Shown here in pieces: positions 1 to 64,000 of a DNA stretch of 64,000 bases; position 1 is the stretch's first letter; the number at the start of each line of letters is the position of its first letter. The position numbers were made by a program, and so were the translations under genes. The stretch is from Akkermansia muciniphila (GTDB lineage Bacteria > Bacillota > Clostridia > Oscillospirales > CAG-272). The stretch covers positions 21,014 through 85,013 of the forward strand of contig CAVDSZ010000007.1 of assembly GCA_963611795.1 (NCBI GenBank). Reading direction: 5' to 3'. Under the pieces are notes generated by a model. The model searched no databases and had not been told where the DNA came from. It saw only the letters and a program-made list of their open reading frames with translations.

Positions 1-1827
1 TTCGCGCTCGTGTTCCGTAAAGGAACGCCCCTCCGTGACGTTCCCGGGGAAAACGCCCTCGGTAGCGCCGAGCAGGTAGACATGCCTGACGTTGCCGGAG
101 CGCACGGTCGCGGCGTCCGCGACCGTGACTTCTTCGGTGCTTGCCGGGATTTGTCCGATCGTGACGGCGCGGAAGAGCAGTTTTAAGAGGTCGCTGAATT
201 CGGCGAGGTTCATCTCGGTGTCGCCCGCGAGCGTCGTCAGCGTGTCAAAGGTGTCACAGATGACGTCCCAGATACGCGCTGTATCCTCCGCGGCGGCGTT
301 GTCGCCTGCGAGCCGTTGTTCCTCGGCGCGTCGGTCGAGCGTCTCGGGCAGGTCGAGAGACAGCAGTAGTTCCGTCAGCGCACGGATACGCAGGGGCGTT
401 GCGCGGTCTTCGGAGAGTGTCGACGAGAGCGAGAGGAGCGGCGGGAGGTAGCGCCGCTTGGCATCGTTGATGCGCGCGAGCAGTCGTTCGTGATAGCGGG
501 CGCGCCCCTTGGTGTGGGCGGCGCCGTATCCGTCGGGCGACATCTTCCAGTCGGCGGTCGTGCGGAGATCCGCCCCCTCGAGATCCCACGTCTCGGTGTA
601 GAGGGCAATCGCGTCCGCGTCTTCCTGCGCCACGCCGGACAGCGGGCATTTCAGATAGGTGAGGACGTCTTCACGGCGCCAGCCGCCGACCACGATTGCG
701 ATTGCCGAAAGAATGAGTTTGACGGGCTCCAGCGTGAGGAGCGTATCGCGGGCGGAGAAGAAGTAGGGGATGCCGCACTTGCGGAGCGCGGCGTCAATCA
801 TATCGCGGTAGACGTTCGTCGCGCAGACGACGGTGCAGTCGCGGAAGCGTGCTTCCCCCGACGTCACACGGCGCAGAATATCGGAGGCGACAAAATCGGA
901 GGCTTCCATTGGGTCGAATGCTTCGACGAGACGCAGCGCATCTTCCGCGGCGCCGTCCCACGGCGCAAGCGTATCATAGTCTGCACGGAACAGGCGCGGC
1001 GCGACAAAGTCCAAAACCGCTGAGCGGCACCGCCGCCGCCCGGGGAGCGCGGTCTTGCGGACGGGGACCGACAGAGCATCGGCAAGGCGCGTCAGCCGCT
1101 CCCCCGTGTGCAGGGCATCCGCCGCCGAGATCTGCTTTTCTGCGTTTTCCGGCAGACACAGGGCAAGCGTTACATCCGTTTGCGCGAGCAGCGCCGAGAG
1201 GACGGCGTACTGCTGCTCCGTGAAACTGGAGAATCCGTCTATGTAGATTTCATAGCCGTCGAGCGGGCGGTAGCGCGTGAGCATTTCCGCGAGTCGGTCG
1301 AGCCGGTCGGCACTGCCTGTGTATGCCTCGCCGCGCAGATCACGGTAGGTGGCGGCGATGAGCGCGTAGTCGGCGAGTTTGTCTTTCAGTGCGGGGTCGG
1401 TGACGTTCCGTGCGGCGGCGTTCAGCATCGAGGCATCCAGCCGCGCGGCGCGGAGTTCCGACATAATCGCGCGCATGCGCTCGACCGTGCCGACGTTCGG
1501 GCGTTCCTTAACGGTTTTGAGGAGGGGGGCGAGTTCAACGAGCGTGCGCCACATGAGTACCTGCTCGGCGGCGGCGGTCGCCGTCGCTCCCGCGAGTCCC
1601 CCCGTCTGACGGAAAACCGTGTCGGTGAGACGCGTGAAGTTTGTGACTTCGAAGGTGAGAGGCGCGGACGGGGGGAGCTGCTCCGCCATCATGCGCTCGC
1701 ACGAGACAGTCTCCTGCTCGGGGACGATGAGAAAAATGCGGTGCCCTGCGGCAACACCGGCTTTGATTGCTTCGGCGATCTTCGTAGTTTTGCCGCTGCC
1801 GGCATCACCGAGAATGAGTGTCAGCAT
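1..1827 (-). CDS. addB: ATP-dependent helicase/nuclease subunit B (AddB/RexB), N-terminal 609 codons; ORF runs off the left edge
   Basis: Absent from the ORF track because it is open at the window edge. Manual minus-strand translation from ATG at 1825-1827 gives MLTLILGDAGSGKTTKIAEAIKAGVAAGHRIFLIVPEQETVSCERMM..., with Walker A GDAGSGKT at the extreme N-terminus as in AddB. No stop down to position 1. GGAGGTG lies upstream. Confidence 0.8.
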   Translation of the reverse strand, partial: MLTLILGDAGSGKTTKIAEAIKAGVAAGHRIFLIVPEQETVSCERMMAEQLPPSAPLTFEVTNFTRLTDTVFRQTGGLAGATATAAAEQVLMWRTLVELAPLLKTVKERPNVGTVERMRAIMSELRAARLDASMLNAAARNVTDPALKDKLADYALIAATYRDLRGEAYTGSADRLDRLAEMLTRYRPLDGYEIYIDGFSSFTEQQYAVLSALLAQTDVTLALCLPENAEKQISAADALHTGERLTRLADALSVPVRKTALPGRRRCRSAVLDFVAPRLFRADYDTLAPWDGAAEDALRLVEAFDPMEASDFVASDILRRVTSGEARFRDCTVVCATNVYRDMIDAALRKCGIPYFFSARDTLLTLEPVKLILSAIAIVVGGWRREDVLTYLKCPLSGVAQEDADAIALYTETWDLEGADLRTTADWKMSPDGYGAAHTKGRARYHERLLARINDAKRRYLPPLLSLSSTLSEDRATPLRIRALTELLLSLDLPETLDRRAEEQRLAGDNAAAEDTARIWDVICDTFDTLTTLAGDTEMNLAEFSDLLKLLFRAVTIGQIPASTEEVTVADAATVRSGNVRHVYLLGATEGVFPGNVTEGRSFTEHERE

Positions 1828-2408
1828 TTCGTTTCACCTCCCAGTCGGTATCCCCGCCCGCGCGAGGAGAATATGCGTTTTACGCCGTCTTTTTCAATCT
1901 TACGGCGCAGATAGTGAATATAAACTCCGACGATACCGGGCTCCTCCCCGTCGTCGCCCCACACCGCGGCGAGCAGCTCCTCACGCGTCAGATAGGTGCC
2001 ACGGGCGGCGTCGAGCGCGGCGAGCAGGGCGTATTCGGTCGCGGAGAGCGAGATTTCCTCCCGCCCGAGCCGTACCGCCCGCCGCTCCGGGATCAGTACG
2101 AGATCGTGCGCATCTACCTCATCAATCAGCCCGAAAAGCGCGAGCAGACGTGTGGGGCGGAAAGGACGATCCGCCCAGAGATACGGTGCGTCCGCGGGTC
2201 TTGTGCCGTGCCGCGCCGTGCAGAGCACCTCACCCGCGAGCCCCTCGGGCAGAGGACAGGTGTCGAGGTCGATGACATAGCGTGCTGCCTGCGGAATCGG
2301 TGCGTCACCCTCGGAGACGACCACGGAGGACAACCGCCGCCGCAGCGTCAGACGCAGAAACTGTGAAAACGCGGGATCCCGCGAAAGAATGCAGGCATCG
2401 TAGAACAC
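1821..2408 (-). CDS. OmpR/PhoB-type winged-helix DNA-binding regulator with a degenerate receiver-like N-terminal half
   Basis: 195-aa track ORF. The C-terminal half (LSATEYALLAALDAARGTYLTREELLAAVWG...VGVYIHYLRRKIEKDG...SSRGRGYRL) matches the trans_reg_C wHTH pattern. GTG start at 2408 is preceded by GGAGGT. Its stop overlaps the addB ATG (ATGCTGA, 1821-1827). Confidence 0.7.
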   Translation of the reverse strand: MFYDACILSRDPAFSQFLRLTLRRRLSSVVVSEGDAPIPQAARYVIDLDTCPLPEGLAGEVLCTARHGTRPADAPYLWADRPFRPTRLLALFGLIDEVDAHDLVLIPERRAVRLGREEISLSATEYALLAALDAARGTYLTREELLAAVWGDDGEEPGIVGVYIHYLRRKIEKDGVKRIFSSRGRGYRLGGETKC

Positions 2409-2592
2409 GGCGTTGACCTCCGGTGTGTTTTAATCTATTAGAATTCACTTCTATTTTACCGCACGTCATTGACTCTGTCAAGGCGGAAGGCGTCTCTATA
2501 TGTACGGTTTTGCGGACGTGATGACCGGCACGGGATTTCTGGTCGCCGGTGATCGGTTATGAGCCGGAATAAAGCGCAATCGGCTCCCTCTG

Positions 2593-2625
2593 GAAAAGAA
2601 AAAGCAGACCCGCGGCCGGGTCTGC
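2593..2625 (-). terminator. Rho-independent terminator after the Noc/ParB-like gene
   Basis: Hairpin gcagacccg-cggc-cgggtctgc (2604-2625), followed on the minus strand by a U-run (plus-strand A-run 2593-2603). Confidence 0.7.
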
Positions 2626-2641
2626 CAAAGACTTTTGGGCG

Positions 2642-3457
2642 TTAGGTATGCGGCTGTTTTTTGCGAATGAAAATCGTGAGCTCCACCCCGTCCTCCGTCT
2701 CTTTTTTTTCGCACCCTGTCTGCATTCCGGCACCGCGCATGATGTGCAGGGCGCGGTTGAGGGAATTGTAGAAAAGACGCAGGTCGGTAATGGAGCCTTT
2801 GACGCTTTTTCGTTTTGTCCCCGCCTCCCGCGCGAGCAATTCTTCAACATAATGCTCCGTTTGCGCGACATTGAGATTCTTTGCGATGACATGATTGAGC
2901 GCGGCGCGGCGACGCTTGGGGTCGGACAGGCGCAGGAGCGCCCGCGCGTGCCGCTCCGTGAGCCCGGCGGCGAGCAGATCCTGCTGCTCGTCCTCCGTGA
3001 GCCGCAGGAGCCGTAGCTTGTTTGCGATATAGGACTGCGAGACGGAGAGCCGCTCGCCCAGCTCCTCCTGCGTCACGCCGTACTGTTTCAGAAGCAGGGA
3101 AATCGCAGTCGCCTCCTCGAAGGGGGTGAGATCGCGCCGTTGAATGTTCTCGATGATCGCAAGCTCCGCGCTCTGCTCTGCCGAGATATGCAGGACGCGG
3201 CAGGGGACGCGTCCAAGCCCCGCGATGACCGCCGCCCGAAGACGCCTCTCGCCCGCAATCAGTTCATATAGGACGCCCGAGTCGCCGTAGCGGCGGCGGA
3301 CGGTCAGTGGTTGCAGGATGCCGTACCGACGGATGCTGTCCGCGAGTTGATACAGCTCGTCCTCCGGGAAGTCGCGGCGCGGCTGTGCCGGATTGGGCAG
3401 AATCAGGGCGGGGTCGATTTCTTCCTCCGCCGATTTTGTGGTGACTGTACATTCCAT
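2642..3457 (-). CDS. ParB-family protein, Noc (nucleoid occlusion)-like
   Basis: ParB box ILPNPAQPRRDF...LADSIRRYGILQPLTVRR...YELIAGERRLRAA, then HTH GVTQEELGERLSVSQSYIANKLRLLRL. The C-terminus DLRLFYNSLNRALHIMRGAG...EDGVELTIFIRKK resembles the Noc tail. I place the start at ATG 3457 (MECTVTT), with AGGAGGT upstream. The track ORF start at 3673 is an unsupported extension. Confidence 0.75.
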   Translation of the reverse strand: MECTVTTKSAEEEIDPALILPNPAQPRRDFPEDELYQLADSIRRYGILQPLTVRRRYGDSGVLYELIAGERRLRAAVIAGLGRVPCRVLHISAEQSAELAIIENIQRRDLTPFEEATAISLLLKQYGVTQEELGERLSVSQSYIANKLRLLRLTEDEQQDLLAAGLTERHARALLRLSDPKRRRAALNHVIAKNLNVAQTEHYVEELLAREAGTKRKSVKGSITDLRLFYNSLNRALHIMRGAGMQTGCEKKETEDGVELTIFIRKKQPHT

Positions 3458-3608
3458 CGTTCGTACCTCCTGTTCCCATGGTAGCATCCGCCCGAGGCGA
3501 AACAAGTCAAAAGAGGGGAGCCCGGCAGAATTTTTCCGGGAGGGTGTTTCATATACTGTGAGGACACCCTGTCGGGCGCCTGCCCGACCCCGGAGAAGGA
3601 GGAGCGAC

Positions 3609-5147
3609 ATGTCGGTACGCATGAGGGAATTTATCAAAAACGCGTGTTTCCTGTCGATTTCGGCACTGATCATGCGTACCGTCGCCGTTAGTTATAACGC
3701 CTATCTCGTGCGGACGATTGGCTCCGAGGGCATGGGGCTGTTCGCCTTGGTCGGGAGTCTCTACGGTTTTGCCGTCACTTTTGCCACCTCCGGCGTGCAG
3801 CTCGCGGTCACGCGTCTGGTTTCGGAGACGCTCGGCCGGGGGGAGCCGTCGAGTGCGCGCTCGGCTCTGCGTCACGCCGCACTGTATGCGCTTCTCTTCG
3901 GCGGAGTCGGGGGCGCAGTCCTCTTTTTCGGTGCGCCGCTCTTCGGCACGTATGTTCTGCGCGACGCGCGCACCATATTGTCTATCCGCTTGCAGGGGCT
4001 GACATTAATCCCCATTGCTCTGTGCGCCGTGATGAGCGGATATTTCACCGCGGTGCGAAGAGTTCTGGGCAACTCCCTGACGCAAATGGCAGAGCAGGGG
4101 CTGAGGATTCTCTTCACGGTGTACCTTCTGACATTGGCGCTCCCGCGCGGTATGACCTATACCTGCGCCGCCGTCGTCGGTGGTGCGGCGCTCGCACAGG
4201 TGCTGAGTACGGCGGCGCTCGCCCTGCAATACTTTTTCGATCGCCGCAGACACGTCCGCGGCGTCGGAGGAGAAACCAAAGGTATTCTGCCGCGTCTGCT
4301 GCACATCTCGCTCCCTATCGCGTTTTCCGCCTATATCCGATCGGGACTGATTACGGTCGAGCATCTGCTCATTCCGCGCGCGCTGGTGCGCGGGGGACGC
4401 ACCCCGGAGGAAGCGCTTTCCTCCTACGGCGTCCTTGACGGTATGGCGCTCCCGGTCGTGCTGTATCCCATGGCAATCCTCGCCTCGTTTGCAGGACTGC
4501 TTGTGCCGGTGTTCGCCGAGCATCGTGCCCGCGGGGAGCGGGCATCTATCGACCGCATCGCCACGCGGGCGCTCCACCTGACGACGGTGTTCGCCGTCGG
4601 CTGTACTGCGGTGCTCCTGGTTCTTGCCCGCGATTTCGGAATCGCCGTTTACCACAGCGAGGAGGCGGGCGACCTCATAAGGATGCTTGCCCCGGTGATT
4701 CCGCTCATGTTCCTCGACCATGTGACGGACTGCGTTCTGAAAGGGCTCGGTGAGCAGGTCTATACCATGTGGGTCAATATCGGCGACTCGCTCCTCAGCA
4801 TTATTCTGGTACTGCTGATTCTACCTTCACAGGGCGCTGTCGGCTACGTCTATGTCATTATTCTTGCGGAGGCGGCGAACTTCGCCTGCAGTCTCGCGCG
4901 GCTCTGCCGTGTTGCACATTTGCGTTATTCGCCCCTGCGCTCGCTCGTTTATCCCGCCGTCGCGGGGCTTATCGCTGCCGTGGGGGTGCGGGCAATCCTC
5001 CCAATCGACCCGGCGACGGTGCCGCTCCCGTGGCTTTTCGCCGAGGTAGTATTCATGCTCGCCGCCTATGCGGGGCTTCTCGCCCTCGCCGGGGCTTTGC
5101 GCCGGCTCTTCCACCGCCGTGACGATGCCGCCCTTGACATTCTCTAA
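3609..5147 (+). CDS. spoVB: Stage V sporulation protein B / MOP-superfamily (MurJ-like) flippase
   Basis: Multi-TM protein beginning MSVRMREFIKNACFLSISALIMRTVAVSYNAYLVRTIGSEGMGLFALVGSLYGFAVTFATSGVQLAVTRLVSE, typical of SpoVB. ATG 3609 follows AAGGAGGAG. The track start at 3393 is a spurious extension. Confidence 0.8.
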   Translation: MSVRMREFIKNACFLSISALIMRTVAVSYNAYLVRTIGSEGMGLFALVGSLYGFAVTFATSGVQLAVTRLVSETLGRGEPSSARSALRHAALYALLFGGVGGAVLFFGAPLFGTYVLRDARTILSIRLQGLTLIPIALCAVMSGYFTAVRRVLGNSLTQMAEQGLRILFTVYLLTLALPRGMTYTCAAVVGGAALAQVLSTAALALQYFFDRRRHVRGVGGETKGILPRLLHISLPIAFSAYIRSGLITVEHLLIPRALVRGGRTPEEALSSYGVLDGMALPVVLYPMAILASFAGLLVPVFAEHRARGERASIDRIATRALHLTTVFAVGCTAVLLVLARDFGIAVYHSEEAGDLIRMLAPVIPLMFLDHVTDCVLKGLGEQVYTMWVNIGDSLLSIILVLLILPSQGAVGYVYVIILAEAANFACSLARLCRVAHLRYSPLRSLVYPAVAGLIAAVGVRAILPIDPATVPLPWLFAEVVFMLAAYAGLLALAGALRRLFHRRDDAALDIL

Positions 5148-5162
5148 TCACAATGATATAAT
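5134..5162 (+). promoter_or_regulatory. Sigma-A-type promoter for the CNNM-CNNM-SLOG gene string
   Basis: TTGACA (5134-5139), 17 nt spacer, TATAAT (5157-5162). The -35 box lies inside the last codons of spoVB. A 6-bp perfect inverted repeat TATGCA-t-TGCATA sits at 5173-5185, just downstream. Confidence 0.6.
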
Positions 5163-5215
5163 TCTTTTTAACTATGCATTGCATAATCCATTTATAAAGG
5201 AGTGTGGTTTTTTTC

Positions 5216-6565
5216 ATGGACCCCAGTTGGTGGTTGCTGTTTGCGTATGTTCTCATGCTGACTTGCAGCGCGTTCTTTTCCGCGTCCGAAAATGCGATGG
5301 CGGCGTCGAATAAGATTCGGCTCCGTGCGTTTGCCGAGGAGGGAAAGCGAGGGGCAAAGACCGCCCTGCGCCTAACGGAAAAGTTTGACGAAACGCTGAC
5401 GACCATCCTCATCGGTAATAACATTGTCAATGTCGCCGGGGCTTCGATTGCCACCGTATTTTCGTTCCGTATGTTTTCGCGTGCGCTGAACGAAGGGCGC
5501 GTCGCCGAAGGAACGGTCACCATCATCGTCACCATTGTGACGACGGTGATTGTGTTCCTGTTCGGCGAGATGACACCGAAGAGTTTCGCCCTCGCATACG
5601 CTGATCGGTTTGCCTGCTTTTCGGCGCCGATTCTGCGCGTGCTTCAGTGGATTCTCCGCCCGCTCGTCTGGGTTTTTGGCGGGATCGGGGAACTGACACG
5701 TCGCCTGACCGGCGCGAAACCGGAGCCTACCGTGACGGAGGAGGAACTCTCCGCCATGTTCGAGGACGCAGAGGAGGCGGGGACACTTGACGAGGATCAG
5801 GAGGATTTGCTCCAGTCTGCGCTCGAGTTCTCCGAGACGACGGTCGCCGACGTCATCACCCTGCGTGACGATATCGTCGGAATCAAGCTCGGTGCCACCT
5901 ACGACACCATTATGGAAATTGCGGGAGAGAATAAACACTCGCGTTTCCCGGTCTATGAAAACGACCTTGATCATATCATTGGTGTTTTGCAGATTAAGAA
6001 CTATCTCAAAGCACACCTGCGGGGCGAGCGCCTGACGCTCAAGCAACTCTGCTCCGCGCCATTCTATACCACATTGGATGCCCCAATCCACGAACTGCTC
6101 GAAGAGATGAGCCGGGAAAAGGTCACGATGGCGGTTGTCCGCGACCCGGAAACGGGGCGCACGCTCGGACTTGTGACAATCGAGGACTTTCTCGAGGAAC
6201 TCGTCGGGGAGATTTACGACGAGGATGACGTCGTGAATGACCGTTTCATGAAACTGGGCGGCAACTATTTCCGCGTCAGCGCCGACTGTACCATGGGCGA
6301 GATGTTCCGTGATATGTCGTATAGCGGGAAAGTCAATATGAGCCGTGTCAAAACGGTCAACACCTGGGTCATGGAAAACCTCGGTCACGCGCCGGAGGTC
6401 GATGATACCTTCGTGTGGCGCGACCTGACTGTCACCGTGACGGACGTCACGGAGGACGGAAAACTCGCCTATGTCGAGGTCAAACTGGCGAATGAGCTGC
6501 TTGACAGCGTGACGGCGCCCAACCCCGTCCCCGATGAAGTGAAAGAAGGGGGTGACGCCGAATGA
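5216..6565 (+). CDS. CNNM/DUF21 + CBS pair + CorC_HlyC domain protein (hemolysin-family / Mg-Co efflux-like)
   Basis: The N-terminal TM domain carries SASENAM...LIGNNIVNV, followed by CBS-pair and CorC C-terminal patterns. ATG 5216 lies 13 nt after AAGGAG. The track GTG at 5204 is too close to the SD. Confidence 0.8.
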   Translation: MDPSWWLLFAYVLMLTCSAFFSASENAMAASNKIRLRAFAEEGKRGAKTALRLTEKFDETLTTILIGNNIVNVAGASIATVFSFRMFSRALNEGRVAEGTVTIIVTIVTTVIVFLFGEMTPKSFALAYADRFACFSAPILRVLQWILRPLVWVFGGIGELTRRLTGAKPEPTVTEEELSAMFEDAEEAGTLDEDQEDLLQSALEFSETTVADVITLRDDIVGIKLGATYDTIMEIAGENKHSRFPVYENDLDHIIGVLQIKNYLKAHLRGERLTLKQLCSAPFYTTLDAPIHELLEEMSREKVTMAVVRDPETGRTLGLVTIEDFLEELVGEIYDEDDVVNDRFMKLGGNYFRVSADCTMGEMFRDMSYSGKVNMSRVKTVNTWVMENLGHAPEVDDTFVWRDLTVTVTDVTEDGKLAYVEVKLANELLDSVTAPNPVPDEVKEGGDAE

Positions 6566-7851
6566 GTACGATAGCAACATTTGTTTTGATGCTGGTGGCG
6601 CTTTTGATGTCGGCGTTCTTCTCCTCGGTGGAAATGGCGTATACATCGCTCAATAAAATGCGTCTGGAAGCGCTTGCCGAGCGCGGCAGTCGCCGTGCGA
6701 AACTCGCGAAAAAGATTTCCGACCATTACGACATTACGATGTCGTCGCTTCTAATCGGGAATAACCTGGTCAACAACATGATTTCCGCCTTTGCGACCAT
6801 GCTGGCGGTCTCATGGGCGGCGAGGGGGACAATCGGTGCGGGGACGGCGACCACCGTGACGAGTATCATCGTCACAATCGTTATTTTGACTTTCGGCGAA
6901 ATCGTACCGAAAATTGTTGCCAAACAGCACGCAATCGGCTATGCTTGCCTCATGGCGTATCCGCTACGCCTGCTTTCGTGGCTCCTGTTCCCAGTTTCGT
7001 TCCTGGTGACGCGCGGCGTCAACGTTGTCCTCTCACGCCTGACAAAGAATCGGGAGGAAAACACCGTCACCGAGCAGGAACTCTCGGTGATGATTGACAC
7101 CGCCGAGGAAGAGGGGACCGTGGACGAGGATCAGGGCGAACTGCTCCACTCGGCGATGGACTATCAGGAGACGACGGTCGAGGATATTCTGGTGCCGCGG
7201 ATTCAGGTAGAGGGCATTGATATCGAGGACGCGCCGGAAGCGGTGCGTGAGACCTGCCTGACGACGGGCTTCTCGCGGCTCCCGGTGTATGAAGAATCGC
7301 TTGACCATATCCTCGGGATTCTGACGGTGAACCGCTATCTTATGGCGGCATCGGGGGATTCAAATCGGGTACCCGACCTCCGTGCGCTCATCAAACCGGC
7401 ACTTTATGTGCACAAAACGGCGAAACTGCCGAGCGTCCTCTCCATGATGCAGGAGAAACAGGTACATATCACGGTCGTCATAGACGAGTACGGCGGTACC
7501 ATGGGGATTGTGACCATGGAGGACATTCTCGAGCAGATCGTCGGCGACATCTGGGACGAGAACGACGAGGCGCCACCGGAGGAAATCCGGCCGCTCGCGG
7601 ATTACACGTATATTGTGGACGGCATGACGCCGATTGCAGATTTCTTCGAGGAGGTTGATATCGACGACCGCAACTTTGAGTCGGAGTATACGACGATGGG
7701 CGGTTGGGCGGTCGAGATGTTGGAGGAGGATCCCCATGTCGGCGACACCTTTACATGGGAGCGCCTGACGGTGACGGTGTTGGAAATACACGATCACCTG
7801 GTCGGGAGCCTGCGTGTCACCGTGACGCCGCCTGAGGAAGAAGAGGATTGA
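6562..7851 (+). CDS. Second CNNM/DUF21 + CBS + CorC_HlyC protein (tandem paralogue)
   Basis: Same architecture (SSVEMAYTSL...LIGNNLVNN..., CBS pair, CorC C-terminus). Its ATG overlaps the upstream stop (ATGA at 6562-6565). Confidence 0.8.
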   Translation: MSTIATFVLMLVALLMSAFFSSVEMAYTSLNKMRLEALAERGSRRAKLAKKISDHYDITMSSLLIGNNLVNNMISAFATMLAVSWAARGTIGAGTATTVTSIIVTIVILTFGEIVPKIVAKQHAIGYACLMAYPLRLLSWLLFPVSFLVTRGVNVVLSRLTKNREENTVTEQELSVMIDTAEEEGTVDEDQGELLHSAMDYQETTVEDILVPRIQVEGIDIEDAPEAVRETCLTTGFSRLPVYEESLDHILGILTVNRYLMAASGDSNRVPDLRALIKPALYVHKTAKLPSVLSMMQEKQVHITVVIDEYGGTMGIVTMEDILEQIVGDIWDENDEAPPEEIRPLADYTYIVDGMTPIADFFEEVDIDDRNFESEYTTMGGWAVEMLEEDPHVGDTFTWERLTVTVLEIHDHLVGSLRVTVTPPEEEED

Positions 7852-7854
7852 CAT

Positions 7855-8319
7855 TTGGAGAAAGTATGCGTATTCACCGGGCACCGCTTCGTGCCCGCAC
7901 AGGAGCGCGCGCGCCTGCAAAGGCGCCTCATCGACACGGTGGAATCGCTGTATGCTGACGGGTACCGTACCTTTTGTGCCGGCGGAGCGCTCGGCTTTGA
8001 CCGCATGGCGGCAGATACCGTCCTCGTGCTCAAACAGCGGTATTCCGACCTGCGGCTGCTCCTGATGGTGCCTTGCCGCGACCAGGCGGAACGCTGGCGG
8101 GCGGAGGATCGCGCGGTGTATGCGCGTCAACTCCGCGATGCAGATGAAGTACGGGTGTTGTCGGAGCATTACTATGACGGTTGTATGCGGGAGCGGAATC
8201 GGAGCATGATTGACCTCGCGGACTGCTGCGTCGCATACGTGACCTCTCCGCACAGCGGATCCGCCCAGACCATGCGCATGGCGCAGACGCGGCATATTCC
8301 GGTTTTGAACCTGGCGTGA
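7855..8319 (+). CDS. DUF1273 / SLOG-family protein (YpsA-like)
   Basis: VCVFTGHR...GYRTFCAGGALGFDRMAADTVL... matches the DUF1273 signature. TTG start lies 3 nt after the preceding stop, with GAAGAGGA upstream. Confidence 0.7.
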   Translation: MEKVCVFTGHRFVPAQERARLQRRLIDTVESLYADGYRTFCAGGALGFDRMAADTVLVLKQRYSDLRLLLMVPCRDQAERWRAEDRAVYARQLRDADEVRVLSEHYYDGCMRERNRSMIDLADCCVAYVTSPHSGSAQTMRMAQTRHIPVLNLA

Positions 8320-8337
8320 CCGATTATCACGCTGAAT

Positions 8338-8372
8338 TAAAGAAGCGACGGCTCTGCCGTCGCTTCTTTTTC
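8338..8372. terminator. Bidirectional rho-independent terminator between convergent genes
   Basis: 11-bp perfect stem agaagcgacgg / ccgtcgcttct (8341-8351 and 8357-8367), with T-runs on both strands. Confidence 0.8.
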
Positions 8373-8389
8373 GTTTCATTGTGGGTCGC

Positions 8390-8860
8390 TTATTCGTTGA
8401 TTCGACGCTGCAGATCGTTGAAGTCGGCTTCGCCGCGCGCCATTTTGGTGAGGACGTCGTTATAGTCGTCGACCGTCCCGACAAGGCAGTTGACAAGATA
8501 AATGATGACATCTTCCGAGAGCGTGCAGTTGCGGTAGGACTGTACGATGCGGAAAACGACCTGCCCGTCGCTCATGTCGTAGTCAAAGCAGCCGTTGACG
8601 ACACGCCAGTTGATGAGGGACGTGGCGACCGAGCCCATGGCGCGTTTGTCCTCACCGAACTTGGTCTCGAGGACAGAGTGCATACGGACGAGGTCACGTT
8701 CTGCGTCAATCTTAATGATGATTGGCATGGAGAGATCGTCACCGCGGAAGGAGGTGGTCATCGTCAGGTTGTCTTCATCTGTTTTGTAACGCCAACCTTT
8801 GCTGTCAAATGCCTTTGCAAGCAGTTTGAAATGTGCTTTAGCCGCTGCGGAATTGCTCAT
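8390..8860 (-). CDS. YbjN-domain protein (putative sensory-transduction / chaperone-like fold)
   Basis: 156-aa ORF. The pattern FKLLAKAFDSKGWRYKTDEDNLTMTTSFRGDDL...IIIKIDAERDLVRMHSVL resembles the YbjN family. AGGAGGA lies before the ATG. Confidence 0.6.
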   Translation of the reverse strand: MSNSAAAKAHFKLLAKAFDSKGWRYKTDEDNLTMTTSFRGDDLSMPIIIKIDAERDLVRMHSVLETKFGEDKRAMGSVATSLINWRVVNGCFDYDMSDGQVVFRIVQSYRNCTLSEDVIIYLVNCLVGTVDDYNDVLTKMARGEADFNDLQRRINE

Positions 8861-8955
8861 AAAAATCCTCCGTTATGTAAAGTGACGGGCGAAACGGTTT
8901 GCGGTATCGTATCCCCTCGAGGGCAGTGATGCTGCTGATAGCCCGCTATACTTGT

Positions 8956-8984
8956 ATTATCACACAAATGTCTACATTTGTCAA
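8956..8984 (-). promoter_or_regulatory. Promoter of the ybjN-like gene, with an embedded inverted-repeat operator candidate
   Basis: Minus strand reads TTGACA (8979-8984), 17 nt spacer, TGtGATAAT (-10 at 8956-8961). The spacer contains a perfect 8-bp inverted repeat ACAAATGT-ct-ACATTTGT (8964-8981). Confidence 0.6.
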
Positions 8985-9096
8985 GCGCAAGCGGTACCTT
9001 TTTTCACCATTTATAGCCCTTTTCGTGACTGAAAAGCGAAGCCGTGCATACAATGAAAAAGTGAATGACGGTTAGAGATGATTGGGAGGATTGCTT

Positions 9097-10923
9097 ATGT
9101 GTTCGATCTGCGGAATCTACGCCACGCGGGGATTGGGGCTCGGGGCGCTGTCGGCTGTGGAGTCGATGAGCGGTGCGATGACGCACCGGGGGCCGGATGC
9201 GGCGGGCGGATTTTCCTCGGCGAATGTCGCCATGCACCATAACCGGCTCGCCGTCGTGGACATCATCGGCGGGGCACAGCCGATGACGGTCGTCCTCGGC
9301 GGTAAGCGCTACACCGTTGTTTATAACGGGGAACTCTATAATACGGAAGAACTCACACGGGAACTTGCGGAGCGGGGGGTGACCCCGAGGACACACTCGG
9401 ATACAGAGGCACTGGTGTACGCATATGCAGTGTTCGGCGAGGACTGTCTTTCGCACCTGAACGGCATTTTTGCGTTCGCCGTCTATGATGATTTTGAGGG
9501 GAGCCTATTCTGCGCGCGCGATCGGCTCGGCGTCAAACCGTTTTTCTTTACCGAGGTGCAAGGGCAGTTCCTCTTCGCGTCGGAAGTGAAAGCACTGCTG
9601 AAACACCCGAGCGTCCGTCCCGTGCTTGACGCTCCCGGGCTTTGGCAGCTCCTGTATCTCGCGCCGGTGACGCTCCCGGGGTACAGTGTATTCCGCGGCA
9701 TCTCCGAGTTGCTCCCGGGCGAGTGCCTGCGTGTCGATGCCGTAGGACTTCATCGCCGCCGCTACTGGGATTACACGCCGGGGGCACATACCGAGGGGCG
9801 CGACGAAACGGTCGAGCACGTGCACAATCTGCTCACGGACGCGATTCGGCGGCAACTGGTGTCCGATGTGCCGCTCTGCTGTTTTTTGTCCGGAGGATTG
9901 GATTCTTCGGTCGTCAGCGCCGTCGCCGCGGAGAAGTACCGCGAGGATGAAAAGCGGCTCTCCACCTATTCTTTTGAGTACGAAGGAAACAAGTACGCTC
10001 CCACTCTCTTCCAGCCGAATCCGGACGATGATTACGCGCGCCTTATGGCAGACTATATCGGGTCGGATCATACGGTGCTCGTCGCCGACAGCGAGACGGT
10101 CGCGCGGGAACTGCTCCCGGCGGTCCTCTCGCGTGATTTCCCCGGGCAGGCGGATATCGACTCTTCACTGCGCTACTACTGCGCCCGCGTGAAAGAGAAG
10201 CATACGGTGGCACTCTCGGGCGAGTGCGCCGACGAGATTTTCGGCGGCTACCCATGGTTCTATCGTCCCGAGATGCTCTCACGCGACTTTTTCCCGTGGG
10301 TGCACGATCCCCGCGCGCGCATCGGGCTATTCGATGCGGCGGCGACCCGCGCCGAGGAGGGGTATGCGTATCTCTCCGAAGCTTACCACCACGCGGTCGC
10401 GTCGGTGCCGACAGACAATACGGAACCTGTGGAGGAACGTACTGCCCGCATCGCGACGCGTCTTTCAGTCGATTACTTTATGACGAATCTTCTTGAGCGC
10501 AAGGATCGCATGAGCATGGCGTCGGGGCTGGAAGTACGTGTGCCGTTCTCCGATCACCGCATTCTCGAATACGTGTACCGCGTCCCGTGGAAATACAAGT
10601 TTGAGGGGGGTGTGGAGAAGTCGCTCCTCCGTGAGGCGATGGCGTCGTACCTCCCGCCCGAGATTCTCCACCGGAAAAAGAGTCCGTATCCCAAGACCCA
10701 TAATCCCGCTTATGAAAAGCTCGTGCGTGAAATGCTCATGGCGCGCCTTGCCCGCCGTTCCAGTCCTCTGGCGCCGCTCCTGCGCCGCGGAGCAATCGAA
10801 GAGCTTACGTCCGGCGGCGACGTGACGTGGCTCGGGCAACTCATGTCCCGCCCGCAGATGTATGCGTGGCTCCTGCAGTTCGATTACTTTCTCACCGCAT
10901 ACCGGGCGGAACTCGTGCTTTGA
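9097..10923 (+). CDS. asnB: Asparagine synthase (glutamine-hydrolysing)
   Basis: The N-terminal Ntn-amidotransferase domain starts MCSICGIYA. The PP-loop motif is FLSGGLDSS. A C-terminal AsnB-type domain follows. GGGAGG lies 8 nt before ATG 9097. Confidence 0.85.
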   Translation: MCSICGIYATRGLGLGALSAVESMSGAMTHRGPDAAGGFSSANVAMHHNRLAVVDIIGGAQPMTVVLGGKRYTVVYNGELYNTEELTRELAERGVTPRTHSDTEALVYAYAVFGEDCLSHLNGIFAFAVYDDFEGSLFCARDRLGVKPFFFTEVQGQFLFASEVKALLKHPSVRPVLDAPGLWQLLYLAPVTLPGYSVFRGISELLPGECLRVDAVGLHRRRYWDYTPGAHTEGRDETVEHVHNLLTDAIRRQLVSDVPLCCFLSGGLDSSVVSAVAAEKYREDEKRLSTYSFEYEGNKYAPTLFQPNPDDDYARLMADYIGSDHTVLVADSETVARELLPAVLSRDFPGQADIDSSLRYYCARVKEKHTVALSGECADEIFGGYPWFYRPEMLSRDFFPWVHDPRARIGLFDAAATRAEEGYAYLSEAYHHAVASVPTDNTEPVEERTARIATRLSVDYFMTNLLERKDRMSMASGLEVRVPFSDHRILEYVYRVPWKYKFEGGVEKSLLREAMASYLPPEILHRKKSPYPKTHNPAYEKLVREMLMARLARRSSPLAPLLRRGAIEELTSGGDVTWLGQLMSRPQMYAWLLQFDYFLTAYRAELVL

Positions 10924-11003
10924 GAGAAACCGTTTGACGAAGCCCCGCTTTTGTGCTACACTCTTGTCAAAACGGGCGGACGCCCGGGTGAGAGGTGGCA
11001 CCT

Positions 11004-11861
11004 ATGGCAGAGAAGTATCGGAAATGGCTGGAGAAACACATCCACCCGATGACGGGGGAGCGCGTGGTGATTACGGGCGGGAACAGCGGCATTGGTTTTG
11101 CCGCCGCCGGAGAGTTCCTCTCGCTCGGCGCCGCCGTCACGCTTGCGTGCCGAAATGAGGCACGCGCCGTCGCCGCTTGTGAGCGGCTTCGGGCGCGCTA
11201 TCCGCTCGCCGATGTGAATTACATGATTGTGGATCTCGCTTCTTTCGCGTCGATTGACGCGTTTGCCGCCCGCCTTGTGGCGGATACCCGCCCGGTCGAC
11301 GTCTTTCTGCACTGCGCCGGGGTGTATTATCCCCCAAAGGCGACGACTGAGGACGGTCTGCCCATGACCGTCGGGGTGAACTACTGCGGGACCTTGCGGC
11401 TCTCCGAAGCAGTAGAGCCGTTGCTCCCACCCGGCGGACGCATGATTTTTGTCACCAGTCTTGTGGACAGAAACGGGAAAGTCGACCGTGACCCCGAGAA
11501 AGAGGGTTACGCCGCGTATGCGAAGAGCAAAACGCTCCTCTCCGCCTATGTTCTCCACCGCGCGAGGACGCGCACGGAGGGCATGCCGCTCTTCATCGCC
11601 GTCCACCCCGGCATTACGGCGACGGATTTGCTTTCGAGCGAAAAGACGGCGCATAAACCGCTGTTCTCCCGGATCGGGCACGCGTTTCTGTATCTCTTTA
11701 CCCATTCGCCCGAGAAAGCGGCGCTCACGGCGATTCGCGCCGCCGCCGGCGACGGGGAGAACGGGGATATCATCGCTCCGCGCGGGCTGTTCGGCATCAG
11801 CGGTTATCCGCACAAGACGCGCTTCTGCGCCCGTGTCCGCCGCGCGGAAAAGAATCTGTGA
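11004..11861 (+). CDS. Short-chain dehydrogenase/reductase (SDR) family oxidoreductase
   Basis: VVITGGNSGIGFAAA Rossmann motif, with CRNEARA after it (retinol-dehydrogenase-like SDR). ATG 11004 follows GAGAGGTG. Confidence 0.8.
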   Translation: MAEKYRKWLEKHIHPMTGERVVITGGNSGIGFAAAGEFLSLGAAVTLACRNEARAVAACERLRARYPLADVNYMIVDLASFASIDAFAARLVADTRPVDVFLHCAGVYYPPKATTEDGLPMTVGVNYCGTLRLSEAVEPLLPPGGRMIFVTSLVDRNGKVDRDPEKEGYAAYAKSKTLLSAYVLHRARTRTEGMPLFIAVHPGITATDLLSSEKTAHKPLFSRIGHAFLYLFTHSPEKAALTAIRAAAGDGENGDIIAPRGLFGISGYPHKTRFCARVRRAEKNL

Positions 11862-11929
11862 CAACCAAGTGACAACTATGTGATGCGGCGTTTTCACCGC
11901 CGATTCAATACGGTGTAAGACCGTCCAGG

Positions 11930-11961
11930 AAAAACGTGACCGGGAGCCGTGGCTCCCGGTC
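11930..11961 (-). terminator. Terminator of the metY-metA operon (also usable by the convergent SDR gene)
   Basis: Hairpin gaccgggagcc-gt-ggctcccggtc (11938-11961), flanked by an A-run on one side and a T-rich tract on the other. Confidence 0.75.
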
Positions 11962-11971
11962 GCGTTCTGTT

Positions 11972-12889
11972 TTATCCGATACTGGAAATATCGTAGGGCG
12001 TCGATTGATACACGAAATAGTTCAGCCAGTTGGTGAAGAGCAGGTTTGCCGCCGAGCGCCAGCGCACGAGCGGCTCCCGTGTCGGGTCGTCGTCAGGGAA
12101 GTAATGTTCCGGCACAGGAGTTCCGGGGTCGAGATGCCGGTCGCGCAGATATTCCTTTTTCAGCGTGTCGGGGTCGTATTCCGCGTGCCCGGTGAAGAAG
12201 ATCTGCCTGCCGTGGTTGGCGGTGACGGCGAAGACACCCGCCTCGGGCGAGGAGGCGAGAATCCGCAGTTCGGGTATTGCTTCGATGGCGGCGCGGTCAA
12301 CGCCGGTGTGGCGGGAATGCGGCACGTAAAATACGTCGTCGAACCCGCGGAAGAGAATGGAGCGCTTGTATTCCACCGTGTGCGGGTAAACGCCGGAGAG
12401 CTTCCGCTCGAGCGGCACCTTCTCGATGCCGTAGTGGTAGTATAGACCCGCCTGCGCGCCCCAGCAGATGTGGAGTGTGCTGTAAACGTGCGTCTTCGAC
12501 CACTCCATGATGTCTTTCAGCTCATCCCAGTATTCCACCTCGGAAAAAGGGAGACGCTCGACGGGCGCGCCCGTGATGACAAGACCGTCATAGTTGTTCT
12601 CGCGGATTTCGTCGAACGTGCGGTAGAAGGAGAGCAGATGCTCCTCGGGGGTATTTTTCGAGACGTGCGAGCGGGTGTGGATAAGCTCTGGCTCGACTTG
12701 CAGAGGCGTGTTGCCGAGCAGGCGGCAGAGCTGCGTCTCGGTGTCCACCTTGGTGGGCATCAGATTCAGAATCAGGATTTTTAAGGGGCGGATGTCCTGC
12801 GTGACGGCGCGCGTTTCGGTCATGACGAAAATGTTCTCGTCCTCGAGTGTGCGTACCGCCGGCAGTTCGTTCGGGATTTTGATTGGCAT
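11972..12889 (-). CDS. metA: Homoserine O-acyltransferase (MetA family)
   Basis: [23 protein letters not shown]...[15 protein letters not shown]...[11 protein letters not shown] is the canonical MetA sequence. Confidence 0.9.
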
Positions 12890-12894
12890 GGCGC

Positions 12895-14184
12895 TTATGC
12901 CTCCACCGCGTCGAGCGCGGCGGCGAGGTCGGCGATGAGGTCGTCCGGGTCCTCAATCCCGCAGGAGTAGCGGACGAGGTCGGGGCTCACTCCAGCCGCG
13001 ACGAGTTGCTCATCGGTCAGTTGGCGGTGCGTAGCACTCGCCGGGTGCAGACAGCAGGTGCGCGCGTCCGCGACGTGCGTCTCGATGGCGGCGACTTTCA
13101 GTTGTTTCATGAAGGCTTCTGCCGCGCGGCGTCCGCCCCGCACGCCGAAGCTGACAACGCCGGAGGAACCGTTCGGCAGGTATTTCTGCTGGAGTGCATG
13201 GTAGGGGTCGCCCGGCAGATCGGAGTAGCGGACCCAGGTAACGTTCGGGTGGCTTTCCAGGAAAGTCGCGACCTTCAGGGCGTTTGCACAGTGCTGCTTC
13301 ATGCGCAGGTGCAGGCTCTCGAGCCCGAGGTTTAAGAGGAAGGCGCTCTGCGGCGATTGCGTACAGCCGAAGTCACGCATGAGTTGTGTCGTTGCCTTGG
13401 TGATATAGGCACCCGCCTGCCCGAACTCTTTCACATAGGTGATGCCGTGGTAACTTTCGTCTGGGATGCAGAGCCCGGGGAACTTCCCGGCGTTCGCCGC
13501 CCAGTCGAATTTGCCCGAGTCGACGACGGCGCCCCCGACGGCGGCACCGTGGCCGTCCATATACTTGGTGGTCGAGTGCGTGACGATGTCCGCGCCGAAC
13601 TCGAACGGGCGACAGTTCACCGGCGTCGCAAAGGTGTTGTCGACGATGAGCGGGACGCCGTGCGCGTGCGCCGCTTTCGCGAACCGCTCGATATCGAGGA
13701 CGGTCAGGGACGGGTTGGAGACGGTCTCGCCGAACACCGCCTTGGTGTTCGGGCGGAATGCGGCGTCCAGTTCCGCGTCGGTCGCGTCGGGGGAGACGAA
13801 CGTGAAGTCGATGCCCATACGTTTCATCGTGACGGCGAAGAGGTTGAACGTGCCGCCGTAAATGTGAGCGGAGGCGATGACGTGATCACCCGCCCCGGCT
13901 ATATTGAACACGGCGAAGAAGTTGGCGGCTTGCCCGGAGGAGGTCAGCATCGCGGCGGTACCGTCCTCGAGGGCGGCGATTTTCGCGGCGACCGCGTCGC
14001 AGGTCGGATTCTGCAGACGGGAATAGAAGTAGCCGCTTGCTTTGAGGTCGAAGAGGTCTCCCATGGCTTCGCTGGTCTCGTAGCGGAAGGTCGTGCTCTG
14101 CACAATGGGGATCTGTCTCGGCTCCCCGTTTTTCGGTGTGTAGCCCCCCTGTACGCAGGTGGTGGCGATGCCGGACTTTTTCAT
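12895..14184 (-). CDS. metY: O-acetylhomoserine sulfhydrylase / aminocarboxypropyltransferase (PLP, Cys/Met metabolism family)
   Basis: TTCVQGGY...[10 protein letters not shown]...YSRLQNPT...[11 protein letters not shown] (PLP-lysine motif). Confidence 0.9.
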
Positions 14185-14225
14185 GTTGAACTCCTTTCGG
14201 TAGGTGATTTACTTTTATATTTTGT

Positions 14226-14494
14226 GTAAAAAAACAAAAAACACCCGTCTCTTTTGAGACGGATGACTCCGCGGTACCACTCAAATTCACGGTCGGAACC
14301 GTGCCCTCACAGGCGCTGACACGCCCCGGCGGAACTCTCGCGCGCCACACGGGAGACCCTACACGCGTCTGACGCGCTCGAACCTCCGGCTCAGGAGCCA
14401 TAGGCACATTCTCTCTGGGCGACCGACTCGCACCACACGTCGGCTCTCTTGGCACCCTCGGGGAAGACCCTCTCCCTCATCGCCTTGCTGATTT
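14226..14494 (-). promoter_or_regulatory. T-box leader (apparent Met specifier AUG) controlling metY-metA
   Basis: Minus-strand RNA shows a K-turn GAUGA, AGAGAG and GGUGCGA stem-I motifs, and a specifier bulge CCU-AUG-G (AUG at 14399-14401). The T-box motif AAUUUGAGUGGUACCGCGG is at 14269-14287. Terminator hairpin ccgtctc-aaaa-gagacgg plus U-run is at 14226-14264. Confidence 0.85.
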
Positions 14495-14500
14495 TGATTC

Positions 14501-14529
14501 ATTATACCCGATTTGTATGCCCGTGTCAA
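14501..14529 (-). promoter_or_regulatory. Consensus sigma-A promoter of the Met T-box operon
   Basis: Minus strand reads TTGACA (14524-14529), 17 nt spacer, TATAAT (14501-14506). Confidence 0.75.
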
Positions 14530-14562
14530 GGCGTTTGAGAAAAAACTTTTTGGCTTTACTGC

Positions 14563-14591
14563 TTTACAGAGATAAAGCATTGTGTTATACT
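14563..14591 (+). promoter_or_regulatory. Promoter of the yerC-like gene
   Basis: TTTACA (14563-14568), 17 nt spacer, TGtTATACT (-10 at 14586-14591). Confidence 0.6.
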
Positions 14592-14622
14592 GAAAGCGGA
14601 AAAACACATTTCGGAGGTGCCT

Positions 14623-14937
14623 ATGAACGGAGAGAACACGACGCTGTCTGAGCAACTGGAACTGCTTTTTGGCGTGATGGCGACGCTGGATACGCCCGAA
14701 AAGGTGAAGCGCTTTCTCACCGATGTCTGCACGGATACGGAGATCGAATACATGGCACAGCGGGTGGAATCCGCGCGCCTGCTCCTCTCTGGCGCGACGT
14801 ATCAGCAGGTGAGCGGGGCGGTGAAGATCTCGTCGGCGACGCTCAGCCGCGTCAACCGGTGTATCAAGCACGGCTCGGGTGGATATGCCGCCCTGCTCGC
14901 GGAATACCTCGCGGGGGAGAGCGAAAAAAACTCTTGA
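14623..14937 (+). CDS. YerC/YecD-family (TrpR-like) small DNA-binding protein
   Basis: LELLFGVMATLDTPEKVKRFLTDVCTDTEIEYMAQRVESARLLLSGATYQQVSGAVKISSATLSRVNRC matches the YerC/YecD pattern. ATG 14623 lies 5 nt after GGAGG. Confidence 0.75.
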   Translation: MNGENTTLSEQLELLFGVMATLDTPEKVKRFLTDVCTDTEIEYMAQRVESARLLLSGATYQQVSGAVKISSATLSRVNRCIKHGSGGYAALLAEYLAGESEKNS

Positions 14938-14962
14938 CACGCCGCACCCAGTTGTGTATAAT
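14934..14962 (+). promoter_or_regulatory. Consensus promoter of the Leu T-box operon
   Basis: TTGACA (14934-14939, containing the yerC-like stop TGA at 14935-14937), 17 nt spacer, TATAAT (14957-14962). Confidence 0.75.
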
Positions 14963-14969
14963 GCAGTCA

Positions 14970-15246
14970 ATAAATGCGTGGATGGTATTATGTCGCCATC
15001 GTATGACCTACACAGAGAGCCGCCGGTCGGTGCAAGGCGGTGGGGTCGGATGACGACAGTCTCGTACCGGAGCAGGCGCCCCGAACCGCTGTCGCAGTAA
15101 GGGCACCCGGACGGATCCCGTCACAGATCCTCGGCTTGTCAGAGCCGTCAGAGCGGTCGCCCCCGGGGCGGCAATGTCGGGTGGTACCGTGGTTGCATCG
15201 CAATCATCCCGCAGAAGTCTCAGGACTTCTGCGGTTTTTGTTTTTT
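14970..15246 (+). promoter_or_regulatory. T-box leader, apparent Leu specifier CUC
   Basis: K-turn UGC-GUGGAU-GGUA pairs with UACC-GGA-GCA. AGAGAG and GGUGCAA motifs are present. The specifier bulge is AGU-CUC-G (CUC at 15061-15063). T-box motif GGGUGGUACCGUGG is at 15179-15192. Terminator stem ccgcagaagtc/gacttctgcgg plus U-run is at 15209-15246. Confidence 0.85.
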
Positions 15247-15279
15247 AACGTCAGTTTGTATGATCGGGAGGAGAGCAGA

Positions 15280-16674
15280 ATGAAACAGCAAAATATAAGA
15301 GTGGTGACGGTTTCGGACAGGACGCTCGCGGTGTGTGTCGACGGGCGCGAGGCGCCGTTAACGTTCCGTGAGCGGACACGGATTGCCGAGATTCTTTCGG
15401 GCGCCGGGGTGGACGCGATTGAACTCCCCGCCATGACCCGCCCGCGCGAGGAGACGGTCGTGAACCGCACGATTGCGCTCGCTGCCGGGGAGGTTGCCGT
15501 TAAGATTCCCGTGGCGTGCGAGGAGGGTGTTGCCGCGGCGTATGAGAGTGTCCGCGACGCCATTCACCCGGTTCTGCAGGTCGTCATGCCGACTTCTACG
15601 CTCGGTATGGAATACCGCTTACATAAAAAGGCACCCGCCGCCCGCGACCATGCCGTTTCGCTCTGCCGTGCGGCGCGGGCGATTGCCCCCGCCGTCGAGT
15701 TCGTGGCGGAGGACGCATCCCGCGCGGAGCCCGCTTTCCTTGCAGAGCTCATGCAGGCGGTCATCGCCGTCGGGGTCACTTCGTTTGTCCTTTGCGATGA
15801 CGCCGGGAACTGGCTCCCCGAGGAGGCGGCGGCGACCGTCCGGGCGCTTGTGACGCCCGCATGCCCGCTCCTGATCCGCCCCGCGATGTCGCTCGGGCTC
15901 GCGTCTGCGGTCGCCGCCGCGGCGCTCACGGCGGGTGCCGCCGGGGTCGTCACCGGCTTGGGCGGTGGTTCTTACACTGCGGCGGCACTCTCCGACCTGT
16001 TGACCGCCCGCGGCGAGACGCTGGGGCTATCCTCCCGCCTCGTCGCCACCGCCATTCACCGGGAGACGGAGGAGATTCACCGCACCGCCGGCGGCATCGG
16101 CGGGAAGCGGCAGGATCCTATCGCCGCACGCATCGCGCTCGGCGCGGACGCTACGCTCGGCGAGGTCTCCGACGCTTGTAACGCCCTCGGCTATGAACTC
16201 TCCGATGAGGATATTACCCATGTCGTGCGTGAGGTACAGCGTGTCGCAGAGAAGAAGGAGTCGATTGGCGCCCGAGAGCTGGAAGCCATTGTTGCCACCG
16301 CCGCCATGCAGGTGCCCTCGACCTACCACCTCGTGAGTTATCTCGTCAGTACAGGGAATGTGATTTCTCCTATGGCGGAAGTCACACTGAAAACAGGGGA
16401 GCGCACGCAGTCGGGGGTCTCCATGGGTGACGGTCCGATTGACGCGGCGTTCCGCGCGCTCGAGCAAATCATCGGGCACCACTATGAGCTCGACGATTTC
16501 GAGATTCAATCGGTGACGGAGGGGCGCGGCGCCGTCGGCTCCGCCCTCGTCAAGTTGCGTCACGACGGCAGACTGTACGCGGGGCAGGGCATCTCGACCG
16601 ATATCATCGGCGCGAGCGTGCGTGCCTACCTCAACGCTTTGAACAAGATTATCTATGAGGATATACGGGAATGA
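15280..16674 (+). CDS. 2-isopropylmalate synthase-like protein lacking catalytic residues but retaining the LeuA C-terminal (allosteric/dimerisation) domain
   Basis: HMGL-like TIM-barrel similarity, but DRTLAVCVD replaces DTTLRDGEQ and IRPAMSLGLA replaces the HxHxDxG metal motif. The C-terminus GVSMGDGPIDAAFRALEQII...SVTEGRGAVGSALVKLRHDGRLYAGQGISTDIIGASVRAYLNALNKI is a clear LeuA_dimer domain. ATG 15280 follows GGGAGGAG. The track start at 15040 reads through the T-box leader. Confidence 0.7.
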   Translation: MKQQNIRVVTVSDRTLAVCVDGREAPLTFRERTRIAEILSGAGVDAIELPAMTRPREETVVNRTIALAAGEVAVKIPVACEEGVAAAYESVRDAIHPVLQVVMPTSTLGMEYRLHKKAPAARDHAVSLCRAARAIAPAVEFVAEDASRAEPAFLAELMQAVIAVGVTSFVLCDDAGNWLPEEAAATVRALVTPACPLLIRPAMSLGLASAVAAAALTAGAAGVVTGLGGGSYTAAALSDLLTARGETLGLSSRLVATAIHRETEEIHRTAGGIGGKRQDPIAARIALGADATLGEVSDACNALGYELSDEDITHVVREVQRVAEKKESIGARELEAIVATAAMQVPSTYHLVSYLVSTGNVISPMAEVTLKTGERTQSGVSMGDGPIDAAFRALEQIIGHHYELDDFEIQSVTEGRGAVGSALVKLRHDGRLYAGQGISTDIIGASVRAYLNALNKIIYEDIRE

Positions 16675-19121
16675 AACTGGCTTTTTCAACGGCACTCGTG
16701 CCGTCTCCGACGTTTTTCGCACTCTGTCATACCGCCGCCGAGTACGGCTATGAGGGCATAGAACTGCATAATCTCGATGCCGTCGCCGCCCTCCCGGACG
16801 GTCCCTTCGGCACGGACGCCGCGGGCGCGCGGCGCAAGTTGCGGAACAGGCGTCTTTCAGTCTCGGCGCTGACCTGCCCGACCCCGGCGGACGGGACGGA
16901 AGTCTCGCGGCGAGAGATTGAGCGCTACTCTCTCGCGGCGTCCGATGCGGGCATTCCCGCCGTCATCGTCACGGTGGCGGGAGGTGCCGATCCCGCCCGC
17001 ATCGCCGCCTCTCTGCGCCCGGTCGCGGAACAGGGAGATGCCCGGTGTGTAAGGCTCCTCTTTGAGACGACCGGCGACCTCGCAAACACCGAGCGCCTGC
17101 TCGCGATTCTGCACACCTTTCGCGCCGTCGGCGTCGGCGCCGCGTGGAATATCCGCGCGACGTACTTTGAGGGCGGAGAGAGTGCCGAGACAACAATCAC
17201 CACCCTCGGCGCCTATATCGCCTATGTCCGTATCGGTGACCGCCGCGCGGGCGGGGACGTGTTGCTCGGGGAGGGGGAACTCCCTACCAGGGACTTTCTC
17301 GACGCGCTCCGGTCGCTGAACTATGACGGCTATTGCGCCTTTGATACGGCGGATATCGCCGACCCCGACCTTCTGCTCACGCACAGTGCCGCTTTCCTGC
17401 GTGCCCGCCTCGGCGTGGAGAAAAAGCGCCGCCTGTTGTCGAACCGGGCGGGGACCGGCACGTTCCCGTGGAAGAAGTATGAGGTCATTGATAAGACCTT
17501 TTCGCAGGTGCTTGACGAGATGGCGGAGACCTACCCCGACCAGTACGCCTTCCGTTACCCGACTCTCGACTATACCCGCACTTACCGCGCGTTCCGCGAG
17601 GATGTTGACCGTATCGCCGCGTCGCTGATTGCCCTAGGGGTGAAGCCGGGGTACCACGTCGCCGTCTGGGCGACGAACGTCCCGCAGTGGTTCCTGACCT
17701 TCTGGGCGGCGGTCAAGATTGGCGCCGTCCTCGTCACCGTGAATACCGCGTATAAGATTCAGGAGGCGGAATATTTGCTCCGCCAGTCGGATACCCATAC
17801 GCTCGTGATGATTGAAAACTGTAAGGATTCCGATTACCGCGGCATTATGGCGGAGCTCTGCCCGGAGTTGAAAGACAAAGCGCCGGAGGCGCCGCTCTAC
17901 GCGGAGCGCCTGCCGTTTCTGCGCCACATCGTGACCGTCGGCTTTTCGATGCCCGGCGCGCTTCCCTGGGAGCGTTTCTCCGACCTTGGCGCGACCGTCC
18001 CGCCCGAAGAAGTGCGGCGCCTCGCCGCCGGGGTGCGCCCCGACGACGTCGCGAATATGCAATACACCTCCGGCACGACCGGTTTCCCGAAGGGCGTCAT
18101 GCTGACGCATCGGAATATTGTCAATAACGGGAAGATTATTGGCGATCGTATGGACCTCTCCACCGCCGACCGCATGATGGTGCAGGTGCCGATGTTCCAT
18201 TGCTTCGGCATGGTGCTGACGATGACGTCCGTGATGACCCACGGCGGCACGCTCTGCCCGCTCCCGTACTTCTCGCCGAAGTCGTCACTCGCCTGTATCA
18301 CCGCGGAGCGCATCACGTGCTTCAACGGCGTGCCCACCATGTTCATCGCCATGTTCGCGCATGAAGATTTCGCGGGGACGGACTTTTCTCATGTCCGCAC
18401 CGGCATCATGGCGGGGGCGAACTGCCCGGCAGAGCTTATGCGCCGCGCCGCCCGTGAGATGCACATGACGGAGATTGTCAGCGTGTTCGGGCAGACGGAG
18501 GCATCGCCCGGCTGCACCATGGGTGAGGTCGGGGAGGATCTCGACCACCGCGTCGAGACGGTGGGCACCGCTTTCCCCGGGGTGGAGTGCAAAATCATCG
18601 ACCCCGAGACGGGGGAGGATTTGCCCGACGGGGAGAACGGCGAGTTTGTCGCCCGTGGCTTCAATATGATGAAAGGCTACTACAAAATGCCCCGCGCGAC
18701 GGCGGCGACCATTGACCGCGAGGGCTGGCTCCATACGGGCGATATCTGCTGCCGCACGCCGGAGGGGTACTTCCGCGTGACGGGGCGACTCAAGGACATG
18801 ATTATCCGCGGCGGGGAGAACCTCTACCCGCGCGAGATTGAGGAATTCTACCTCACGCACCCCAAGGTCAAGGACGCGCAGGTCGTCGGCGTGCCGGATG
18901 CGCGCTACGGCGAGGAAGCCTGTGCGTGGATTGTCCTGCATGACGGTGAGAGCGCGACGGAGGAGGAGATGCGCGACTTCGGGCGCGCACATATCGCGAG
19001 CCATAAGGTGCCGCGCTATTTCGTGTTCGTTCGTGCTTTTCCCATGAACGCAGCAGGGAAGATTCTGAAATACAAAATGCGCGAGACTATGATTGAGCGC
19101 CTCGGGCTCGCCGATTGCTGA
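16671..19121 (+). CDS. Fusion protein: xylose-isomerase-like TIM barrel (sugar-phosphate isomerase/epimerase, AP_endonuc_2 fold) + AMP-forming acyl-CoA ligase (FadD/YngI-like)
   Basis: The first ~250 aa show the TIM-barrel pattern (YGYEGIELHN...). The remainder carries the AMP-binding motifs MQYTSGTTGFPKGVMLTHRNI, GWLHTGD and PMNAAGKILK. Its ATG overlaps the upstream stop (ATGA at 16671-16674). Confidence 0.75.
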   Translation: MKLAFSTALVPSPTFFALCHTAAEYGYEGIELHNLDAVAALPDGPFGTDAAGARRKLRNRRLSVSALTCPTPADGTEVSRREIERYSLAASDAGIPAVIVTVAGGADPARIAASLRPVAEQGDARCVRLLFETTGDLANTERLLAILHTFRAVGVGAAWNIRATYFEGGESAETTITTLGAYIAYVRIGDRRAGGDVLLGEGELPTRDFLDALRSLNYDGYCAFDTADIADPDLLLTHSAAFLRARLGVEKKRRLLSNRAGTGTFPWKKYEVIDKTFSQVLDEMAETYPDQYAFRYPTLDYTRTYRAFREDVDRIAASLIALGVKPGYHVAVWATNVPQWFLTFWAAVKIGAVLVTVNTAYKIQEAEYLLRQSDTHTLVMIENCKDSDYRGIMAELCPELKDKAPEAPLYAERLPFLRHIVTVGFSMPGALPWERFSDLGATVPPEEVRRLAAGVRPDDVANMQYTSGTTGFPKGVMLTHRNIVNNGKIIGDRMDLSTADRMMVQVPMFHCFGMVLTMTSVMTHGGTLCPLPYFSPKSSLACITAERITCFNGVPTMFIAMFAHEDFAGTDFSHVRTGIMAGANCPAELMRRAAREMHMTEIVSVFGQTEASPGCTMGEVGEDLDHRVETVGTAFPGVECKIIDPETGEDLPDGENGEFVARGFNMMKGYYKMPRATAATIDREGWLHTGDICCRTPEGYFRVTGRLKDMIIRGGENLYPREIEEFYLTHPKVKDAQVVGVPDARYGEEACAWIVLHDGESATEEEMRDFGRAHIASHKVPRYFVFVRAFPMNAAGKILKYKMRETMIERLGLADC

Positions 19122-19167
19122 GGCAACCGGGAAAAGTGATTGTAAATACCAAATAAGGAAGTAATTC

Positions 19168-19977
19168 GTGAGAGAGATTATTGACGCGCATTGTCATATC
19201 TACCCCGACAAGATTGCCGAAAAGGCGGCGAGGGCAATCGGGGCGTTCTACCGTATCCCGATGCGTTACGACGGACGTATGGAGACCATGCTCCGGGAGG
19301 GCTCGGCGGCAGGAATCGGTCGCTATCTTGTTTTTTCCGTCGCCACCAAGCCGACGCAGACCGTTTCAATCAACGACTATATCGTCGAGACCGTTGCCCG
19401 CCATGAGGGGCAGATGCTGGGGCTCGGCACCATTCACCCGGATAACACCGACCCGGGCGCCCACGTCGAGTATATGCTCGCACACGGGCTCCGCGGAGTG
19501 AAGCTCCACCCGGATATTCAGGAGGCCGCGCTCGACGATCCGCGCTGTATGCGTATTTTCGAGGCGTGTGAGGGCAGGCTCCCCGTGCTCCTCCACACGG
19601 GCGACCGCCGCTTCGACTATTCCAACCCGAACAGGCTCTGCCCGGTGTTGGAGCGTTTCCCGCGCCTGACGGTCATCGGGGCGCATTTCGGCGGTTATTC
19701 CGTCTGGCAGAGCGCGACCGAGATGCTCGCCGGGCATGAGAACCTCTATGTCGATTGCTCGTCCTCTCTCTTTGCCATGTCTCCCGAGGAGGGCAGACGC
19801 ATTGTGCGTGCCTGGGGGGCGGATCGCGTGCTGTTCGGCACCGATTATCCCATGTGGAACCCGACGGAGGAGGTCGCCCGCGTGGAAGCGCTCGGACTCA
19901 CAGAGGAGGAGAACGAACAGGTGTTCCACAAAAATGCCGAAAAACTTTTCGGTTTTGAGAGTCATCTTGGGGCTTGA
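19168..19977 (+). CDS. Amidohydrolase_2-type (ACMSD/LigI-like) metal-dependent TIM-barrel hydrolase/decarboxylase family protein
   Basis: IIDAHCHIYPD (HxH metal motif), ...GVKLHPD..., ...LLHTGD..., ...FGTDYPMW. GTG start follows AAGGAAG. Confidence 0.7.
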   Translation: MREIIDAHCHIYPDKIAEKAARAIGAFYRIPMRYDGRMETMLREGSAAGIGRYLVFSVATKPTQTVSINDYIVETVARHEGQMLGLGTIHPDNTDPGAHVEYMLAHGLRGVKLHPDIQEAALDDPRCMRIFEACEGRLPVLLHTGDRRFDYSNPNRLCPVLERFPRLTVIGAHFGGYSVWQSATEMLAGHENLYVDCSSSLFAMSPEEGRRIVRAWGADRVLFGTDYPMWNPTEEVARVEALGLTEEENEQVFHKNAEKLFGFESHLGA

Positions 19978-20003
19978 CAGCCCCCTGGGCGGTATGCTAT
20001 ACT
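19974..20003 (+). promoter_or_regulatory. Promoter of the Ile T-box unit
   Basis: TTGACA (19974-19979, containing the upstream stop TGA at 19975-19977), 18 nt spacer, TATACT (19998-20003). Confidence 0.65.
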
Positions 20004-20009
20004 CTTGTC

Positions 20010-20279
20010 ATCCGAAAAGACTGTGACGAAGACGGAAGTATCGTTTAATCCCAGAGAGCCGGCGGGCGGTGTGAGCCGGTGTGAGGACGGTACGTGTTCC
20101 TATCCCTTCCGAGTCGGAGTCCCCAAAGCGTGTTTTGCCGGTAGGGGTTCCCGTGACGCCGCGTGAGTGCAAAGGGCTTGTTTGAGCCTGAGGGCACGGC
20201 TTTTGCCGTGAATTTGAGTGGTACCGCGGGTCTATCAGACTCGTCTCAAAGCATTTTTGAGATGGGTCTTTTTGTTTTC
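20010..20279 (+). promoter_or_regulatory. T-box leader, apparent Ile specifier AUC
   Basis: AGAGAG and GGUGUGA stem-I motifs are present. The specifier bulge is CCU-AUC-C (AUC at 20102-20104), aligned with the CCU-AUG-G bulge of the Met leader. T-box motif AAUUUGAGUGGUACCGCGG is at 20211-20229. Terminator plus U-run is at 20237-20279. The C after the codon is atypical, since a purine is expected there. Confidence 0.8.
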
Positions 20280-20306
20280 TCGGAAAGACCCGGGAAAGGA
20301 CAAAAC

Positions 20307-22568
20307 ATGAACGAATCCACAATGCTCCGTATCGGGGAGATCGCGACGCGTATCCGCGGGATGCGGGAGATTCTCGGCTGGTCGGAGGCGGACATGGCGG
20401 AGAAGACGGGGCTCACCACGGAGGAATACGCCGCCTATGAGGGCGGCGGGGTCGATCTGCCGTTCACCTTCATTCATAACTGCGCGCTCGCGTTCGGAAT
20501 GGAACTCACGGAACTGCTGGAAGGGCGGGAGCCGAATTTGTCCTCCTATACCGTGACGCGCCGCGGAGAGGGAGAGGATACCGCCCGCGAGGCAGGAATC
20601 TTAATCCGCAATCTCGCGCCCCGCTTCCGCTCCAAGATTGCGGAGCCCTATTGGGTGCGGTATGAGTATGACGAGAAGCTCCAACATCAGCCGATCCACC
20701 TGACGCGCCACTCGGGGCAGGAGTTCGACCTGATTCTGCGCGGGCACCTGAAAGTGCAGGTCGGCGACCACATCGAGTTGCTCCGCGAGGGCGACAGCAT
20801 TTATTATGACAGCGCCACGCCCCACGGCATGATTGCCGTCGACGGGGAGGACTGCGTGTTCTGCGCCGTTGTCCTACCGGGGGCGGAGCATACCGCCGCG
20901 GCGGCACCCGCCGCGGTCGCCGTCCCCGATACGGGAGATCTTGTTGTCGATCGTTTTGTACAGACAGAGACGGACGGGAGCGGCGCGCTCACAGGCGTTT
21001 CTTTCAGAAATACGGAACACTTTAATTTTGGCTTTGACATCATCGACGCCATCGCCGCGAAATGCCCGGAGAAACTCGCGCTCCTGCACCTCGACGCGGA
21101 CAAAAACGAGCGTCGCTTCACCTATCGCGACCTGAAAACGGCGTCGAATCGGTGCGTCAACTACTTCCGTTCGCTCGGTATCGGGCGCGGGGATAAGGTC
21201 ATGCTGGTGCTGAAACGGCATTGCCAGTTCTGGTTCGCGATGATTGCGCTCCATAAGCTCGGCGCCGTCGCAATCCCCGCCACGTCGCAACTGAAAGAAC
21301 ATGATTTCACCTACCGCTTCGACGCCGCGGGTGTGGACGCCATTCTCGCGACGGCGGACGACGGCGTACCGGCTTGCGTGGACAGCGCCGCCGCGTCTTG
21401 CCCGACGCTGAGGACCAAGATTCTCGTCGGCGGCGCGCGCCCGGGCTGGCACGATTTCGACAGCGAATATACGCTCTATTCGGGGCACTACGACCGCCCC
21501 GAGGACGCCCCCGGCGGGGAGGAGACGGCACTCATGTTCTTCACCTCCGGCACGACGGGGAACTCCAAAATGGCGGCGCATAAACACACCTATGCTCTCG
21601 GGCACTTCGTGACGGCGAAATACTGGCATTGCTGCGAGCGCGACGGGCTCCATTTCACCATTTCCGACACCGGTTGGGGTAAGTCGCTCTGGGGGAAGTT
21701 CTACGGGCAGTTCATGTGCGAGGGCGCGGTCTTTGTCTACGATTTCCGCCGCTTCTCGGCGCCCGACCTCCTGCCGCTCTTTGCGAAGTACGGCATCACG
21801 ACCTTCTGCGCGCCGCCGACCATGCTGCGCCTGATGATTAAAGAGGATCTTTCCTCCTACGACCTCTCGTCCGTTCGACATATGACGACGGCGGGCGAGG
21901 CGCTTAACCCCGAGGTGCACAGACAGTTTTTCCTCTCGACGGGGCTCTCAATCATGGAGGGCTTCGGGCAGACCGAGACGACGCTCACGATTGCCAACCT
22001 TGCGGGGACGACTCCGAAGATTGGTTCCATGGGCAAGGCGTCTCCGCAGTATAAAATTGACCTCTTGGATGCGGACGGGAACCCCGTCGGCGTCGGTGAG
22101 GTCGGAGAGATTTGTATCGACGTTTCGGGGGGCGTCCCCGTCGGACTTTTCGAGGGCTACTACCGCGACCCCGAGCGCACACGTGAGGTATGGCATGACG
22201 GCTATTACCATACGGGCGACACCGCCTGGCGCGACGAGGACGGCTATTTCTTCTATGTCAGCCGCGTGGACGATGTAATCAAATCCTCCGGTTATCGAAT
22301 CGGACCGTTCGAGATTGAGAGTGTCATTATGGAACTGCCGTACGTCCTTGAGTGCGGCGTCTCTGCGGCGCCCGACGAGGTGCGCGGGCAGGTTGTGAAA
22401 GCCAGCATCGTGCTGACGCGCGGCACCGAGCCGACCGAGGCGTTGAAAAAAGAAATTCAGGACTATGTCAAGACGCATACCGCGCCGTATAAATACCCTC
22501 GTATTGTGGTTTTCCGAGAGGAGCTCCCCAAGACCGTGAGCGGTAAGATTCGACGCAATCTTTTGTGA
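20307..22568 (+). CDS. Fusion protein: XRE-family HTH + cupin domain + AMP-forming (medium-chain ACSM-like) acyl-CoA synthetase, paralogue 1
   Basis: HTH_3: IRGMREILGWSEADMAEKTGLTTEEYAAYEGG. Cupin: HSGQEFDLILRGHLKVQVGD...GDSIYYDSATPHGM. AMP-binding: MFFTSGTTGNSKMAAH, YHTGDTAWRDEDGYFFYVSRVDDVIKSSGYRIGPFEIE, PKTVSGKIRR. The ATG at 20307 is the first after the T-box terminator. Confidence 0.8.
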   Translation: MNESTMLRIGEIATRIRGMREILGWSEADMAEKTGLTTEEYAAYEGGGVDLPFTFIHNCALAFGMELTELLEGREPNLSSYTVTRRGEGEDTAREAGILIRNLAPRFRSKIAEPYWVRYEYDEKLQHQPIHLTRHSGQEFDLILRGHLKVQVGDHIELLREGDSIYYDSATPHGMIAVDGEDCVFCAVVLPGAEHTAAAAPAAVAVPDTGDLVVDRFVQTETDGSGALTGVSFRNTEHFNFGFDIIDAIAAKCPEKLALLHLDADKNERRFTYRDLKTASNRCVNYFRSLGIGRGDKVMLVLKRHCQFWFAMIALHKLGAVAIPATSQLKEHDFTYRFDAAGVDAILATADDGVPACVDSAAASCPTLRTKILVGGARPGWHDFDSEYTLYSGHYDRPEDAPGGEETALMFFTSGTTGNSKMAAHKHTYALGHFVTAKYWHCCERDGLHFTISDTGWGKSLWGKFYGQFMCEGAVFVYDFRRFSAPDLLPLFAKYGITTFCAPPTMLRLMIKEDLSSYDLSSVRHMTTAGEALNPEVHRQFFLSTGLSIMEGFGQTETTLTIANLAGTTPKIGSMGKASPQYKIDLLDADGNPVGVGEVGEICIDVSGGVPVGLFEGYYRDPERTREVWHDGYYHTGDTAWRDEDGYFFYVSRVDDVIKSSGYRIGPFEIESVIMELPYVLECGVSAAPDEVRGQVVKASIVLTRGTEPTEALKKEIQDYVKTHTAPYKYPRIVVFREELPKTVSGKIRRNLL

Positions 22569-22576
22569 AAAAACAG

Positions 22577-22605
22577 TTGACAGCAGATACAAAGTGTGAT
22601 ATAGT
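22577..22605 (+). promoter_or_regulatory. Promoter of the Val T-box operon
   Basis: TTGACA (22577-22582), 17 nt spacer, TATAGT (22600-22605). It begins 9 nt after the upstream stop. Confidence 0.7.
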
Positions 22606-22611
22606 GTACTA

Positions 22612-22889
22612 AATCACCCAAAGGCGTTGAAGAAAAGGGCGCGTAGCAGGTTCCCTCTCAGAGACATGGCGGTTGGTGCGAGCCATGAGGGGCGGATACG
22701 TGTTTGTAGTTTCCGAGCCGGGAGGAAGAAAGGGATTTCCGAGTAGACCCTCCCCGTCATTGCCGCGTCAGAGCATAGAGTTTGCTAGAACTCGATAAGG
22801 GCACGACGGAACGTCGTGAATTTGAGTGGTACCGCGGGTCTTTTTCGGCTCGTCTCAAAGTCATACTTTGAGGCGGGCCTTTCTGTTTT
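22612..22889 (+). promoter_or_regulatory. T-box leader, apparent Val specifier GUA
   Basis: The lower helix pairs GGC...GAAA with UUUC-CGA-GCC. AGAGA and GGUGCGA motifs are present. The specifier bulge is UUU-GUA-G (GUA at 22706-22708). T-box motif AAUUUGAGUGGUACCGCGG is at 22819-22837. Terminator plus U-run is at 22847-22889. Confidence 0.85.
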
Positions 22890-22906
22890 CCCGCCGGGGA
22901 GGGATT

Positions 22907-25207
22907 ATGCAGACCAAAACCAAAACAGGACTGGAAGAGAAGATTCGCGAGATGGCGGGGCGTATCCGCGCCCTGCGGGAAATCGTCGGGTTTTCCACCG
23001 CCGAAATGGCGGAGAAGACGGACGTCGAGGAGGCGGAATACATCGCCTGCGAGGCGGGGCGGCAGGATTTGAACTTCGCGTTCCTTTATCGTTGTGCACA
23101 GGCGCTCGGCGTCGACGTCACGGATATTATCGAGGGGACGGGACCCCGCCTTTCCTCCTACACGGTCACGCGCCGCGGGGAGGGGCAGAAGATTGAACAG
23201 GCGCACGGCATGATTTATTACAATCTTGCCGCCGCTTTCAAGAACCGCATTGCCGAACCGCTGTTTGTCTGCTCGGTCTATTCCGAGGAGGCGCAGCACC
23301 GAGACATTGAACTCACGACACACATCGGGCAGGAGTGTGACATCATCGTCAGCGGCACGCTCAAAGTGCAGGTCGGTGAACACGTCGAGATTCTCCGCGC
23401 AGGCGACAGTATCTATTATGACAGCGCGACGCCCCACGGTATGATTGCGACCGAGGGGGCAGATTGTCTCTTCTATGCGATTGTCCTGAACCCGGCAGGA
23501 GAGCCGATTGCCAACCTGACGCACAGCGGTGTGCGCGAGTTTACCACCCTGCCGCCGAAGTTCCCCCCCAGCCGCAAGTGGGTGTGGGAGGACTATATCG
23601 ACGTCCGAGAGGGAGAGAACGGCGCGCTCGAGTCTCTCTCGTTTAAAAACACCGATACGTTCCATTTCGCCTTTGATATCGTGGACAGGATTGGACGGGA
23701 GCAGCCGGGGAAACTCGCGATGCTTCACCTCGACCGCGAGCACACGGAGCGCCGCTTCACGTTCGCCGACCTCTCCCGTGCTTCCAACCGCGCGGCGAAC
23801 TATTTCCGCTCTCTCGGCATCGGGCGCGGCGACCGCGTCCTGCTCCTGCTCAAGCGGCATTACCAGTTTTGGATTGCCCTGCTCGGGCTGATGAAGATCG
23901 GCGCCGTCTCCATTCCGGCGCCTTGCCAGCTCCGCGCGCATGATATCTCCTACCGCCTCGGCGCGGCGGGTATCTCCGCCGTCGTTGCTACGGCGGATGG
24001 CGATATTGCCACCGAGGTGGACGCCTCCACGGCGGAGGCGGGCGTGCCGCTGACCCGTATCCTCGTCGACGGCAAGCGCGAAGGCTGGCGCGACTTCGAC
24101 GGGGAGTACCCGCTCTTTACCGGGAAGTTCGAGCGCCCGGCGGACGCCCCGACGGGAGACAGTCTGATGCTCATGTATTTCACCTCCGGCACGTCGGGAA
24201 ACCCGAAGATTGCCGCGCATGATTACCGTTATCCCCTCGGGCATTTCCATACCGCGAAGTATTGGCACTGTGTGAACCCGGACGGTTTGCACCTCACCGT
24301 CGCCGACACCGGCTGGGCAAAAGCGGCGTGGGGGAAGATTTTCGGACAATGGCTATGTGAAGCACCCATTTTCGTCTATGATTTCGACAGATTCGACGCG
24401 GCGGATATCCTGCCGATGTTTGCCAAATATCATATCACCACCTTCTGTGCCCCGCCGACAATCCTCCGCATGATGGTCAAGGAGGATATCTCTCGCTACG
24501 ACCTTTCGTCCGTCGAGCATATGACGACGGCGGGTGAGGCACTCAATCCCGAGGTGTTTCGTCTCTTTGAGGCGGCGACCGGACTACAGATTATGGAGGG
24601 CTTCGGGCAGAGCGAGACGACCTGCGTGATTGCGAACCTCGTCGGCACCCGCGCCCGCCTCGGCTCGATGGGGAAGCCGGTACCGCTCTACCGCGTTGCA
24701 TTGCTCGACGGGGAGGGCAGACCCGTACCGGACGGCGAGGTCGGAGAAATCTGTATCGACGTCTCGGGGGGCGCGCCCTGCGGGCTGTTCCGCGGCTACT
24801 ACCGTGACGACGAAAAAACGGTGGAGTGCTGGCACGACGGTTACTACCATACGGGCGATACCGCATGGCGTGACGAGGACGGCTATTACTGGTATGTCGG
24901 GCGCACCGACGACCTCATCAAGTCCTCCGGCTACCGCATCGGACCCTTTGAGATCGAGAACGTCCTCATGGAACTGCCGTACATTCTCGAATGCGGCGTT
25001 TCCGCCGCGCCCGACCCGGTGCGCGGACAGGTGGTGAAAGCCAGCATCGTCCTCACCCGCGGCACCGCCCCGACGGAGGAACTCAAAAAAGAAATCCAGA
25101 ATTACGTCAAGGAACGTACCGCCCCCTATAAATACCCCCGTATCGTCGTGTTCCGGGAGGAACTCCCCAAGACGACGAGCGGTAAGATTCGGAGAAATCA
25201 ACTGTAA
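22907..25207 (+). CDS. Fusion protein: XRE-family HTH + cupin domain + AMP-forming acyl-CoA synthetase, paralogue 2
   Basis: Same three-module architecture as 20307-22568, and by eye roughly two-thirds identical to it. ATG 22907 follows GGGGAGGG. The track start at 22826 reads through the T-box terminator. Confidence 0.8.
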   Translation: MQTKTKTGLEEKIREMAGRIRALREIVGFSTAEMAEKTDVEEAEYIACEAGRQDLNFAFLYRCAQALGVDVTDIIEGTGPRLSSYTVTRRGEGQKIEQAHGMIYYNLAAAFKNRIAEPLFVCSVYSEEAQHRDIELTTHIGQECDIIVSGTLKVQVGEHVEILRAGDSIYYDSATPHGMIATEGADCLFYAIVLNPAGEPIANLTHSGVREFTTLPPKFPPSRKWVWEDYIDVREGENGALESLSFKNTDTFHFAFDIVDRIGREQPGKLAMLHLDREHTERRFTFADLSRASNRAANYFRSLGIGRGDRVLLLLKRHYQFWIALLGLMKIGAVSIPAPCQLRAHDISYRLGAAGISAVVATADGDIATEVDASTAEAGVPLTRILVDGKREGWRDFDGEYPLFTGKFERPADAPTGDSLMLMYFTSGTSGNPKIAAHDYRYPLGHFHTAKYWHCVNPDGLHLTVADTGWAKAAWGKIFGQWLCEAPIFVYDFDRFDAADILPMFAKYHITTFCAPPTILRMMVKEDISRYDLSSVEHMTTAGEALNPEVFRLFEAATGLQIMEGFGQSETTCVIANLVGTRARLGSMGKPVPLYRVALLDGEGRPVPDGEVGEICIDVSGGAPCGLFRGYYRDDEKTVECWHDGYYHTGDTAWRDEDGYYWYVGRTDDLIKSSGYRIGPFEIENVLMELPYILECGVSAAPDPVRGQVVKASIVLTRGTAPTEELKKEIQNYVKERTAPYKYPRIVVFREELPKTTSGKIRRNQL

Positions 25208-25218
25208 GGAGAGATACC

Positions 25219-26301
25219 ATGTTAGAAATCCGTTTGACAAGAACCGCAACCCCGAAAGAAAAACCGCAGGACGAAAGCGCGCTCGGTTTCGGGAAGATTT
25301 TCACCGACCATATGTTTCTCGCCGATTATACGGAGGGGGAGGGGTGGCATGACGCCCGCATCGTCCCCTACGGTCCACTTTCGCTTTCTCCCGCCGCATC
25401 GGTGCTGCATTACGGCACCGAGATTTTCGAGGGCATGAAAGCGTATCGCACGGCATCGGGCGAAATCCGTCTGTTCCGCCCCATGGAGAATATCCGCCGC
25501 ATGAATCATAGTGCGGAGCGCTTGTGCCTGCCGGAGGTGGACGAGGCGTTCATGCTCCGCGCGCTGGATACGCTGGTGAATCTCGAACGCGACTGGGTGC
25601 CGAACAACGTTGGCACGTCTCTCTATATTCGCCCGTTCATGTTCGGCGCAGACCCTCACCTCGGCGTTCACGCCGTCCATGCGGCGACCCTCTGCATCAT
25701 CTGCTCGCCCGTCGGCGCCTATTACGCCGAGGGCATTAACCCGGTGAAGATTGCGATTGAGCACGAGGACGTCCGCGCCGTGCGCGGTGGTACGGGCTAT
25801 GCGAAGTGCGGCGGGAACTATGCCGCCAGCCTGCGTGCCGGTAAGCGTGCGGAGGAAAAGGGCTATACACAGGTGCTTTGGCTCGACGGCGTCGAGCGTA
25901 AGTACATCGAGGAAGTCGGCTCCATGAACGTCATGTTCAAGATTGCGGGGAAGATTGTCACCCCTGCGCTCACCGGCTCCGTCCTCCCCGGTATCACGCG
26001 CAAGTCCTGTATCGAATTGCTCCGTTCGTGGGGTTACGAGGTCGAAGAGCGTCTGCTCTCGGTCGGGGAACTGATTGGCGCCGCAGAGGACAGGACGCTC
26101 GAGGAGGCGTGGGGCACCGGCACGGCGGCGGTCGTCTCTCCGATCGGCACCCTTGCCTACGAGGGGAAGGAGCATATGGTCGGCGGCGGCGGCATCGGCG
26201 CCGTGACGCAGAAACTCTACGATACGCTGACGGGGATTCAGTGGGGTACGCTCCCGGACACCTTCGGCTGGTGCCACACGGTGGGGAAACCATGCGACTG
26301 A
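25219..26301 (+). CDS. ilvE: Branched-chain amino acid aminotransferase
   Basis: GFGKIFTDHMF...YGTEIFEGMKAYR...GGTGYAKCGGNYAAS... is the class-IV BCAT signature. AAGGAGAG lies before the ATG. Confidence 0.9.
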   Translation: MLEIRLTRTATPKEKPQDESALGFGKIFTDHMFLADYTEGEGWHDARIVPYGPLSLSPAASVLHYGTEIFEGMKAYRTASGEIRLFRPMENIRRMNHSAERLCLPEVDEAFMLRALDTLVNLERDWVPNNVGTSLYIRPFMFGADPHLGVHAVHAATLCIICSPVGAYYAEGINPVKIAIEHEDVRAVRGGTGYAKCGGNYAASLRAGKRAEEKGYTQVLWLDGVERKYIEEVGSMNVMFKIAGKIVTPALTGSVLPGITRKSCIELLRSWGYEVEERLLSVGELIGAAEDRTLEEAWGTGTAAVVSPIGTLAYEGKEHMVGGGGIGAVTQKLYDTLTGIQWGTLPDTFGWCHTVGKPCD

Positions 26302-26960
26302 CCGAGTTTCCGCACCGGCGGGTCACACTCTTCGCCGGGCATTACGGGAGCGGGAAGACTAATCTCGCCGTCAACTATGCGCTCGCCCTCCGCGAGAGGG
26401 GGGAAAGCGTGACGGTCGCCGATATGGATATTGTCAACCCGTATTTCCGTACCAAGGACAGCGCCGAGGTGCTCAGTGCGGCGGGGATACGCCTGATTTC
26501 CCCTGCGTTTGCGAACAGTAACGTCGATTTGCCGGCGCTCCCGGCGGCGCTCTATCTGCCAATCGTCGCCCGCGATACGCTCGCGATTCTGGACATCGGC
26601 GGTGATGACCGCGGGGCGTATGCCCTCGGGCGGTATGCACCGGATATTCTCACAGAGGGCAATTTTGAAATGATTTTCGTCGTGAACTTTTGCCGCCCGC
26701 TGACAGAGACGACGGAGGACGCGCTCGGGGTCATGCGGGAAATTGAGACGGCGGGCGGGATTCCGTTTACCGCGATTGTCAACAATTCCAACCTCGGCAC
26801 CGAGACGACCCCTGAAACGGTGCGTGCGACGCAAGCGCGCGCCGGAGAACTCTCGCGCCTCTCGGGGCTCCCGCTCCTGTTTACCTCCGCCGAGGCGCGC
26901 ATTGCCGACGCGGTACCTGAACCGCTCTTCGCGCTCAATCTGCAAAAGAAGTATATTTGA
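26292..26960 (+). CDS. Small SIMIBI-class (MinD/ParA/CooC-like) P-loop NTPase of unknown role
   Basis: Walker A: FAGHYGSGKTNLAVN. Walker B-like: LAILDIGGDD. 222 aa counted from ATG 26292, which overlaps the ilvE 3' end by 10 nt. The track start at 26028 lies inside ilvE in another frame. Confidence 0.6.
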   Translation: MRLTEFPHRRVTLFAGHYGSGKTNLAVNYALALRERGESVTVADMDIVNPYFRTKDSAEVLSAAGIRLISPAFANSNVDLPALPAALYLPIVARDTLAILDIGGDDRGAYALGRYAPDILTEGNFEMIFVVNFCRPLTETTEDALGVMREIETAGGIPFTAIVNNSNLGTETTPETVRATQARAGELSRLSGLPLLFTSAEARIADAVPEPLFALNLQKKYI

Positions 26961-26974
26961 TAAAGGAGACTGCC

Positions 26975-27181
26975 ATGGCGAAAGTGACTTTTGCGACGGA
27001 CCTTTGTAAAGGCTGTGGACTGTGTGTCGCCGCCTGCCCGCGGGGCATCATCGCGCTCTCGCGTGAAAAAATCAATCAGAAAGGACATTCTCCCGCCGAG
27101 GTGACGGACGGGTCGAAGTGCATCGGTTGTGCTTTCTGCGCGACGATGTGCCCCGACTGCGTAATCACGGTGGAGAAGTGA
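26975..27181 (+). CDS. 2-oxoacid:ferredoxin oxidoreductase delta subunit (2x[4Fe-4S] ferredoxin-type)
   Basis: Two CxxCxxCxxxCP clusters (CKGCGLCVAACP and CIGCAFCATMCP). ATG 26975 follows AAGGAG. Confidence 0.85.
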   Translation: MAKVTFATDLCKGCGLCVAACPRGIIALSREKINQKGHSPAEVTDGSKCIGCAFCATMCPDCVITVEK

Positions 27182-27190
27182 GGTGATACA

Positions 27191-28258
27191 ATGGCGGAAA
27201 AAGTATTGATGAAGGGGAATGAGGCAATCGCCGAGGCGGCAATCCGCGCCGGGTGCCGTCACTATTTCGGATACCCAATCACCCCCCAGACCGAGGTCGC
27301 CGCGTATATGGCGAAGCGTATGCCGAAGATCGGCGGCGTGTTCCTGCAAGCGGAGAGCGAGATCTCTGCGATTAACATGGTGTACGGCGTCGCCGGGACA
27401 GGGAAGCGCGTGATGACCTCTTCCTCCAGCCCCGGGATTTCGCTGAAACAGGAGGGAATCTCCTATATTGCCGGGGCAGACCTGCCCGCGCTCATTGTCA
27501 ACGTCCAGCGCGGCGGACCGGGGCTCGGCGGGATTCAGCCGTCGCAGTCGGATTACTTCCAGGCGACCAAAGGCGGTGGTCACGGCGACTACCATCTGAT
27601 TGTTCTCGCGCCTGCCTCCGTGCAGGAAATGGCGGACATGACGGTGCACGCCTTCAATCTTGCCGATACATACAGAATGCCCGTCATGCTCCTCGCAGAC
27701 GGTACCATGGGGCAGATGATGGAGCCCGTGACGCTCCCGGAGGCGGTCGAGCCGCGCACCGCAGAAACATCGTGGACGGTGACGGGGACGGAGGGCAAAC
27801 GTCCGCATCATATCATCAATTCGCTGTACCTGAAGCCGGAGATTCTCGAGAAAACCAATATCGAGCGCTTTGCGCGTTACCGCACGGTCGAGGAGCGCGA
27901 GCCGCTGTTCGAAACCTATATGATGGAGGACGCGGAGTATTGCGTCGTCGCGTTCGGTATCGCCGCGCGCGTGTCCAAGAACGCCGTCAAGGCGGCGAGA
28001 GACATGGGTATCAAGGTCGGACTCATTCGTCCGATTACCCTCTGGCCGTTCCCGAAGGCGGCGCTTGCGGCGTCGGCAGAGCACGTGCGGGCGTTCCTCT
28101 CGGTGGAACTCTCCATGGGGCAGATGATTGAGGACGTGGAACTCGCAATCCGCTGCCGCCGCCCGGTGTCGCTCTGCTCGCGTACCGGCGGGATGATTCC
28201 CACGCCCGAGGAAGTTTTGACGGCAATTCGAAACATGATGGGAGGAGACAAGGCATGA
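27191..28258 (+). CDS. 2-oxoacid:ferredoxin oxidoreductase alpha subunit (VorB/KorA-type)
   Basis: MKGNEAIAEAAIRAGCRHYFGYPITPQTE...ESEISAINMVYGVAGTG... is the canonical OFOR alpha N-terminus. Confidence 0.85.
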   Translation: MAEKVLMKGNEAIAEAAIRAGCRHYFGYPITPQTEVAAYMAKRMPKIGGVFLQAESEISAINMVYGVAGTGKRVMTSSSSPGISLKQEGISYIAGADLPALIVNVQRGGPGLGGIQPSQSDYFQATKGGGHGDYHLIVLAPASVQEMADMTVHAFNLADTYRMPVMLLADGTMGQMMEPVTLPEAVEPRTAETSWTVTGTEGKRPHHIINSLYLKPEILEKTNIERFARYRTVEEREPLFETYMMEDAEYCVVAFGIAARVSKNAVKAARDMGIKVGLIRPITLWPFPKAALAASAEHVRAFLSVELSMGQMIEDVELAIRCRRPVSLCSRTGGMIPTPEEVLTAIRNMMGGDKA

Positions 28259-29004
28259 CTGTATTTGAAAAACCGAAATCCCTGACGGACGCGCCGCTGC
28301 ATTATTGCCCCGGCTGTACGCACGGGATTATACACCGCCTTGTCGCACAGGCGATTGACACGCTCGGGATTGAGGGGAAGACGATTGGCGTCGCCCCCGT
28401 CGGCTGCGCCGTCATGGCGTACGACTATTTTGCCTGTGACATGGTGGAGGCGGCGCACGGCAGAGCCCCTGCGGTCGCGACCGGCATTAAGCGCGCACTT
28501 CCCGAAAATATCGTATTTACTTATCAGGGAGACGGCGACCTTGCCTCCATCGGCATGGCGGAGACGGTACACGCCGCAACTCGGAACGAGAATATCACCG
28601 TGATCTTTGTCAATAACGCGATTTACGGCATGACGGGCGGGCAAATGGCGCCGACGTCGCTCCCCGGACAGGTCACGCAGACCTCCCCCTATGGTCGTGA
28701 CGTCGCGACGGTCGGCTATCCGATCCGTGTTTCGGAGATGCTCGCCGCCCTCGACGGACCTGCCTATATTCGGCGCGTCGCCGTCAACAACGTGAAGCAC
28801 GTGAAAGAGGCGGAGAAAGCGATTTTGAAAGCCTTCCGAAACCAGGTGGAGGGGCGCGGATTTTCGCTTATTGAAGTGATTTCTTCCTGCCCGACCAACT
28901 GGGGCATGACCCCCGAGGCGGCGCTTCAGTGGGTAGAGGATAAAATGATTCCGTATTATCCGCTCGGCGTGTATAAGGACAAGACAGAGGAGGGTACACG
29001 ATGA
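28255..29004 (+). CDS. 2-oxoacid:ferredoxin oxidoreductase beta subunit (TPP-binding)
   Basis: YCPGCTHGI...GDGDLASIGMAE...NNAIYGMTGGQ TPP motif. Start overlaps the alpha-subunit stop. Confidence 0.85.
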   Translation: MTVFEKPKSLTDAPLHYCPGCTHGIIHRLVAQAIDTLGIEGKTIGVAPVGCAVMAYDYFACDMVEAAHGRAPAVATGIKRALPENIVFTYQGDGDLASIGMAETVHAATRNENITVIFVNNAIYGMTGGQMAPTSLPGQVTQTSPYGRDVATVGYPIRVSEMLAALDGPAYIRRVAVNNVKHVKEAEKAILKAFRNQVEGRGFSLIEVISSCPTNWGMTPEAALQWVEDKMIPYYPLGVYKDKTEEGTR

Positions 29005-29528
29005 CGTATCACATTCTGATTGCGGGCTTCGGCGGGCAAGGGGTGCTTTTTGCCGGTAAGTTCCTCACATACCTCGGTATGATGGCGGGGAAAGAGGTAA
29101 GCTGGCTGCCGTCCTACGGACCCGAGATGCGCGGCGGCACCGCGAATTGTAGCGTGATTCTCTCCGACGACCCCGTCGGTTCGCCGATTGTGTCGCACCC
29201 CGACGTCCTCGTTGTGATGAATCTGCCCTCGCTCGATAAATACGAGGGGGAGGCGGTGCCGGGGGCAAAACTCTTCGTCGACAGTACGCTGATTGCGCGG
29301 AAAGTTGCGCGCACCGACGTCACGCCCTACTATCTGCCCGCGACCGAGATGGCGCGCGCGGCGGGGATTCCGACGCTTGCCAACATGATGCTGGTCGGGA
29401 AGGTGTTGCGCGAGGTCGGGATTCCTTTCGATCATGTGGAAGCGGCGCTCACGAAAGTTGTCTCCGCCCGCCACGCGGATTTGTATGACGCGAACTTCCG
29501 CGCCCTCCGCACGGGCTACGAGAGTTAA
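29001..29528 (+). CDS. 2-oxoacid:ferredoxin oxidoreductase gamma subunit
   Basis: ILIAGFGGQGVLFAGKFL...SYGPEMRGGTANCSV. Start overlaps the beta-subunit stop. Confidence 0.85.
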   Translation: MTYHILIAGFGGQGVLFAGKFLTYLGMMAGKEVSWLPSYGPEMRGGTANCSVILSDDPVGSPIVSHPDVLVVMNLPSLDKYEGEAVPGAKLFVDSTLIARKVARTDVTPYYLPATEMARAAGIPTLANMMLVGKVLREVGIPFDHVEAALTKVVSARHADLYDANFRALRTGYES

Positions 29529-29593
29529 AATCTCCTCATAGAGCGCCCTGTTAACAAAACCGATTTCTATCGTATCAAAACCGATTCCACAAT

Positions 29594-29635
29594 ACAAAGA
29601 GGAGCCGTTAACACGGCTCCTCTTTGTGCTTTTTA
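29594..29635 (+). terminator. Terminator ending the Val T-box operon
   Basis: 14-bp perfect stem acaaagaggagccg / cggctcctctttgt (29594-29627), followed by gcTTTTT. Confidence 0.8.
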
Positions 29636-29692
29636 CTCGTCTCGCACCGTTTTTTCGATGTCCGGTGGCGCGACGTAATGGTATTGTGACTT

Positions 29693-31924
29693 TTACGCCT
29701 TGAAGCGGCGGAGCCGCAGGGCGTTTGTGACGACGCAGACGGAGGAAATGCTCATCGCCAGCGCGCCGACCATCGGCGGGAGGCTGAACCCAATCGGCGC
29801 CAGCACCCCGGCGGCGAGCGGAATACAGATTGTGTTGTAAATCAGTGCCCAAAACAGGTTTTCATGGATATTGCGCACGGTCGCGCGTCCGAGACGAATG
29901 GCGGTCGGGACGGAGGTGAGCGTGTCACGGCGCAGGACGACGTCCGCACTTTCGATGGCGACGTCCGTCCCGGTGCCGACGGCGATGCCGATGTCCGCGC
30001 TCACGAGGGCGAGTGCGTCATTCACGCCGTCGCCTACCATGGCGATCTTTTCACCGGCGCCCTTTTCCGCTTCGATACGCTCCGACTTGTCGGCGGGGAG
30101 GAGCCCCGCTGCGTAGCCGTCGATACCGGCACCCAAGGCGATGTGCTTCGTGACGATTTCATGGTCGCCCGTGAGCATGAGGGTCTTGACCCCGATTTTG
30201 TGCAGTTCGGAAATGGCTTCACGGCTGTCCTCGCGGATGCCGTCTGCGACGGCGAGGAGCCCGATACACTCGGCCCCGCGGCATACATAAGTGATGGTGG
30301 AGCCGCTCTCGAGCAGTGCTTTGACTTCGCTCTCCGGAAAGGGGGATTCAATTTCCAGATCTTCGAGCAGCGCCCGGTTGCCGGCGAAACATTTGACGCC
30401 GTTTACTTTGGCGTAGACGCCGCGCCCCTCCATGGCGGAGAAGCCGACGGCTTCCGGCGTTTCGCCTTCTCCGAGCCCCGCGCAGATCGCTTTCGCAATC
30501 GGGTGCCCGGACGGCGTTTCGAGTGCACGGGCAAGCGCGTGGAACACCTCTTCGTCGGCGTCGGGGGCGGTGAGGGCGGCGGTCAGGCGCATTTTGCCCT
30601 CCGTGACCGTGCCGGTCTTGTCGAGTGCGACGGTCGTGATACGACCGAGGGATTCCAGCGCCGCGGCGCTCTTGATGAGAATTCCCATTTCGGCGGCGCG
30701 CCCGGTAGCGGTCATGATAGCGGTCGGCGTCGCGAGCCCCAGGGCACACGGGCAAGAAATGACGAGGACGGCAATCGCGTGCGAGAGTGCGTCCGTGAAG
30801 GTGTAGTGGTCGCTGACCCCGGCGACGATGCTCCAGACGCCGAGCGTCACGAGCGCGATGCCGAGGACGGCGGGGACGAAGACGGCGCTGACCTTGTCCG
30901 CGATGCGCGCGAGCGGTGCCTTGGAGGCGACGGCACCGGCGACCATGCGAATGGTCTGCGAGAGCGAAGTTTCCTCACCCACGCGGTCGGCTTTCAGCGT
31001 GACGGAGCCGGAGGTGAGAATACAGCCGCAGAGCACGGTGTCGCCCGCCTGTTTGTCGACCGGCAGGCTCTCGCCCGTGAGCGTGGATTCATCGACCGCG
31101 CCGGTGCCCGTGAGGACGGTACCGTCGACGGGGGTTCGCTCCCCGGCGCGCAGAATCACCGTGTTGCCGACGACGACTTCCCGGAGCGGGAGCGTCACTT
31201 CTTTCCCGTCGCGAAGGACGTTTGCGGTCTCTGGCGCGAGCGATGCGAGCGCACGGACGGCGGCGGCGGTCTTGTCCTTTTGCCGCCCCTCGAGTGTTTT
31301 ACCGAGCGTGACGAGAATCAGAATCATTGCGGCAGTCTCTGCGAAGACGTGCGGCGTCGACATACTGTGATGAGAGGCGTGTCCGCCCGCGATCAGCATC
31401 ACCAGTACGCCGGCAGTTTGCAGGATTGCGGCGGCAGAGCCGAGAGCAATCAGCGTGTCCATATTCGGCGCACGGTGGAAGAGCGACGCGAAGCCGCCCT
31501 TAAAATAGCGGTAGTTGATGCCCGCTACAATCAGCGCGAGGACGAGCTGCACGCTGACGTTCAGGATTGGGCTTTCCCGGAGCGCGGGCGGAATCGGCGC
31601 GTTTGCCCACAGCATCGGCATCATGCCGAGCCAGAGGAGCGGCAGACCGAAGAGGAGCGAAAGCCACAGACGTCGCCACGAGGTTTTTTCCGGCGGCGGG
31701 AGCGCGACCCCCGCGGCGGTCGCCTCGATGACGGAGGCGGAGTAGCCGGCGTGCTTGACTGCCGCGATGATGTCCTCGGTGGGGCACTCGTGCTCGACGA
31801 CCATGGTGCCGGTGAGCAGACTCACCGACGCGCGCGAGACGCCCGCTAGGTGAGAGACGGCGCCCTCGACGTGCGCGGAGCAGGCAGCGCAGCTCATGCC
31901 TTTGACGCGAAAATCCGTTTTCAT
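29693..31924 (-). CDS. copA: Copper-translocating P1B-type ATPase
   Basis: The N-terminal HMA domain carries GMSCAACSAHVE. Further motifs are the CPC motif SCPCALGLATP, the phosphorylation site DKTGT, and GDGVNDA. I place the start at ATG 31924 (MKTDFRV). Confidence 0.9.
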   Translation of the reverse strand: MKTDFRVKGMSCAACSAHVEGAVSHLAGVSRASVSLLTGTMVVEHECPTEDIIAAVKHAGYSASVIEATAAGVALPPPEKTSWRRLWLSLLFGLPLLWLGMMPMLWANAPIPPALRESPILNVSVQLVLALIVAGINYRYFKGGFASLFHRAPNMDTLIALGSAAAILQTAGVLVMLIAGGHASHHSMSTPHVFAETAAMILILVTLGKTLEGRQKDKTAAAVRALASLAPETANVLRDGKEVTLPLREVVVGNTVILRAGERTPVDGTVLTGTGAVDESTLTGESLPVDKQAGDTVLCGCILTSGSVTLKADRVGEETSLSQTIRMVAGAVASKAPLARIADKVSAVFVPAVLGIALVTLGVWSIVAGVSDHYTFTDALSHAIAVLVISCPCALGLATPTAIMTATGRAAEMGILIKSAAALESLGRITTVALDKTGTVTEGKMRLTAALTAPDADEEVFHALARALETPSGHPIAKAICAGLGEGETPEAVGFSAMEGRGVYAKVNGVKCFAGNRALLEDLEIESPFPESEVKALLESGSTITYVCRGAECIGLLAVADGIREDSREAISELHKIGVKTLMLTGDHEIVTKHIALGAGIDGYAAGLLPADKSERIEAEKGAGEKIAMVGDGVNDALALVSADIGIAVGTGTDVAIESADVVLRRDTLTSVPTAIRLGRATVRNIHENLFWALIYNTICIPLAAGVLAPIGFSLPPMVGALAMSISSVCVVTNALRLRRFKA

Positions 31925-32044
31925 CACAAATTTCCTTTTTCCGTTTTCTTTAGTATCGCGGTGGCTGTATCGACTATACACCCCGCCTTTAACACGGCTA
32001 GTGTATCATGTATTTCCTATAATTGCAATAGGAATTTAAGAAAA

Positions 32045-33214
32045 TTATTTGTAAACACGCGTGATACGTGTACCGAGGGAAGTCAGGAGTTCGTAGGGAA
32101 TCGCCCCGAGCCTCTCCGCCCAGTCGCAGAGCCGCGCGCCCGGGATATTTCCGAAGAGGCAGACGCTGTCGCCGACGGCGCCGCCGACGTCCGTGAGGTC
32201 GATGAGCGTCTGATCCATACACACCCGCCCGACGACGGGCGCGAGTGCGCCTCCCACCGATACCATGCACCTGTGCGCTCCCGCGAGCCGCGCAATCCCG
32301 TCCCCGTAGCCGAGCGGGAGAATGCCGATCTTCGAGGGGCGGCGCGTGACAAATGTGCCGCCGTACCCGATGGGGAAGCCCGCCGGCAGTTCTTTGACGG
32401 AGACGAGCGGCGCCCGCAGGGTGAGAATCGGCATGAGCGTTGCCATTGTCGGCGGAAAAGTGTCTTTGCGTGCGGGTGCCGTTTCTTTGATGCCTTTTTC
32501 CGTTGCCACGGGTCTCTCCGCGGCATTGTAGCCATAGAGCGCCAGCCCTGCCCGTACCATGTCGAACGCCCCGTCAGGGTAGCAGAGCAGTCCCGCGGAG
32601 TTCGCCGCGTGGCGCAGGAGCCGCCGCCCGAGCACGCCTTCGACCGCCGTGACAGCCTCCCGGAATGCATGGAGTTGCCGCTCCGTTGCCTCCCGCCCTG
32701 CCGCTCCCTCGTCGGCGTACGCAAGGTGGGTGTAGATACCCGTGATGCGGAGCGCGGTGAGCGCCTCGATGATACCCGCCGCTTCGGCGGCGTCTTCCGG
32801 GAGGAATCCCAACCGCCCCATACCCGTGTCGATTTTGAGGTGGACGTCAATTTGCCCGCCGCGTGCCTCTGCCGCGAGTGCCTCTGCCTGCGCTCGGTCG
32901 TAGACGGTCAGCGTCAGATGTTCGCACGCCGCCCGTGCGGCAAAGGCGGGCGGCACGTATCCGAGGAGGAGGATTGGCGTGCGGATGCCCGCGCGTCGGA
33001 GCGCGAGTGCCTCGTCCGCCGTTGCCACCGCGAGATAGTCCGCGCCGAGCCGCTCGTAAAGCGTTCCGAGGACGGCGGCGCCGTGCCCGTAGGCGTTCGC
33101 CTTGACGACACAACAGAATTTTGCCTTGGTTCTCGCGCGCAGCGTCAGATAATTCCACGCCGCCGCGTCGAGTGAAATCTCCGCGACGGCGCCCGTCAAT
33201 CGTTTTTCTTTCAT
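32045..33214 (-). CDS. alr: Alanine racemase
   Basis: VVKANAYGHG PLP-lysine motif, and C-terminal ...VCMDQTLIDLT... ATG 33214 (MKEKRLTG) follows GGAGGGG. The track start at 33349 is an extension. Confidence 0.9.
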   Translation of the reverse strand: MKEKRLTGAVAEISLDAAAWNYLTLRARTKAKFCCVVKANAYGHGAAVLGTLYERLGADYLAVATADEALALRRAGIRTPILLLGYVPPAFAARAACEHLTLTVYDRAQAEALAAEARGGQIDVHLKIDTGMGRLGFLPEDAAEAAGIIEALTALRITGIYTHLAYADEGAAGREATERQLHAFREAVTAVEGVLGRRLLRHAANSAGLLCYPDGAFDMVRAGLALYGYNAAERPVATEKGIKETAPARKDTFPPTMATLMPILTLRAPLVSVKELPAGFPIGYGGTFVTRRPSKIGILPLGYGDGIARLAGAHRCMVSVGGALAPVVGRVCMDQTLIDLTDVGGAVGDSVCLFGNIPGARLCDWAERLGAIPYELLTSLGTRITRVYK

Positions 33215-33507
33215 GTCCACCCCTCCATATCCACAGGATATGCGGGGCGTTCGCCTGCCGTCCGCCGCACACGACGATGCTGCACGCGTTTTGCAGGTCG
33301 TGACGATGTAGGGAAAGTACGCGGTGACGCGACACACGGCTATACACACATTTCTGCTGGTCTGTTACTTGCGCCGCCCGTCGCCCGTGTGGTTTCACCC
33401 ACGTGTTCATATAAAGTGCCCATATAAACCCCCGGCGCGCTTCGCCCGGGAAAAATCCCATCTCCCACGTCGCCAAGCCCGGACAAACGCACAACGCGGG
33501 CACACAG

Positions 33508-33546
33508 GCAAAAAATCCCCGCCGACCGGAGAGGGCGGCGGGGATT
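33508..33546 (-). terminator. Terminator after the HD-domain gene
   Basis: 11-bp stem aatccccgccg / cggcggggatt (33514-33524 and 33536-33546), followed by a U-run on the minus strand. Confidence 0.75.
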
Positions 33547-33551
33547 TGGTA

Positions 33552-34211
33552 TTACAGCACTTGCTGATCGTTGATGACGAGGCGGAAGCGGATCCCGAGT
33601 TTTTCCGCCGCCTTACGCGACATGACCATGCGGGTGAGGAAGATCTCGAAATAGTCCATGACGGAACTGATAGCGGTGTCGATTGTAAGGCGGAGCGTGA
33701 TCTCGCTGTTATCGCCGGAGAGCGTCAAGAGCGACCCCTCGACGGAGTAGTTGACGCGGTCGTGAATATCGAAAGCGGCAATATCGCGGTTGCGTACGCG
33801 GGAGCGCCGCACGTCCGTCTTGTCGGCGAGGATGAGCGCCGCGCTGACAGCGTTGACGGGGACACCGGTGCCCTCGTCATGGTTGCCGATAGCGGTCACG
33901 ACGGTGGCGACTTCGGTGGCGTCCATACCCAGTTCGTTGAGAATGCGGAAAGCGATGAGCGCTCCGGTCTCCGCGTGGTTCACGCGGTTGACGAGGTTGC
34001 CGATATCGTGCAGATATCCGGCGATGCGCGCGAGTTCGACGGTGCGCTCATCGTACCCGAGCGCGGTTAAGATCATCGCGGCAGTTTCCGCCGCTTTCAT
34101 CACATGGGCGTACCCGTGGTCGGTGTATCCCATGGCCGCCATGGTCGCGTCCGCCGATTCAATATAGGTGTTGACGGTTTTGTTTGCCCGCAGGCTCTCG
34201 TATGTCACCAT
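33552..34211 (-). CDS. HD-domain phosphohydrolase
   Basis: HGYAHVMKAAE...AGYLHDIGN...NHAETGA...IGNHDE (HD metal-binding ligands). Confidence 0.75.
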   Translation of the reverse strand: MVTYESLRANKTVNTYIESADATMAAMGYTDHGYAHVMKAAETAAMILTALGYDERTVELARIAGYLHDIGNLVNRVNHAETGALIAFRILNELGMDATEVATVVTAIGNHDEGTGVPVNAVSAALILADKTDVRRSRVRNRDIAAFDIHDRVNYSVEGSLLTLSGDNSEITLRLTIDTAISSVMDYFEIFLTRMVMSRKAAEKLGIRFRLVINDQQVL

Positions 34212-34431
34212 GAAAAAGTCCTTTCCGCTGACGAGGGAACGACTTTGCCGTTCGTCCCGCGCGTTCTGTATTGATATCAGTGTTACATTTTACGGTCTTA
34301 CTATAACAAAACAAAAGAGGGAATGCAATGTTTTTTACATATGTTTTACCTCGAAGAGCTTTGCTTGCCCCCGCCCGCCGCAATCACATTCCGCGAGTGC
34401 GCTTTTTCCTCCGAAAATATCAAAAAAACTG

Positions 34432-34460
34432 TTGACATTTTGCTTTTGCTATGCTATACT
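34432..34460 (+). promoter_or_regulatory. Promoter of tRNA-Tyr
   Basis: TTGACA (34432-34437), 17 nt spacer, TATACT (34455-34460). Confidence 0.7.
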
Positions 34461-34482
34461 CATCAAGTCAGCAAACGAATAT

Positions 34483-34567
34483 GGGGGAATTCCCGAGCGG
34501 CCAAAGGGGGCAGACTGTAAATCTGTTGTCCATGACTTCGCTGGTTCGAATCCAGCTTCCCCCACCA
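34483..34567 (+). tRNA. tRNA-Tyr: tRNA-Tyr (anticodon GUA), long variable arm, encoded CCA
   Basis: Acceptor stem GGGGGAA/TTCCCCC. The anticodon stem-loop is GCAGA-CUGUAAA-UCUGU. The T-arm is GGTTCGAATCC. The discriminator is A, followed by CCA at 34565-34567. Confidence 0.9.
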
Positions 34568-34634
34568 GATTGATTACACGATTCCGCGCGTTCGAGTCTT
34601 TCAACGACCAACTGTGCGGGATAATGAATAAAAA

Positions 34635-34686
34635 ACGGAGAGTTACTTCCGAGTGGGAAGTGGCTTTCCGTTTCTGTTTTTGCTTT
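34635..34686 (+). terminator. Terminator downstream of tRNA-Tyr
   Basis: Long hairpin acggagag...acttcc-gagt-ggaagt...ctttccgt (34635-34671), followed by ttctgtttttgctttt. Confidence 0.6.
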
Positions 34687-35308
34687 TCGAATAGCCGTAT
34701 GTGGCATGGAATGAAATTTCCTTGCCGAGAAACAGCAATTAAGGCACTCTCCTACGCAAAAGATGCCACTTTGCGGACATATAATACTCTAGAATGCATT
34801 TTACTCGGTCGCCGTCCGGTTCAGCCGTCACGGAACTTCCCGAAAAACCTGCAGTTCTCCGTGCTTTTCTTTGACAGTGAAATCCGGGTCGCATTTCAGG
34901 CACTCCGCGTGCGATTCAGCCTGATAAACCCGAGAGCGAATTTGCAAGTTTGATAGGCTGACCTTGCCGCCTCCGAACCCCCGCCATCTGTTCATCACCC
35001 AGACGATGCAAAACTGAAAAAGAATAAATATTCATAATATAAGAAAATTATACATTTTTCGAGGAGTTTCGGTGACGGTTTATAAGGTCGATACCATGGC
35101 GGCGGTGACGGTTTTTGCAACCGGTCGACCGCTCGTTCCGATATGCTTCTCCATTGGTTCATCATCGGTTCGAGGTGTCCGCCGATTATATACAGCGGTT
35201 TGTCCGCACCCTGGGGAACCTTTTTTATGATAAAATAACCAAAAACGGACCGACTGCGGGCTCTGTTTGTGTAATAGTGGATAAATTTGAATTTTTTTGC
35301 TAAAATTC

Positions 35309-35337
35309 TTGCATTTGTGATGAATTCGTGAGATAAT
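35309..35337 (+). promoter_or_regulatory. Promoter of the giant LRR lipoprotein gene
   Basis: TTGCAT (35309-35314), 17 nt spacer, GATAAT (35332-35337). An AGGAGAA RBS precedes ATG 35368. Confidence 0.55.
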
Positions 35338-35367
35338 ATGCCTAATTTTATATAGGAGAAAAAAACC

Positions 35368-38300
35368 ATGCGTCACTATCAGAAAAGTCTGGTCAGCGCG
35401 TTTCTGCTGATCGTTCTTTGTGTTTCACTGTTTTTGCTGGCGGCGTGCGACAAAGGCGGGGACGTTAACCCCACCCCTAAGCCCGACGATCAGACAAAGA
35501 CGGACTATGGAATCGACAACGTCTACTTCATGACGGAGGGAGACGACGAATACCTGTTCACCATTACAGGGAATGCGTTCATGCTCTCCGGTCTGAACGG
35601 AGACCAAAGCGGTACTTTCACCTATGAAAACGGCGTTCTGACGCTCAAGTTCAAGGAGGGAGACAGTACGACTGCTTCCGCCACGATTGAGGACGGCGTC
35701 CTGACGCTTACATACAATGGAAGCACCTACAGAATGCTGCAGCGCAGCAAGTTCACCGTTACCTATGATGTGGACGGCGGCAGTGCGGTCGCGTCTCAGC
35801 AGGTGCTGAACGGCGAGTACGCAACCAAACCGCAGGATCCGAAAAAGGACGGTTGTGCCTTCATTGGCTGGTACACCGATAAGGACTACACGAGTGCTTT
35901 CGTGTTCGACAGTATCGCCATTAAGAAGGATACCACGGTTTACGCGCGCTTTGAGCAACTGATTGGCAAGTCCGAATACACGGCGACCCTTGTGGGCGGC
36001 GACGTCAACTACGCGCCCGTCAAGACCGTGAACGGCGTACTGTACAATCTGCCGACGCCCGCCGCCAAAGACGGTGCGGCATTTATCGGTTGGTGGATGA
36101 GCGACTATCAGAAACCGGACAAACTGACCGCACAGTATGAGGGGCAGGCACTCACGCAGGACGTGATCCTGTATGCTCGCTACGAGGATACGGACGGTGC
36201 GCCTGTGATTTCCGTGACGTCGACGGGGGTCAGTTGGAACTCGCTCGGTACGAACATTGCGTACCATGTGACCGTCCAACTGGACGATACCGTTGTCAAA
36301 TCGACGGATGTCAATGCGACGCGCTACGCATTTGACTTTTCCGCGGCGACTGCCGGTGATTATACGGTAACGGTGTCCGGCAACGGCAAGACCGCGACGG
36401 CGTACTATCGCAACAAGGGGCTGGATCGCGTATCCAATTTCCGCGTGGTGTCCTCCGGTATCCTGGTGTTTGACCCGGTCGCAAATGCCGAAAGTTATGT
36501 GATTACCGCCGTCTGCGGCAATCCGAACCATAAGCATATCGCCGTCAATAACGGCAGCTCGACCAACTATATTTTCGCCAACTGCGATATGCCGCAGAAC
36601 GGTATCACTTTCATCGTCACGGCGAAAGCAAAAGGCTATCTTGATTCGTCAAGCACCTACATCTTCTACCAGGGGCTCGCCACTGTGAGCGGGGTCGAAG
36701 TGAATAATGAGAAAATCACATGGAACCCGGTGGAAAATGCGATGGGCTACCTCGTCAGCCTCTCGAAGGACGGCGAAACCTATACGGACTACTATGTCAC
36801 GAGCGGCACGTCTTATGACATCACCGGCGTTGCGGCAGGGCTTCTCTACGTCAAGGTGAAGCCTGTCAGCACCGGCTATTATGCGGCGCCTGCAGACGCG
36901 GTGAGTTTTGAAAAGACGGTTCTCGCCCGTCCGAGCGGCGTAACCCTCTCCGGCACCAAACTGGTCTGGAACGCGGTGGTAGGGGCAACCTCCTACAAGG
37001 TCACGATTAATGGTACCGTATACGAGGCATCGGAAGCCGCCTTTGTGATGAGCAGCGACGTTCTCACCGACGGCATTGATGCGTATGAAGTGACGGTACA
37101 GGCGATTGCGGCAGACGCGCAGAACAATTCGCCCGTGTCCGAGACGGTCACGGTCAACTACGCGACGGTTTCCGATGTGACCTACCGTGACGGCTATCTC
37201 TACTGGTCGCCGGTTCTGAACGCCAGCAAGTACATTCTCCGCGTCGGCACGTCCGGGGCTGAGATTGAGGTTCCGGCAACTGCCGCTTTCGCTCCGGTGC
37301 CCTTTACCGAGAGCGGGGAAGTGAAGGTCTCTGTCTGCAGTGAGAATGACAACGGTGAGCGTTCCGCATGGGTTTCCACGACGGTGGAGGTCTTTGAAAT
37401 CCTGTTGGATGTCCGCGGCGGCACGGCGGTCACCAGCCTGTACAAGGCATTCGGCGATAGCCTGACGCTCCCCGAGACCACCCGCGAGGGTTATGATTTC
37501 GTCGGCTGGTATCTCGTCCCGAACGGCGTTACCGGCGGCAAGGAATACACGAGCGACAGATTTGACGGCGACGGCGATCTTGTGCTGTACGCCAACTGGT
37601 CTGCCAAGAAGTATACCGTCACCCTGAACTCAGGCGAAAACGGCACGGTGGGGACCGATACGGTCATGGTGATTTACGGCAAACTCAATACACTCCCCAC
37701 GGCGACCTGCACGGACGCGACCAGGACCTTCGTCGGCTGGTTCTCCGAGCCGAACGGTGCCGGTACCCGTTATTTCGACGACAAGGGCGAAGCACTCTTC
37801 AAGTGGAATAACGCCAATGACAACGTCACGTTGTATGCACACTATGCGGAGATTCTGTCCTATAAGGAGATTGACAACGGTAAGGCGTACTCTGTCTCCA
37901 AGGGACCCTTTGGCATCGGTAACCTGACCGAGATTACCATTCCCGCTACCTACAACGGCAAACCCGTGACGACCATCGAGGCTTCCGCGTTTATTTCCTG
38001 CAACACCCTGCAGGTCATCAATATCCCGAACACCATCGAGAGCATCAACACCGGTCTCGACGGCAAAACGGCTTCCTGCTTCCAGGGGTGCTATAAACTC
38101 ACGGCTGTCAACATTTACAGGGTGGAGGGCGCAATCGAGCCGAAGTATTTCTCGGTGGACGGTGTCCTGTACTGCACCGAATACGGCGATACTCAGATTC
38201 GTTACTGCCCGTATGCCAGGACGGGTATTGTGAAGATTGCCGAGGGGACGACGTCGATTCCGATTGGCGTGTTCAGCAGCATCAAGGTGTCCGAAGTGCA

Positions 38301-41300
38301 GATTCCGCACACGGTCACTTACATCGGCAGCAATGCGTTCTACGGCAGTTACCTGAAGAAGGTTGTGTTCCTCGCCGCTCCGGAGGGGACTGATGAAGTC
38401 CCGCTCAAGATGGAGGATAAGGCGTTCTACTACTGCCGTTCTCTGACGGAAATTACCCTCCCGTCCCGTATCACAGAGTTTACCGCCAACACCCTCACAA
38501 GTTGCTACGCACTGACCTCGATTGATATTGTCGGCGAGGGCGGTCTGTACTCTGCGAAGGGTGAGGAGGGCAGAAAGGTCCTCTGCACCGCTGACGGCAC
38601 GACGCTTATCTTCTGCCCGCAGGGCATGGCAGGTGAGTTCACGATTCCGTCCGGTATTGAAACCATCGGGGAAGATTCCTTCTCCGGTTGCAAAGACCTG
38701 AGAAAGGTCATCATTCCCGGCTACGTCAAGACCATTGCCAAGAACGCTTTCAACGGCAACTCCGGCATCACGGACGTTGAGATGGAAGAAGAAGGGCAGC
38801 CTCTCACCATCTGCGAGGCGGCATTCTACGGTTGCTCCGGCCTGACCAAGATCACGCTCCCTGCACGTCTTGTCAAACTCGAGGTCAATGCGTTCGGCGC
38901 GACTTCTTCTCTGGCGGAAGTGACGATTAACGCCATGGGTGCCTCCGCCGGTGAAGGGGAGGAGCCCACAGTCGACTTCGCGGTCGGTGCATTCACGACG
39001 ACGGACGGCAGAAACTCCTATGTGACCGACGTCACGCTCGGCGACAATGTCCCGTACTTTGATATCCCCGGCGTGATCGGCAAGAAACTCCAGAATATCT
39101 ATGTTTCCGATACCAACCCCAACTACTCCTCGGTAGACGGCGTTCTGTTCGATAAGGCGGTCACTAAGGTGGCGTTCTATCCGATTGAGCGTGTCGGCGA
39201 CTATGCACTGCCGGAGACGGTGATTGAGATCGGCGCTGGTGCTTTCCAGGGCAGAACCGAGCTGACCGGCATCACGATCGGCAAGAACGTGAAGTCCATC
39301 GGTGCCAATGCCTTTGAGGGTTGTGTAAAGTTAGCGTCCGTCACCTTTACGGACGGCGGCACGGCAGAACTCTCGATCGGGGACTACGCGTTCAAAGAAT
39401 GTAAGGTCCTGGCGACGCTCAATCTCCCCACCAGCCTGCGGACCATCGGTGCTTACGCGTTTCAGAACTGTACTATTTTGACGGCCGTGAAGATTCCCGA
39501 AGGGGTGACCCGGATCGGGGAAGGCGCCTTTGTCTACTGTAGAGATCTTGAGACTGTATCTCTGCCTTCCACTCTGAAGGAAATTCAGATGGCGACCAAG
39601 AAAACAGTTACCCTCGATGATGTGGGGTCCTGTAACATCTTCCGTGGTTGCCCTAGCCTTACCACCATCACGGTGCCGGATGGTGCCCATTATTTCGGTA
39701 CGATTGACAATATCCTGTACCAGAAGGCGGCAAAGACCGTGACGGACGACGGTGAAGAATCCACCGTTTATGTGGAAGTGTCGCTGTTGTTCTGCCCGCA
39801 GAAGAAGGCAGGCTCCCCTACGGTGACCATCCCCGGTACCGTAACGACGGTCAAGACATGGGCATTCTTCTCCGCTACGACGGTCGAGTCCCTTGTATTC
39901 GAGGATATGACCGATGCGGACGCGACTTTCACCGTCGAGAGTAATGCGTTCTACGCCAGTGCTCTGACGCAGGTGACGCTCCCGAAGGGGCTGAAAGTCA
40001 TTGCAAAAGAACTGTTCATGCTCTGCTCCACGCTGGAGACAATCACAATCCCCAGCACGGTGACCAGTATTGAGAACGGTGCCTTCCGTTCCTGCTCCAG
40101 CCTGACGAACCTGATCTTTGCCGCGCCCGGCAAGGACGATAAAGTGGTTCCGCTGGTCATCGAGGACGCTGCATCTTGTGATAAGTCGCCCTTCTATGGC
40201 TGCACGAGACTCACGAATATCGTATTCCCCGAAAGAATGACGGTGCTCGGTGACTATGCTTTCAGCGGTAAAATGGCTAGTGAGTATGATAGCTCGGACA
40301 TCGTTCACGCCATCAAGTCCGTGACGTTCCCCTCCACGCTCGAGCGCATCGGGCAGTACGCTTTCTACCTGGCGCGTAACCTGACCTCGGTGACTTTCGC
40401 GGATAAAACGGTATTGAAAGACGGCACGTCTCCCGCAATCGGCAACTATGCTTTCAATAACTGCAAGGCGCTCGTGAGCATTTCTTTGCCGGCGGTCGAC
40501 ACCGATAAGCCGTATTCAATCGGCGAATATGCCTTCAGCAGAACGGGTCTGACGTCGGTCACCATTCCTGCCGGGGTCGGCTCTCTCGGTAAAATGTGCT
40601 TCTATTGGGACGAGGACCTGACCTCCGTTACTTTCCTTGACGGAGCGAAGCCTACGTTCGGCGATTTCGTGTTTGATTCCTGCTACGCTCTCCCGAGTAT
40701 CACGATTCCCGAAGGTACGACAGGAATCAGCTCCAGCATGTTTAAGAACTGCAAGTTGCTGACCACGATTACCATTCCTTCGACGGTGACGTCCATCGGC
40801 GGCAGCGCGTTCTCCGACTGTAAAGCGCTGAAGACAATTGTTTTCTCGACCTATGAGAACGACGGGAAGGCGTATTCCCGCATCACCAGCATCGGTGACA
40901 ACGCTTTCACCTCAACGGCGCTGACCTCGTTCGCCTTCCCGACGCTGGAGACCGGCACGCTGTCGCTGGGCAAGAGCCTCTTTACAGGCTGCACGCAGCT
41001 CACGTCGGTGACGCTCTCGAAGTCGGTCGGCTCGATTGACGGCGTGCTCACCGGGTGCTCCTCGATCACGAGTTTCACGGTTGATTCCGAGAACCAGAAC
41101 TTCTCCGCAGTGGAGGGCGACCCGATTCTGTACAATAAGGATCAGACCGCCTACCGTTACATCGTCGGGCTCCTGCTCGGTGAATTCCGCATCAGTGATA
41201 AAATCGAGGAAATCGGATCGAGTGTCTTTGAGAACCAGATTGCACTGACCAAACTGATTATCCCCGCCAATGTGAAGACCATCGGTGACGGTGCATTCAG

Positions 41301-44300
41301 AGGCTGTGCTCTGCTGGAGACCGTGGTGTTTGAGCATAGCGAGGAGAAACCGAGTCAGCTTTCCACGCTCGGCAAGGAACTGTTCAAGAACTGTTATGAA
41401 CTCATCAGTGTGACGCTGCCGGGTAACATGACCGTTCTGCCCGAGTCGATGTTCTACAATTGCTATAAACTCCCGACCGTTACGCTCCCCGATACGCTGA
41501 CCACCATCAGTAAGAATGCTTTCTACGGCTCCGGTCTCGCAACAATTACAATCCCTGCCAAGGTGGCGACAATCGGCGATAGCGCTTTCTATGGCTCTAC
41601 GAGCGGTGGTTTGCTCACGACCGTGAACTTCGCCACGTTGTCGGACGGTTCGACGGCCCTCACGACAATCGGCAACAGTGCCTTTAAGTACCAGGCACTG
41701 GAGTCGATTACGTTGCCGAAGTCGCTGACGTCGCTCGGTACCGATGTCTTCTACAACTGCAAGGAACTCGTCAGTGCTTCACTTGAGAATACGGCGCTCA
41801 CCGTGATTCCCAAGAATACTTTCTATAACTGCACGAGCCTGACCACCGTCAAGCTGCCTGCCGGTTTGACTGCCATCGGTGCTGCGTCTTACAGCGGAGC
41901 CAATGCGTTCAGTGGCTGTACATCGCTGAAGGAAATCACGCTGCCGGATACGGTGACGGTCATCGGTAATTCCGCATTCACCGGTTGTACCTCGCTCGAG
42001 ACGGTCAACATTTCCGCCAGTTCCGGCTTGATAACCATCGGTACGTATGCGTTCCAGAACTGTGAATCCCTGAAGTCTATCTCTCTGCCCGCCAGCATCG
42101 CAACAATCGGCACAACGACATTCAAAGGCTGTAAAGCCCTGACGACGTTCACGATTGCAAGCGGCGCCAAGGCTCTGACAAAGATTGACACCAGTCTCTT
42201 TGAGGGGTGCGAATCGCTAACCTCTATCGCAATTCCGGACAGCGTGACCTCGCTCGGCAAGAACGCCTTCCTGGGCTGCGCCGCGCTGAAGTCCGTGACT
42301 TTCGGCAGCGGTTCCAAGTTGGATACGATTCTTGCCTCCTGCTTCGAGAAATCCGGTCTGGAATCCATCACGATTCCGAAGGGCGTGACCGTCCTCGGTA
42401 CTTCCAAGACCGCGGGGGCTGCCACCTCTTCTGCAAAGCAGTTCCTGGATTGCGTCAATCTTAAGAGCGTTACTTTCGCGGGGAACATCAAACTGCTCGG
42501 CGGTTATGTCTTTCAGAACTGCTCGTCGCTGACGTCCGTCAGTTTCCCGGCGTCCGTTACCCAGATTGGTAACTACTGCTTCGACGGATGCACGCAACTC
42601 GCCACTGCCACCTTTGCCTCCGGCGCCTCCGCGCTGACGATTGGCACCTACGCATTCCGGAACACCGGTCTCACTGCATTCGAGGTTCCCGCCAGAGCCA
42701 CGTCGCTTGGTAAGTATGCACTCAGCGGTAGCGAAAGCCTTGCCACTGTGACCTTTGAGACGAGAACAAAGGCGCTGTCGCTCGGCGATAGCATCTTTGA
42801 GAACTGCACCGCATTGACGTCGGTCGCATTGCCGGACACGGTCACTGCCATCTCGGCGAGTACCTTCTACGGCTGCGAGAAACTTGCGACCCTGACGATG
42901 ACCCAGGTGACCTCTATCGGTGACAGCGCGTTCAGAGATTGCTCCGCACTGACGGAAATTGCGCTCCCCGAGTCGTTGACAAGTATTTCCACCAATGCCT
43001 TTATGGGCGCGGGGCTGACCTCCGTCACGATCCCGAAAAACTGTACGAGCATCGGCAATAACGCCTTTGGCTACTGCCGTTCTCTGATGAATTTCAGCGT
43101 GGCAGAAGGGAATACCACTTTCACCACATTCGACATCACCGAGAATGAGACGGTCCTCCTGAAACTCGGAGCCGAAGAGGGCGATCCGTCCACCATCATT
43201 GCCGCACCGGCTACAGTCACCGATACCGTCACGTGGCCGGAGAACTGCACCATCGGCGGTTACGCGCTGAACGGTATGATGACGACGATGACCTCGCTCG
43301 TGATTCCTGAAGGTGTGACCGAGATCCCGGATTACGCGTTCATCGGCTCCAGTCTGGAATCCGTGACGCTCCCCTCTACGCTGACGAAGATCGGCAAGGG
43401 CGCCTTCAGCGGCTCCAAACTCAAGAGCATCACGATTCCGGCGGCAGTGACCGAATTTGGCGGCTCCGCATTCAAGAACTGCACGAGCCTGACGACCATC
43501 ACCTTTGAGGGTGAATCGCAACTGACCACGCTCGGCACATATGTCTTTGCCGGTAGCGGTTTGACGAGTATCACGCTCCCCGCAGGTGTGACCAACCTCT
43601 ACAAGGAATACTCCGCTTCGTATACTTTCGCGGATTGTGCGTCGCTGACTTCCGTGACCTTCCTCGGGGAGATTACCGAACTGAACGGCTACGCTTTCCA
43701 GAACTGCACGGCACTGCAGAGTTTCACGATTCCGTCTACCGTGAAGGTACTCGGCAATTATCTGTTCGCCGGCAGCGGTCTGACGAGTATCACGATCCCC
43801 GGTACGCTGGAGAGAATGTACATTGCTTCGAAGTATACGCAGACCAGCGCCGGCTATACTTTCCAGGATTGCACTGCCCTGAAGACGGTCGTCATTGAAA
43901 ACGGCTTTAAGTACCTCAACGGCGCATCGTTCAAGGGGTGCACCGCGCTGACGAGTGTCACGTTCCCCGCGAGCGTTACCGTGGTCGGTGCCAACGCCTT
44001 TGAGGACTGTACCGCGCTGACGGCAATCAGTTTCCCGAAGGACATGGAAGCCAGTATCGGTGGCTCTGCATTCAAGAATTGCACCTTGCTTTCCGGCGTG
44101 ACCTTTGCCGCCGGGTCGAAGATTACCAGCATCGGCTCAGAGGCATTTGTCGGCACGGCGCTGACCTCCATTGAGATTCCGGCATCCGTGACCACAATCG
44201 GCGCAAGTGCCTTTGCGGGTTGCACGACGCTGACCTCCGTGACTTTTGCCACCGATTCGCAGGTGAATAGCATCGGTGCCAGTGCCTTCAAGGGAACCGG

Positions 44301-44928
44301 ACTGACCTCTATCACCCTGCCGGAGAATGTCGAAACGCTGACGCTCGGCGCAAGCCTCTTTGAGGGGTGTGCAAACCTCACCAGCGTCACGCTCGGCAAG
44401 TCCGTCAAGGCAATCAGTGTCACGATGTTCTTAAACTGCACGTCGCTTGCCTCCCTGACGATTCCTGCCAACGTGACCACACTCGGGAATGAAGCATTCA
44501 GGGGTTCGGGACTTACCTCGATTACGATCCCCGCGACGGTGACCAAATACGGCAATTCGATGTTCAAGGAGTGTCTCAAGCTGGCAACCGTTGTGTACGA
44601 GGACGGCTGCACGAGAATCGAAAGTTCGACTTTCACCGGTTGCACCGCGCTCACTTCCGTGACACTGCCCGATACGATGACGTACATTGGTATGAACGCC
44701 TTCGAGGGGTGCACGTCGCTGTCCGTGATTGAGATTCCGGCGTCCGTTGTCAACCTGTATAAAGGCGTGTTCAAGGGGTGGACTGCCGAACAGACCATTC
44801 GTGTCAAGGCGCCCAAGACCATCTGCGCCGGCTGGACCTACGGCCTTAATAGCAGTTGGGACGAAGACTGCCTGGCGACAATCATCTGGGACTACGGCAC
44901 GACGCCCACGACGACTACGAACGACTGA
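35368..44928 (+). CDS. Giant (3186 aa) surface lipoprotein: lipobox, lipocalin-like module, InlB B-repeat (Listeria-Bacteroides repeat) units, Fn3-like modules, then a very long BspA-type leucine-rich-repeat array
   Basis: The signal peptide plus lipobox is LFLLAAC (Cys27). B-repeats include FTVTYDVDGG...CAFIGWYTDKDY...TVYARF and REGYDFVGWY. Five V(S/T)W...Y.V modules fall at about aa 278-675. From about aa 855 the units read (I/V)TIP..VT.IG..AF..C..LT.V. There is no LPXTG motif and no C-terminal TM. Confidence 0.85.
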   Translation: MRHYQKSLVSAFLLIVLCVSLFLLAACDKGGDVNPTPKPDDQTKTDYGIDNVYFMTEGDDEYLFTITGNAFMLSGLNGDQSGTFTYENGVLTLKFKEGDSTTASATIEDGVLTLTYNGSTYRMLQRSKFTVTYDVDGGSAVASQQVLNGEYATKPQDPKKDGCAFIGWYTDKDYTSAFVFDSIAIKKDTTVYARFEQLIGKSEYTATLVGGDVNYAPVKTVNGVLYNLPTPAAKDGAAFIGWWMSDYQKPDKLTAQYEGQALTQDVILYARYEDTDGAPVISVTSTGVSWNSLGTNIAYHVTVQLDDTVVKSTDVNATRYAFDFSAATAGDYTVTVSGNGKTATAYYRNKGLDRVSNFRVVSSGILVFDPVANAESYVITAVCGNPNHKHIAVNNGSSTNYIFANCDMPQNGITFIVTAKAKGYLDSSSTYIFYQGLATVSGVEVNNEKITWNPVENAMGYLVSLSKDGETYTDYYVTSGTSYDITGVAAGLLYVKVKPVSTGYYAAPADAVSFEKTVLARPSGVTLSGTKLVWNAVVGATSYKVTINGTVYEASEAAFVMSSDVLTDGIDAYEVTVQAIAADAQNNSPVSETVTVNYATVSDVTYRDGYLYWSPVLNASKYILRVGTSGAEIEVPATAAFAPVPFTESGEVKVSVCSENDNGERSAWVSTTVEVFEILLDVRGGTAVTSLYKAFGDSLTLPETTREGYDFVGWYLVPNGVTGGKEYTSDRFDGDGDLVLYANWSAKKYTVTLNSGENGTVGTDTVMVIYGKLNTLPTATCTDATRTFVGWFSEPNGAGTRYFDDKGEALFKWNNANDNVTLYAHYAEILSYKEIDNGKAYSVSKGPFGIGNLTEITIPATYNGKPVTTIEASAFISCNTLQVINIPNTIESINTGLDGKTASCFQGCYKLTAVNIYRVEGAIEPKYFSVDGVLYCTEYGDTQIRYCPYARTGIVKIAEGTTSIPIGVFSSIKVSEVQIPHTVTYIGSNAFYGSYLKKVVFLAAPEGTDEVPLKMEDKAFYYCRSLTEITLPSRITEFTANTLTSCYALTSIDIVGEGGLYSAKGEEGRKVLCTADGTTLIFCPQGMAGEFTIPSGIETIGEDSFSGCKDLRKVIIPGYVKTIAKNAFNGNSGITDVEMEEEGQPLTICEAAFYGCSGLTKITLPARLVKLEVNAFGATSSLAEVTINAMGASAGEGEEPTVDFAVGAFTTTDGRNSYVTDVTLGDNVPYFDIPGVIGKKLQNIYVSDTNPNYSSVDGVLFDKAVTKVAFYPIERVGDYALPETVIEIGAGAFQGRTELTGITIGKNVKSIGANAFEGCVKLASVTFTDGGTAELSIGDYAFKECKVLATLNLPTSLRTIGAYAFQNCTILTAVKIPEGVTRIGEGAFVYCRDLETVSLPSTLKEIQMATKKTVTLDDVGSCNIFRGCPSLTTITVPDGAHYFGTIDNILYQKAAKTVTDDGEESTVYVEVSLLFCPQKKAGSPTVTIPGTVTTVKTWAFFSATTVESLVFEDMTDADATFTVESNAFYASALTQVTLPKGLKVIAKELFMLCSTLETITIPSTVTSIENGAFRSCSSLTNLIFAAPGKDDKVVPLVIEDAASCDKSPFYGCTRLTNIVFPERMTVLGDYAFSGKMASEYDSSDIVHAIKSVTFPSTLERIGQYAFYLARNLTSVTFADKTVLKDGTSPAIGNYAFNNCKALVSISLPAVDTDKPYSIGEYAFSRTGLTSVTIPAGVGSLGKMCFYWDEDLTSVTFLDGAKPTFGDFVFDSCYALPSITIPEGTTGISSSMFKNCKLLTTITIPSTVTSIGGSAFSDCKALKTIVFSTYENDGKAYSRITSIGDNAFTSTALTSFAFPTLETGTLSLGKSLFTGCTQLTSVTLSKSVGSIDGVLTGCSSITSFTVDSENQNFSAVEGDPILYNKDQTAYRYIVGLLLGEFRISDKIEEIGSSVFENQIALTKLIIPANVKTIGDGAFRGCALLETVVFEHSEEKPSQLSTLGKELFKNCYELISVTLPGNMTVLPESMFYNCYKLPTVTLPDTLTTISKNAFYGSGLATITIPAKVATIGDSAFYGSTSGGLLTTVNFATLSDGSTALTTIGNSAFKYQALESITLPKSLTSLGTDVFYNCKELVSASLENTALTVIPKNTFYNCTSLTTVKLPAGLTAIGAASYSGANAFSGCTSLKEITLPDTVTVIGNSAFTGCTSLETVNISASSGLITIGTYAFQNCESLKSISLPASIATIGTTTFKGCKALTTFTIASGAKALTKIDTSLFEGCESLTSIAIPDSVTSLGKNAFLGCAALKSVTFGSGSKLDTILASCFEKSGLESITIPKGVTVLGTSKTAGAATSSAKQFLDCVNLKSVTFAGNIKLLGGYVFQNCSSLTSVSFPASVTQIGNYCFDGCTQLATATFASGASALTIGTYAFRNTGLTAFEVPARATSLGKYALSGSESLATVTFETRTKALSLGDSIFENCTALTSVALPDTVTAISASTFYGCEKLATLTMTQVTSIGDSAFRDCSALTEIALPESLTSISTNAFMGAGLTSVTIPKNCTSIGNNAFGYCRSLMNFSVAEGNTTFTTFDITENETVLLKLGAEEGDPSTIIAAPATVTDTVTWPENCTIGGYALNGMMTTMTSLVIPEGVTEIPDYAFIGSSLESVTLPSTLTKIGKGAFSGSKLKSITIPAAVTEFGGSAFKNCTSLTTITFEGESQLTTLGTYVFAGSGLTSITLPAGVTNLYKEYSASYTFADCASLTSVTFLGEITELNGYAFQNCTALQSFTIPSTVKVLGNYLFAGSGLTSITIPGTLERMYIASKYTQTSAGYTFQDCTALKTVVIENGFKYLNGASFKGCTALTSVTFPASVTVVGANAFEDCTALTAISFPKDMEASIGGSAFKNCTLLSGVTFAAGSKITSIGSEAFVGTALTSIEIPASVTTIGASAFAGCTTLTSVTFATDSQVNSIGASAFKGTGLTSITLPENVETLTLGASLFEGCANLTSVTLGKSVKAISVTMFLNCTSLASLTIPANVTTLGNEAFRGSGLTSITIPATVTKYGNSMFKECLKLATVVYEDGCTRIESSTFTGCTALTSVTLPDTMTYIGMNAFEGCTSLSVIEIPASVVNLYKGVFKGWTAEQTIRVKAPKTICAGWTYGLNSSWDEDCLATIIWDYGTTPTTTTND
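37930..44790 (+). repeat. Coding array of BspA-type (LRR_5-like) leucine-rich repeats, about 23-25 codons per unit; my rough estimate is on the order of 90 units
   Basis: Visible protein-level periodicity (..LTSVTIP.SVTSIG..AF..C..L..) throughout. The units are diverged at DNA level, and no exact long DNA repeat was noticed by eye. Confidence 0.7.
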
Positions 44929-44961
44929 TTTTGACTCCAAAAACGATATCGTGTTTTTCGT

Positions 44962-44993
44962 CCCCTGCCGGAGACCCGGCAGGGGGCGTTTTT
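44962..44993 (+). terminator. Terminator of the giant LRR gene
   Basis: Stem cccctgccgg-agac-ccggcagggg (44962-44985), followed by gcgTTTTT. Confidence 0.8.
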
Positions 44994-45086
44994 CGATTCG
45001 GGCAGGGACGTCCGAGATGTTTTAGAAATGAAGCACGATTTTTCACAAAAAAGACGCAAAATGGGCGATAAATGCAACAAAAAATG

Positions 45087-45115
45087 TTTACAAGTCTGGA
45101 GGAAAGTGCTATATT
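45087..45115 (+). promoter_or_regulatory. Promoter of the MoxR/vWA/LRR operon
   Basis: TTTACA (45087-45092), 17 nt spacer, TGcTATATT (extended -10, 45107-45115). Confidence 0.6.
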
Positions 45116-45205
45116 ATAATATACATATAATAAGCAGAACTGTGGAAATGTTTTTTCGCCGAAAAGCGTGGAACCGTATCGAAAATGAAACGCGGGAGGA
45201 TTCTT

Positions 45206-46288
45206 ATGAGCAAGCAGAAACGAACAGACACATCGGTATCGGAAGCCGAAAATTTGCTTTCGCAATACCGCACCCGCCTTGCAACAGAGGGCTGGATTAA
45301 GTCCGCGCTTTGCGGTCTGACCGTCGCTTTCGTGCTGAATATCATCTATACGTTTGTCTGCCTCCTGTTCGGCATTAAGGTGTATTGGGTCAGCGCCATT
45401 CTCATTGTCGCGGGCGCGGCGACCACACCGCTCTTCTATTTCGTGAAATTCAGAAAATCGCTCCGGCAGGTTGCGTCCCGCGTGGATACGCTGGGGCTTG
45501 AGGAACGTGTGCTGACGATGGCAGGGCTCGAGGGCGATGACAGTTTTATGGCGCGCCGCCAGAGAGAGGATACCATTCGCGCACTCAAGACCGTGAACGC
45601 GTCACTGATTAAGTTGGCGGTCTCCGTTCCGCTGATTGTGATGTGCGCCACGACTTTTGCCGTGAGTGCCACGACGACCACTGTCAATGCGCTGGTGGAT
45701 CAGCCGCTGCTCGACCTCAGCGGGGAACAAAAAGAAGATGTCTTCTATGATGTGACCTACGAGGTGAAAGGTGAGGGCGGAAGCATTGCCGGTCTTACGG
45801 TGCAAAAGGTGAAGGCAGGCTCGGTTGCAAGTCCGGTACAGGCGATTGCCGAGGACGGATATGCGTTCGCCGGTTGGTCGGACGGGTATGAAGAAGTGTT
45901 CCGCGCCGACGCAGATGTGACCGGTGAGATTCATGTATTTGCCGTTTTTACATTGATTGACGAGAACGATTTACCCGATCCCGGCGATGAAAGCGAGTCG
46001 GAGGGGGATGAAAAGGACGGTTCGAGTAAAGCCGACCAGAGCGGTCAGCAAGCCCCCGGTCAGCCCGATGACCCTGGTGACCCGAGCGACGAAGATCCCG
46101 ATGACGTCGGAGGCGGCGCCGGCGGTGCCTCCTCGCCGAGCAACAAATACATGGATGGCAAGACCTACTACGGCGATGACTACAGTAACAGCCTCTCCGA
46201 CGCGCAGGACGCCATGAATTCCAGTACGGATTTGAGCGGCGACCAGTCGGACGTCATCGGCGACTATTTCAACAATATCGCAAAATAA
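45206..46288 (+). CDS. Membrane protein (about 3 TM) with one InlB B-repeat-like domain and an acidic, low-complexity C-terminal tail
   Basis: TM segments are SALCGLTVAFVLNIIYTFVCLLF, VSAILIVAGAATTPLFYFV and LAVSVPLIVMCATTFAV. The B-repeat is YDVTYEVKGEGGSI...DGYAFAGWSDGY...IHVFAVF. The tail is D/E/G/P-rich. ATG 45206 follows GGGAGG. Confidence 0.6.
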   Translation: MSKQKRTDTSVSEAENLLSQYRTRLATEGWIKSALCGLTVAFVLNIIYTFVCLLFGIKVYWVSAILIVAGAATTPLFYFVKFRKSLRQVASRVDTLGLEERVLTMAGLEGDDSFMARRQREDTIRALKTVNASLIKLAVSVPLIVMCATTFAVSATTTTVNALVDQPLLDLSGEQKEDVFYDVTYEVKGEGGSIAGLTVQKVKAGSVASPVQAIAEDGYAFAGWSDGYEEVFRADADVTGEIHVFAVFTLIDENDLPDPGDESESEGDEKDGSSKADQSGQQAPGQPDDPGDPSDEDPDDVGGGAGGASSPSNKYMDGKTYYGDDYSNSLSDAQDAMNSSTDLSGDQSDVIGDYFNNIAK

Positions 46289-46334
46289 TTTAGCATCACC
46301 CAAAAAGATAATTTACGGAAAAGGGAATATCAAA

Positions 46335-47381
46335 ATGGTTACAGAAGAAAGCATTCAGCAGTTCAGCGCGCTGTGCGAGCGCATTTTCACCGAGACCCGC
46401 AAGGATATGATCGGGCAGGAAGAAGTCGTGAGAAATACGATTATTGCCCTGATTGCAGGCGGTAATATTCTGCTCGAGGGCGTGCCGGGCGTTGGTAAGA
46501 CCCGACTTGTCCGGACGCTCAGTCGGGTGTTCGATCTTCCTTTTTCGCGTATTCAGTTCACCCCTGACCTGATGCCGGCGGACGTGACCGGTACCAACAT
46601 CATCACCAAAGATGAAAACGGGAATTCGACCTTTCGCTTTGAGCCGGGCCCGATTTTCGCCAACCTGATTCTCGCGGACGAAATCAACCGTGCCACGCCG
46701 AAAACGCAGTCCGCTCTGCTGGAGGCGATGCAGGAGCATACCGTCACCGTCATGGGTGTTTCCCGGAAGATGAAAGAACCCTTCTTCGTCCTCGCAACGC
46801 AGAACCCGGTGGAGCAGGACGGTACCTATCCGTTGCCGGAGGCACAGATGGACCGTTTCATGTTCAAGCTTGTGGTGGATAACCCCTCGCTCGAAGATTT
46901 GAAAGGCATCGTTACCATGACGCAGAAGACCATGGGCGAGACCGCCGAAGTCGCCTGCAACGCCGAGCAGCTGCTCGAGATGCGCGAGATTGCGAACCAG
47001 ATTCCCGTCGCCGACGAGGTGCTGGACTTCGCCATGAAGGTGATTGCCGCTACCCAGCCGGACAGCGCGTATGCGTCGGAGGCGGCTAAGAACTACATTC
47101 GTCTCGGTTCCTCGCCGCGTGGAGGTCAGGCGCTGATTTCCGCCGCGAAGGTGCTGGCACTGATGAACGGCAGATTCAATGTGTCTTATTCGGATGTCGC
47201 TACGCTGGCATTCCCGGTACTGCGCCACCGTATGAAGATGAATTTTGAGGCAATCGCCGAGCGCGTCGCTCCCGACACGGTCATTCGCATGATCGTCGAG
47301 GAGGTTGCCAAGAAAAATAAGGTGCATCTCGATGCGAGTGTGTGGAACGCCGCTACGGGAGACAACAGTAAAAACGGATGA
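46335..47381 (+). CDS. MoxR-family AAA+ ATPase (AAA_3)
   Basis: Walker A LLEGVPGVGKT. Walker B ILADEINRATPKTQSALLEAMQE. Also TQNPVEQDGTYPLPEAQMDRF. Confidence 0.9.
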   Translation: MVTEESIQQFSALCERIFTETRKDMIGQEEVVRNTIIALIAGGNILLEGVPGVGKTRLVRTLSRVFDLPFSRIQFTPDLMPADVTGTNIITKDENGNSTFRFEPGPIFANLILADEINRATPKTQSALLEAMQEHTVTVMGVSRKMKEPFFVLATQNPVEQDGTYPLPEAQMDRFMFKLVVDNPSLEDLKGIVTMTQKTMGETAEVACNAEQLLEMREIANQIPVADEVLDFAMKVIAATQPDSAYASEAAKNYIRLGSSPRGGQALISAAKVLALMNGRFNVSYSDVATLAFPVLRHRMKMNFEAIAERVAPDTVIRMIVEEVAKKNKVHLDASVWNAATGDNSKNG

Positions 47382-48274
47382 AATCTTATTTAAACGACGC
47401 ATTCTTCAGTCGTCTGGAGGCGCTTGCATTCAATCTCCGCCGGGATCTCGGCGGGTACTTCGGCGGTAAGCATCTGGTCAATACCTATGGGCAGACCGTA
47501 GAGTTCGCCGATTACCGGGAGTATATGCTGGGTGATGACATCCGCCGCATTGACTGGAACCTGTACAGCCGTTTCGAGAAGTACTTCATCAAGTTGTTTA
47601 CCGACGAGCGGCAGATGCAGGTGCAGATTTACATAGACTGCTCCGGCTCTATGGGGAAGGTCAATCCCGACAAGGGCGCGTACGCCATCGGCGTTGCCGC
47701 CGCCATGGGGTATCTCGCAATCCATAATATGGACAAGGTGTCTTACCACCTGATTCGCGGGGATAAAGCCGAGAATCCGTTCGGCACCATTGTGGGGAAG
47801 ACGGCGTTCTTCCGTGCGATGAAGACCTTGGATCAGACCGAATTTGACGGCGATGCGAACATCTCCAAAGCCATCATCGGGAACCCGAATACCGGGACCG
47901 GCGACGGACTGACAATCGTCATTTCCGACTTTTTCTCCGGCGAAGACTGGAAAAAGGGAATTGATTATCTCGTCTATAAAAAGAAACAGATTCTGCTGAT
48001 GCAGGTCTTTTCACCGGACGAGTTGGATCCTACCTACACAGACAGAATCAACCTTATTGACGCGGAGGCGACTGACCTCGCAGATAGCCGGAATATGAAA
48101 CTCCGCATCAATAAATCCATGCAGCTGGCGTTCCGCGAGGCGGTCACAGCCTTCTATGACGACATCGGTAATTTCTGCAAGAAACGCGGCGCCGGATTCA
48201 TGGCGCTCGACTGCGAAAAGCCGATTGAGCGGCAACTCTTTTCCGAACTGCTAAAACGAGGTACCGTATCTTGA
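47378..48274 (+). CDS. DUF58-domain protein (MoxR partner)
   Basis: EFADYREYMLGDDIRRIDWNLYSRFEKYFIKLFTDE is the DUF58 signature. Start overlaps the moxR stop (ATGA). Confidence 0.85.
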   Translation: MKSYLNDAFFSRLEALAFNLRRDLGGYFGGKHLVNTYGQTVEFADYREYMLGDDIRRIDWNLYSRFEKYFIKLFTDERQMQVQIYIDCSGSMGKVNPDKGAYAIGVAAAMGYLAIHNMDKVSYHLIRGDKAENPFGTIVGKTAFFRAMKTLDQTEFDGDANISKAIIGNPNTGTGDGLTIVISDFFSGEDWKKGIDYLVYKKKQILLMQVFSPDELDPTYTDRINLIDAEATDLADSRNMKLRINKSMQLAFREAVTAFYDDIGNFCKKRGAGFMALDCEKPIERQLFSELLKRGTVS

Positions 48275-50295
48275 GATTACTCCTACCACTCGGACTCCTC
48301 GCTCTTGTCGGAATTCTTCTTCTTATCTTAATTTATATCATCAAGCCGAATTTCCAGCAAAAGTTGATTTCCAGTACATATATCTGGAAATTGAGTCTAA
48401 AATTCAAGAAGCGAAAGATCCCGATCAGCAGGTTGCGTAACATTTTGCTTGTGGCGTGCCAAGTGCTGATTATTACCGCCATCTCGCTGATTCTCTCCAA
48501 GACCGTTTGGGTGCTGAAAGAGCAGATTACACAGCCGGAGGTGGTGCTGATTATCGACTCTTCCGCCAGTATGCGGACGGGCGATGAAGTATCCAACCGC
48601 TATACTCGCGCGGTGGATGAAGCTATCAAAGAGGCGAATAAGGCCTTTGACCGGGACGGGATTGTTTCCGTCATCGTGGCCGGGGGAGAGAACACATACC
48701 TCGCGGAGCGGGCTTATAAGGAAAACAGAGAGCAGGTCATCTCGGCGATGGACGCTCTCCTCGCCGGTGACACGAGTTGCACATACGGATCTGCCGATAT
48801 GAGTGCCGCGGTGGCAATGACGGATCGCGTGCTGCTGGAAAACCCCGACGCGAAAATCTATCTTTACACCGACTCGACATACGCCGGTCTGTCCGATAAT
48901 ATCAGTCTTGTTAATGTTGCGGAAGAGACGGAATGGAATGCCGCCATTCTTGATGCGACCGCCACATATGAGGACAACTATTACACTTTCCGTGTCGAGG
49001 TGGCTTGCTACGGCAGAGACAAGGATCTGACGTTGAGACTGACGGTCAACGGTGCCAACGCCGAGAGCAGTGAAGACACCGCTGCCGGAGACCGGTTGTG
49101 GACGGTGACCGTCCCCTGCATGAATGACGGAGTCTATACGGCAATCTTCAAATATGTGCCGGTGGAGGAGGAACAGGCATTCCTCGATACGCTGGACGAT
49201 ACGACGGTTTTCTATAATATCCCGGTCGGTGCCACCGAGGGGCAGGACGAGCGCGTCTATGCATACCAGTCAGTTTTCGTCACCATCGACGAGCGGGATT
49301 CCATGCCGCAGGACAATGCTTTCAGCCTTTATGGCGGACTGAAAGAGACCGTTAAGATTCAGTATTACAGTTTTGGGACAGACCCGAAAACGGGCGTTTC
49401 CCTCGGTCCGAACATTTTCTTCCAGCAGGCTTTGGCGGCGGTTCAGAAGATTTATGCCGATCGCTGGAATATCGAAATCACGGAAGTCAAGAAGGGCAAT
49501 CCGTACGCGACGGAAGGATTCGATTTCTACATCTTTGAACATGAGATGCCGGCGAAACTTCCCACAGACGGCGTTGTTCTCCTCGCGGATCCGATGTCCG
49601 CACCGGCGGATGCGGGCTTTGAGGTGGAAGGCTATATTGACCGTAACGGGCAAAGTGTTTTCCTCGCGTCCGAAACGCTGCACCCGATTCTCAGCGGAAT
49701 GACGCCGACCAATATTTCGGTCAGCCGCTACACCCAGCTGAAAGTTAAGGATACGGCGTATACCTGTCTCCTCTCTTACGGCGCAGATCCGCTTCTCCTC
49801 GTTAAGAACGGGAAGGAAGCGCGCGTGGCGGTCATGCCCTTTTCGCTACACTATTCCAATCTGCCCCTGCTGGTGGATTTTCCGCTTTTGATTAACAATC
49901 TGTTCGGGTACTTTTTCCCGACGACGGTTGACTCGATGGCAATTGAGGCAGGGGAAGATGTTCTGCTCAACTGCCGCGGGGAGGAACTGACGGTCAGCGA
50001 CGGCGTGAATGAGACGACTTTCAACACATTCCCGGCGAGTATGCGCCTGGATGTCCCCGGCTCCTACACCGTCTCGCAGACAACCTATGCCGGCAAAGAT
50101 GTCGTAGAAACCATTTATGTGAGAATGCCGCGTGCGGAAAGCAATATTTTCGCGCAGGAGGGTGCAATTCGCAGTCCGTATTACGAGATTGACGAGAGCG
50201 ACTACTATGCCGATGTGCTGTTGTATATCGCTTGCGCTTTGGTGGCGTTGCTGATGCTGGAATGGTATCTGCAACACCGCGAAAGCAGTCTTTAA
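48271..50295 (+). CDS. BatA_N (aerotolerance-regulator N-terminal) + vWA domain membrane protein
   Basis: The N-terminus is MRLLLPLGLLALVGILLLILIYIIKP. The vWA MIDAS motif is VVLIIDSSASM. A C-terminal TM reads LLYIACALVALLMLEWY. The TTG start overlaps the DUF58 stop (TTGA). Confidence 0.75.
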   Translation: MRLLLPLGLLALVGILLLILIYIIKPNFQQKLISSTYIWKLSLKFKKRKIPISRLRNILLVACQVLIITAISLILSKTVWVLKEQITQPEVVLIIDSSASMRTGDEVSNRYTRAVDEAIKEANKAFDRDGIVSVIVAGGENTYLAERAYKENREQVISAMDALLAGDTSCTYGSADMSAAVAMTDRVLLENPDAKIYLYTDSTYAGLSDNISLVNVAEETEWNAAILDATATYEDNYYTFRVEVACYGRDKDLTLRLTVNGANAESSEDTAAGDRLWTVTVPCMNDGVYTAIFKYVPVEEEQAFLDTLDDTTVFYNIPVGATEGQDERVYAYQSVFVTIDERDSMPQDNAFSLYGGLKETVKIQYYSFGTDPKTGVSLGPNIFFQQALAAVQKIYADRWNIEITEVKKGNPYATEGFDFYIFEHEMPAKLPTDGVVLLADPMSAPADAGFEVEGYIDRNGQSVFLASETLHPILSGMTPTNISVSRYTQLKVKDTAYTCLLSYGADPLLLVKNGKEARVAVMPFSLHYSNLPLLVDFPLLINNLFGYFFPTTVDSMAIEAGEDVLLNCRGEELTVSDGVNETTFNTFPASMRLDVPGSYTVSQTTYAGKDVVETIYVRMPRAESNIFAQEGAIRSPYYEIDESDYYADVLLYIACALVALLMLEWYLQHRESSL

Positions 50296-50307
50296 GGAGG
50301 CGGAACG

Positions 50308-53190
50308 ATGGTACATTTCAAAATTCATTTTTCCTATCCGTTGCTCCTCCTGGTATTCTTGCTCGGGCTTGCAATTACGGCACTTTTGTACTTCCGCCTC
50401 TCCAAGAAGTACAGAAAGAACAGGAACCGCGTTACCTCCATTGTGTTGCATCTGATTGTGTTCGCTCTGGCGGTGCTGACCATGGCGGGAACCATGTTTA
50501 CTTATGAGATCCCGAATAAGGAGAATCAGATCATTCTCCTCGTTGATGTATCCGATACGGAAGAGCAGTCCCGGGAGGTAAGGGATACGTTCGTTAAGAC
50601 GATCCTCGACATGGGTCAGTACGACGGGTTCAGTATCGGTATTGTGACGTTCGGCTATAACCAGGTCTACGCCGTGGAAATGACGAATAAGATATCGGTC
50701 AACGATATGATGAACCGTTATCGGTCGGCAGAACAGCCGGATACGTCGGCGACCGACATCGCCGCCGCACTGACCTATACCGCGAATCTCTTTACTAACC
50801 CGGAGGCAGGCAGAATCGTGCTTGTCACGGACGGTAAGGAGACGGACGAAAAGGCATCCTCGGTGATTCGCTCCGTCAGTGCGCGGGGCATCGGCGTGGA
50901 CGTTGCCAATATCCCCTCAGCCTATGAGGGGAGCGATATGCAATTGGTCGGAGCCGTGCTGCCGGATTACCATGTGTCGCCCGGTGCGGGCTGCGTGGTT
51001 GCCGCCACGCTGTATGCGCAGACGGCAGGCGATGTCAAGGTCGAGTTTTTCGACAACGGCAATCTGGTGTCGACACAGGATTTTAAGGCGGCAGTCGGTA
51101 CGCAAAATGTGACTTTCAACCACACGTTTTCGGGGGCGGGTCTCCACACGCTTTCTTTCCGTCTCTCGACAGAAACGAACGATGTGCTGAAAGAGAACAA
51201 TACCTACTATACCTATATGAACCTCGAAAACTTTGATAACGTGCTGATTCTTGAGCATAAGAACGGAGAGTCCGATCGGCTGAAGGCACTCCTCACCGAA
51301 GGGGAGAGCGCGTACAAAGTGACGGTCAAAAACATCAAGACCGATACGACCGTTCCTACGACAATCGAGGAAATGCGTCAGTACGATCAGGTGATTCTCA
51401 ACAATATCGCCCGCGCCGATATGCCGGAAGGGTTTGAGGAACTGTTGCAGGAATATGTCAGCGTCTACGGTGGCGGTCTTTTCACCGTCGGTGGCGCCGA
51501 TGAACTGCCGGGCGTGACAGGGAACGACCGATTTGTTGCCCACGCCTATAATCGCGAGGATATGTGGGGCAGTATCTATCAGGAACTCCTGCCTGTGCAG
51601 GCGATTCAATATACGCCTCCGATTGGGCTTATGGTCATCGTGGACCGCTCCGGTTCTATGAGTGAAGTGGACGGTTCGACCGGCAGTACCTATTATGATC
51701 TGGCACTGTCCGGCGCGAGAGGGTGTCTTGAGGCGCTCACGGAACGTGACTATTTCGGTCTGATGACACTCGACAGCGACTACGAGACACTTCTGCCGCT
51801 GACACCGCGTTCCCAGGACAATAAGATTAAAAAAGCGATTTTCGATGCACAGGAACTGGGGCCGACGGGCGGTACCGTGTTCCCGGACGCAATCGAACGC
51901 GCGAGCCGCGCGCTCCTGTCGCTCAACGTGGCGAGACGTCACGTCATCATCGTAACGGATGGTCAGGTCCCCGAGACGCAGGAGAAAGAATACCTCGATT
52001 ATATCCAGCAGTATCATAAAAATAACGGTATTACCTATTCCGTTGTCGGGATTGGTGTCGCCGAGGGGTCAGATGCCGCGACGCAGATGAAGAAGGCGTG
52101 TGATCTCGGTGGGGGCAGACTGTATGCCCTGACGAACGGTACCTCGGTCACAGGTTCCATGCGGGAAGACCTGCGTGTGCCGGACATCAAAGAGGTCAAC
52201 TACGATACCTATTACCCAACTGTCCGCAATACGCTGTCCACACTTCTGAACGGCATTGCGCTGTCGACGACGGAAGACGGACACCAGACCCCGAAGATGA
52301 CGGCATCTCTGGACGGTTTCTTCGGCGTCAAAGTCAAGGACGGTGCCGAACTCGTCCTGATGGGCGACTACGACGTGCCCGTATATGCACAATGGAAATA
52401 CGGAAAAGGGACGGTCGGCAGTTTCATGTGTGACCTGAACGGCACCTGGTCGTCGGACTTCCTGACCGAAACGCCGGAAAACAACGGCTCGGGTCGGCAG
52501 TTTATCCGCAATGTGGTCAGTGCTCTGATGCCGACAGAGTCCGTGCGTGAGAATCAGATTACGGTCAACATCGAAACAGATAACTACACGAATCTGCTCA
52601 GCGTCTTTTCGCAACTCGGCGACGGCGAACGTATCGTAGGCTATCTGAAGAACATGGCGGACGCCTCCGGCACGTCCCTGTCACTGAGCGAGGTGACGGC
52701 GGCGCCGGCGGGGGGGAAGCTCGAGAGCCTCGCCTGCTATGTCACCTCTGCACTCAGTGCCGCCAATAAGTACAGTCGCGCCGGTTTCGTCATTAAGCAG
52801 GCGGGCGTCTATGAACTTACTTTGCAGAAGGTGGATGAGGCGGGTAACGTCCTTGCCGAATATACGACATACCGCGCCTTCTCGTACTCCGAAGAATATG
52901 ATCAGATGGCAGTTCCCACAAACGCGGACCTCGCCGTGTCGCTCACCGCTTTGGCGAAAAACGGTGGTGGCTCTCTGATTGTGAAGAATGAGGATCCGAT
53001 TGAGGTCTTTGCCAATTTTGTGACCTCGGTGCAGAAATCCTTTGACCCGAGATACCTGTTCATGATCCTTGCGCTGATTCTGTTCCTCGCAGATGTTGCG
53101 GTTCGTAAGTTTAAGTTCAAATGGCCGCACGAACTGATACGTGCACATCGCGAAAAGGTCCAGAAGAAGAAAGGAGGATCCGATCAATGA
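50308..53190 (+). CDS. BatA_N + double-vWA membrane protein with a central unassigned domain
   Basis: The N-terminus FSYPLLLLVFLLGLAITALLYF is followed by a second TM. vWA-1 is IILLVDVSDTEE. vWA-2 is LMVIVDRSGSMSE. The C-terminal TM reads YLFMILALILFLADVAV. AAGGAGG lies before the ATG. Confidence 0.75.
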   Translation: MVHFKIHFSYPLLLLVFLLGLAITALLYFRLSKKYRKNRNRVTSIVLHLIVFALAVLTMAGTMFTYEIPNKENQIILLVDVSDTEEQSREVRDTFVKTILDMGQYDGFSIGIVTFGYNQVYAVEMTNKISVNDMMNRYRSAEQPDTSATDIAAALTYTANLFTNPEAGRIVLVTDGKETDEKASSVIRSVSARGIGVDVANIPSAYEGSDMQLVGAVLPDYHVSPGAGCVVAATLYAQTAGDVKVEFFDNGNLVSTQDFKAAVGTQNVTFNHTFSGAGLHTLSFRLSTETNDVLKENNTYYTYMNLENFDNVLILEHKNGESDRLKALLTEGESAYKVTVKNIKTDTTVPTTIEEMRQYDQVILNNIARADMPEGFEELLQEYVSVYGGGLFTVGGADELPGVTGNDRFVAHAYNREDMWGSIYQELLPVQAIQYTPPIGLMVIVDRSGSMSEVDGSTGSTYYDLALSGARGCLEALTERDYFGLMTLDSDYETLLPLTPRSQDNKIKKAIFDAQELGPTGGTVFPDAIERASRALLSLNVARRHVIIVTDGQVPETQEKEYLDYIQQYHKNNGITYSVVGIGVAEGSDAATQMKKACDLGGGRLYALTNGTSVTGSMREDLRVPDIKEVNYDTYYPTVRNTLSTLLNGIALSTTEDGHQTPKMTASLDGFFGVKVKDGAELVLMGDYDVPVYAQWKYGKGTVGSFMCDLNGTWSSDFLTETPENNGSGRQFIRNVVSALMPTESVRENQITVNIETDNYTNLLSVFSQLGDGERIVGYLKNMADASGTSLSLSEVTAAPAGGKLESLACYVTSALSAANKYSRAGFVIKQAGVYELTLQKVDEAGNVLAEYTTYRAFSYSEEYDQMAVPTNADLAVSLTALAKNGGGSLIVKNEDPIEVFANFVTSVQKSFDPRYLFMILALILFLADVAVRKFKFKWPHELIRAHREKVQKKKGGSDQ

Positions 53191-55958
53191 AACGTGTGAC
53201 AACATTGCTTTGCGTTGCGTTGACGCTGGGGCTCCTTCTTCTCCTGACCGCCTGCGGTCATAAACTGACGGCGCCGGACGATCTCACAGTGGACGATGAC
53301 CTGAAACTGACATGGACGACGGTTGAATCCGCTCGGTTTTATACGATTGAGATTAAGAATGTCGACAGCGGAGAGACAGTCAATAGCAATTCACGCCTGA
53401 ATTCCAAGGAGTTGAACGATCTCGAAGTCGGTGATTATGAAATCCGTGTCATGGCGACCGGCGGCGCCGATAACGAGTTGACCTCCACCTGGTCGCGGAC
53501 GTTGGCTTTCCATCGGGATTATGAATCCGGATGTGTTTACGAACTTTATAACGGAAACAGCGAATACCGGATTCTTCGGGCGGGAAGCGCGCGTGGCGAT
53601 GTCTTGATTGAAGGGACTTACCGCGGAAAGCCCGTCACCGCCATCGCGGACAATGCATTTAAGGGCAACCCAAGTATTGTAAATGTGGTGATTGGTGAAA
53701 ACCTGCGTACAATCGGAGAGAACGCGTTCTATAACTGCCCCAAGTTGAATTCCGTTTCTCTGCCGGAGAGCCTGACGTCTCTCGGCAAATCCGCGTTTCA
53801 GGGGTGCCGCGCGCTGACGGAGGTCAATCTCCCGTCCGGGCTGACGTCCGTGCCGGAGTTGTGCTTTGCGTATTGCCGCGCGCTCACGTCCGTGACGATC
53901 GGCGACCATGTTAAAACGATTGGCAAGTCCGCTTTCTCGGGCGCCGCTTTGACATCGGTCGAGATTCCGGACAGCACGACGACGATTGAGGATAGCGCAT
54001 TTGCCGAGATGGACGCCCTAACGGAAGTCACAATCGGCAGTGGCGTGACGACCATCGGAAACTACGCTTTCAGCACGAATGAAAAACTCACATCAGTTAC
54101 TTTTGCCGAAGGTAGTGCGCTTGACAGCATCGGTTACTACTGTTTTCGGAATGACAAACTCTTGACGGAGATTGTCCTCCCTGAGGGGCTTACAGACATC
54201 GGCAGTCTGTGTTTTCTTGACTGTGTTGCCCTTGCGTCCGTCAGCATTCCGGACAGCGTGACGCATATCGGCAACGCCGCTTTCAATAACACGCAGGTCT
54301 ATACAACGTCACCGTCGGATTTCGTGTATGTGGGGCGGTGGCTGGTTGCCGTCAAAAATCGGGATACCTATCAGAAGATTGACACGACCCATATCGTGAA
54401 CGGTACGGTCGGCATCAGCGACTACTGCTTTTCGCAGGCAAAGACGCTGGAGAGCGTGACGTTGCCTGCCTCTCTGCAGACGGTCGGCAGATATGCGTTC
54501 CAGCGGTGTTCCGAACTTGCCGAATTTAAATCCGGCACTTCGCTCCGGTACATTCAGATCGGTGCCTTTTCCGGGTGTGAAAAACTGTATAAGTTGAATC
54601 TTACGGAAGGGCTCCTCGACATCGACGACTATGCCTTTTATGGTTGTACGATGCTGGACAACAACTCGCTGAGATCCATCGTGCCGAAGTCCGTACAGCG
54701 AATCGGTATCAATGCATTTAAAAATACGCGCCTCTGGGGCAAGCCGGATGAGAATAACATCATCTATGCCGGCACATGGGTCGTCGGCTATAAGGAAGAT
54801 GCTTCACTCGGCGCTGCGACGCTTTCGGAGAGCGTGACGGGGATTGCAGACTATGCATTCCTGGACTGCGAGACGCTCGTCAATCTCGTCAACCTGAACC
54901 AGTGCCGTTACATCGGCGAGGGGGCGTTCTACAACTGCTCCAAGTTGGAATCGGTCGTCCTACATAACCGTGTGACGAATCTGCCCGATTATGTGTTCTA
55001 CAAATGTGCGAGCCTGTACAATATCAATGTGCCGACCTATCTCGAGCAGATCGGGCGTGCCGCATTCTATAAGTGCGCTTCGCTCGGCGGGACGCTGGAC
55101 TTCAGCGAAACGCTCGCGTTCCGTTCCATCGGCGCCAATGCGTTCTATCAGTGCACGAACCTTCGCAATGTCAATTTCGGAGAGAACCTGATGGATTTGG
55201 GTACCTATGCATTCTATAACTGCACATCGCTGCAGGGGGTGCTGATTCCGGACACGGTGAGGGATATTCCGGACTATGCGTTCGCATTTTGTCCGGCGCT
55301 TGAGACCATGACGATTGGTTCCGGTGTGGAGCGCATCGGTGACTATGCCTTTTATAAGTGCCAGGGGCTGACGGAACTCCGCCTGCCGGACGCTTTGAAA
55401 GTCATCGGAAACAACGCTTTTTATAAATGTACAGGGATTCAGATACTGGAACTTGGGAAATCCCTCGAGACCATCGGAGATTATGCATTCCTCGGGCTTG
55501 ATCAGGTGACGGACATGACGTTGCCCGTGACCCTGACGAGCATCGGCAGACACGCATTTAAGGGGCTTGCATCGCTCCGGACGCTGATGATTCCGAAGAG
55601 CGTGCGGGATATCCGTATCAATGCATTTTACGGTTGCCGTAACGTGACCTTCTTTGTAGAAGAGGGGACGGACATGAGCGGCTGGAATATCCGGTGGAAT
55701 TCCTCCAACCGCCCGGCGGTAATCGGCGCGAGACTCTCCGATAACAGCGACTATGTTGCATCGGTTACCGTGGGAGCGGGGACGCTGAAGAACGTGAGAA
55801 GTCTTGTGGATACAATCACCCCCATCTCTTCTCCCGAGCGTGCCGGATATGTTTTCGGCGGCTGGGAGCGGCAGGACGGCAGTCTCATCGGCACCGAGGA
55901 TCTTTCCTCTGAGCCGGAGGGGAGCGAACTCACGGCAGTATGGAACCCGCGCACATAA
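53187..55958 (+). CDS. BspA-type LRR lipoprotein (923 aa) with an N-terminal Fn3-like module and a C-terminal InlB B-repeat
   Basis: The lipobox is LLLLTAC. An LTWTTVESARFYTIEIKN module follows. LRR_5-type units include VTAIADNAFKGNPSI..NVVIGENLRTIGENAF. The C-terminus carries AGYVFGGWERQDG. ATG 53187 overlaps the upstream stop (ATGA), with AAGGAGGA upstream. The track start at 53121 lies inside the previous gene. Confidence 0.8.
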   Translation: MKRVTTLLCVALTLGLLLLLTACGHKLTAPDDLTVDDDLKLTWTTVESARFYTIEIKNVDSGETVNSNSRLNSKELNDLEVGDYEIRVMATGGADNELTSTWSRTLAFHRDYESGCVYELYNGNSEYRILRAGSARGDVLIEGTYRGKPVTAIADNAFKGNPSIVNVVIGENLRTIGENAFYNCPKLNSVSLPESLTSLGKSAFQGCRALTEVNLPSGLTSVPELCFAYCRALTSVTIGDHVKTIGKSAFSGAALTSVEIPDSTTTIEDSAFAEMDALTEVTIGSGVTTIGNYAFSTNEKLTSVTFAEGSALDSIGYYCFRNDKLLTEIVLPEGLTDIGSLCFLDCVALASVSIPDSVTHIGNAAFNNTQVYTTSPSDFVYVGRWLVAVKNRDTYQKIDTTHIVNGTVGISDYCFSQAKTLESVTLPASLQTVGRYAFQRCSELAEFKSGTSLRYIQIGAFSGCEKLYKLNLTEGLLDIDDYAFYGCTMLDNNSLRSIVPKSVQRIGINAFKNTRLWGKPDENNIIYAGTWVVGYKEDASLGAATLSESVTGIADYAFLDCETLVNLVNLNQCRYIGEGAFYNCSKLESVVLHNRVTNLPDYVFYKCASLYNINVPTYLEQIGRAAFYKCASLGGTLDFSETLAFRSIGANAFYQCTNLRNVNFGENLMDLGTYAFYNCTSLQGVLIPDTVRDIPDYAFAFCPALETMTIGSGVERIGDYAFYKCQGLTELRLPDALKVIGNNAFYKCTGIQILELGKSLETIGDYAFLGLDQVTDMTLPVTLTSIGRHAFKGLASLRTLMIPKSVRDIRINAFYGCRNVTFFVEEGTDMSGWNIRWNSSNRPAVIGARLSDNSDYVASVTVGAGTLKNVRSLVDTITPISSPERAGYVFGGWERQDGSLIGTEDLSSEPEGSELTAVWNPRT

Positions 55959-56027
55959 ACGATGTCCCGCTCTGATTCGAGAGGATCGGTTAATTCAGTG
56001 ATTTAAATTTGGTTAGGAAATGAAAAA

Positions 56028-59000
56028 ATGATGAAAAAGACACATCTGCTCCTGCTGGTAAGCATCCTGATTCTGCTTTGCGGGCTCTTGACCGCCTGCG
56101 GCAAGACCGAACAGGTCAATCTTACCATGGTCAACGGCGACGGAAACGAGCAGACCGTCGTGCAGATTAAAAAAGGCGAGACCTATACGCTGACGGATCC
56201 GACCCGCGAGGGATATGCCTTCGCCGGTTGGTACATGAATGCAGATTTCTCCGGGGCGCCTGTCACCTCGGTCAAACCGGACGCGGGCATCACCGTTTAC
56301 GCGAAGTGGAATAAACTCTATGAACTGACACTTGATCCCGACGGCGGTACGCTGTCCACGACGAAAGTGTCGCTCGCCGCCGGGGATTTGATTTCCGAGA
56401 AGATCGCCGGTCTAATCCCCGAAAAGGCAGACTGCCGCTTCGGCACCTGGCTCCTGAACGGGGAGCCCCTTTCGGACGACGCCGTGATGGGGAACGAGAA
56501 TGCCACGCTGGTTGCAAAGTATCAGATTAAGTTCACGGCGGAGATTTTCGCGCAGAACGAGGCACTGGACGGTTATGACCGTGTGTCGGAGTTGTTTGTG
56601 GATTACGGGTACATCGGCGACGCCGTGACACCCACCTACACGCTCACCGGCTTTAAGACGGTCACCAAGTCCGACAGTGTGACGAGACTTGTCCTCTCCG
56701 GGGATACGTCGAAAAATGTTTTCCGGCTGTATTTTGACCGTCAGAGCTGTACCCTGACCTTTGCCTCCAACTACCCGGACGGCTCCGAGAACACAAGAAA
56801 GACGGAATCGCTGATTTATGGCATCAAGACGAAACTGCCGTTCGTGACGTTTGAGAAAGCCGGGTACTACCTGGAGGGCTGGTCGCTGACCCCGAACGGG
56901 GAGATGGTCTATTCTTCTCATGTAATGGACGGCAAACTCTACGGTGCGATGACCCCTGAGGTCGAGGAGTTGACGTCTACCGGTAACGTGACACTATACG
57001 CCGTGTGGAGCAAGGGTTATACCGACCTCTTCGGCGGTTCGGACATCATGTATGTCTCAAAGGGTGACGAAAAGACCGTTTACCTCTGCCGTGGTGACCG
57101 TTATTTCAAGGGTACGCTCATCAACGGCAGAACCATTGCGTTCCCCGGTGCGAATGTACCGGCGGACTTCCCGGATGCCGTACTGAATTTCGACGGTGAA
57201 ACCTTCCTCTATAAAAAGGGCAGCCGCGCGGAAATCACCGCTACGCTGTATGAGATGGGTGCCGGCAAGGGGCTTAATGAACTGGTCAAACTGATTTTCA
57301 ACGACGAGAACGGTGTGACCTACTCCGAGAAGGCGAGCGAGGACGCGACTTCGACCGTGGACTCGGAGGGGACTTATGTCTTTGATGATGAAGGCAATCT
57401 GGTGACGACTTTCACGTCCGGTCCTCTTGCGGGCAAGACGCTGATTATTGCTGTCGGTACCGTGACGGTCGACAATGTCCGAAAGACGGCTTTCCAGGTT
57501 AGAAACGAAGAGGAAATCGCTCTCGGCAAGATTTATCATTTCGTTGTGAAGAACAATGTGCTGGTGGTGGATGCCGATGATGCCGGCAATGCGGTCAAAG
57601 ACCTCATACTGGACGGTTTCGGTATTGCTACCTACAATACCGGTTCCGGCACCAATACGTTCTACTATACTTACGACGCCGAGAGCCGCACCATTACCCT
57701 GATTTCGCAGGGGCAGGTGGCAGGTGTGCTTCGCCTCATGGAGGTGGACGGCATGCTCGGTTACATGATTTACAATGCCTCGAACGATGTGACCTATACC
57801 CTCGCGGACGGTTCCACCCTGACGCTGGACGGTATCCAGACCGCGACTTATACGGTGGGGGGCGTTGCACACAGCGGCTACTTTACCGCGGCGAAATCCG
57901 CGTTTGGCGGTGTGATTCTTACCTTTACCGAGGACGGCGTGACCTATAAGTTTATGATTACGACCAAGTCGCAGGAGGTACTCGTGGATCCCGATAACCC
58001 CGGTAGCGGTACGACCTCGACGACCGTAACTGTTGTCGAAAAGTTGGTTGCCGGGTATGCGGAATATTACTATAAAGATGCCGACGGCACTTACTACGGA
58101 CCGCTCTTCGTGTTTGAGAGCGAAGACCCCACGAAAGTGACCGTTTACGGCTACAACAAAGAGAAGCAGTATCATAAGATTGCGATCGGTACGCTCTCGA
58201 CCGACGCGGCGACGGGACTGTACCTGCTCACGGTCAATGAGACCTTCGCCTTGCCGGAGGGCACCACGCCCGTTTTCACAGAGCCGGTGGATTTCTCCAA
58301 GGTCAAGACTTGTGTGCTGATGCTGGACTCCGAGCTGACTCAGTACAGCATTCACTTCTGGTTCAATTACAGTGACGGTGTGGAGACCTTTGACAAGACG
58401 CAGGCCTTTACCGACAGTAACGGTGGTAAGTTGACGCTGGTGGCGGGCTTCGCCATTTACCAGATCAACGGCAAGAGCGAGATGGGGGTCTGCAAGCAGA
58501 ACGGCGACGCGCTTACCGTGACTTTTGTGGATCGTACCCTGTACTTCACGCTGGATACCACCGCGATGACGTATACCGTGTCGACCACCACCGCTGCAAC
58601 GTATGCGGAGGTAGGGAAAGACGGTCAGATTTCCAAAACATATTACCTTATTATTGATCCTGTCAGCGGCGTGACCTATTGCGTCATTACGGTGGACGGC
58701 GAAACGCAGACTGTGAACAAGTATCCCGGTACCCTGACGAGAACCGGCGCTACCTCGCTGACCAACTTCACCATCTATCACTTCGACTCTACCGAAAAGG
58801 CAGAAGGGACGGATACGCCACTCTATTCGTTCGATTTCATCGAGCGTACCCTGTCAACCGGGAACTACTTCTTCCGCTATGACGAGGCATACGCCGGCAC
58901 GTTTACCAACCCGACGACGAACGGTGTTTTGAAACTGGACGGGTTCGGGCTTGCCGCCACTTACTCCGACAGTACGGGTCTCTCCCTCATGGGAATGTAC

Positions 59001-61094
59001 CAGAAGAGCGGGAATGACGTGATGATTTCCTATAATAGGGACAGCTACTACTTCCTGCTCTCCGGCGCCTCCTGCGCTTTGCGCGGGGATGAATACGGCA
59101 AAGTCTATCTTATGATGGACAATCAGGTATTCGACGGACTGTATGTAGAACTTGACGGTCTCGGTCATGCGACCATCTTCCGTATGGTTCAGAGCGGGGA
59201 GACGTATGAGAGAGAAACGGTTGATGAAAACGCTACTTATACGATTTCCGGCGACAGAGCCACCATTACGTATAAGAACGGCGCCGAGACGCATACGATT
59301 ACGGTTCGTTTAGGCACGGTGACAATCGGCAGCAATACGCGGTACGCCCTGCATACCATTCACGACGAAGTCGTTTATTCGTATGTGAATGAAGAGGATT
59401 GGTCGGTCCTGCGCCTGAACGGCGACGGCACCGCCACCAAGTATCTGACGGACGGCGCATTCGAGACGGGTACCTATTCGTTGGTGACCGAGACGCTGCT
59501 GTACTATGTCAATGCGAGCGGCACGGAGGCGTATATTTACACCTACGATACCGAGCGCGGTACGGCGACGCCCCGCCACTATGATGCGGTAGCGTACTAC
59601 ACGCCCGAACTTGATTCGCTCCTGTTCTCGCAATACGGGTTTGCGATTTTTAACAACAGCACGAGATACTACTACACGGTGGACGAGAATGGCAACGTCA
59701 CGCTGTATCACCTCGACGAGACCGCGACCAATAAGAACCGGTACGGTTATGTGGAAGAGAGTTTCGGGACGCTTACCGACACGAAGTCCTATAACGAAAA
59801 GACCTACTACAAGAATGACGGCTTTGCCATCAGTTTTGTCCGCGCAGATGCTACGAAGGACTATTACCCGGTACATGTTGATGAGACCAATATGCTACCG
59901 ACGCTGATGCTGACCTTTGCGCCGACCGGCGACGAGAACTTCTCGGTCAGCGGGACAGTGGTCATCGGCACCGACAGTTATAATTGCACGGTGGTCAGAG
60001 AGACGGTGGACGGCGTTTCCAGAATGTACTTTACCGTTGCCACCTTCCGTTTCGATATCACAATCAAGTATCAGGGTGACGGTGTCGGGAGCGATGTCAA
60101 GAGCACCTATGCGGTCACCGGGCTGACCAGTATCAATACGATGCCCTCGTACACGTATCTCTACTACCTGTACTACATCTACTCCATGATGGGGTCGCAG
60201 TACGCGAGCCAGTTTGAGAACACCTTCGGTACCGTATCGCTCTGCACGGTGTATAAGCAGGACGGCTCTGTCGAAGAGAGTTACATGGATGCGACCTTCG
60301 GCAAGAACGCCAATCTGATGGAGAGCGACGGGACGCTGATAGAAAAGCTCGAGCATGTCGCTCTTAACTACCTTGGCAGTGGCTTCTACCGCGTCGCGTT
60401 CGAGGGCGGTGACGGGTATCAGTACACGATGATTCTGGTGAGACGCTATATGTCGGTATTCAACACCTACGGCTACAGCGTTTACGCTCTCCTGCGTGAA
60501 GAAACGGTGGGGGCGAACGATGGATATGCCGTGACTGTCGACCGCGTTGTGGCGTCCGATGTCGGGCTGTCCACCGGTGCCTACTTCTCCTTCTCTCTGA
60601 CTAAGGACGGCGAGGAAATCACCGCCTCCAACGTCATTATGAGCAACGGGAAGTTGTACTACATCGTCAGAGATGAAAGCGGAAAAACGTATTACTATCA
60701 GTTGACGCTCATCGAGAAGAGTTCCGGTAGCTTAGATGACGGCACCGGTGAGGGTGGGACGACCAACCCCGACGAGACGACGGATGAAGAGAATAAGCCG
60801 TTGCCGACCCTTGAGAGTGCGACGGTCACGAAGATTGAGGCAACTACCGTTCGCACGGCGGATGGCAAGAACTACGTGGATATTCTCCCCGAGAATCAGA
60901 TTCTGCTCATGGTTCTGACGACCGAGCAGGACGGCGAGGAGACAGAGACGGCTGTACTGGTCGCGGAATGCAACTATGACGCCGAAACCGGTGTTTATAC
61001 ATTAAAGACCAGCGATGATAAGACCTACACCGTGTCCGTTACGGACGGTGTCGCGACAATCACCGAAACCACCGAGACGACGACTGAAGCCTGA
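56028..61094 (+). CDS. 1688-aa lipoprotein: N-terminal InlB B-repeats followed by about 1250 aa of unassigned repeated beta-rich modules
   Basis: The lipobox is GLLTAC. B-repeats include REGYAFAGWYMNADF...ITVYAKW and AGYYLEGWSLTPNG...VTLYAVW. The remainder carries the recurring motif L.LDG.G.A.Y. There is no LPXTG motif and no C-terminal TM. Confidence 0.7.
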   Translation: MMKKTHLLLLVSILILLCGLLTACGKTEQVNLTMVNGDGNEQTVVQIKKGETYTLTDPTREGYAFAGWYMNADFSGAPVTSVKPDAGITVYAKWNKLYELTLDPDGGTLSTTKVSLAAGDLISEKIAGLIPEKADCRFGTWLLNGEPLSDDAVMGNENATLVAKYQIKFTAEIFAQNEALDGYDRVSELFVDYGYIGDAVTPTYTLTGFKTVTKSDSVTRLVLSGDTSKNVFRLYFDRQSCTLTFASNYPDGSENTRKTESLIYGIKTKLPFVTFEKAGYYLEGWSLTPNGEMVYSSHVMDGKLYGAMTPEVEELTSTGNVTLYAVWSKGYTDLFGGSDIMYVSKGDEKTVYLCRGDRYFKGTLINGRTIAFPGANVPADFPDAVLNFDGETFLYKKGSRAEITATLYEMGAGKGLNELVKLIFNDENGVTYSEKASEDATSTVDSEGTYVFDDEGNLVTTFTSGPLAGKTLIIAVGTVTVDNVRKTAFQVRNEEEIALGKIYHFVVKNNVLVVDADDAGNAVKDLILDGFGIATYNTGSGTNTFYYTYDAESRTITLISQGQVAGVLRLMEVDGMLGYMIYNASNDVTYTLADGSTLTLDGIQTATYTVGGVAHSGYFTAAKSAFGGVILTFTEDGVTYKFMITTKSQEVLVDPDNPGSGTTSTTVTVVEKLVAGYAEYYYKDADGTYYGPLFVFESEDPTKVTVYGYNKEKQYHKIAIGTLSTDAATGLYLLTVNETFALPEGTTPVFTEPVDFSKVKTCVLMLDSELTQYSIHFWFNYSDGVETFDKTQAFTDSNGGKLTLVAGFAIYQINGKSEMGVCKQNGDALTVTFVDRTLYFTLDTTAMTYTVSTTTAATYAEVGKDGQISKTYYLIIDPVSGVTYCVITVDGETQTVNKYPGTLTRTGATSLTNFTIYHFDSTEKAEGTDTPLYSFDFIERTLSTGNYFFRYDEAYAGTFTNPTTNGVLKLDGFGLAATYSDSTGLSLMGMYQKSGNDVMISYNRDSYYFLLSGASCALRGDEYGKVYLMMDNQVFDGLYVELDGLGHATIFRMVQSGETYERETVDENATYTISGDRATITYKNGAETHTITVRLGTVTIGSNTRYALHTIHDEVVYSYVNEEDWSVLRLNGDGTATKYLTDGAFETGTYSLVTETLLYYVNASGTEAYIYTYDTERGTATPRHYDAVAYYTPELDSLLFSQYGFAIFNNSTRYYYTVDENGNVTLYHLDETATNKNRYGYVEESFGTLTDTKSYNEKTYYKNDGFAISFVRADATKDYYPVHVDETNMLPTLMLTFAPTGDENFSVSGTVVIGTDSYNCTVVRETVDGVSRMYFTVATFRFDITIKYQGDGVGSDVKSTYAVTGLTSINTMPSYTYLYYLYYIYSMMGSQYASQFENTFGTVSLCTVYKQDGSVEESYMDATFGKNANLMESDGTLIEKLEHVALNYLGSGFYRVAFEGGDGYQYTMILVRRYMSVFNTYGYSVYALLREETVGANDGYAVTVDRVVASDVGLSTGAYFSFSLTKDGEEITASNVIMSNGKLYYIVRDESGKTYYYQLTLIEKSSGSLDDGTGEGGTTNPDETTDEENKPLPTLESATVTKIEATTVRTADGKNYVDILPENQILLMVLTTEQDGEETETAVLVAECNYDAETGVYTLKTSDDKTYTVSVTDGVATITETTETTTEA

Positions 61095-61132
61095 ATCCGG
61101 ACTGAAGCCTGCATCTTAATTTATCAGACCCT

Positions 61133-61166
61133 ACAGGGCTACCAAACGGTAGCCCTGTTTTCTTTT
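61133..61166 (+). terminator. Terminator ending the MoxR/vWA/LRR/lipoprotein operon
   Basis: 11-bp stem acagggctacc / ggtagccctgt (61133-61158), followed by tttcttttg. Confidence 0.8.
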
Positions 61167-61169
61167 GCA

Positions 61170-61202
61170 AAAATGAAAACCACCCAGTAAGCGGGTGGTT
61201 TT
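61170..61202 (-). terminator. Terminator of the MATE gene
   Basis: Stem aaaaccaccc / gggtggtttt (61176-61202). On the minus strand it is followed by cattttt. Confidence 0.7.
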
Positions 61203-61219
61203 TATTCGATTGGATTGGT

Positions 61220-62554
61220 TTAGAAATATCCATATTTTTTACGGTTGAGGAAGAGCATGGTGAGCGAGACAATAAGCGCGAACGCCTCTGCCGCCGTGAT
61301 TGCCCACCAAATGCCGTCCACTCCGAAGAGCAGCGGCAGGAGCAGTACGGACGCGGACTGAAAGACGAGCGTACGCAGGAACGCAATGAGTGCCGAGACG
61401 CCGCCGTTGTTCAGCGCAGTGAAGAAGCCGGAGACATAGATATTGATGCCCGTCAAAAGGAACGAGAACGAGAAGATGCGGAACGCATGGACAGTCAGCG
61501 CGTACAGCGTCGCGTCGTAGCCGACAAACAGATGTGCGAGGGGGATTGCCAGTACTTCGGCAAGCCCGGCGAGACAGATTCCGGCGAGCCCCATGAGCAG
61601 GAGGCTCTTGCGGAGCAGATTCTTTAGTTCCGCCCGGTTTTCGGCACCGTAGTGATAACCGACAATCGGCGCTGCCCCGACCGAATAGCCCACTTCGAGG
61701 GCGACAAAGATGAACTGCACATACATCAGTACGCCATAAGCGGATACGCCGTCCTCGCCGATTCTCTCCATGAGGATCAAGTTATAGAGCATACTGACGA
61801 GCGAGGCGGAGATGTTGTCCATCAGCTCCGATGAACCGTTGGCACATACGGCGAAGAGCTGCCGGACTTCGCGTGCGGGGCGGCAGAGTCGTAACAGGCA
61901 GGAGGGACGTTCTTTGGCAAAGTAGAGGATGGGGATCAGCCCGCCGACACATTGCCCGATTCCGGTCGCGAGAGCCGCGCCGGCAAGCCCCCAGCGGAAG
62001 CCGGCGATAAAGAGGGCGTCAAGCGCTGCGTTGGTACAGCCGGCTGCCACGGTGACGATAAATCCGAGTTTCGGCTTTGCCGCCGCAGCGAAGAAGGACT
62101 GAAACATGCTTTGGAGCATGAACGGAATCGTGAAAGCAATGACAATCCTGCCGTAGAGAACGCAGTCCTCAATCATGGCGTCGCTCGCTCCGAGCAGATG
62201 CGCAATCGGGCGCGTGCAGGCTACACCGAAACCGGTCAGCAGGACACCGAAGAGGACGGTGAAGAGAATACAGAGGGAAAAGGTGCGGTTTGCCCTCTCG
62301 CGGTCGCCTTGCCCGAGGATTTTTGTCACGAGCGCGGTGCCGCCGGTGCCCACCATGAATCCCATACCGCCGAGAATCATAATGAACGGCATGATAAGGT
62401 TAATGGCAGCAAAGGGGGTTTTACCGATAAAATTGGAGACGAACAGCCCGTCTACCACCCCGTAGATGGAGGTAAAAATCATCATGGCGGAGGTTGGCAG
62501 GACGAACCGAATCAGTTTTCGATAGGTGAAATGATCGGATAATCGTATAGACAT
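61220..62554 (-). CDS. MATE-family efflux transporter
   Basis: 12-TM protein. The N-terminus YRKLIRFVLPTSAMMIFTSIYGVVDGLFVSNFIGK... and overall pattern are typical of MatE. Confidence 0.85.
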   Translation of the reverse strand: MSIRLSDHFTYRKLIRFVLPTSAMMIFTSIYGVVDGLFVSNFIGKTPFAAINLIMPFIMILGGMGFMVGTGGTALVTKILGQGDRERANRTFSLCILFTVLFGVLLTGFGVACTRPIAHLLGASDAMIEDCVLYGRIVIAFTIPFMLQSMFQSFFAAAAKPKLGFIVTVAAGCTNAALDALFIAGFRWGLAGAALATGIGQCVGGLIPILYFAKERPSCLLRLCRPAREVRQLFAVCANGSSELMDNISASLVSMLYNLILMERIGEDGVSAYGVLMYVQFIFVALEVGYSVGAAPIVGYHYGAENRAELKNLLRKSLLLMGLAGICLAGLAEVLAIPLAHLFVGYDATLYALTVHAFRIFSFSFLLTGINIYVSGFFTALNNGGVSALIAFLRTLVFQSASVLLLPLLFGVDGIWWAITAAEAFALIVSLTMLFLNRKKYGYF

Positions 62555-62650
62555 AAAATATAATTCGCTTAAAACACAAAACTCTTAAAAAAGGAGTGGA
62601 CATCAACTTCAAAGAATGACAGTTGCGTGTGGGGCAGATGTCCACCAGAA

Positions 62651-62690
62651 AAAAGCAACAAAAAAAGAACCCCGCGGCGCTGCCGCGGGG
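62651..62690 (-). terminator. Terminator of yceD-rpmF
   Basis: Stem ccccgcggc / gccgcgggg (62670-62690), followed by a long U-run on the minus strand (plus-strand A-run 62651-62667). Confidence 0.8.
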
Positions 62691-62699
62691 AGTTGGGCG

Positions 62700-62885
62700 T
62701 CAGTCAGCGGATTTCGCGACGATTTCTTCGCCCTTGTAGTAACCGCAGTTCGAGCAAACGCGATGCGTCAGATTGTATTCGCCGCACTTCGGGCATTTCA
62801 CCATTTCAGGTGCAGCCATTTTGCTGTTGGCGGAACGTCTCTTGTCTCTGCGCGCTTTGGAAACCTTCTTCTTCGGTACTGCCAT
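62700..62885 (-). CDS. rpmF: 50S ribosomal protein L32
   Basis: [18 protein letters not shown]... with the zinc-ribbon CPKCGE...CSNCG. Confidence 0.95.
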
Positions 62886-62937
62886 GGTTAGATCCTCCTA
62901 TCGTCTTGGGGGAATGACCCCGCATCGTTTATAAAAA

Positions 62938-63504
62938 TTATTCTGTTTCTTCGCTTTGGCCGTTGTCCCGTGCTTCCATCTCTTCGAGGATTGCCTGCAA
63001 AGGCGCCCATCTCGGATCCGGCTCTTCTCTGCAGTCACAGTCACCCGTGTTGAGGTCGCGCCCGCATTTCGGACACAGCCCACGACAATCGGGACGACAG
63101 AGAATCTTGCGAGGGAACTCGAGTTCGAGCAGCTCGACCAGTTGCTCGTCCATATCGAGGAACCCGTCCTCCACAATGGCGTAGTCGTCGAGCACATCTT
63201 CATCGAGCCCGGTGAGCAGATTCTTCGGTGCTACCGTTTTCTCAAGAGAGAAGGAGAACTTGCCGTGTGTCTCAGCGAGACAGCGCGCGCAGGGAGCCGT
63301 GTAATCAAGGGACAGATTCAGGCTCATTCGCATATACCCCGCGGTATTGGCGATTTCTCCGTTAACCTCCATTGGAGAAGGAAAACGAACGCCGTACAAA
63401 CTACTCTTGGGATCCTCCGTCATGGCGGAGTCGAGGACAATCGTGTAGTGTATCGGGAGTACGCGGCATTCTTCCGCGATAAGACCTCTCAAATCCAACT
63501 TCAC
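62938..63504 (-). CDS. yceD: YceD/DUF177-family protein (upstream partner of rpmF)
   Basis: The position directly upstream of rpmF is conserved. The C-terminal CxxxCxGLCPKCGxxLN..C.C motif is present (CRPDCRGLCPKCGRDLNTGDCDC). GTG start follows GGAGGA. Confidence 0.8.
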   Translation of the reverse strand: MKLDLRGLIAEECRVLPIHYTIVLDSAMTEDPKSSLYGVRFPSPMEVNGEIANTAGYMRMSLNLSLDYTAPCARCLAETHGKFSFSLEKTVAPKNLLTGLDEDVLDDYAIVEDGFLDMDEQLVELLELEFPRKILCRPDCRGLCPKCGRDLNTGDCDCREEPDPRWAPLQAILEEMEARDNGQSEETE

Positions 63505-63566
63505 GTTCGTTTCCTCCGTTTGGGAACAGCCGGCGTTGTGGCAAAACCACTTACGCCATGCACACT

Positions 63567-63595
63567 ATTATAACGATTATTTTCAGACTTGTCAA
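63567..63595 (-). promoter_or_regulatory. Consensus promoter of yceD-rpmF
   Basis: Minus strand reads TTGACA (63590-63595), 17 nt spacer, TATAAT (63567-63572). Confidence 0.75.
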
Positions 63596-63655
63596 GAAAA
63601 ACAAACAAAAAATACAAAGAAAATCGCAGAGCGAGGATTGTTTACGCCACTTTCA

Positions 63656-63685
63656 TTGACAAGGCGGGCAATCGTATGCTACAAT
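63656..63685 (+). promoter_or_regulatory. Promoter of the rightmost partial gene
   Basis: TTGACA (63656-63661), 18 nt spacer, TACAAT (63680-63685). Confidence 0.6.
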
Positions 63686-63728
63686 GACGAAAAAGAGCCG
63701 TTTGAACGGCTCGCGTAGAGGTGCCATA

Positions 63729-64000
63729 TTGTCGGATTATGAACGGTATGCCGACTATGATCGCGGGGAGGACGAGGAGCCGCTCGGTCCGCCTCCGTCG
63801 CGTTTCAGCGTCGTCATCAAAAGAATACTGAAAACGCTGTTGATTCTGCTGCTCGCCGTCGCCTGCCTGACGATGCTTTTTCGCATGATTGTCTCGGGGT
63901 ACTATCCCGGGGAAATGAAGCGCCTGTATCGCACGGAGGCGCTCTCTGCGTATGTTGCCGCCACGGGCGTTCAGCCGACGGTCACGACACAGAAGATTCG
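63729..64000 (+). CDS. Hypothetical membrane protein, N-terminal fragment (runs off the right edge)
   Basis: Manual translation from TTG 63729 (GAGGTG lies 5 nt upstream) gives LSDYERYADYDRGEDEEPLGPPPSRFSVVIKRILKTLLILLLAVACLTMLFRMIVSGYYPGE..., with one clear TM and an open frame to the window end. The start codon is uncertain. Confidence 0.4.
   Translation, partial: MSDYERYADYDRGEDEEPLGPPPSRFSVVIKRILKTLLILLLAVACLTMLFRMIVSGYYPGEMKRLYRTEALSAYVAATGVQPTVTTQKI

Follow-up and report, generated by a model that had tools for sequence, protein, structure and literature searches.

The window, i.e., the whole 64,000-nucleotide stretch of DNA analyzed here, harbors at positions 35368-44928 (+) a single unbroken ORF of 3186 codons, the largest open frame of the genome. 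We propose, with a probability of roughly 0.6, that its 337-kDa product is a lipid-anchored fibrillar surface binding protein, composed of a stalk and a very long LRR rod, in a monoderm bacterium without sortase. The gene is real and intact, and its product belongs to an uncharacterized, nearly constant-length family of uncultured Clostridia. We infer that the protein is lipidated, spans the wall, is exposed at the surface, binds ligands, and partners with VWA proteins encoded nearby.

An intact gene in a family of nearly constant length

An earlier note on this DNA had described an uninterrupted 9.56-kb ORF, and all 3186 codons were indeed found open, with a Shine-Dalgarno sequence (AGGAGA; 35354..35359, +) 8 nt before the ATG. 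A promoter-like site, TGGATA-17-TAAAAT with a TG (35278..35306, +), identified as a consensus match only, is located ~60 nt 5′ of the ATG. Past the stop codon, at a distance of 30 nt, lies an intrinsic-terminator-like hairpin of 13 bp (11 G-C) with a T-run (44959..44998, +). A hairpin is present at the equivalent spot 3′ of the orthologues L085, L086, L001, and L003, with different stem sequences.

The earlier note had also expected an array of similar coding repeats prone to assembly errors. The DNA did not conform to this description: the longest exact repeat within the gene is 17 nt, the best 52-nt repeat pair shares 85% identity, and the gene has no 20-mer in common with other parts of the genome. 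Because the repeats are too diverged at the DNA level, assembly collapse and RecA-type slippage are unlikely. For annotation, the lesson is that a repetitive protein does not imply repetitive DNA. The source of the sequence, a MAG in 39 contigs, and the location of several LRR_5 paralogues at contig ends (C31, C6, and C9) would be in keeping with a pseudogene or with LRR paralogues collapsed or chimerically joined during assembly. We nevertheless consider such an artefact extremely improbable, given the repeat analysis, the 35 kb of sequence between the gene and the closer end of its 120-kb contig, the collinear intact orthologues found in independent ENA, NCBI, and Logan assemblies, and a dN/dS of about 0.2 for the gene.

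A locus search with the single protein returned two true orthologues amid many generic Flg_new matches. The family comprises ~100 collinear orthologues, with a median length of 3089 aa (IQR 3039-3231), and in five independent assemblies of 80-91% identical relatives the gene is intact in every case (3177-3236 aa). The carriers are, by their record titles, uncultured gut and rumen Clostridia MAGs, and the distribution is patchy (8 of 200 genomes of the GTDB family). Residues 1-1394 align nearly without gaps. As dN/dS ranges from 0.07 to 0.15 in the stalk and from 0.13 to 0.35 in the LRR region, the gene is, as judged from these sequence comparisons, under purifying selection along its whole length. 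For a variable adhesin, so little change in length over 33-93% identity would be unusual, and it could indicate a structural role.

Predicted lipid anchor and stalk

Residues 1-27 (35368..35448, +) form a predicted type-II signal peptide, with R2 and K6 in the n-region and the sole hydrophobic segment of the protein, residues 4-33, ending in the lipobox L-A-A-C27. The lipobox was called by visual inspection and with the regular expression [LVI][ASTVI][GAS]C, applied to the N-terminal ~35 residues. Cys27 is kept in 94 of 99 orthologues, the family alignment shows it in each of its 43 sequences, and the genome encodes Lgt (PF01790, two copies) and LspA (PF01252, one). After Sec export, Lgt and LspA would fix the protein via Cys27 to the outer leaflet of the cytoplasmic membrane.

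In agreement with the earlier note, a scan for motifs and hydrophobicity detected neither an LPXTG-like motif nor a C-terminal TM or hydrophobic segment in the 3186-aa protein; no sorting signal was seen in its orthologues either. That note had presented the missing sorting signal as a peculiarity, which the genomic context does not bear out. Sortase (PF04203) gave no match in the 96.9%-complete genome, with control genomes positive, and genome-wide there are no credible LPXTG/CWSS frames; Omp85 is likewise absent from this genome, with positive controls. We counted ~134 SPII-like frames in the genome, at least 12 putative lipoproteins of more than 1000 aa, and ~10 LRR_5 paralogues, most of which have lipoboxes. 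In a genome without sortase, a protein that lacks a cell-wall sorting signal is nothing unusual, and annotations of the "no LPXTG" kind should be judged against the sortase content of the genome.

The lipobox is followed by a disordered Pro/Asp/Thr-rich linker (residues 28-47; 35449..35508, +) with pLDDT values below 50, which is poorly conserved and gap-rich. Residues 48-127 (35509..35748, +) were modeled with high pLDDT as nine consecutive beta strands forming a meander, i.e., a small beta-barrel that is possibly lipocalin-like. Lipocalin_4 (PF13648) matched this region with 18.7 bits, below its cut-off of 22.4, and sub-threshold matches to Lipocalin_4 or DUF4923 were found in 4 of 11 orthologues including this protein (two further ones with Lipocalin_4 at 14.8-18.7 bits and one with DUF4923, all under the cut-off). 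This gives weak support to the lipocalin-like module proposed earlier.

B-repeats of the Flg_new/InlB type come next, as the earlier note had claimed. Flg_new (PF09479) scored 109 bits over the whole protein (threshold 27), and the four repeats are arranged as two pairs flanking the Fn3-fold modules: repeats 1 and 2 at residues 128-276 (35749..36195, +; matched over 128-277 with 79.6 bits) and repeats 3 and 4 at residues 681-830 (37408..37857, +; 63.3 bits). The InlB B-repeat structure 2y5p was matched by the first pair at an E value of 3.5e-6.

Between the pairs, residues 277-680 (36196..37407, +) are predicted to fold into five Fn3-fold modules of ~80 aa each. The AF2 model of the stalk has a pLDDT of 87, and the best Foldseek matches of this region are the FnIII strings of fibronectin, gp130, and LAR at E values of 1e-11 to 1e-7, with 3t1w, 1fnf, 6tpw, and gp130 as top hits. 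Each module carries an invariant Trp/Tyr pair. The five or so Fn3-like modules described earlier are thus corroborated by fold, although the Pfam fn3 profile gave no match to residues 277-680 even at E ≤1; MtxA_IG-like reached just 26.6 bits on these modules. Module 2 contains a nearly invariant motif, C383..H388.H390..C406.M408 (36514..36591, +), which is 98% conserved in 43 orthologues of 33-77% overall identity. Throughout the family, the length of the stalk is constant and its sequence is strongly conserved.

We propose that the first ~830 residues serve as a stalk, in which a flexible linker would be followed by the beta-barrel, two B-repeats, the five Fn3-fold modules, and two further B-repeats. 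When extended, it would by our estimate measure roughly 30-40 nm, comparable to the thickness of a Gram-positive wall.

The LRR rod and its variation

Residues 865-3118 (37960..44721, +) constitute an LRR_5 solenoid of the BspA/TpLRR type, as delineated by Pfam, a unit HMM, and AF2. LRR_5 scored 1312.5 bits over 21 stretches (gathering threshold 27.7), and with our self-built unit HMM we detected ~70 units and estimated their number at ~80. The ~2300 aa of LRR_5 repeats announced by the earlier note were thus right in type and extent (~2250 aa), but they are not continuous. Six non-LRR beta-hairpin inserts of 50-100 aa (residues 912-975, 1038-1089, 1177-1279, 1395-1484, 1879-1939, and 2574-2643), which bear S.DGVL(Y/F)...P motifs, divide the solenoid into seven segments.

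The AF2 model of residues 1987-3186 has a pLDDT of 91.6, and in Foldseek searches the LRR model matched 4gt6 (E value of 2e-13), 4fs7, 4h09, and 6mlx (TM(target) 0.67). These are the folds of TpLRR (6mlx) and of gut-bacterial LRR surface proteins (4gt6, 4fs7, and 4h09), and a surface binding role would be expected by analogy. The best NCBIfam match was the streptococcal adhesin HupY/LrrG (NF047961), with 396.3 bits over 12 stretches against a cut-off of 1250, and the gliding protein Gli349 (NF045861) reached 215.7 bits against 1750 over short scattered stretches; both assignments were rejected, as only the repeats are shared.

The solenoid ends in a Cys/Trp cap (residues 3119-3174; 44722..44889, +), whose pattern GW..Q.I...W...W...C.A.I.W.Y is conserved family-wide and which was modeled as a short helix and a strand; no PDB sequence matched past the last LRR. 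A Thr-rich tail follows, disordered in the model (pLDDT below 50; 44890..44928, +, including the stop codon) and confined to the nearest relatives. Cap and tail had both been recognized in the earlier note.

Within LRR units, variation is concentrated at positions 13, 14, and 17, and the core residues are kept. Among relatives, indels amount to a unit of 22-23 aa or to roughly two of them (48 and 54 aa), and all of them are located past residue 2000. The most divergent part of the rod, residues ~1951-2250 (41218..42117, +), has whole-unit indels and, depending on which relative is compared, shows 39-60% identity versus ~72-99% elsewhere. For the closest of these relatives (P0003), pS is 0.39-0.59 in this segment versus ~0.13-0.34 elsewhere; in P0006, it is only modestly raised over a background of 0.23-0.62. 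From this pattern of sequence divergence, we conclude that the LRR segment at ~1950-2300 is a recombination mosaic. The recombinational length variation predicted earlier is thus partly borne out by whole-unit indels and the mosaic segment, but it is restricted to the C-terminal half of the protein. Positive selection in the variable segment was considered and rejected, since pS climbs with pN in the closest pair and dN/dS is 0.21-0.30 in both comparisons.

In our model, the ~80 BspA/TpLRR-type repeats would form a distal rod on the stalk, made up of seven solenoid segments with beta-hairpin joints and closed by the Cys/Trp cap. The rod would represent a conserved scaffold, with variation limited to a few exposed positions per unit, to the gain or loss of whole units, and to mosaicism in the C-terminal half. 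Such a pattern of variation fits a surface that binds external ligands. The protein would thereby be a fibrillar adhesin of inverted polarity, with an N-terminal anchor and stalk and a C-terminal binding region.

The wall-spanning BspA-type adhesin of the earlier note thus stands as regards the LRR_5 repeats and the type-II signal, and a wall-spanning stalk is reasonable, but "major adhesin" goes further than these data; for a "phage-receptor-like surface fibre", we found no supporting evidence. The folded solenoid is much larger than peptidoglycan pores, an observation that counts against its reaching the outer surface.

Gene neighborhood, related systems, and significance

The LRR gene stands at the head of a conserved cluster (45185..61094, +) that the entry for this gene in the earlier note did not mention. 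In order, the cluster encodes a TM/Flg_new_2 protein, a MoxR AAA+ protein, a DUF58 protein, a BatA-like TM-VWA protein, a TM-2xVWA protein, a 923-aa LRR_5 lipoprotein, and a 1688-aa Flg_new lipoprotein; both VWA proteins have TM segments at their N and C termini. The same order was found downstream of five orthologue loci, at 88%, 80%, 76%, 55%, and 35% identity. A strong, conserved terminator separates the LRR gene from the cluster, and the two may not be co-expressed. A genomic island was rejected on the basis of GC content, as that of the cluster (~54%) is not anomalous against the 56.6% average of the genome (sd 4.6% per 5 kb).

The giant LRR lipoprotein, the MoxR/DUF58/VWA module, and the two other lipoproteins probably act as one surface complex, the partnership being our reading of the gene order. 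An extended version of this idea, which we regard as unlikely, holds that sortase-less gut Clostridia possess an undescribed surface apparatus, in which the fixed-length giant LRR lipoprotein would be combined with the two other lipoproteins, both double-anchored VWA proteins, and MoxR/DUF58. The LRR rod would be assembled, extended, or engaged with its ligand under the control of the cytoplasmic AAA+ ATPase, acting via the VWA/MIDAS proteins. If true, this would provide a concrete client for the Bat-type modules, which have been enigmatic for decades. The neighboring genes have the MoxR/DUF58/TM-VWA core in common with the Bat (Bacteroides aerotolerance) modules (PMC3557215, PMC5700661). Unlike the cluster described here, known Bat operons are found in diderms and are devoid of giant LRR or Flg_new lipoproteins, and, being enigmatic themselves, they do not explain the LRR lipoprotein.

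The invariant link to this module, with its doubly TM-anchored VWA proteins, would also suit an envelope scaffold rather than an adhesin, namely a fixed-length structural platform that lies between the membrane and the wall or contributes to a surface coat and that is organized, matured, or held by the BatA-like VWA proteins and the MoxR ATPase. Near-constant length in the ~100 orthologues, an almost gap-free region up to residue 1394, purifying selection over the whole length, and a size far over the sieve limit of peptidoglycan are in line with this view. We consider it rather unlikely, however, because characterized LRR_5 proteins are surface-exposed binders (PMC2843621), because the unit indels, mosaicism, and exposed-position variability of the distal LRR half are typical of a surface exposed to a changing partner, and because the patchiness of the family argues against a core envelope function.

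The preferred reading, a lipid-anchored surface binding protein, has several partial precedents. The LRR units are of the 22-23-aa type S-I-T-I-P-x-S-V-T-x-I-G-x-x-A-F-x-G-C-x-x-L, as in BspA of Tannerella forsythia, LrrA of Treponema denticola, and TpLRR. These proteins are from diderms, in contrast with the monoderm without Omp85 studied here, and they differ from the present protein, whose ~80 units are distributed over seven segments and which has a predicted lipid anchor at its N terminus and a long Fn3/B-repeat stalk. BspA has a T9SS C-terminal domain and far fewer repeats. The surface proteins BspA and LrrA are binders of fibronectin and fibrinogen and also promote co-aggregation between bacteria (PMC2843621). 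By analogy, the LRR rod might instead recognize polymers of dietary or microbial origin, or other bacteria as partners, in the gut or rumen, making the protein a platform for nutrient capture or cell-cell co-aggregation rather than a host adhesin. The gut and rumen origin of the carriers and the LRR_5 paralogues in the genome are compatible with such a platform. The protein has, however, no carbohydrate-binding or enzymatic domain, and nothing distinguishes this proposal, which we deem quite unlikely, from binding to the host; it falls under the main explanation as a special case.

Among Gram-positives, an LRR binding protein with a lipid anchor has been described before: Slr of Streptococcus pyogenes is held by a lipobox, has no LPXTG, and binds collagen (PMC3105044). 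Slr has a mass of ~85 kDa, 13 internalin-type LRRs, and histidine-triad motifs (PMC3105044); unlike the protein described here, it does not belong to the LRR_5 type, and it lacks both an Fn3/B-repeat stalk and an accompanying Bat-like cluster. Slr is reported to be poorly exposed in broth culture (PMC13470328).

Fibrillar adhesins, as conceived by Monzon et al. (PMC9210967), combine an anchor with a stalk and a binding region, and the predicted domains and models of the LRR lipoprotein fit this architecture of repeated-domain stalk, binding region, and surface anchor. The logic of a stalk plus a binding region is that of Firmicutes fibrillar adhesins and internalin B, with Flg_new/B-repeats and Ig/Fn3-like domains as the stalk. 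In contrast with the Firmicutes fibrillar adhesins, the polarity is inverted here, and a lipid anchor takes the place of the sortase link. The stalk domains are also diverged and fixed in number, unlike the near-identical tandem copies of fibrillar adhesins.

Proteins with LRR_5 and Flg_new domains are, to our knowledge, among the most abundant predicted surface proteins of gut Firmicutes, and almost none has been studied. The family described here offers a tractable case, with a fixed architecture, high-confidence models, a conserved stalk versus a variable distal rod, and a constant Bat-like MoxR/VWA partner. It would exemplify the display of very large proteins by a sortase-less monoderm, and it prompts one to ask how a lipoprotein of 337 kDa passes the wall.

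The open frame and its predicted lipid anchor

Positions 35368 to 44928 (+) of the window hold 3186 codons in one open frame, the longest in the source genome (2.06-Mb, 39 contigs, 96.9% complete), with the sequence AGGAGA 8 nt 5′ of the ATG on the + strand. The sole hydrophobic segment of the predicted protein, residues 4 to 33, terminates in a lipobox, L-A-A-C27. An LPXTG-like motif and a C-terminal hydrophobic segment were looked for in the protein, and neither is present. Comparison with Pfam returned LRR_5 (1312 bits over 21 stretches) and Flg_new. The giant gene is real and intact, and the protein is as the earlier note described it; the interpretation offered there is supported in part, its points on the missing sorting signal and on a repeat hotspot needing correction.

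The missing sorting signal is not special. Sortase (PF04203) and Omp85 gave no match in this 96.9% complete genome, control genomes being positive for both, and a genome-wide regex scan found no credible LPXTG sorting signal. The genome encodes lipoprotein machinery (two Lgt, one LspA) and, by regex scan, ~134 SPII-like frames; at least 12 of these exceed 1000 aa, and the giant protein is the largest. Most complete LRR_5 paralogues also start with a lipobox. This indicates that large surface proteins of this organism are ordinarily lipid-anchored. Slr of S. pyogenes, an LRR protein devoid of LPXTG and held by its lipobox, provides an experimental precedent (PMC3105044).

At 2.06 Mb and without sortase, the genome harbors at least 12 putative lipoproteins above 1000 aa together with some ten LRR_5 loci. 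Assembly of some paralogues may be incomplete, as several LRR_5 genes lie at the ends of contigs (C31, C6, C9). In a 2497-aa LRR_5 open frame on contig C5 (around 41366-43699), no N-terminal lipobox was found, and the C terminus shows an apparent hydrophobic stretch and then a charged tail rich in Thr and Asp; this paralogue may thus use a C-terminal membrane anchor instead.

Architecture of the stalk and the LRR rod

Scanning the protein by pieces placed Flg_new in two pairs, at residues 128-277 and 681-830. Between them, residues 277-680 gave only a marginal Ig-like match (MtxA_IG-like, 26.6 bits), and residues 28-128 matched Lipocalin_4 below threshold (18.7 bits, cut-off 22.4); matches to lipocalin families, likewise below threshold, recur in 3 of 10 further orthologues. 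An AlphaFold2 model of residues 28-870, based on a family alignment of 26 sequences (mean pLDDT 87, pTM 0.64), shows from N to C terminus a disordered linker, a meander of nine beta strands and then all-beta modules throughout. Its best matches among PDB folds are fibronectin type III strings (E 1e-11 to 1e-7), namely fibronectin (3t1w, 1fnf, 6mfa), gp130, LAR, contactin and the neck of the grappling-hook protein GhpA. Each of the five ~80-aa modules has an invariant Trp/Tyr pair. Thus, of the profiles suggested earlier, LRR_5 and Flg_new match but Pfam fn3 does not match the five modules, and the "about five Fn3-like modules" of the earlier note are nevertheless correct at the level of the fold. 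The second of these modules contains a C..H.H...C.M cluster (C383, H388, H390, C406, M408; residues 383-408, window 36514-36591) that is 98% conserved among orthologues only 33-77% identical overall. It matched no known motif and might bind a metal or form a disulfide-stapled loop.

In residues 865-3118, a unit HMM derived from the giant protein's own sequence detected about 70 LRR units, and dividing the remainder by 23 after subtracting inserts gives ~80. The array is not continuous but cut into seven segments by six non-LRR inserts (residues 912-975, 1038-1089, 1177-1279, 1395-1484, 1879-1939 and 2574-2643), most of which carry an S.DGVL(Y/F)...P motif. In an AF2 model of residues 1987-3186 (pLDDT 91.6, pTM 0.67), a beta strand recurs roughly every 23 residues, insert 6 forms a small bundle of beta-hairpins, the Cys/Trp cap is a strand with a short helix, and the Thr-rich tail is disordered. 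The best fold matches are gut-bacterial LRR_5 surface proteins (4gt6, 4fs7, 4h09), PcpA and TpLRR; a sequence search found no solved relative of the cap.

Repeat divergence and length variation

The longest exact repeat within the gene is 17 nt, the best long repeat pair (52 nt) is 85% identical, and none of the 20-mers of the gene recurs elsewhere in the genome. The repeats are old and diverged at the DNA level, so that neither RecA-type slippage nor a collapsed or chimeric product of k-mer assembly is likely. Independent assemblies in ENA, NCBI and Logan carry intact, collinear orthologues. The hotspot proposed earlier for assembly errors and recombination does not hold in that form, but relatives do show indels of whole units: proteins 80-91% identical to the giant protein are 3177-3236 aa long and differ by indels of 22-23 aa or of roughly two units (48, 54 aa), always past residue 2000, whereas upstream indels are at most 3 aa.

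Identity to close relatives is mosaic along the protein: about 80-96% in the stalk, about 59-88% in residues 1300-2000, and about 39-60% in residues 2000-2300 for four of the five closest relatives. In pairwise comparisons, dN/dS for the entire gene is 0.19-0.22, with 0.07-0.15 for the stalk alone and 0.13-0.35 for the LRR part. In the hot segment, pS (0.39-0.58) and pN relative to the closest relative are both raised, indicating import of a diverged allele and not positive selection. Within LRR units, positions 13, 14 and 17 are the most variable and core positions are kept.

Orthologues, neighboring genes and a proposed role

With the first 860 residues as the query, about 100 proteins were retrieved that span the entire stalk, their identity ranging from 93% to 32%. 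Their median length is 3089 aa (IQR 3039-3231), the lipobox Cys is at positions 25-32 in 94 of 99, and all have their C terminus within about 12 residues of the cap. An alignment of 43 sequences is collinear across every module and insert, almost without gaps in residues 1-1394, the elastic part being LRR segments 6-7.

The gene is followed downstream by genes for a TM/Flg_new_2 protein, MoxR (AAA_3), DUF58, a BatA-like protein (a VWA domain preceded by two N-terminal TM segments and followed by one at the C terminus), a protein of similar layout but with two VWA domains, a 923-aa LRR_5 lipoprotein and a 1688-aa Flg_new lipoprotein, in that order. This order is the same at loci of 88%, 80%, 76%, 55% and 35% identity, except that the most distant lacks MoxR and DUF58. 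The LRR_5 lipoprotein was listed as a 945-aa ORF (window 53121-55958) with a 70-nt overlap into the VWA gene before it; its true start is likely the Met at 53187 (MKRVTTLL...LLLLTAC), which gives a 923-aa lipoprotein with an ATGA overlap, orthologous loci encoding 923-931 aa.

A strong GC-rich terminator-like hairpin (44959-44988, with a T-run to 44998) directly follows the giant gene and is kept after the orthologous stop codon at four loci (L085, L086, L001 and L003), where the stems differ in sequence yet remain complementary. Promoter-like sites precede both the giant gene and the next gene (45087-45115). Together with the hairpin, they make the giant gene probably its own transcription unit adjoining the cluster. 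Upstream are a 0.8-kb gene-free AT-rich stretch (34568-35367) and tRNA-Tyr (34483-34567), which has its own promoter-like and terminator-like sites.

The family is patchy within the GTDB family of the source genome (8 of 200 other genomes, 5 of 97 genera). A same-genus orthologue is only 41% identical, whereas the copies in three genomes from another genus are 52-55% identical, and the genes 5′ of the orthologues differ at every locus, which suggests that the whole cluster is laterally mobile or repeatedly lost. The GC content of the downstream cluster (about 54%) is within the normal spread of the genome, so composition alone marks no island.

By typical domain sizes rather than measurement on the models, the extended stalk would be roughly 30-40 nm long. 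Gram-positive walls are of comparable thickness. On the same basis, the LRR rod of about 80 units would contribute a further arc of some 40 nm. The architecture fits a fibrillar adhesin (PMC9210967) of inverted polarity, in which a lipid anchor would be followed by a constant stalk and a distal LRR rod. Ligand binding is the most likely function of the rod, since BspA and LrrA act in co-aggregation and have fibronectin and fibrinogen as ligands (PMC2843621). The near-constant length of the orthologues and their invariant partnership with the MoxR/VWA module keep alive the alternative of a structural scaffold. For the proposed adhesin, surface exposure, passage through the wall, a ligand and any interaction with the VWA proteins are inferred. 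The giant protein is a new, architecturally distinct variant among known LRR_5 surface proteins and represents an uncharacterized family.

Follow-up and report, generated by a model that had tools for sequence, protein, structure and literature searches.

Within the window – the 64,000-nucleotide stretch of DNA analysed here – seven + strand genes (g1–g7) lie between a predicted promoter at 45087–45115 and a terminator hairpin at 61133–61158. In order, they encode a protein with three transmembrane (TM) segments, a B-repeat and an acidic tail, a MoxR ATPase, a DUF58 protein, a pair of vWA membrane proteins resembling BatA and BatB, a BspA-type LRR lipoprotein (923 aa) and an all-β lipoprotein (1688 aa). 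The original prediction had described this gene content and a single promoter and terminator bracketing it, and both the open reading frames with their domain assignments and the bracketing signals were borne out. The sigma-70-type promoter, predicted from sequence (TTTACA, 17 nt, TG-n-TATATT), is the top-scoring + strand promoter-like site within the segment under study; its −35 TTTACAA and extended −10 TGnTATAnT are invariant in eight relatives with g5 identity down to 59% (nine aligned sequences). The intrinsic terminator after g7 (61133–61166, + strand) consists of an 11-bp stem and a T run, and back to back with it stands the − strand terminator (61202–61176) of a convergent MATE gene.

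Immediately upstream, as also claimed, lies the gene for a 3186-aa LRR lipoprotein (g0; 35368–44928, + strand), though it forms a separate transcript because it has an intrinsic terminator of its own in the g0–g1 intergenic region (44959–44988, + strand; a 13-bp stem with 11 GC pairs, then a T run). A GC hairpin and T run follow g0 in most relatives too, and this hairpin and that at 61133–61158 are the two strongest + strand terminator hairpins. Translational coupling had been proposed for three junctions, and the overlaps in question can be read in the sequence: ATGA between g2 and g3, TTGA between g3 and g4, and ATGA between g5 and g6. The last leaves no room for an internal terminator that might have separated the vWA and LRR genes.

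The cytoplasmic core comprises g2 and g3. The product of g2 (46335–47381, + strand) is a MoxR-type AAA+ ATPase (AAA_3, E = 2.7e-62; AAA_lid_2, E = 1.9e-17), whose Walker A (GVPGVGKT) and Walker B (LADEINR) motifs are at least 90% conserved among 56 orthologues; it contains no TM segment and is therefore predicted to be cytoplasmic. MoxR ATPases are remodelling chaperones. Directly after it, sharing four nucleotides, comes g3 (47378–48274, + strand), which encodes a DUF58 protein (E = 2e-28) with a conserved DxSxS motif, likewise predicted to be cytoplasmic.

The three membrane proteins are those of g1, g4 and g5. The 360-aa product of g1 (45206–46288, + strand) most likely starts at 45206 rather than 45185, at a position from which an exact database protein match begins and which a conserved Shine–Dalgarno sequence precedes. 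It has two TM segments, a conserved cytoplasmic segment of ~50 aa (RxDxLGLEER...QRED), a third TM segment, an external B-repeat (25.2 bits for Flg_new_2, above its cutoff of 23.6, and 25.9 for Flg_new, under its cutoff of 27), an acidic tail (20 D/E in 61 residues) and a conserved C-terminal DGxTYYG. The 674-aa BatA-like protein encoded by g4 (48271–50295, + strand; BatA, 26.2 bits against a cutoff of 25.9, plus VWA_2), whose 4-nt TTGA overlap with g3 is found in 59/61 loci, runs from TM1 through a charged loop, TM2 and an external vWA domain (D96xS98xS100) to an ectodomain of ~430 aa without family assignment and a C-terminal TM segment. The 960-aa BatB-like product of g5 (50308–53190, + strand) likewise begins with TM1, a charged loop and TM2, followed by a first vWA domain, a GATase1-like domain with a second vWA domain inside it (invariant D446, S448, S450, T523 and D551), a β region, a C-terminal TM segment and a conserved cytoplasmic tail (RKFKFKWPHE). 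Its closest solved relatives in a profile search are BatB (3ibs, E = 4.5e-09) and the aerotolerance-related membrane protein 4jdu.

The MIDAS motifs (DxSxS, T, D) are all conserved in g4 and g5, and the charges follow a positive-inside pattern (+10/0 and +7/0 for the loops of g4 and g5, respectively, and +8/−3 for the tail). The topology deduced from these features would anchor both proteins by TM segments at each end with their MIDAS vWA domains outside the membrane, and would have g1 span the membrane three times with its B-repeat and acidic tail exposed. Across g1, g4 and g5, column identity is highest in the cytoplasmic segments (0.56–0.74, against 0.21–0.58 elsewhere). Such a difference may simply mirror faster evolution of surface-exposed parts.

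The remaining three products – g0, g6 and g7 – are predicted to be lipid-anchored on the outer face. In g0 and g6, LRR_5 arrays stand behind a lipoprotein signal: g0 (lipobox LLAAC) has 21 BspA-type LRR_5 stretches (E = 0), three Flg_new B-repeats and FN3-like modules, and g6 (53187–55958, + strand; lipobox LLLTAC, or LLTAC in five-residue form, present in 63/73 orthologues) has six LRR_5 stretches (E = 1.6e-158) and an FN3-like module. The product of g7 (56028–61094, + strand; lipobox LLTAC) starts with Flg_new B-repeats and continues as an all-β meander of ~1350 aa, for which neither a Pfam family nor a PDB counterpart was found; Foldseek searches with g7 models returned only β-propeller proteins, all very weak, and superposition on any propeller reached TM ≤0.26. 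We considered g0 and g6 as candidates for the gliding protein Gli349 and rejected them, as the matches to its model NF045861 (216 bits for g0 and 130 bits for g6, against a cutoff of 1750) are not full-length and come from one short LRR-like stretch (~2687–2742 of 3169) hit repeatedly.

The original prediction had also seen B-repeats in the first, sixth and seventh products and taken them as a sign of a physical complex. They are indeed present in g1 and g7, and in g0 as well, but the C-terminal repeat of g6 is degenerate and, at 17.8 bits, does not reach the TIGR02543 cutoff of 20.95; because this domain is common in the surface proteins of these bacteria, its recurrence argues only weakly for a complex.

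Whether the linkage extends beyond this genome could be judged from ~160 related loci – 80 from 78 GTDB species representatives and a further 80 from metagenomes, all belonging to uncultured MAGs and contigs and partly non-independent – in which the identity of the vWA protein ranges from 96% down to 37%. The carriers are uncultured, Christensenellales-like Clostridia of the gut and rumen that form one clade with at least 78 species. The LRR gene g6 comes right after the second vWA gene in 143/145 loci, with a 4-nt overlap in 33 of the 73 loci compared for this feature, while g1 is found in 100/100 loci, g4 in 131/135, g7 in 91/101 and g0, upstream, in 91 of the 93 loci with enough flank; the g0–g7 order is shared by six metagenome contigs with 48–78% g5 identity and recurs in the 80 loci of the GTDB representatives and the 80 metagenome loci. 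Synteny ends at g7, beyond which the neighbours vary: the MATE gene of the window recurs in 0/88 loci extending at least 1.2 kb past g7. In relatives, further LRR_5 surface protein genes lie near the cluster, among them one for a Peptidase_S8–LRR protein and one, on the opposite strand, for a 1050-aa LRR protein.

One subclade has g2–g3 displaced from their usual place, and in one locus (L038) the pair was refound directly after g7. In a MAG with two clusters, g1, g4, g5, g6 and g7 of each cluster share their nearest relatives, and of the full-length g7 homologues retrieved, the most distant, at 30% identity, belongs to a cluster of the same kind. Among the loci at the greatest distance (L129/L130, L146, L151, L160/L161/L164 and L169), g7, and rarely g0, is absent or replaced, and the invariant set is therefore g1–g6 only. 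The neighbourhood test proposed with the prediction thus came out in its favour, in 78 species-level genomes as well as in metagenome contigs and down to 37% vWA identity: the linkage of the LRR/B-repeat lipoproteins to MoxR, DUF58 and vWA is as tight as that among the core genes themselves, and is not a chance juxtaposition.

Because this linkage is deep, the flanks are unconserved and g5 overlaps g6, the functional dedication of the Bat-like module to surface proteins – the first half of what had been proposed – is well supported by the sequences; that it acts by assembling, anchoring or gating them is a step that we infer. MoxR/DUF58/vWA modules are widespread, and a fixed link to giant LRR lipoproteins points to the building or controlling of a surface protein complex. 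Our preferred reading, to which we give a probability of about one half, is that g0 and g1–g7 form a single cell-envelope module or complex, in which a vWA platform docks the lipoproteins and MoxR–DUF58 acts from the cytoplasm. The external vWA domains of g4 and g5 would serve as a metal-ion-dependent platform for docking and assembly of the LRR and all-β lipoproteins, with the acidic tail of g1 perhaps docking there too. MoxR ATPases are brought to their substrates by vWA partners (summarised in PMC11834572); here DUF58 might serve as the adaptor through which a MoxR hexamer acts from inside on the conserved cytoplasmic loops and tails of g1, g4 and g5, so that the platform would be assembled, remodelled or switched much as integrin I-domains are controlled from the inside out. 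Adhesion or ligand capture through the BspA-type LRR arrays would be the likely output. Against this reading, a cytoplasmic ATPase that acts on external domains requires transmembrane coupling, the physical interaction is one that we infer, these genomes have many B-repeat and LRR_5 proteins, and Bat operons elsewhere are tied to stress tolerance rather than to adhesins.

Alternatively, the genes might constitute a co-regulated island of surface proteins without any physical complex, the Bat-like core performing a general envelope task and the lipoproteins sharing its promoter only because the same conditions call for both. The clustering of other LRR_5 surface protein genes nearby in relatives and the losable nature of g7 and g0 would fit, yet the g5/g6 overlap and an order and size fixed over 37–96% identity are what one expects of subunits produced at a constant ratio, the components of paralogous clusters sort together, and in L038 the displaced MoxR–DUF58 pair reappears behind the last gene of the cluster; we regard the island as unlikely, though by no means far-fetched.

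Somewhat more doubtful is a role in surface sensing, in which the LRR and β-meander lipoproteins would perceive phage, epibionts, host or neighbouring cells and signal inward via vWA to MoxR. Its model would be the actinobacterial Esr pathway of epibiont sensing and the MoxR–vWA–β-propeller conflict systems (Kaur et al. 2020; bioRxiv 10.64898/2026.09.08.750141), which join MoxR and vWA to a giant, fast-evolving surface protein with repeats and a protein-binding domain, the most divergent part of the Esr clusters. The surface parts here likewise diverge fastest (identity among relatives is about 30% for g0 and about 30–35% for g7, against about 73% for MoxR), g7 has its faint propeller matches, and g2 also matches bpMoxR (45 bits, cutoff 27). 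However, AAA_3 scores far higher over the same region of g2 (209 bits); no Ser/Thr kinase, phosphatase, FHA, transglutaminase, toxin or other effector domain, regulator or β-propeller sensor was found in or next to the cluster, nor any PADLOC defence match; LRR arrays with a lipid anchor take the place of the Ig-repeat filament and its WD40 propeller; and the cluster combines DUF58 with vWA membrane proteins of BatA/BatB type, neither of which the paper by Kaur et al. mentions.

It seems very unlikely that the cluster is a classical Bat-type system by which a strict anaerobe withstands stress or air, with the LRR proteins as irrelevant passengers. The core gene set and the similarity to BatA/BatB speak for it, as does the stress sensitivity seen when bat or moxR genes are mutated, in Riemerella among others (PMC11834572), but complete deletion of the bat operon in Leptospira gave no oxidative-stress phenotype (PMC3557215), so that the Bat phenotype is itself disputed. 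Passengers, moreover, would not stay fixed over such divergence, and the BatC, BatD and BatE (TPR/SH3) partners are absent: no TPR, SH3 or BatD family was detected in the seven products, with unassigned regions searched up to E 10, which sets the cluster apart from the Bat operon in the strict sense of B. fragilis batA–E. Finally, an ATP-driven motility machine like the gliding legs of Mycoplasma mobile, with an internal ATPase moving giant surface proteins, can be set aside as highly improbable, for beyond that general layout and the partial Gli349 matches there are no Gli521 or Gli123 equivalents, and to our knowledge no MoxR chaperone is a motor.

A literature search found no publication on such a MoxR–DUF58–vWA/LRR lipoprotein cluster, and the original prediction likewise knew of no Bat-like system described with LRR lipoproteins as cargo or partners. 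Its parts nonetheless have several counterparts. In the MoxR–vWA pairs RavA–ViaA, CbbQ–CbbO, NorQ–NorD, BchI–BchD and CoxD–CoxE/F, a MoxR ATPase gene also lies beside vWA/MIDAS genes thought to target it; the targets of those pairs are intracellular enzymes, soluble or membrane-bound, whereas here the MIDAS domains of g4 and g5 are predicted to lie outside the cytoplasm, with surface lipoproteins as candidate clients. Bacillus YebA, which the original prediction had counted as part of a MoxR–DUF58–vWA set, is a transglutaminase-like rather than a vWA protein. With BspA-type LRR_5 adhesins (BspA, HupY/LrrG) and InlB B-repeat proteins, the cluster shares the dominance of LRR_5 in g0 and g6 and the B-repeats of g0, g1 and g7. 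It differs in that the pair g0/g6 matches the HupY/LrrG model only partially (217 and 396 bits, far under the equivalog cutoff of 1250), in that its proteins are lipoproteins rather than LPXTG or outer-membrane proteins, and in its MoxR/vWA operon, within which no adhesin described in the literature we found is encoded.

The closest likeness is to the Bat operon of Bacteroides and its counterparts in spirochaetes, Riemerella and Francisella: a MoxR AAA_3 ATPase with intact Walker A and B motifs, DUF58 right after it, and then two BatA-type double-TM MIDAS vWA membrane proteins, of which g5 has BatB and 4jdu as its nearest solved relatives. The outward-facing vWA domains predicted here also have a parallel in the BatA-like BB0173 of Borrelia, whose vWA domain faces the periplasm by experiment (PMC5700661). 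Unlike those systems, the present cluster belongs to a monoderm Clostridia lineage. At 674 and 960 aa, its vWA proteins have two to three times the length of their Bat counterparts and carry additional ectodomains, as well as a GATase1-like domain that a second vWA interrupts. In place of BatC, BatD and BatE it brings the three-TM B-repeat protein g1, the BspA-type LRR lipoproteins g0 and g6, and the all-β lipoprotein g7 of 1688 aa.

The seven consecutive + strand genes of the original prediction are borne out by the ORF map and translations, which place them between 45185 and 61094. The first gene, g1, encodes a transmembrane protein with a B-repeat and an acidic tail; its most likely start lies at 45206 (giving 360 residues), as a protein on record has the identical sequence from this Met onwards, and the Shine–Dalgarno sequence upstream is kept in relatives. 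It is followed by the MoxR gene g2 (Pfam AAA_3, E = 2.7e-62, and AAA_lid_2), the DUF58 gene g3 (E = 2e-28), g4 – a BatA-like vWA membrane protein of 674 aa with the BatA N-terminal domain and VWA_2 – and g5, a BatB-like protein of 960 aa with two VWA domains and a GATase1_like domain (residues 307-410 and 668-719, window 51226-52467) interrupted by the inserted second vWA domain. The last two genes encode g6, a 923-aa BspA-type LRR lipoprotein with six LRR_5 stretches (E = 1.6e-158), and g7 (56028-61094), a 1688-aa all-beta lipoprotein with Flg_new (E = 1e-18). Upstream lies g0 (35368-44928), a lipoprotein of 3186 aa carrying three B-repeats besides 21 LRR_5 stretches. Lipoprotein signal peptides were recognised in g0 (LLAAC), g6 (LLLTAC) and g7 (LLTAC). 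The B-repeats proposed as common to g1, g6 and g7 are supported by Pfam for g1 (Flg_new_2, 25.2 bits vs a cutoff of 23.6) and g7, and fall below threshold in g6. The GC content of the whole cluster is ~54%, compared with ~61% in the upstream housekeeping region.

Elsewhere in the window, the stretch 34432-35367 contains a tRNA-Tyr gene (34483-34567, +) served by a promoter-like site and an 18-bp hairpin terminator of its own, after which come some 700 nt of apparently non-coding sequence of lower GC (0.49) up to g0. The region 16671-25207 holds three paralogous AMP-binding (acyl/aryl-CoA ligase-like) enzymes with unusual N-terminal fusions – a xylose-isomerase-like TIM barrel in the first (16671-19121), HTH_19 and Cupin_2 in the other two (20163-22568 and 22826-25207) – and two tandem overlapping CNNM-CBS-CorC (Mg/Co efflux-like) paralogues occupy 5204-7851.

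The bracketing of g1–g7 by one promoter and one terminator also held up. In a consensus scan, 45087-45115 is the top + strand promoter-like site of the predicted region (10/12 matches, extended -10 TG), and the terminator after g7 (61133-61158) is among the two strongest on the + strand, the other being the one after g0 (44959-44988); internal promoter- and terminator-like matches are weak and lie within coding sequence. The terminator of the cluster stands back to back with one on the - strand (61202-61176) belonging to a convergent MATE efflux gene (61220-62554, -). In eight relatives (59-78% g5 identity), the g0–g1 spacer contains an invariant TTTACAA, 17-nt gap and TGnTATAnT, and most of the same eight have a GC hairpin and T run 3' of g0. 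The junctions described as translationally coupled are present at g2/g3 (ATGA), g3/g4 (TTGA) and g5/g6 (ATGA, preceded by AGGAGG); g5 starts after a 12-nt gap with GGAGG upstream, and gaps of 46 and 69 nt lie upstream of g2 and g7, respectively. Across loci, the g3/g4 overlap of 4 nt recurs in 59/61 and that of g5/g6 in 33/73, and 12 nt is the commonest g4/g5 spacing. Translational coupling of the LRR lipoprotein gene with the vWA gene is thereby seen in about half of these loci. The conserved promoter, spacer hairpin and junction overlaps argue that g1–g7 very probably form one operon and that g0 is very probably a separate transcript, yet a fixed neighbour.

More than 1000 relatives of g5 were found at E <= 1e-10, and those that carry a name all belong to uncultured Clostridia (Christensenellaceae, Ca. 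Neoclostridium and similar). Six of them (78, 69, 64, 59, 53 and 48% identity) lie on contigs carrying the eight genes in identical order and at near-equal sizes. When one genome was scanned for each GTDB species, 385 genomes had a g5 relative, and their best 80 loci (78 assemblies, 41-78% identity) all come from gut or rumen MAGs; a metagenome scan added 80 further loci, with identity down to 37%. Synteny was counted by BLAST, with denominators limited to loci with enough flank, and the loci are partly non-independent, since several metagenome contigs represent the same species; all relatives are MAGs or contigs. On this basis, g6 directly follows g5 in 143/145 loci, g4 precedes it in 131/135, g2–g3 lie upstream in 106/111, g1 in 100/100 and g0 (or another large LRR ORF) in 91/93, and g7 comes after g6 in 91/101, its absence or replacement being restricted to the most divergent loci. 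The linkage is thus present in related genomes. In the two loci scored as lacking g6, an extra g5-like ORF intervenes and g6 still comes next. Loci L155 and L157 carry an extra ORF of ~500 aa, resembling half of g5, between the double-vWA and LRR genes. Of 1.84 billion clusters at 50% identity, only 492 belong to the g7 family, their representatives having a uniform length of ~1650-1750 aa, and its farthest full-length member placed on a locus (30% identity) sits within the same cluster. No LRR-free outgroup was found: every locus retrievable via conserved g5 motifs has the LRR gene.

Three controls address whether the linkage is selected or a residue of shared ancestry. Synteny ends at g7, beyond which the genes vary between loci: MATE in the window; in others, genes for an amidohydrolase, for a subtilase-LRR protein of 2500 aa or, on the opposite strand, for an LRR protein of 1050 aa. 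The MATE gene of the window recurs in 0/88 loci extending beyond g7. In one subclade of five loci (L032, L038, L054, L072 and L078), MoxR-DUF58 has gone from its slot between g1 and g4; in L038 it lies directly after g7 (20723-22681), and no new site was found in the other four. In two MAGs with two clusters each, g1, g4, g5, g6 and g7 of a given cluster have the same nearest relatives, and the gene set was therefore inherited as a unit (chimerism of the MAGs being possible). Together, the synteny edge, the relocated MoxR-DUF58 and the co-inherited clusters point to selection for linkage, not residual ancestry, and chance juxtaposition is ruled out by the synteny counts and the loss of synteny just beyond the cluster. 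We are confident that the genes constitute one functional module; that the members of this conserved operon are merely co-regulated seems unlikely, albeit the best-surviving alternative. As to the proteins found downstream of g7, some relatives (noted at L009 20898-22805 and L090 15826-23349) have one of ~2500 aa on the same strand, with Peptidase_S8, PA, fn3_5 and LRR_5 domains; L001, L003 and L008 have a ~1050-aa LRR_5/Flg_new protein on the opposite strand.

Neither MoxR nor DUF58 has a hydrophobic segment, and both are therefore assigned to the cytoplasm. Both g4 and g5 have two N-terminal transmembrane segments around a basic loop (+10/0 and +7/0, respectively) and one at the C-terminus, beyond which g5 has a basic tail (+8/-3) with an almost invariant RKFKFKWPHE motif. 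The positive-inside rule predicts that the long stretch in the middle of each protein lies outside, in agreement with the vWA domain of Borrelia BB0173, which is periplasmic by experiment (PMC5700661). In g1, a basic N-terminus leads into two transmembrane segments, a segment of ~50 residues and a third transmembrane segment; the B-repeat follows, and last an acidic tail in which 20 of 61 residues are D/E. Several motifs are shared by at least 90% of orthologues: Walker A and B of g2, DxSxS of g3, D96/S98/S100 and T200/D201 of g4, and, in g5, D80/S82, T149 and D175 of the first vWA domain and D446/S448/S450, T523 and D551 of the second. In g1, g4 and g5, conservation peaks in the predicted cytoplasmic segments, approaching that of MoxR (0.73) and DUF58 (0.65): column identity is 0.56 for g1 89-140 (vs 0.21-0.42 elsewhere), 0.70 for g4 25-57 (vs ~0.41 in the ectodomain), and 0.74 and 0.73 for g5 30-41 and 936-948 (vs 0.37-0.58 in the ectodomain).

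Past its N-terminal B-repeats, g7 matches no Pfam family (Lipocalin_4 weakly, E = 0.035); self-BLAST found no internal repeats, and RHS/YD repeats, suspected from YxYDxxG-like motifs, were rejected for want of Pfam support. Sequence searches of the PDB returned no relative for g7, nor for g4. AlphaFold2 (38 homologues) modelled residues 26-1201 of g7 (1176 residues) as all-beta, with pLDDT 85.9 and pTM 0.56, and residues 930-1125 (196 residues) as 16 consecutive strands, with pLDDT 92 and pTM 0.80. Foldseek against the PDB lists beta-propeller proteins alone, yet with TM <=0.1 for the longer model and <=0.26 for the shorter, so that g7 is read as a blade-like beta-meander with no recognisable closed propeller, and the propeller assignment was rejected. 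As modelled, g7 appears to have a fold without a solved relative.

The linkage and domain content were read directly from the genomes; from them we infer, with a probability of roughly one half, a vWA platform for lipoproteins that MoxR-DUF58 assembles or switches from inside. g4 and g5 would build this membrane-anchored platform from their external MIDAS vWA domains, and it would bind acidic residues of the g6, g7 and g0 lipoproteins, perhaps also the acidic tail of g1; MoxR, with DUF58 as putative adaptor, would assemble or switch the platform through the conserved cytoplasmic parts of g1, g4 and g5; and the binding output would come from the BspA-type LRR arrays. A bolder, and doubtful, version is that monoderm gut bacteria use the cluster as an ATP-controlled adhesion machine, a counterpart of integrin inside-out activation. 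In it, MoxR-DUF58 might grip the short, invariant cytoplasmic loop and tail of g4/g5 and so make the external, I-domain-like vWA domains change between holding, releasing and presenting the giant LRR/beta-meander lipoproteins.

A sensing pathway like Esr is a somewhat less probable account than co-regulation. Its appeal is that Esr, too, links a giant and divergent surface protein with MoxR and vWA; against it stands the absence of any kinase, FHA or effector within or beside the cluster. The classical Bat stress role, with the LRR and other genes as passengers, is improbable. A motility machine is scarcely credible; the gliding protein Gli349 was rejected as a counterpart, since just one short, LRR-like segment of its model is matched. 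A defence system was likewise discarded, as PADLOC gives trivial AAA similarity alone and effector domains are absent.

MoxR-DUF58-vWA (Bat-type) operons are spread over many phyla; the Bacillus yebA product is known as a transglutaminase-like protein, not as a vWA protein. To our knowledge, no function has been agreed for Bat-type operons after more than two decades. Removal of the complete set in Leptospira left oxidative-stress tolerance without a phenotype (PMC3557215), and stress phenotypes of such modules elsewhere are indirect (PMC11834572). The finding is of interest because g6, g7 and g0 are concrete candidate clients for a module lacking a settled function, which makes the question testable; if the ATP-controlled adhesion machine is real, they would be the first concrete client set for Bat/MoxR-DUF58-vWA modules generally. 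The clade is common, albeit uncultured, in human, rabbit, deer and ruminant gut metagenomes, and the ~26 kb of conserved coding sequence that it devotes to LRR surface proteins of giant size suggest an organelle of importance for binding host or particles. Full-text literature searches found no paper that brings MoxR or DUF58 together with proteins of the LRR, BspA or B-repeat type, and none that does so for Christensenellales and LRR; the survey of Kaur et al. mentions neither DUF58 nor BatA nor LRR-linked systems.

Among known systems, the cluster lacks the linked effector or signalling domains and the beta-propeller sensor that mark the MoxR-vWA-propeller and Esr systems; its MoxR scores 45 bits with the bpMoxR model (cutoff 27) and 209 bits with AAA_3. 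A full-length match to Gli349 is likewise absent. By every test its core is a Bat-like MoxR-DUF58-vWA module; it differs from the Bat operon in that BatC, BatD and BatE are absent, and a fixed lipoprotein set stands in the place of the usual TPR/SH3 partners.
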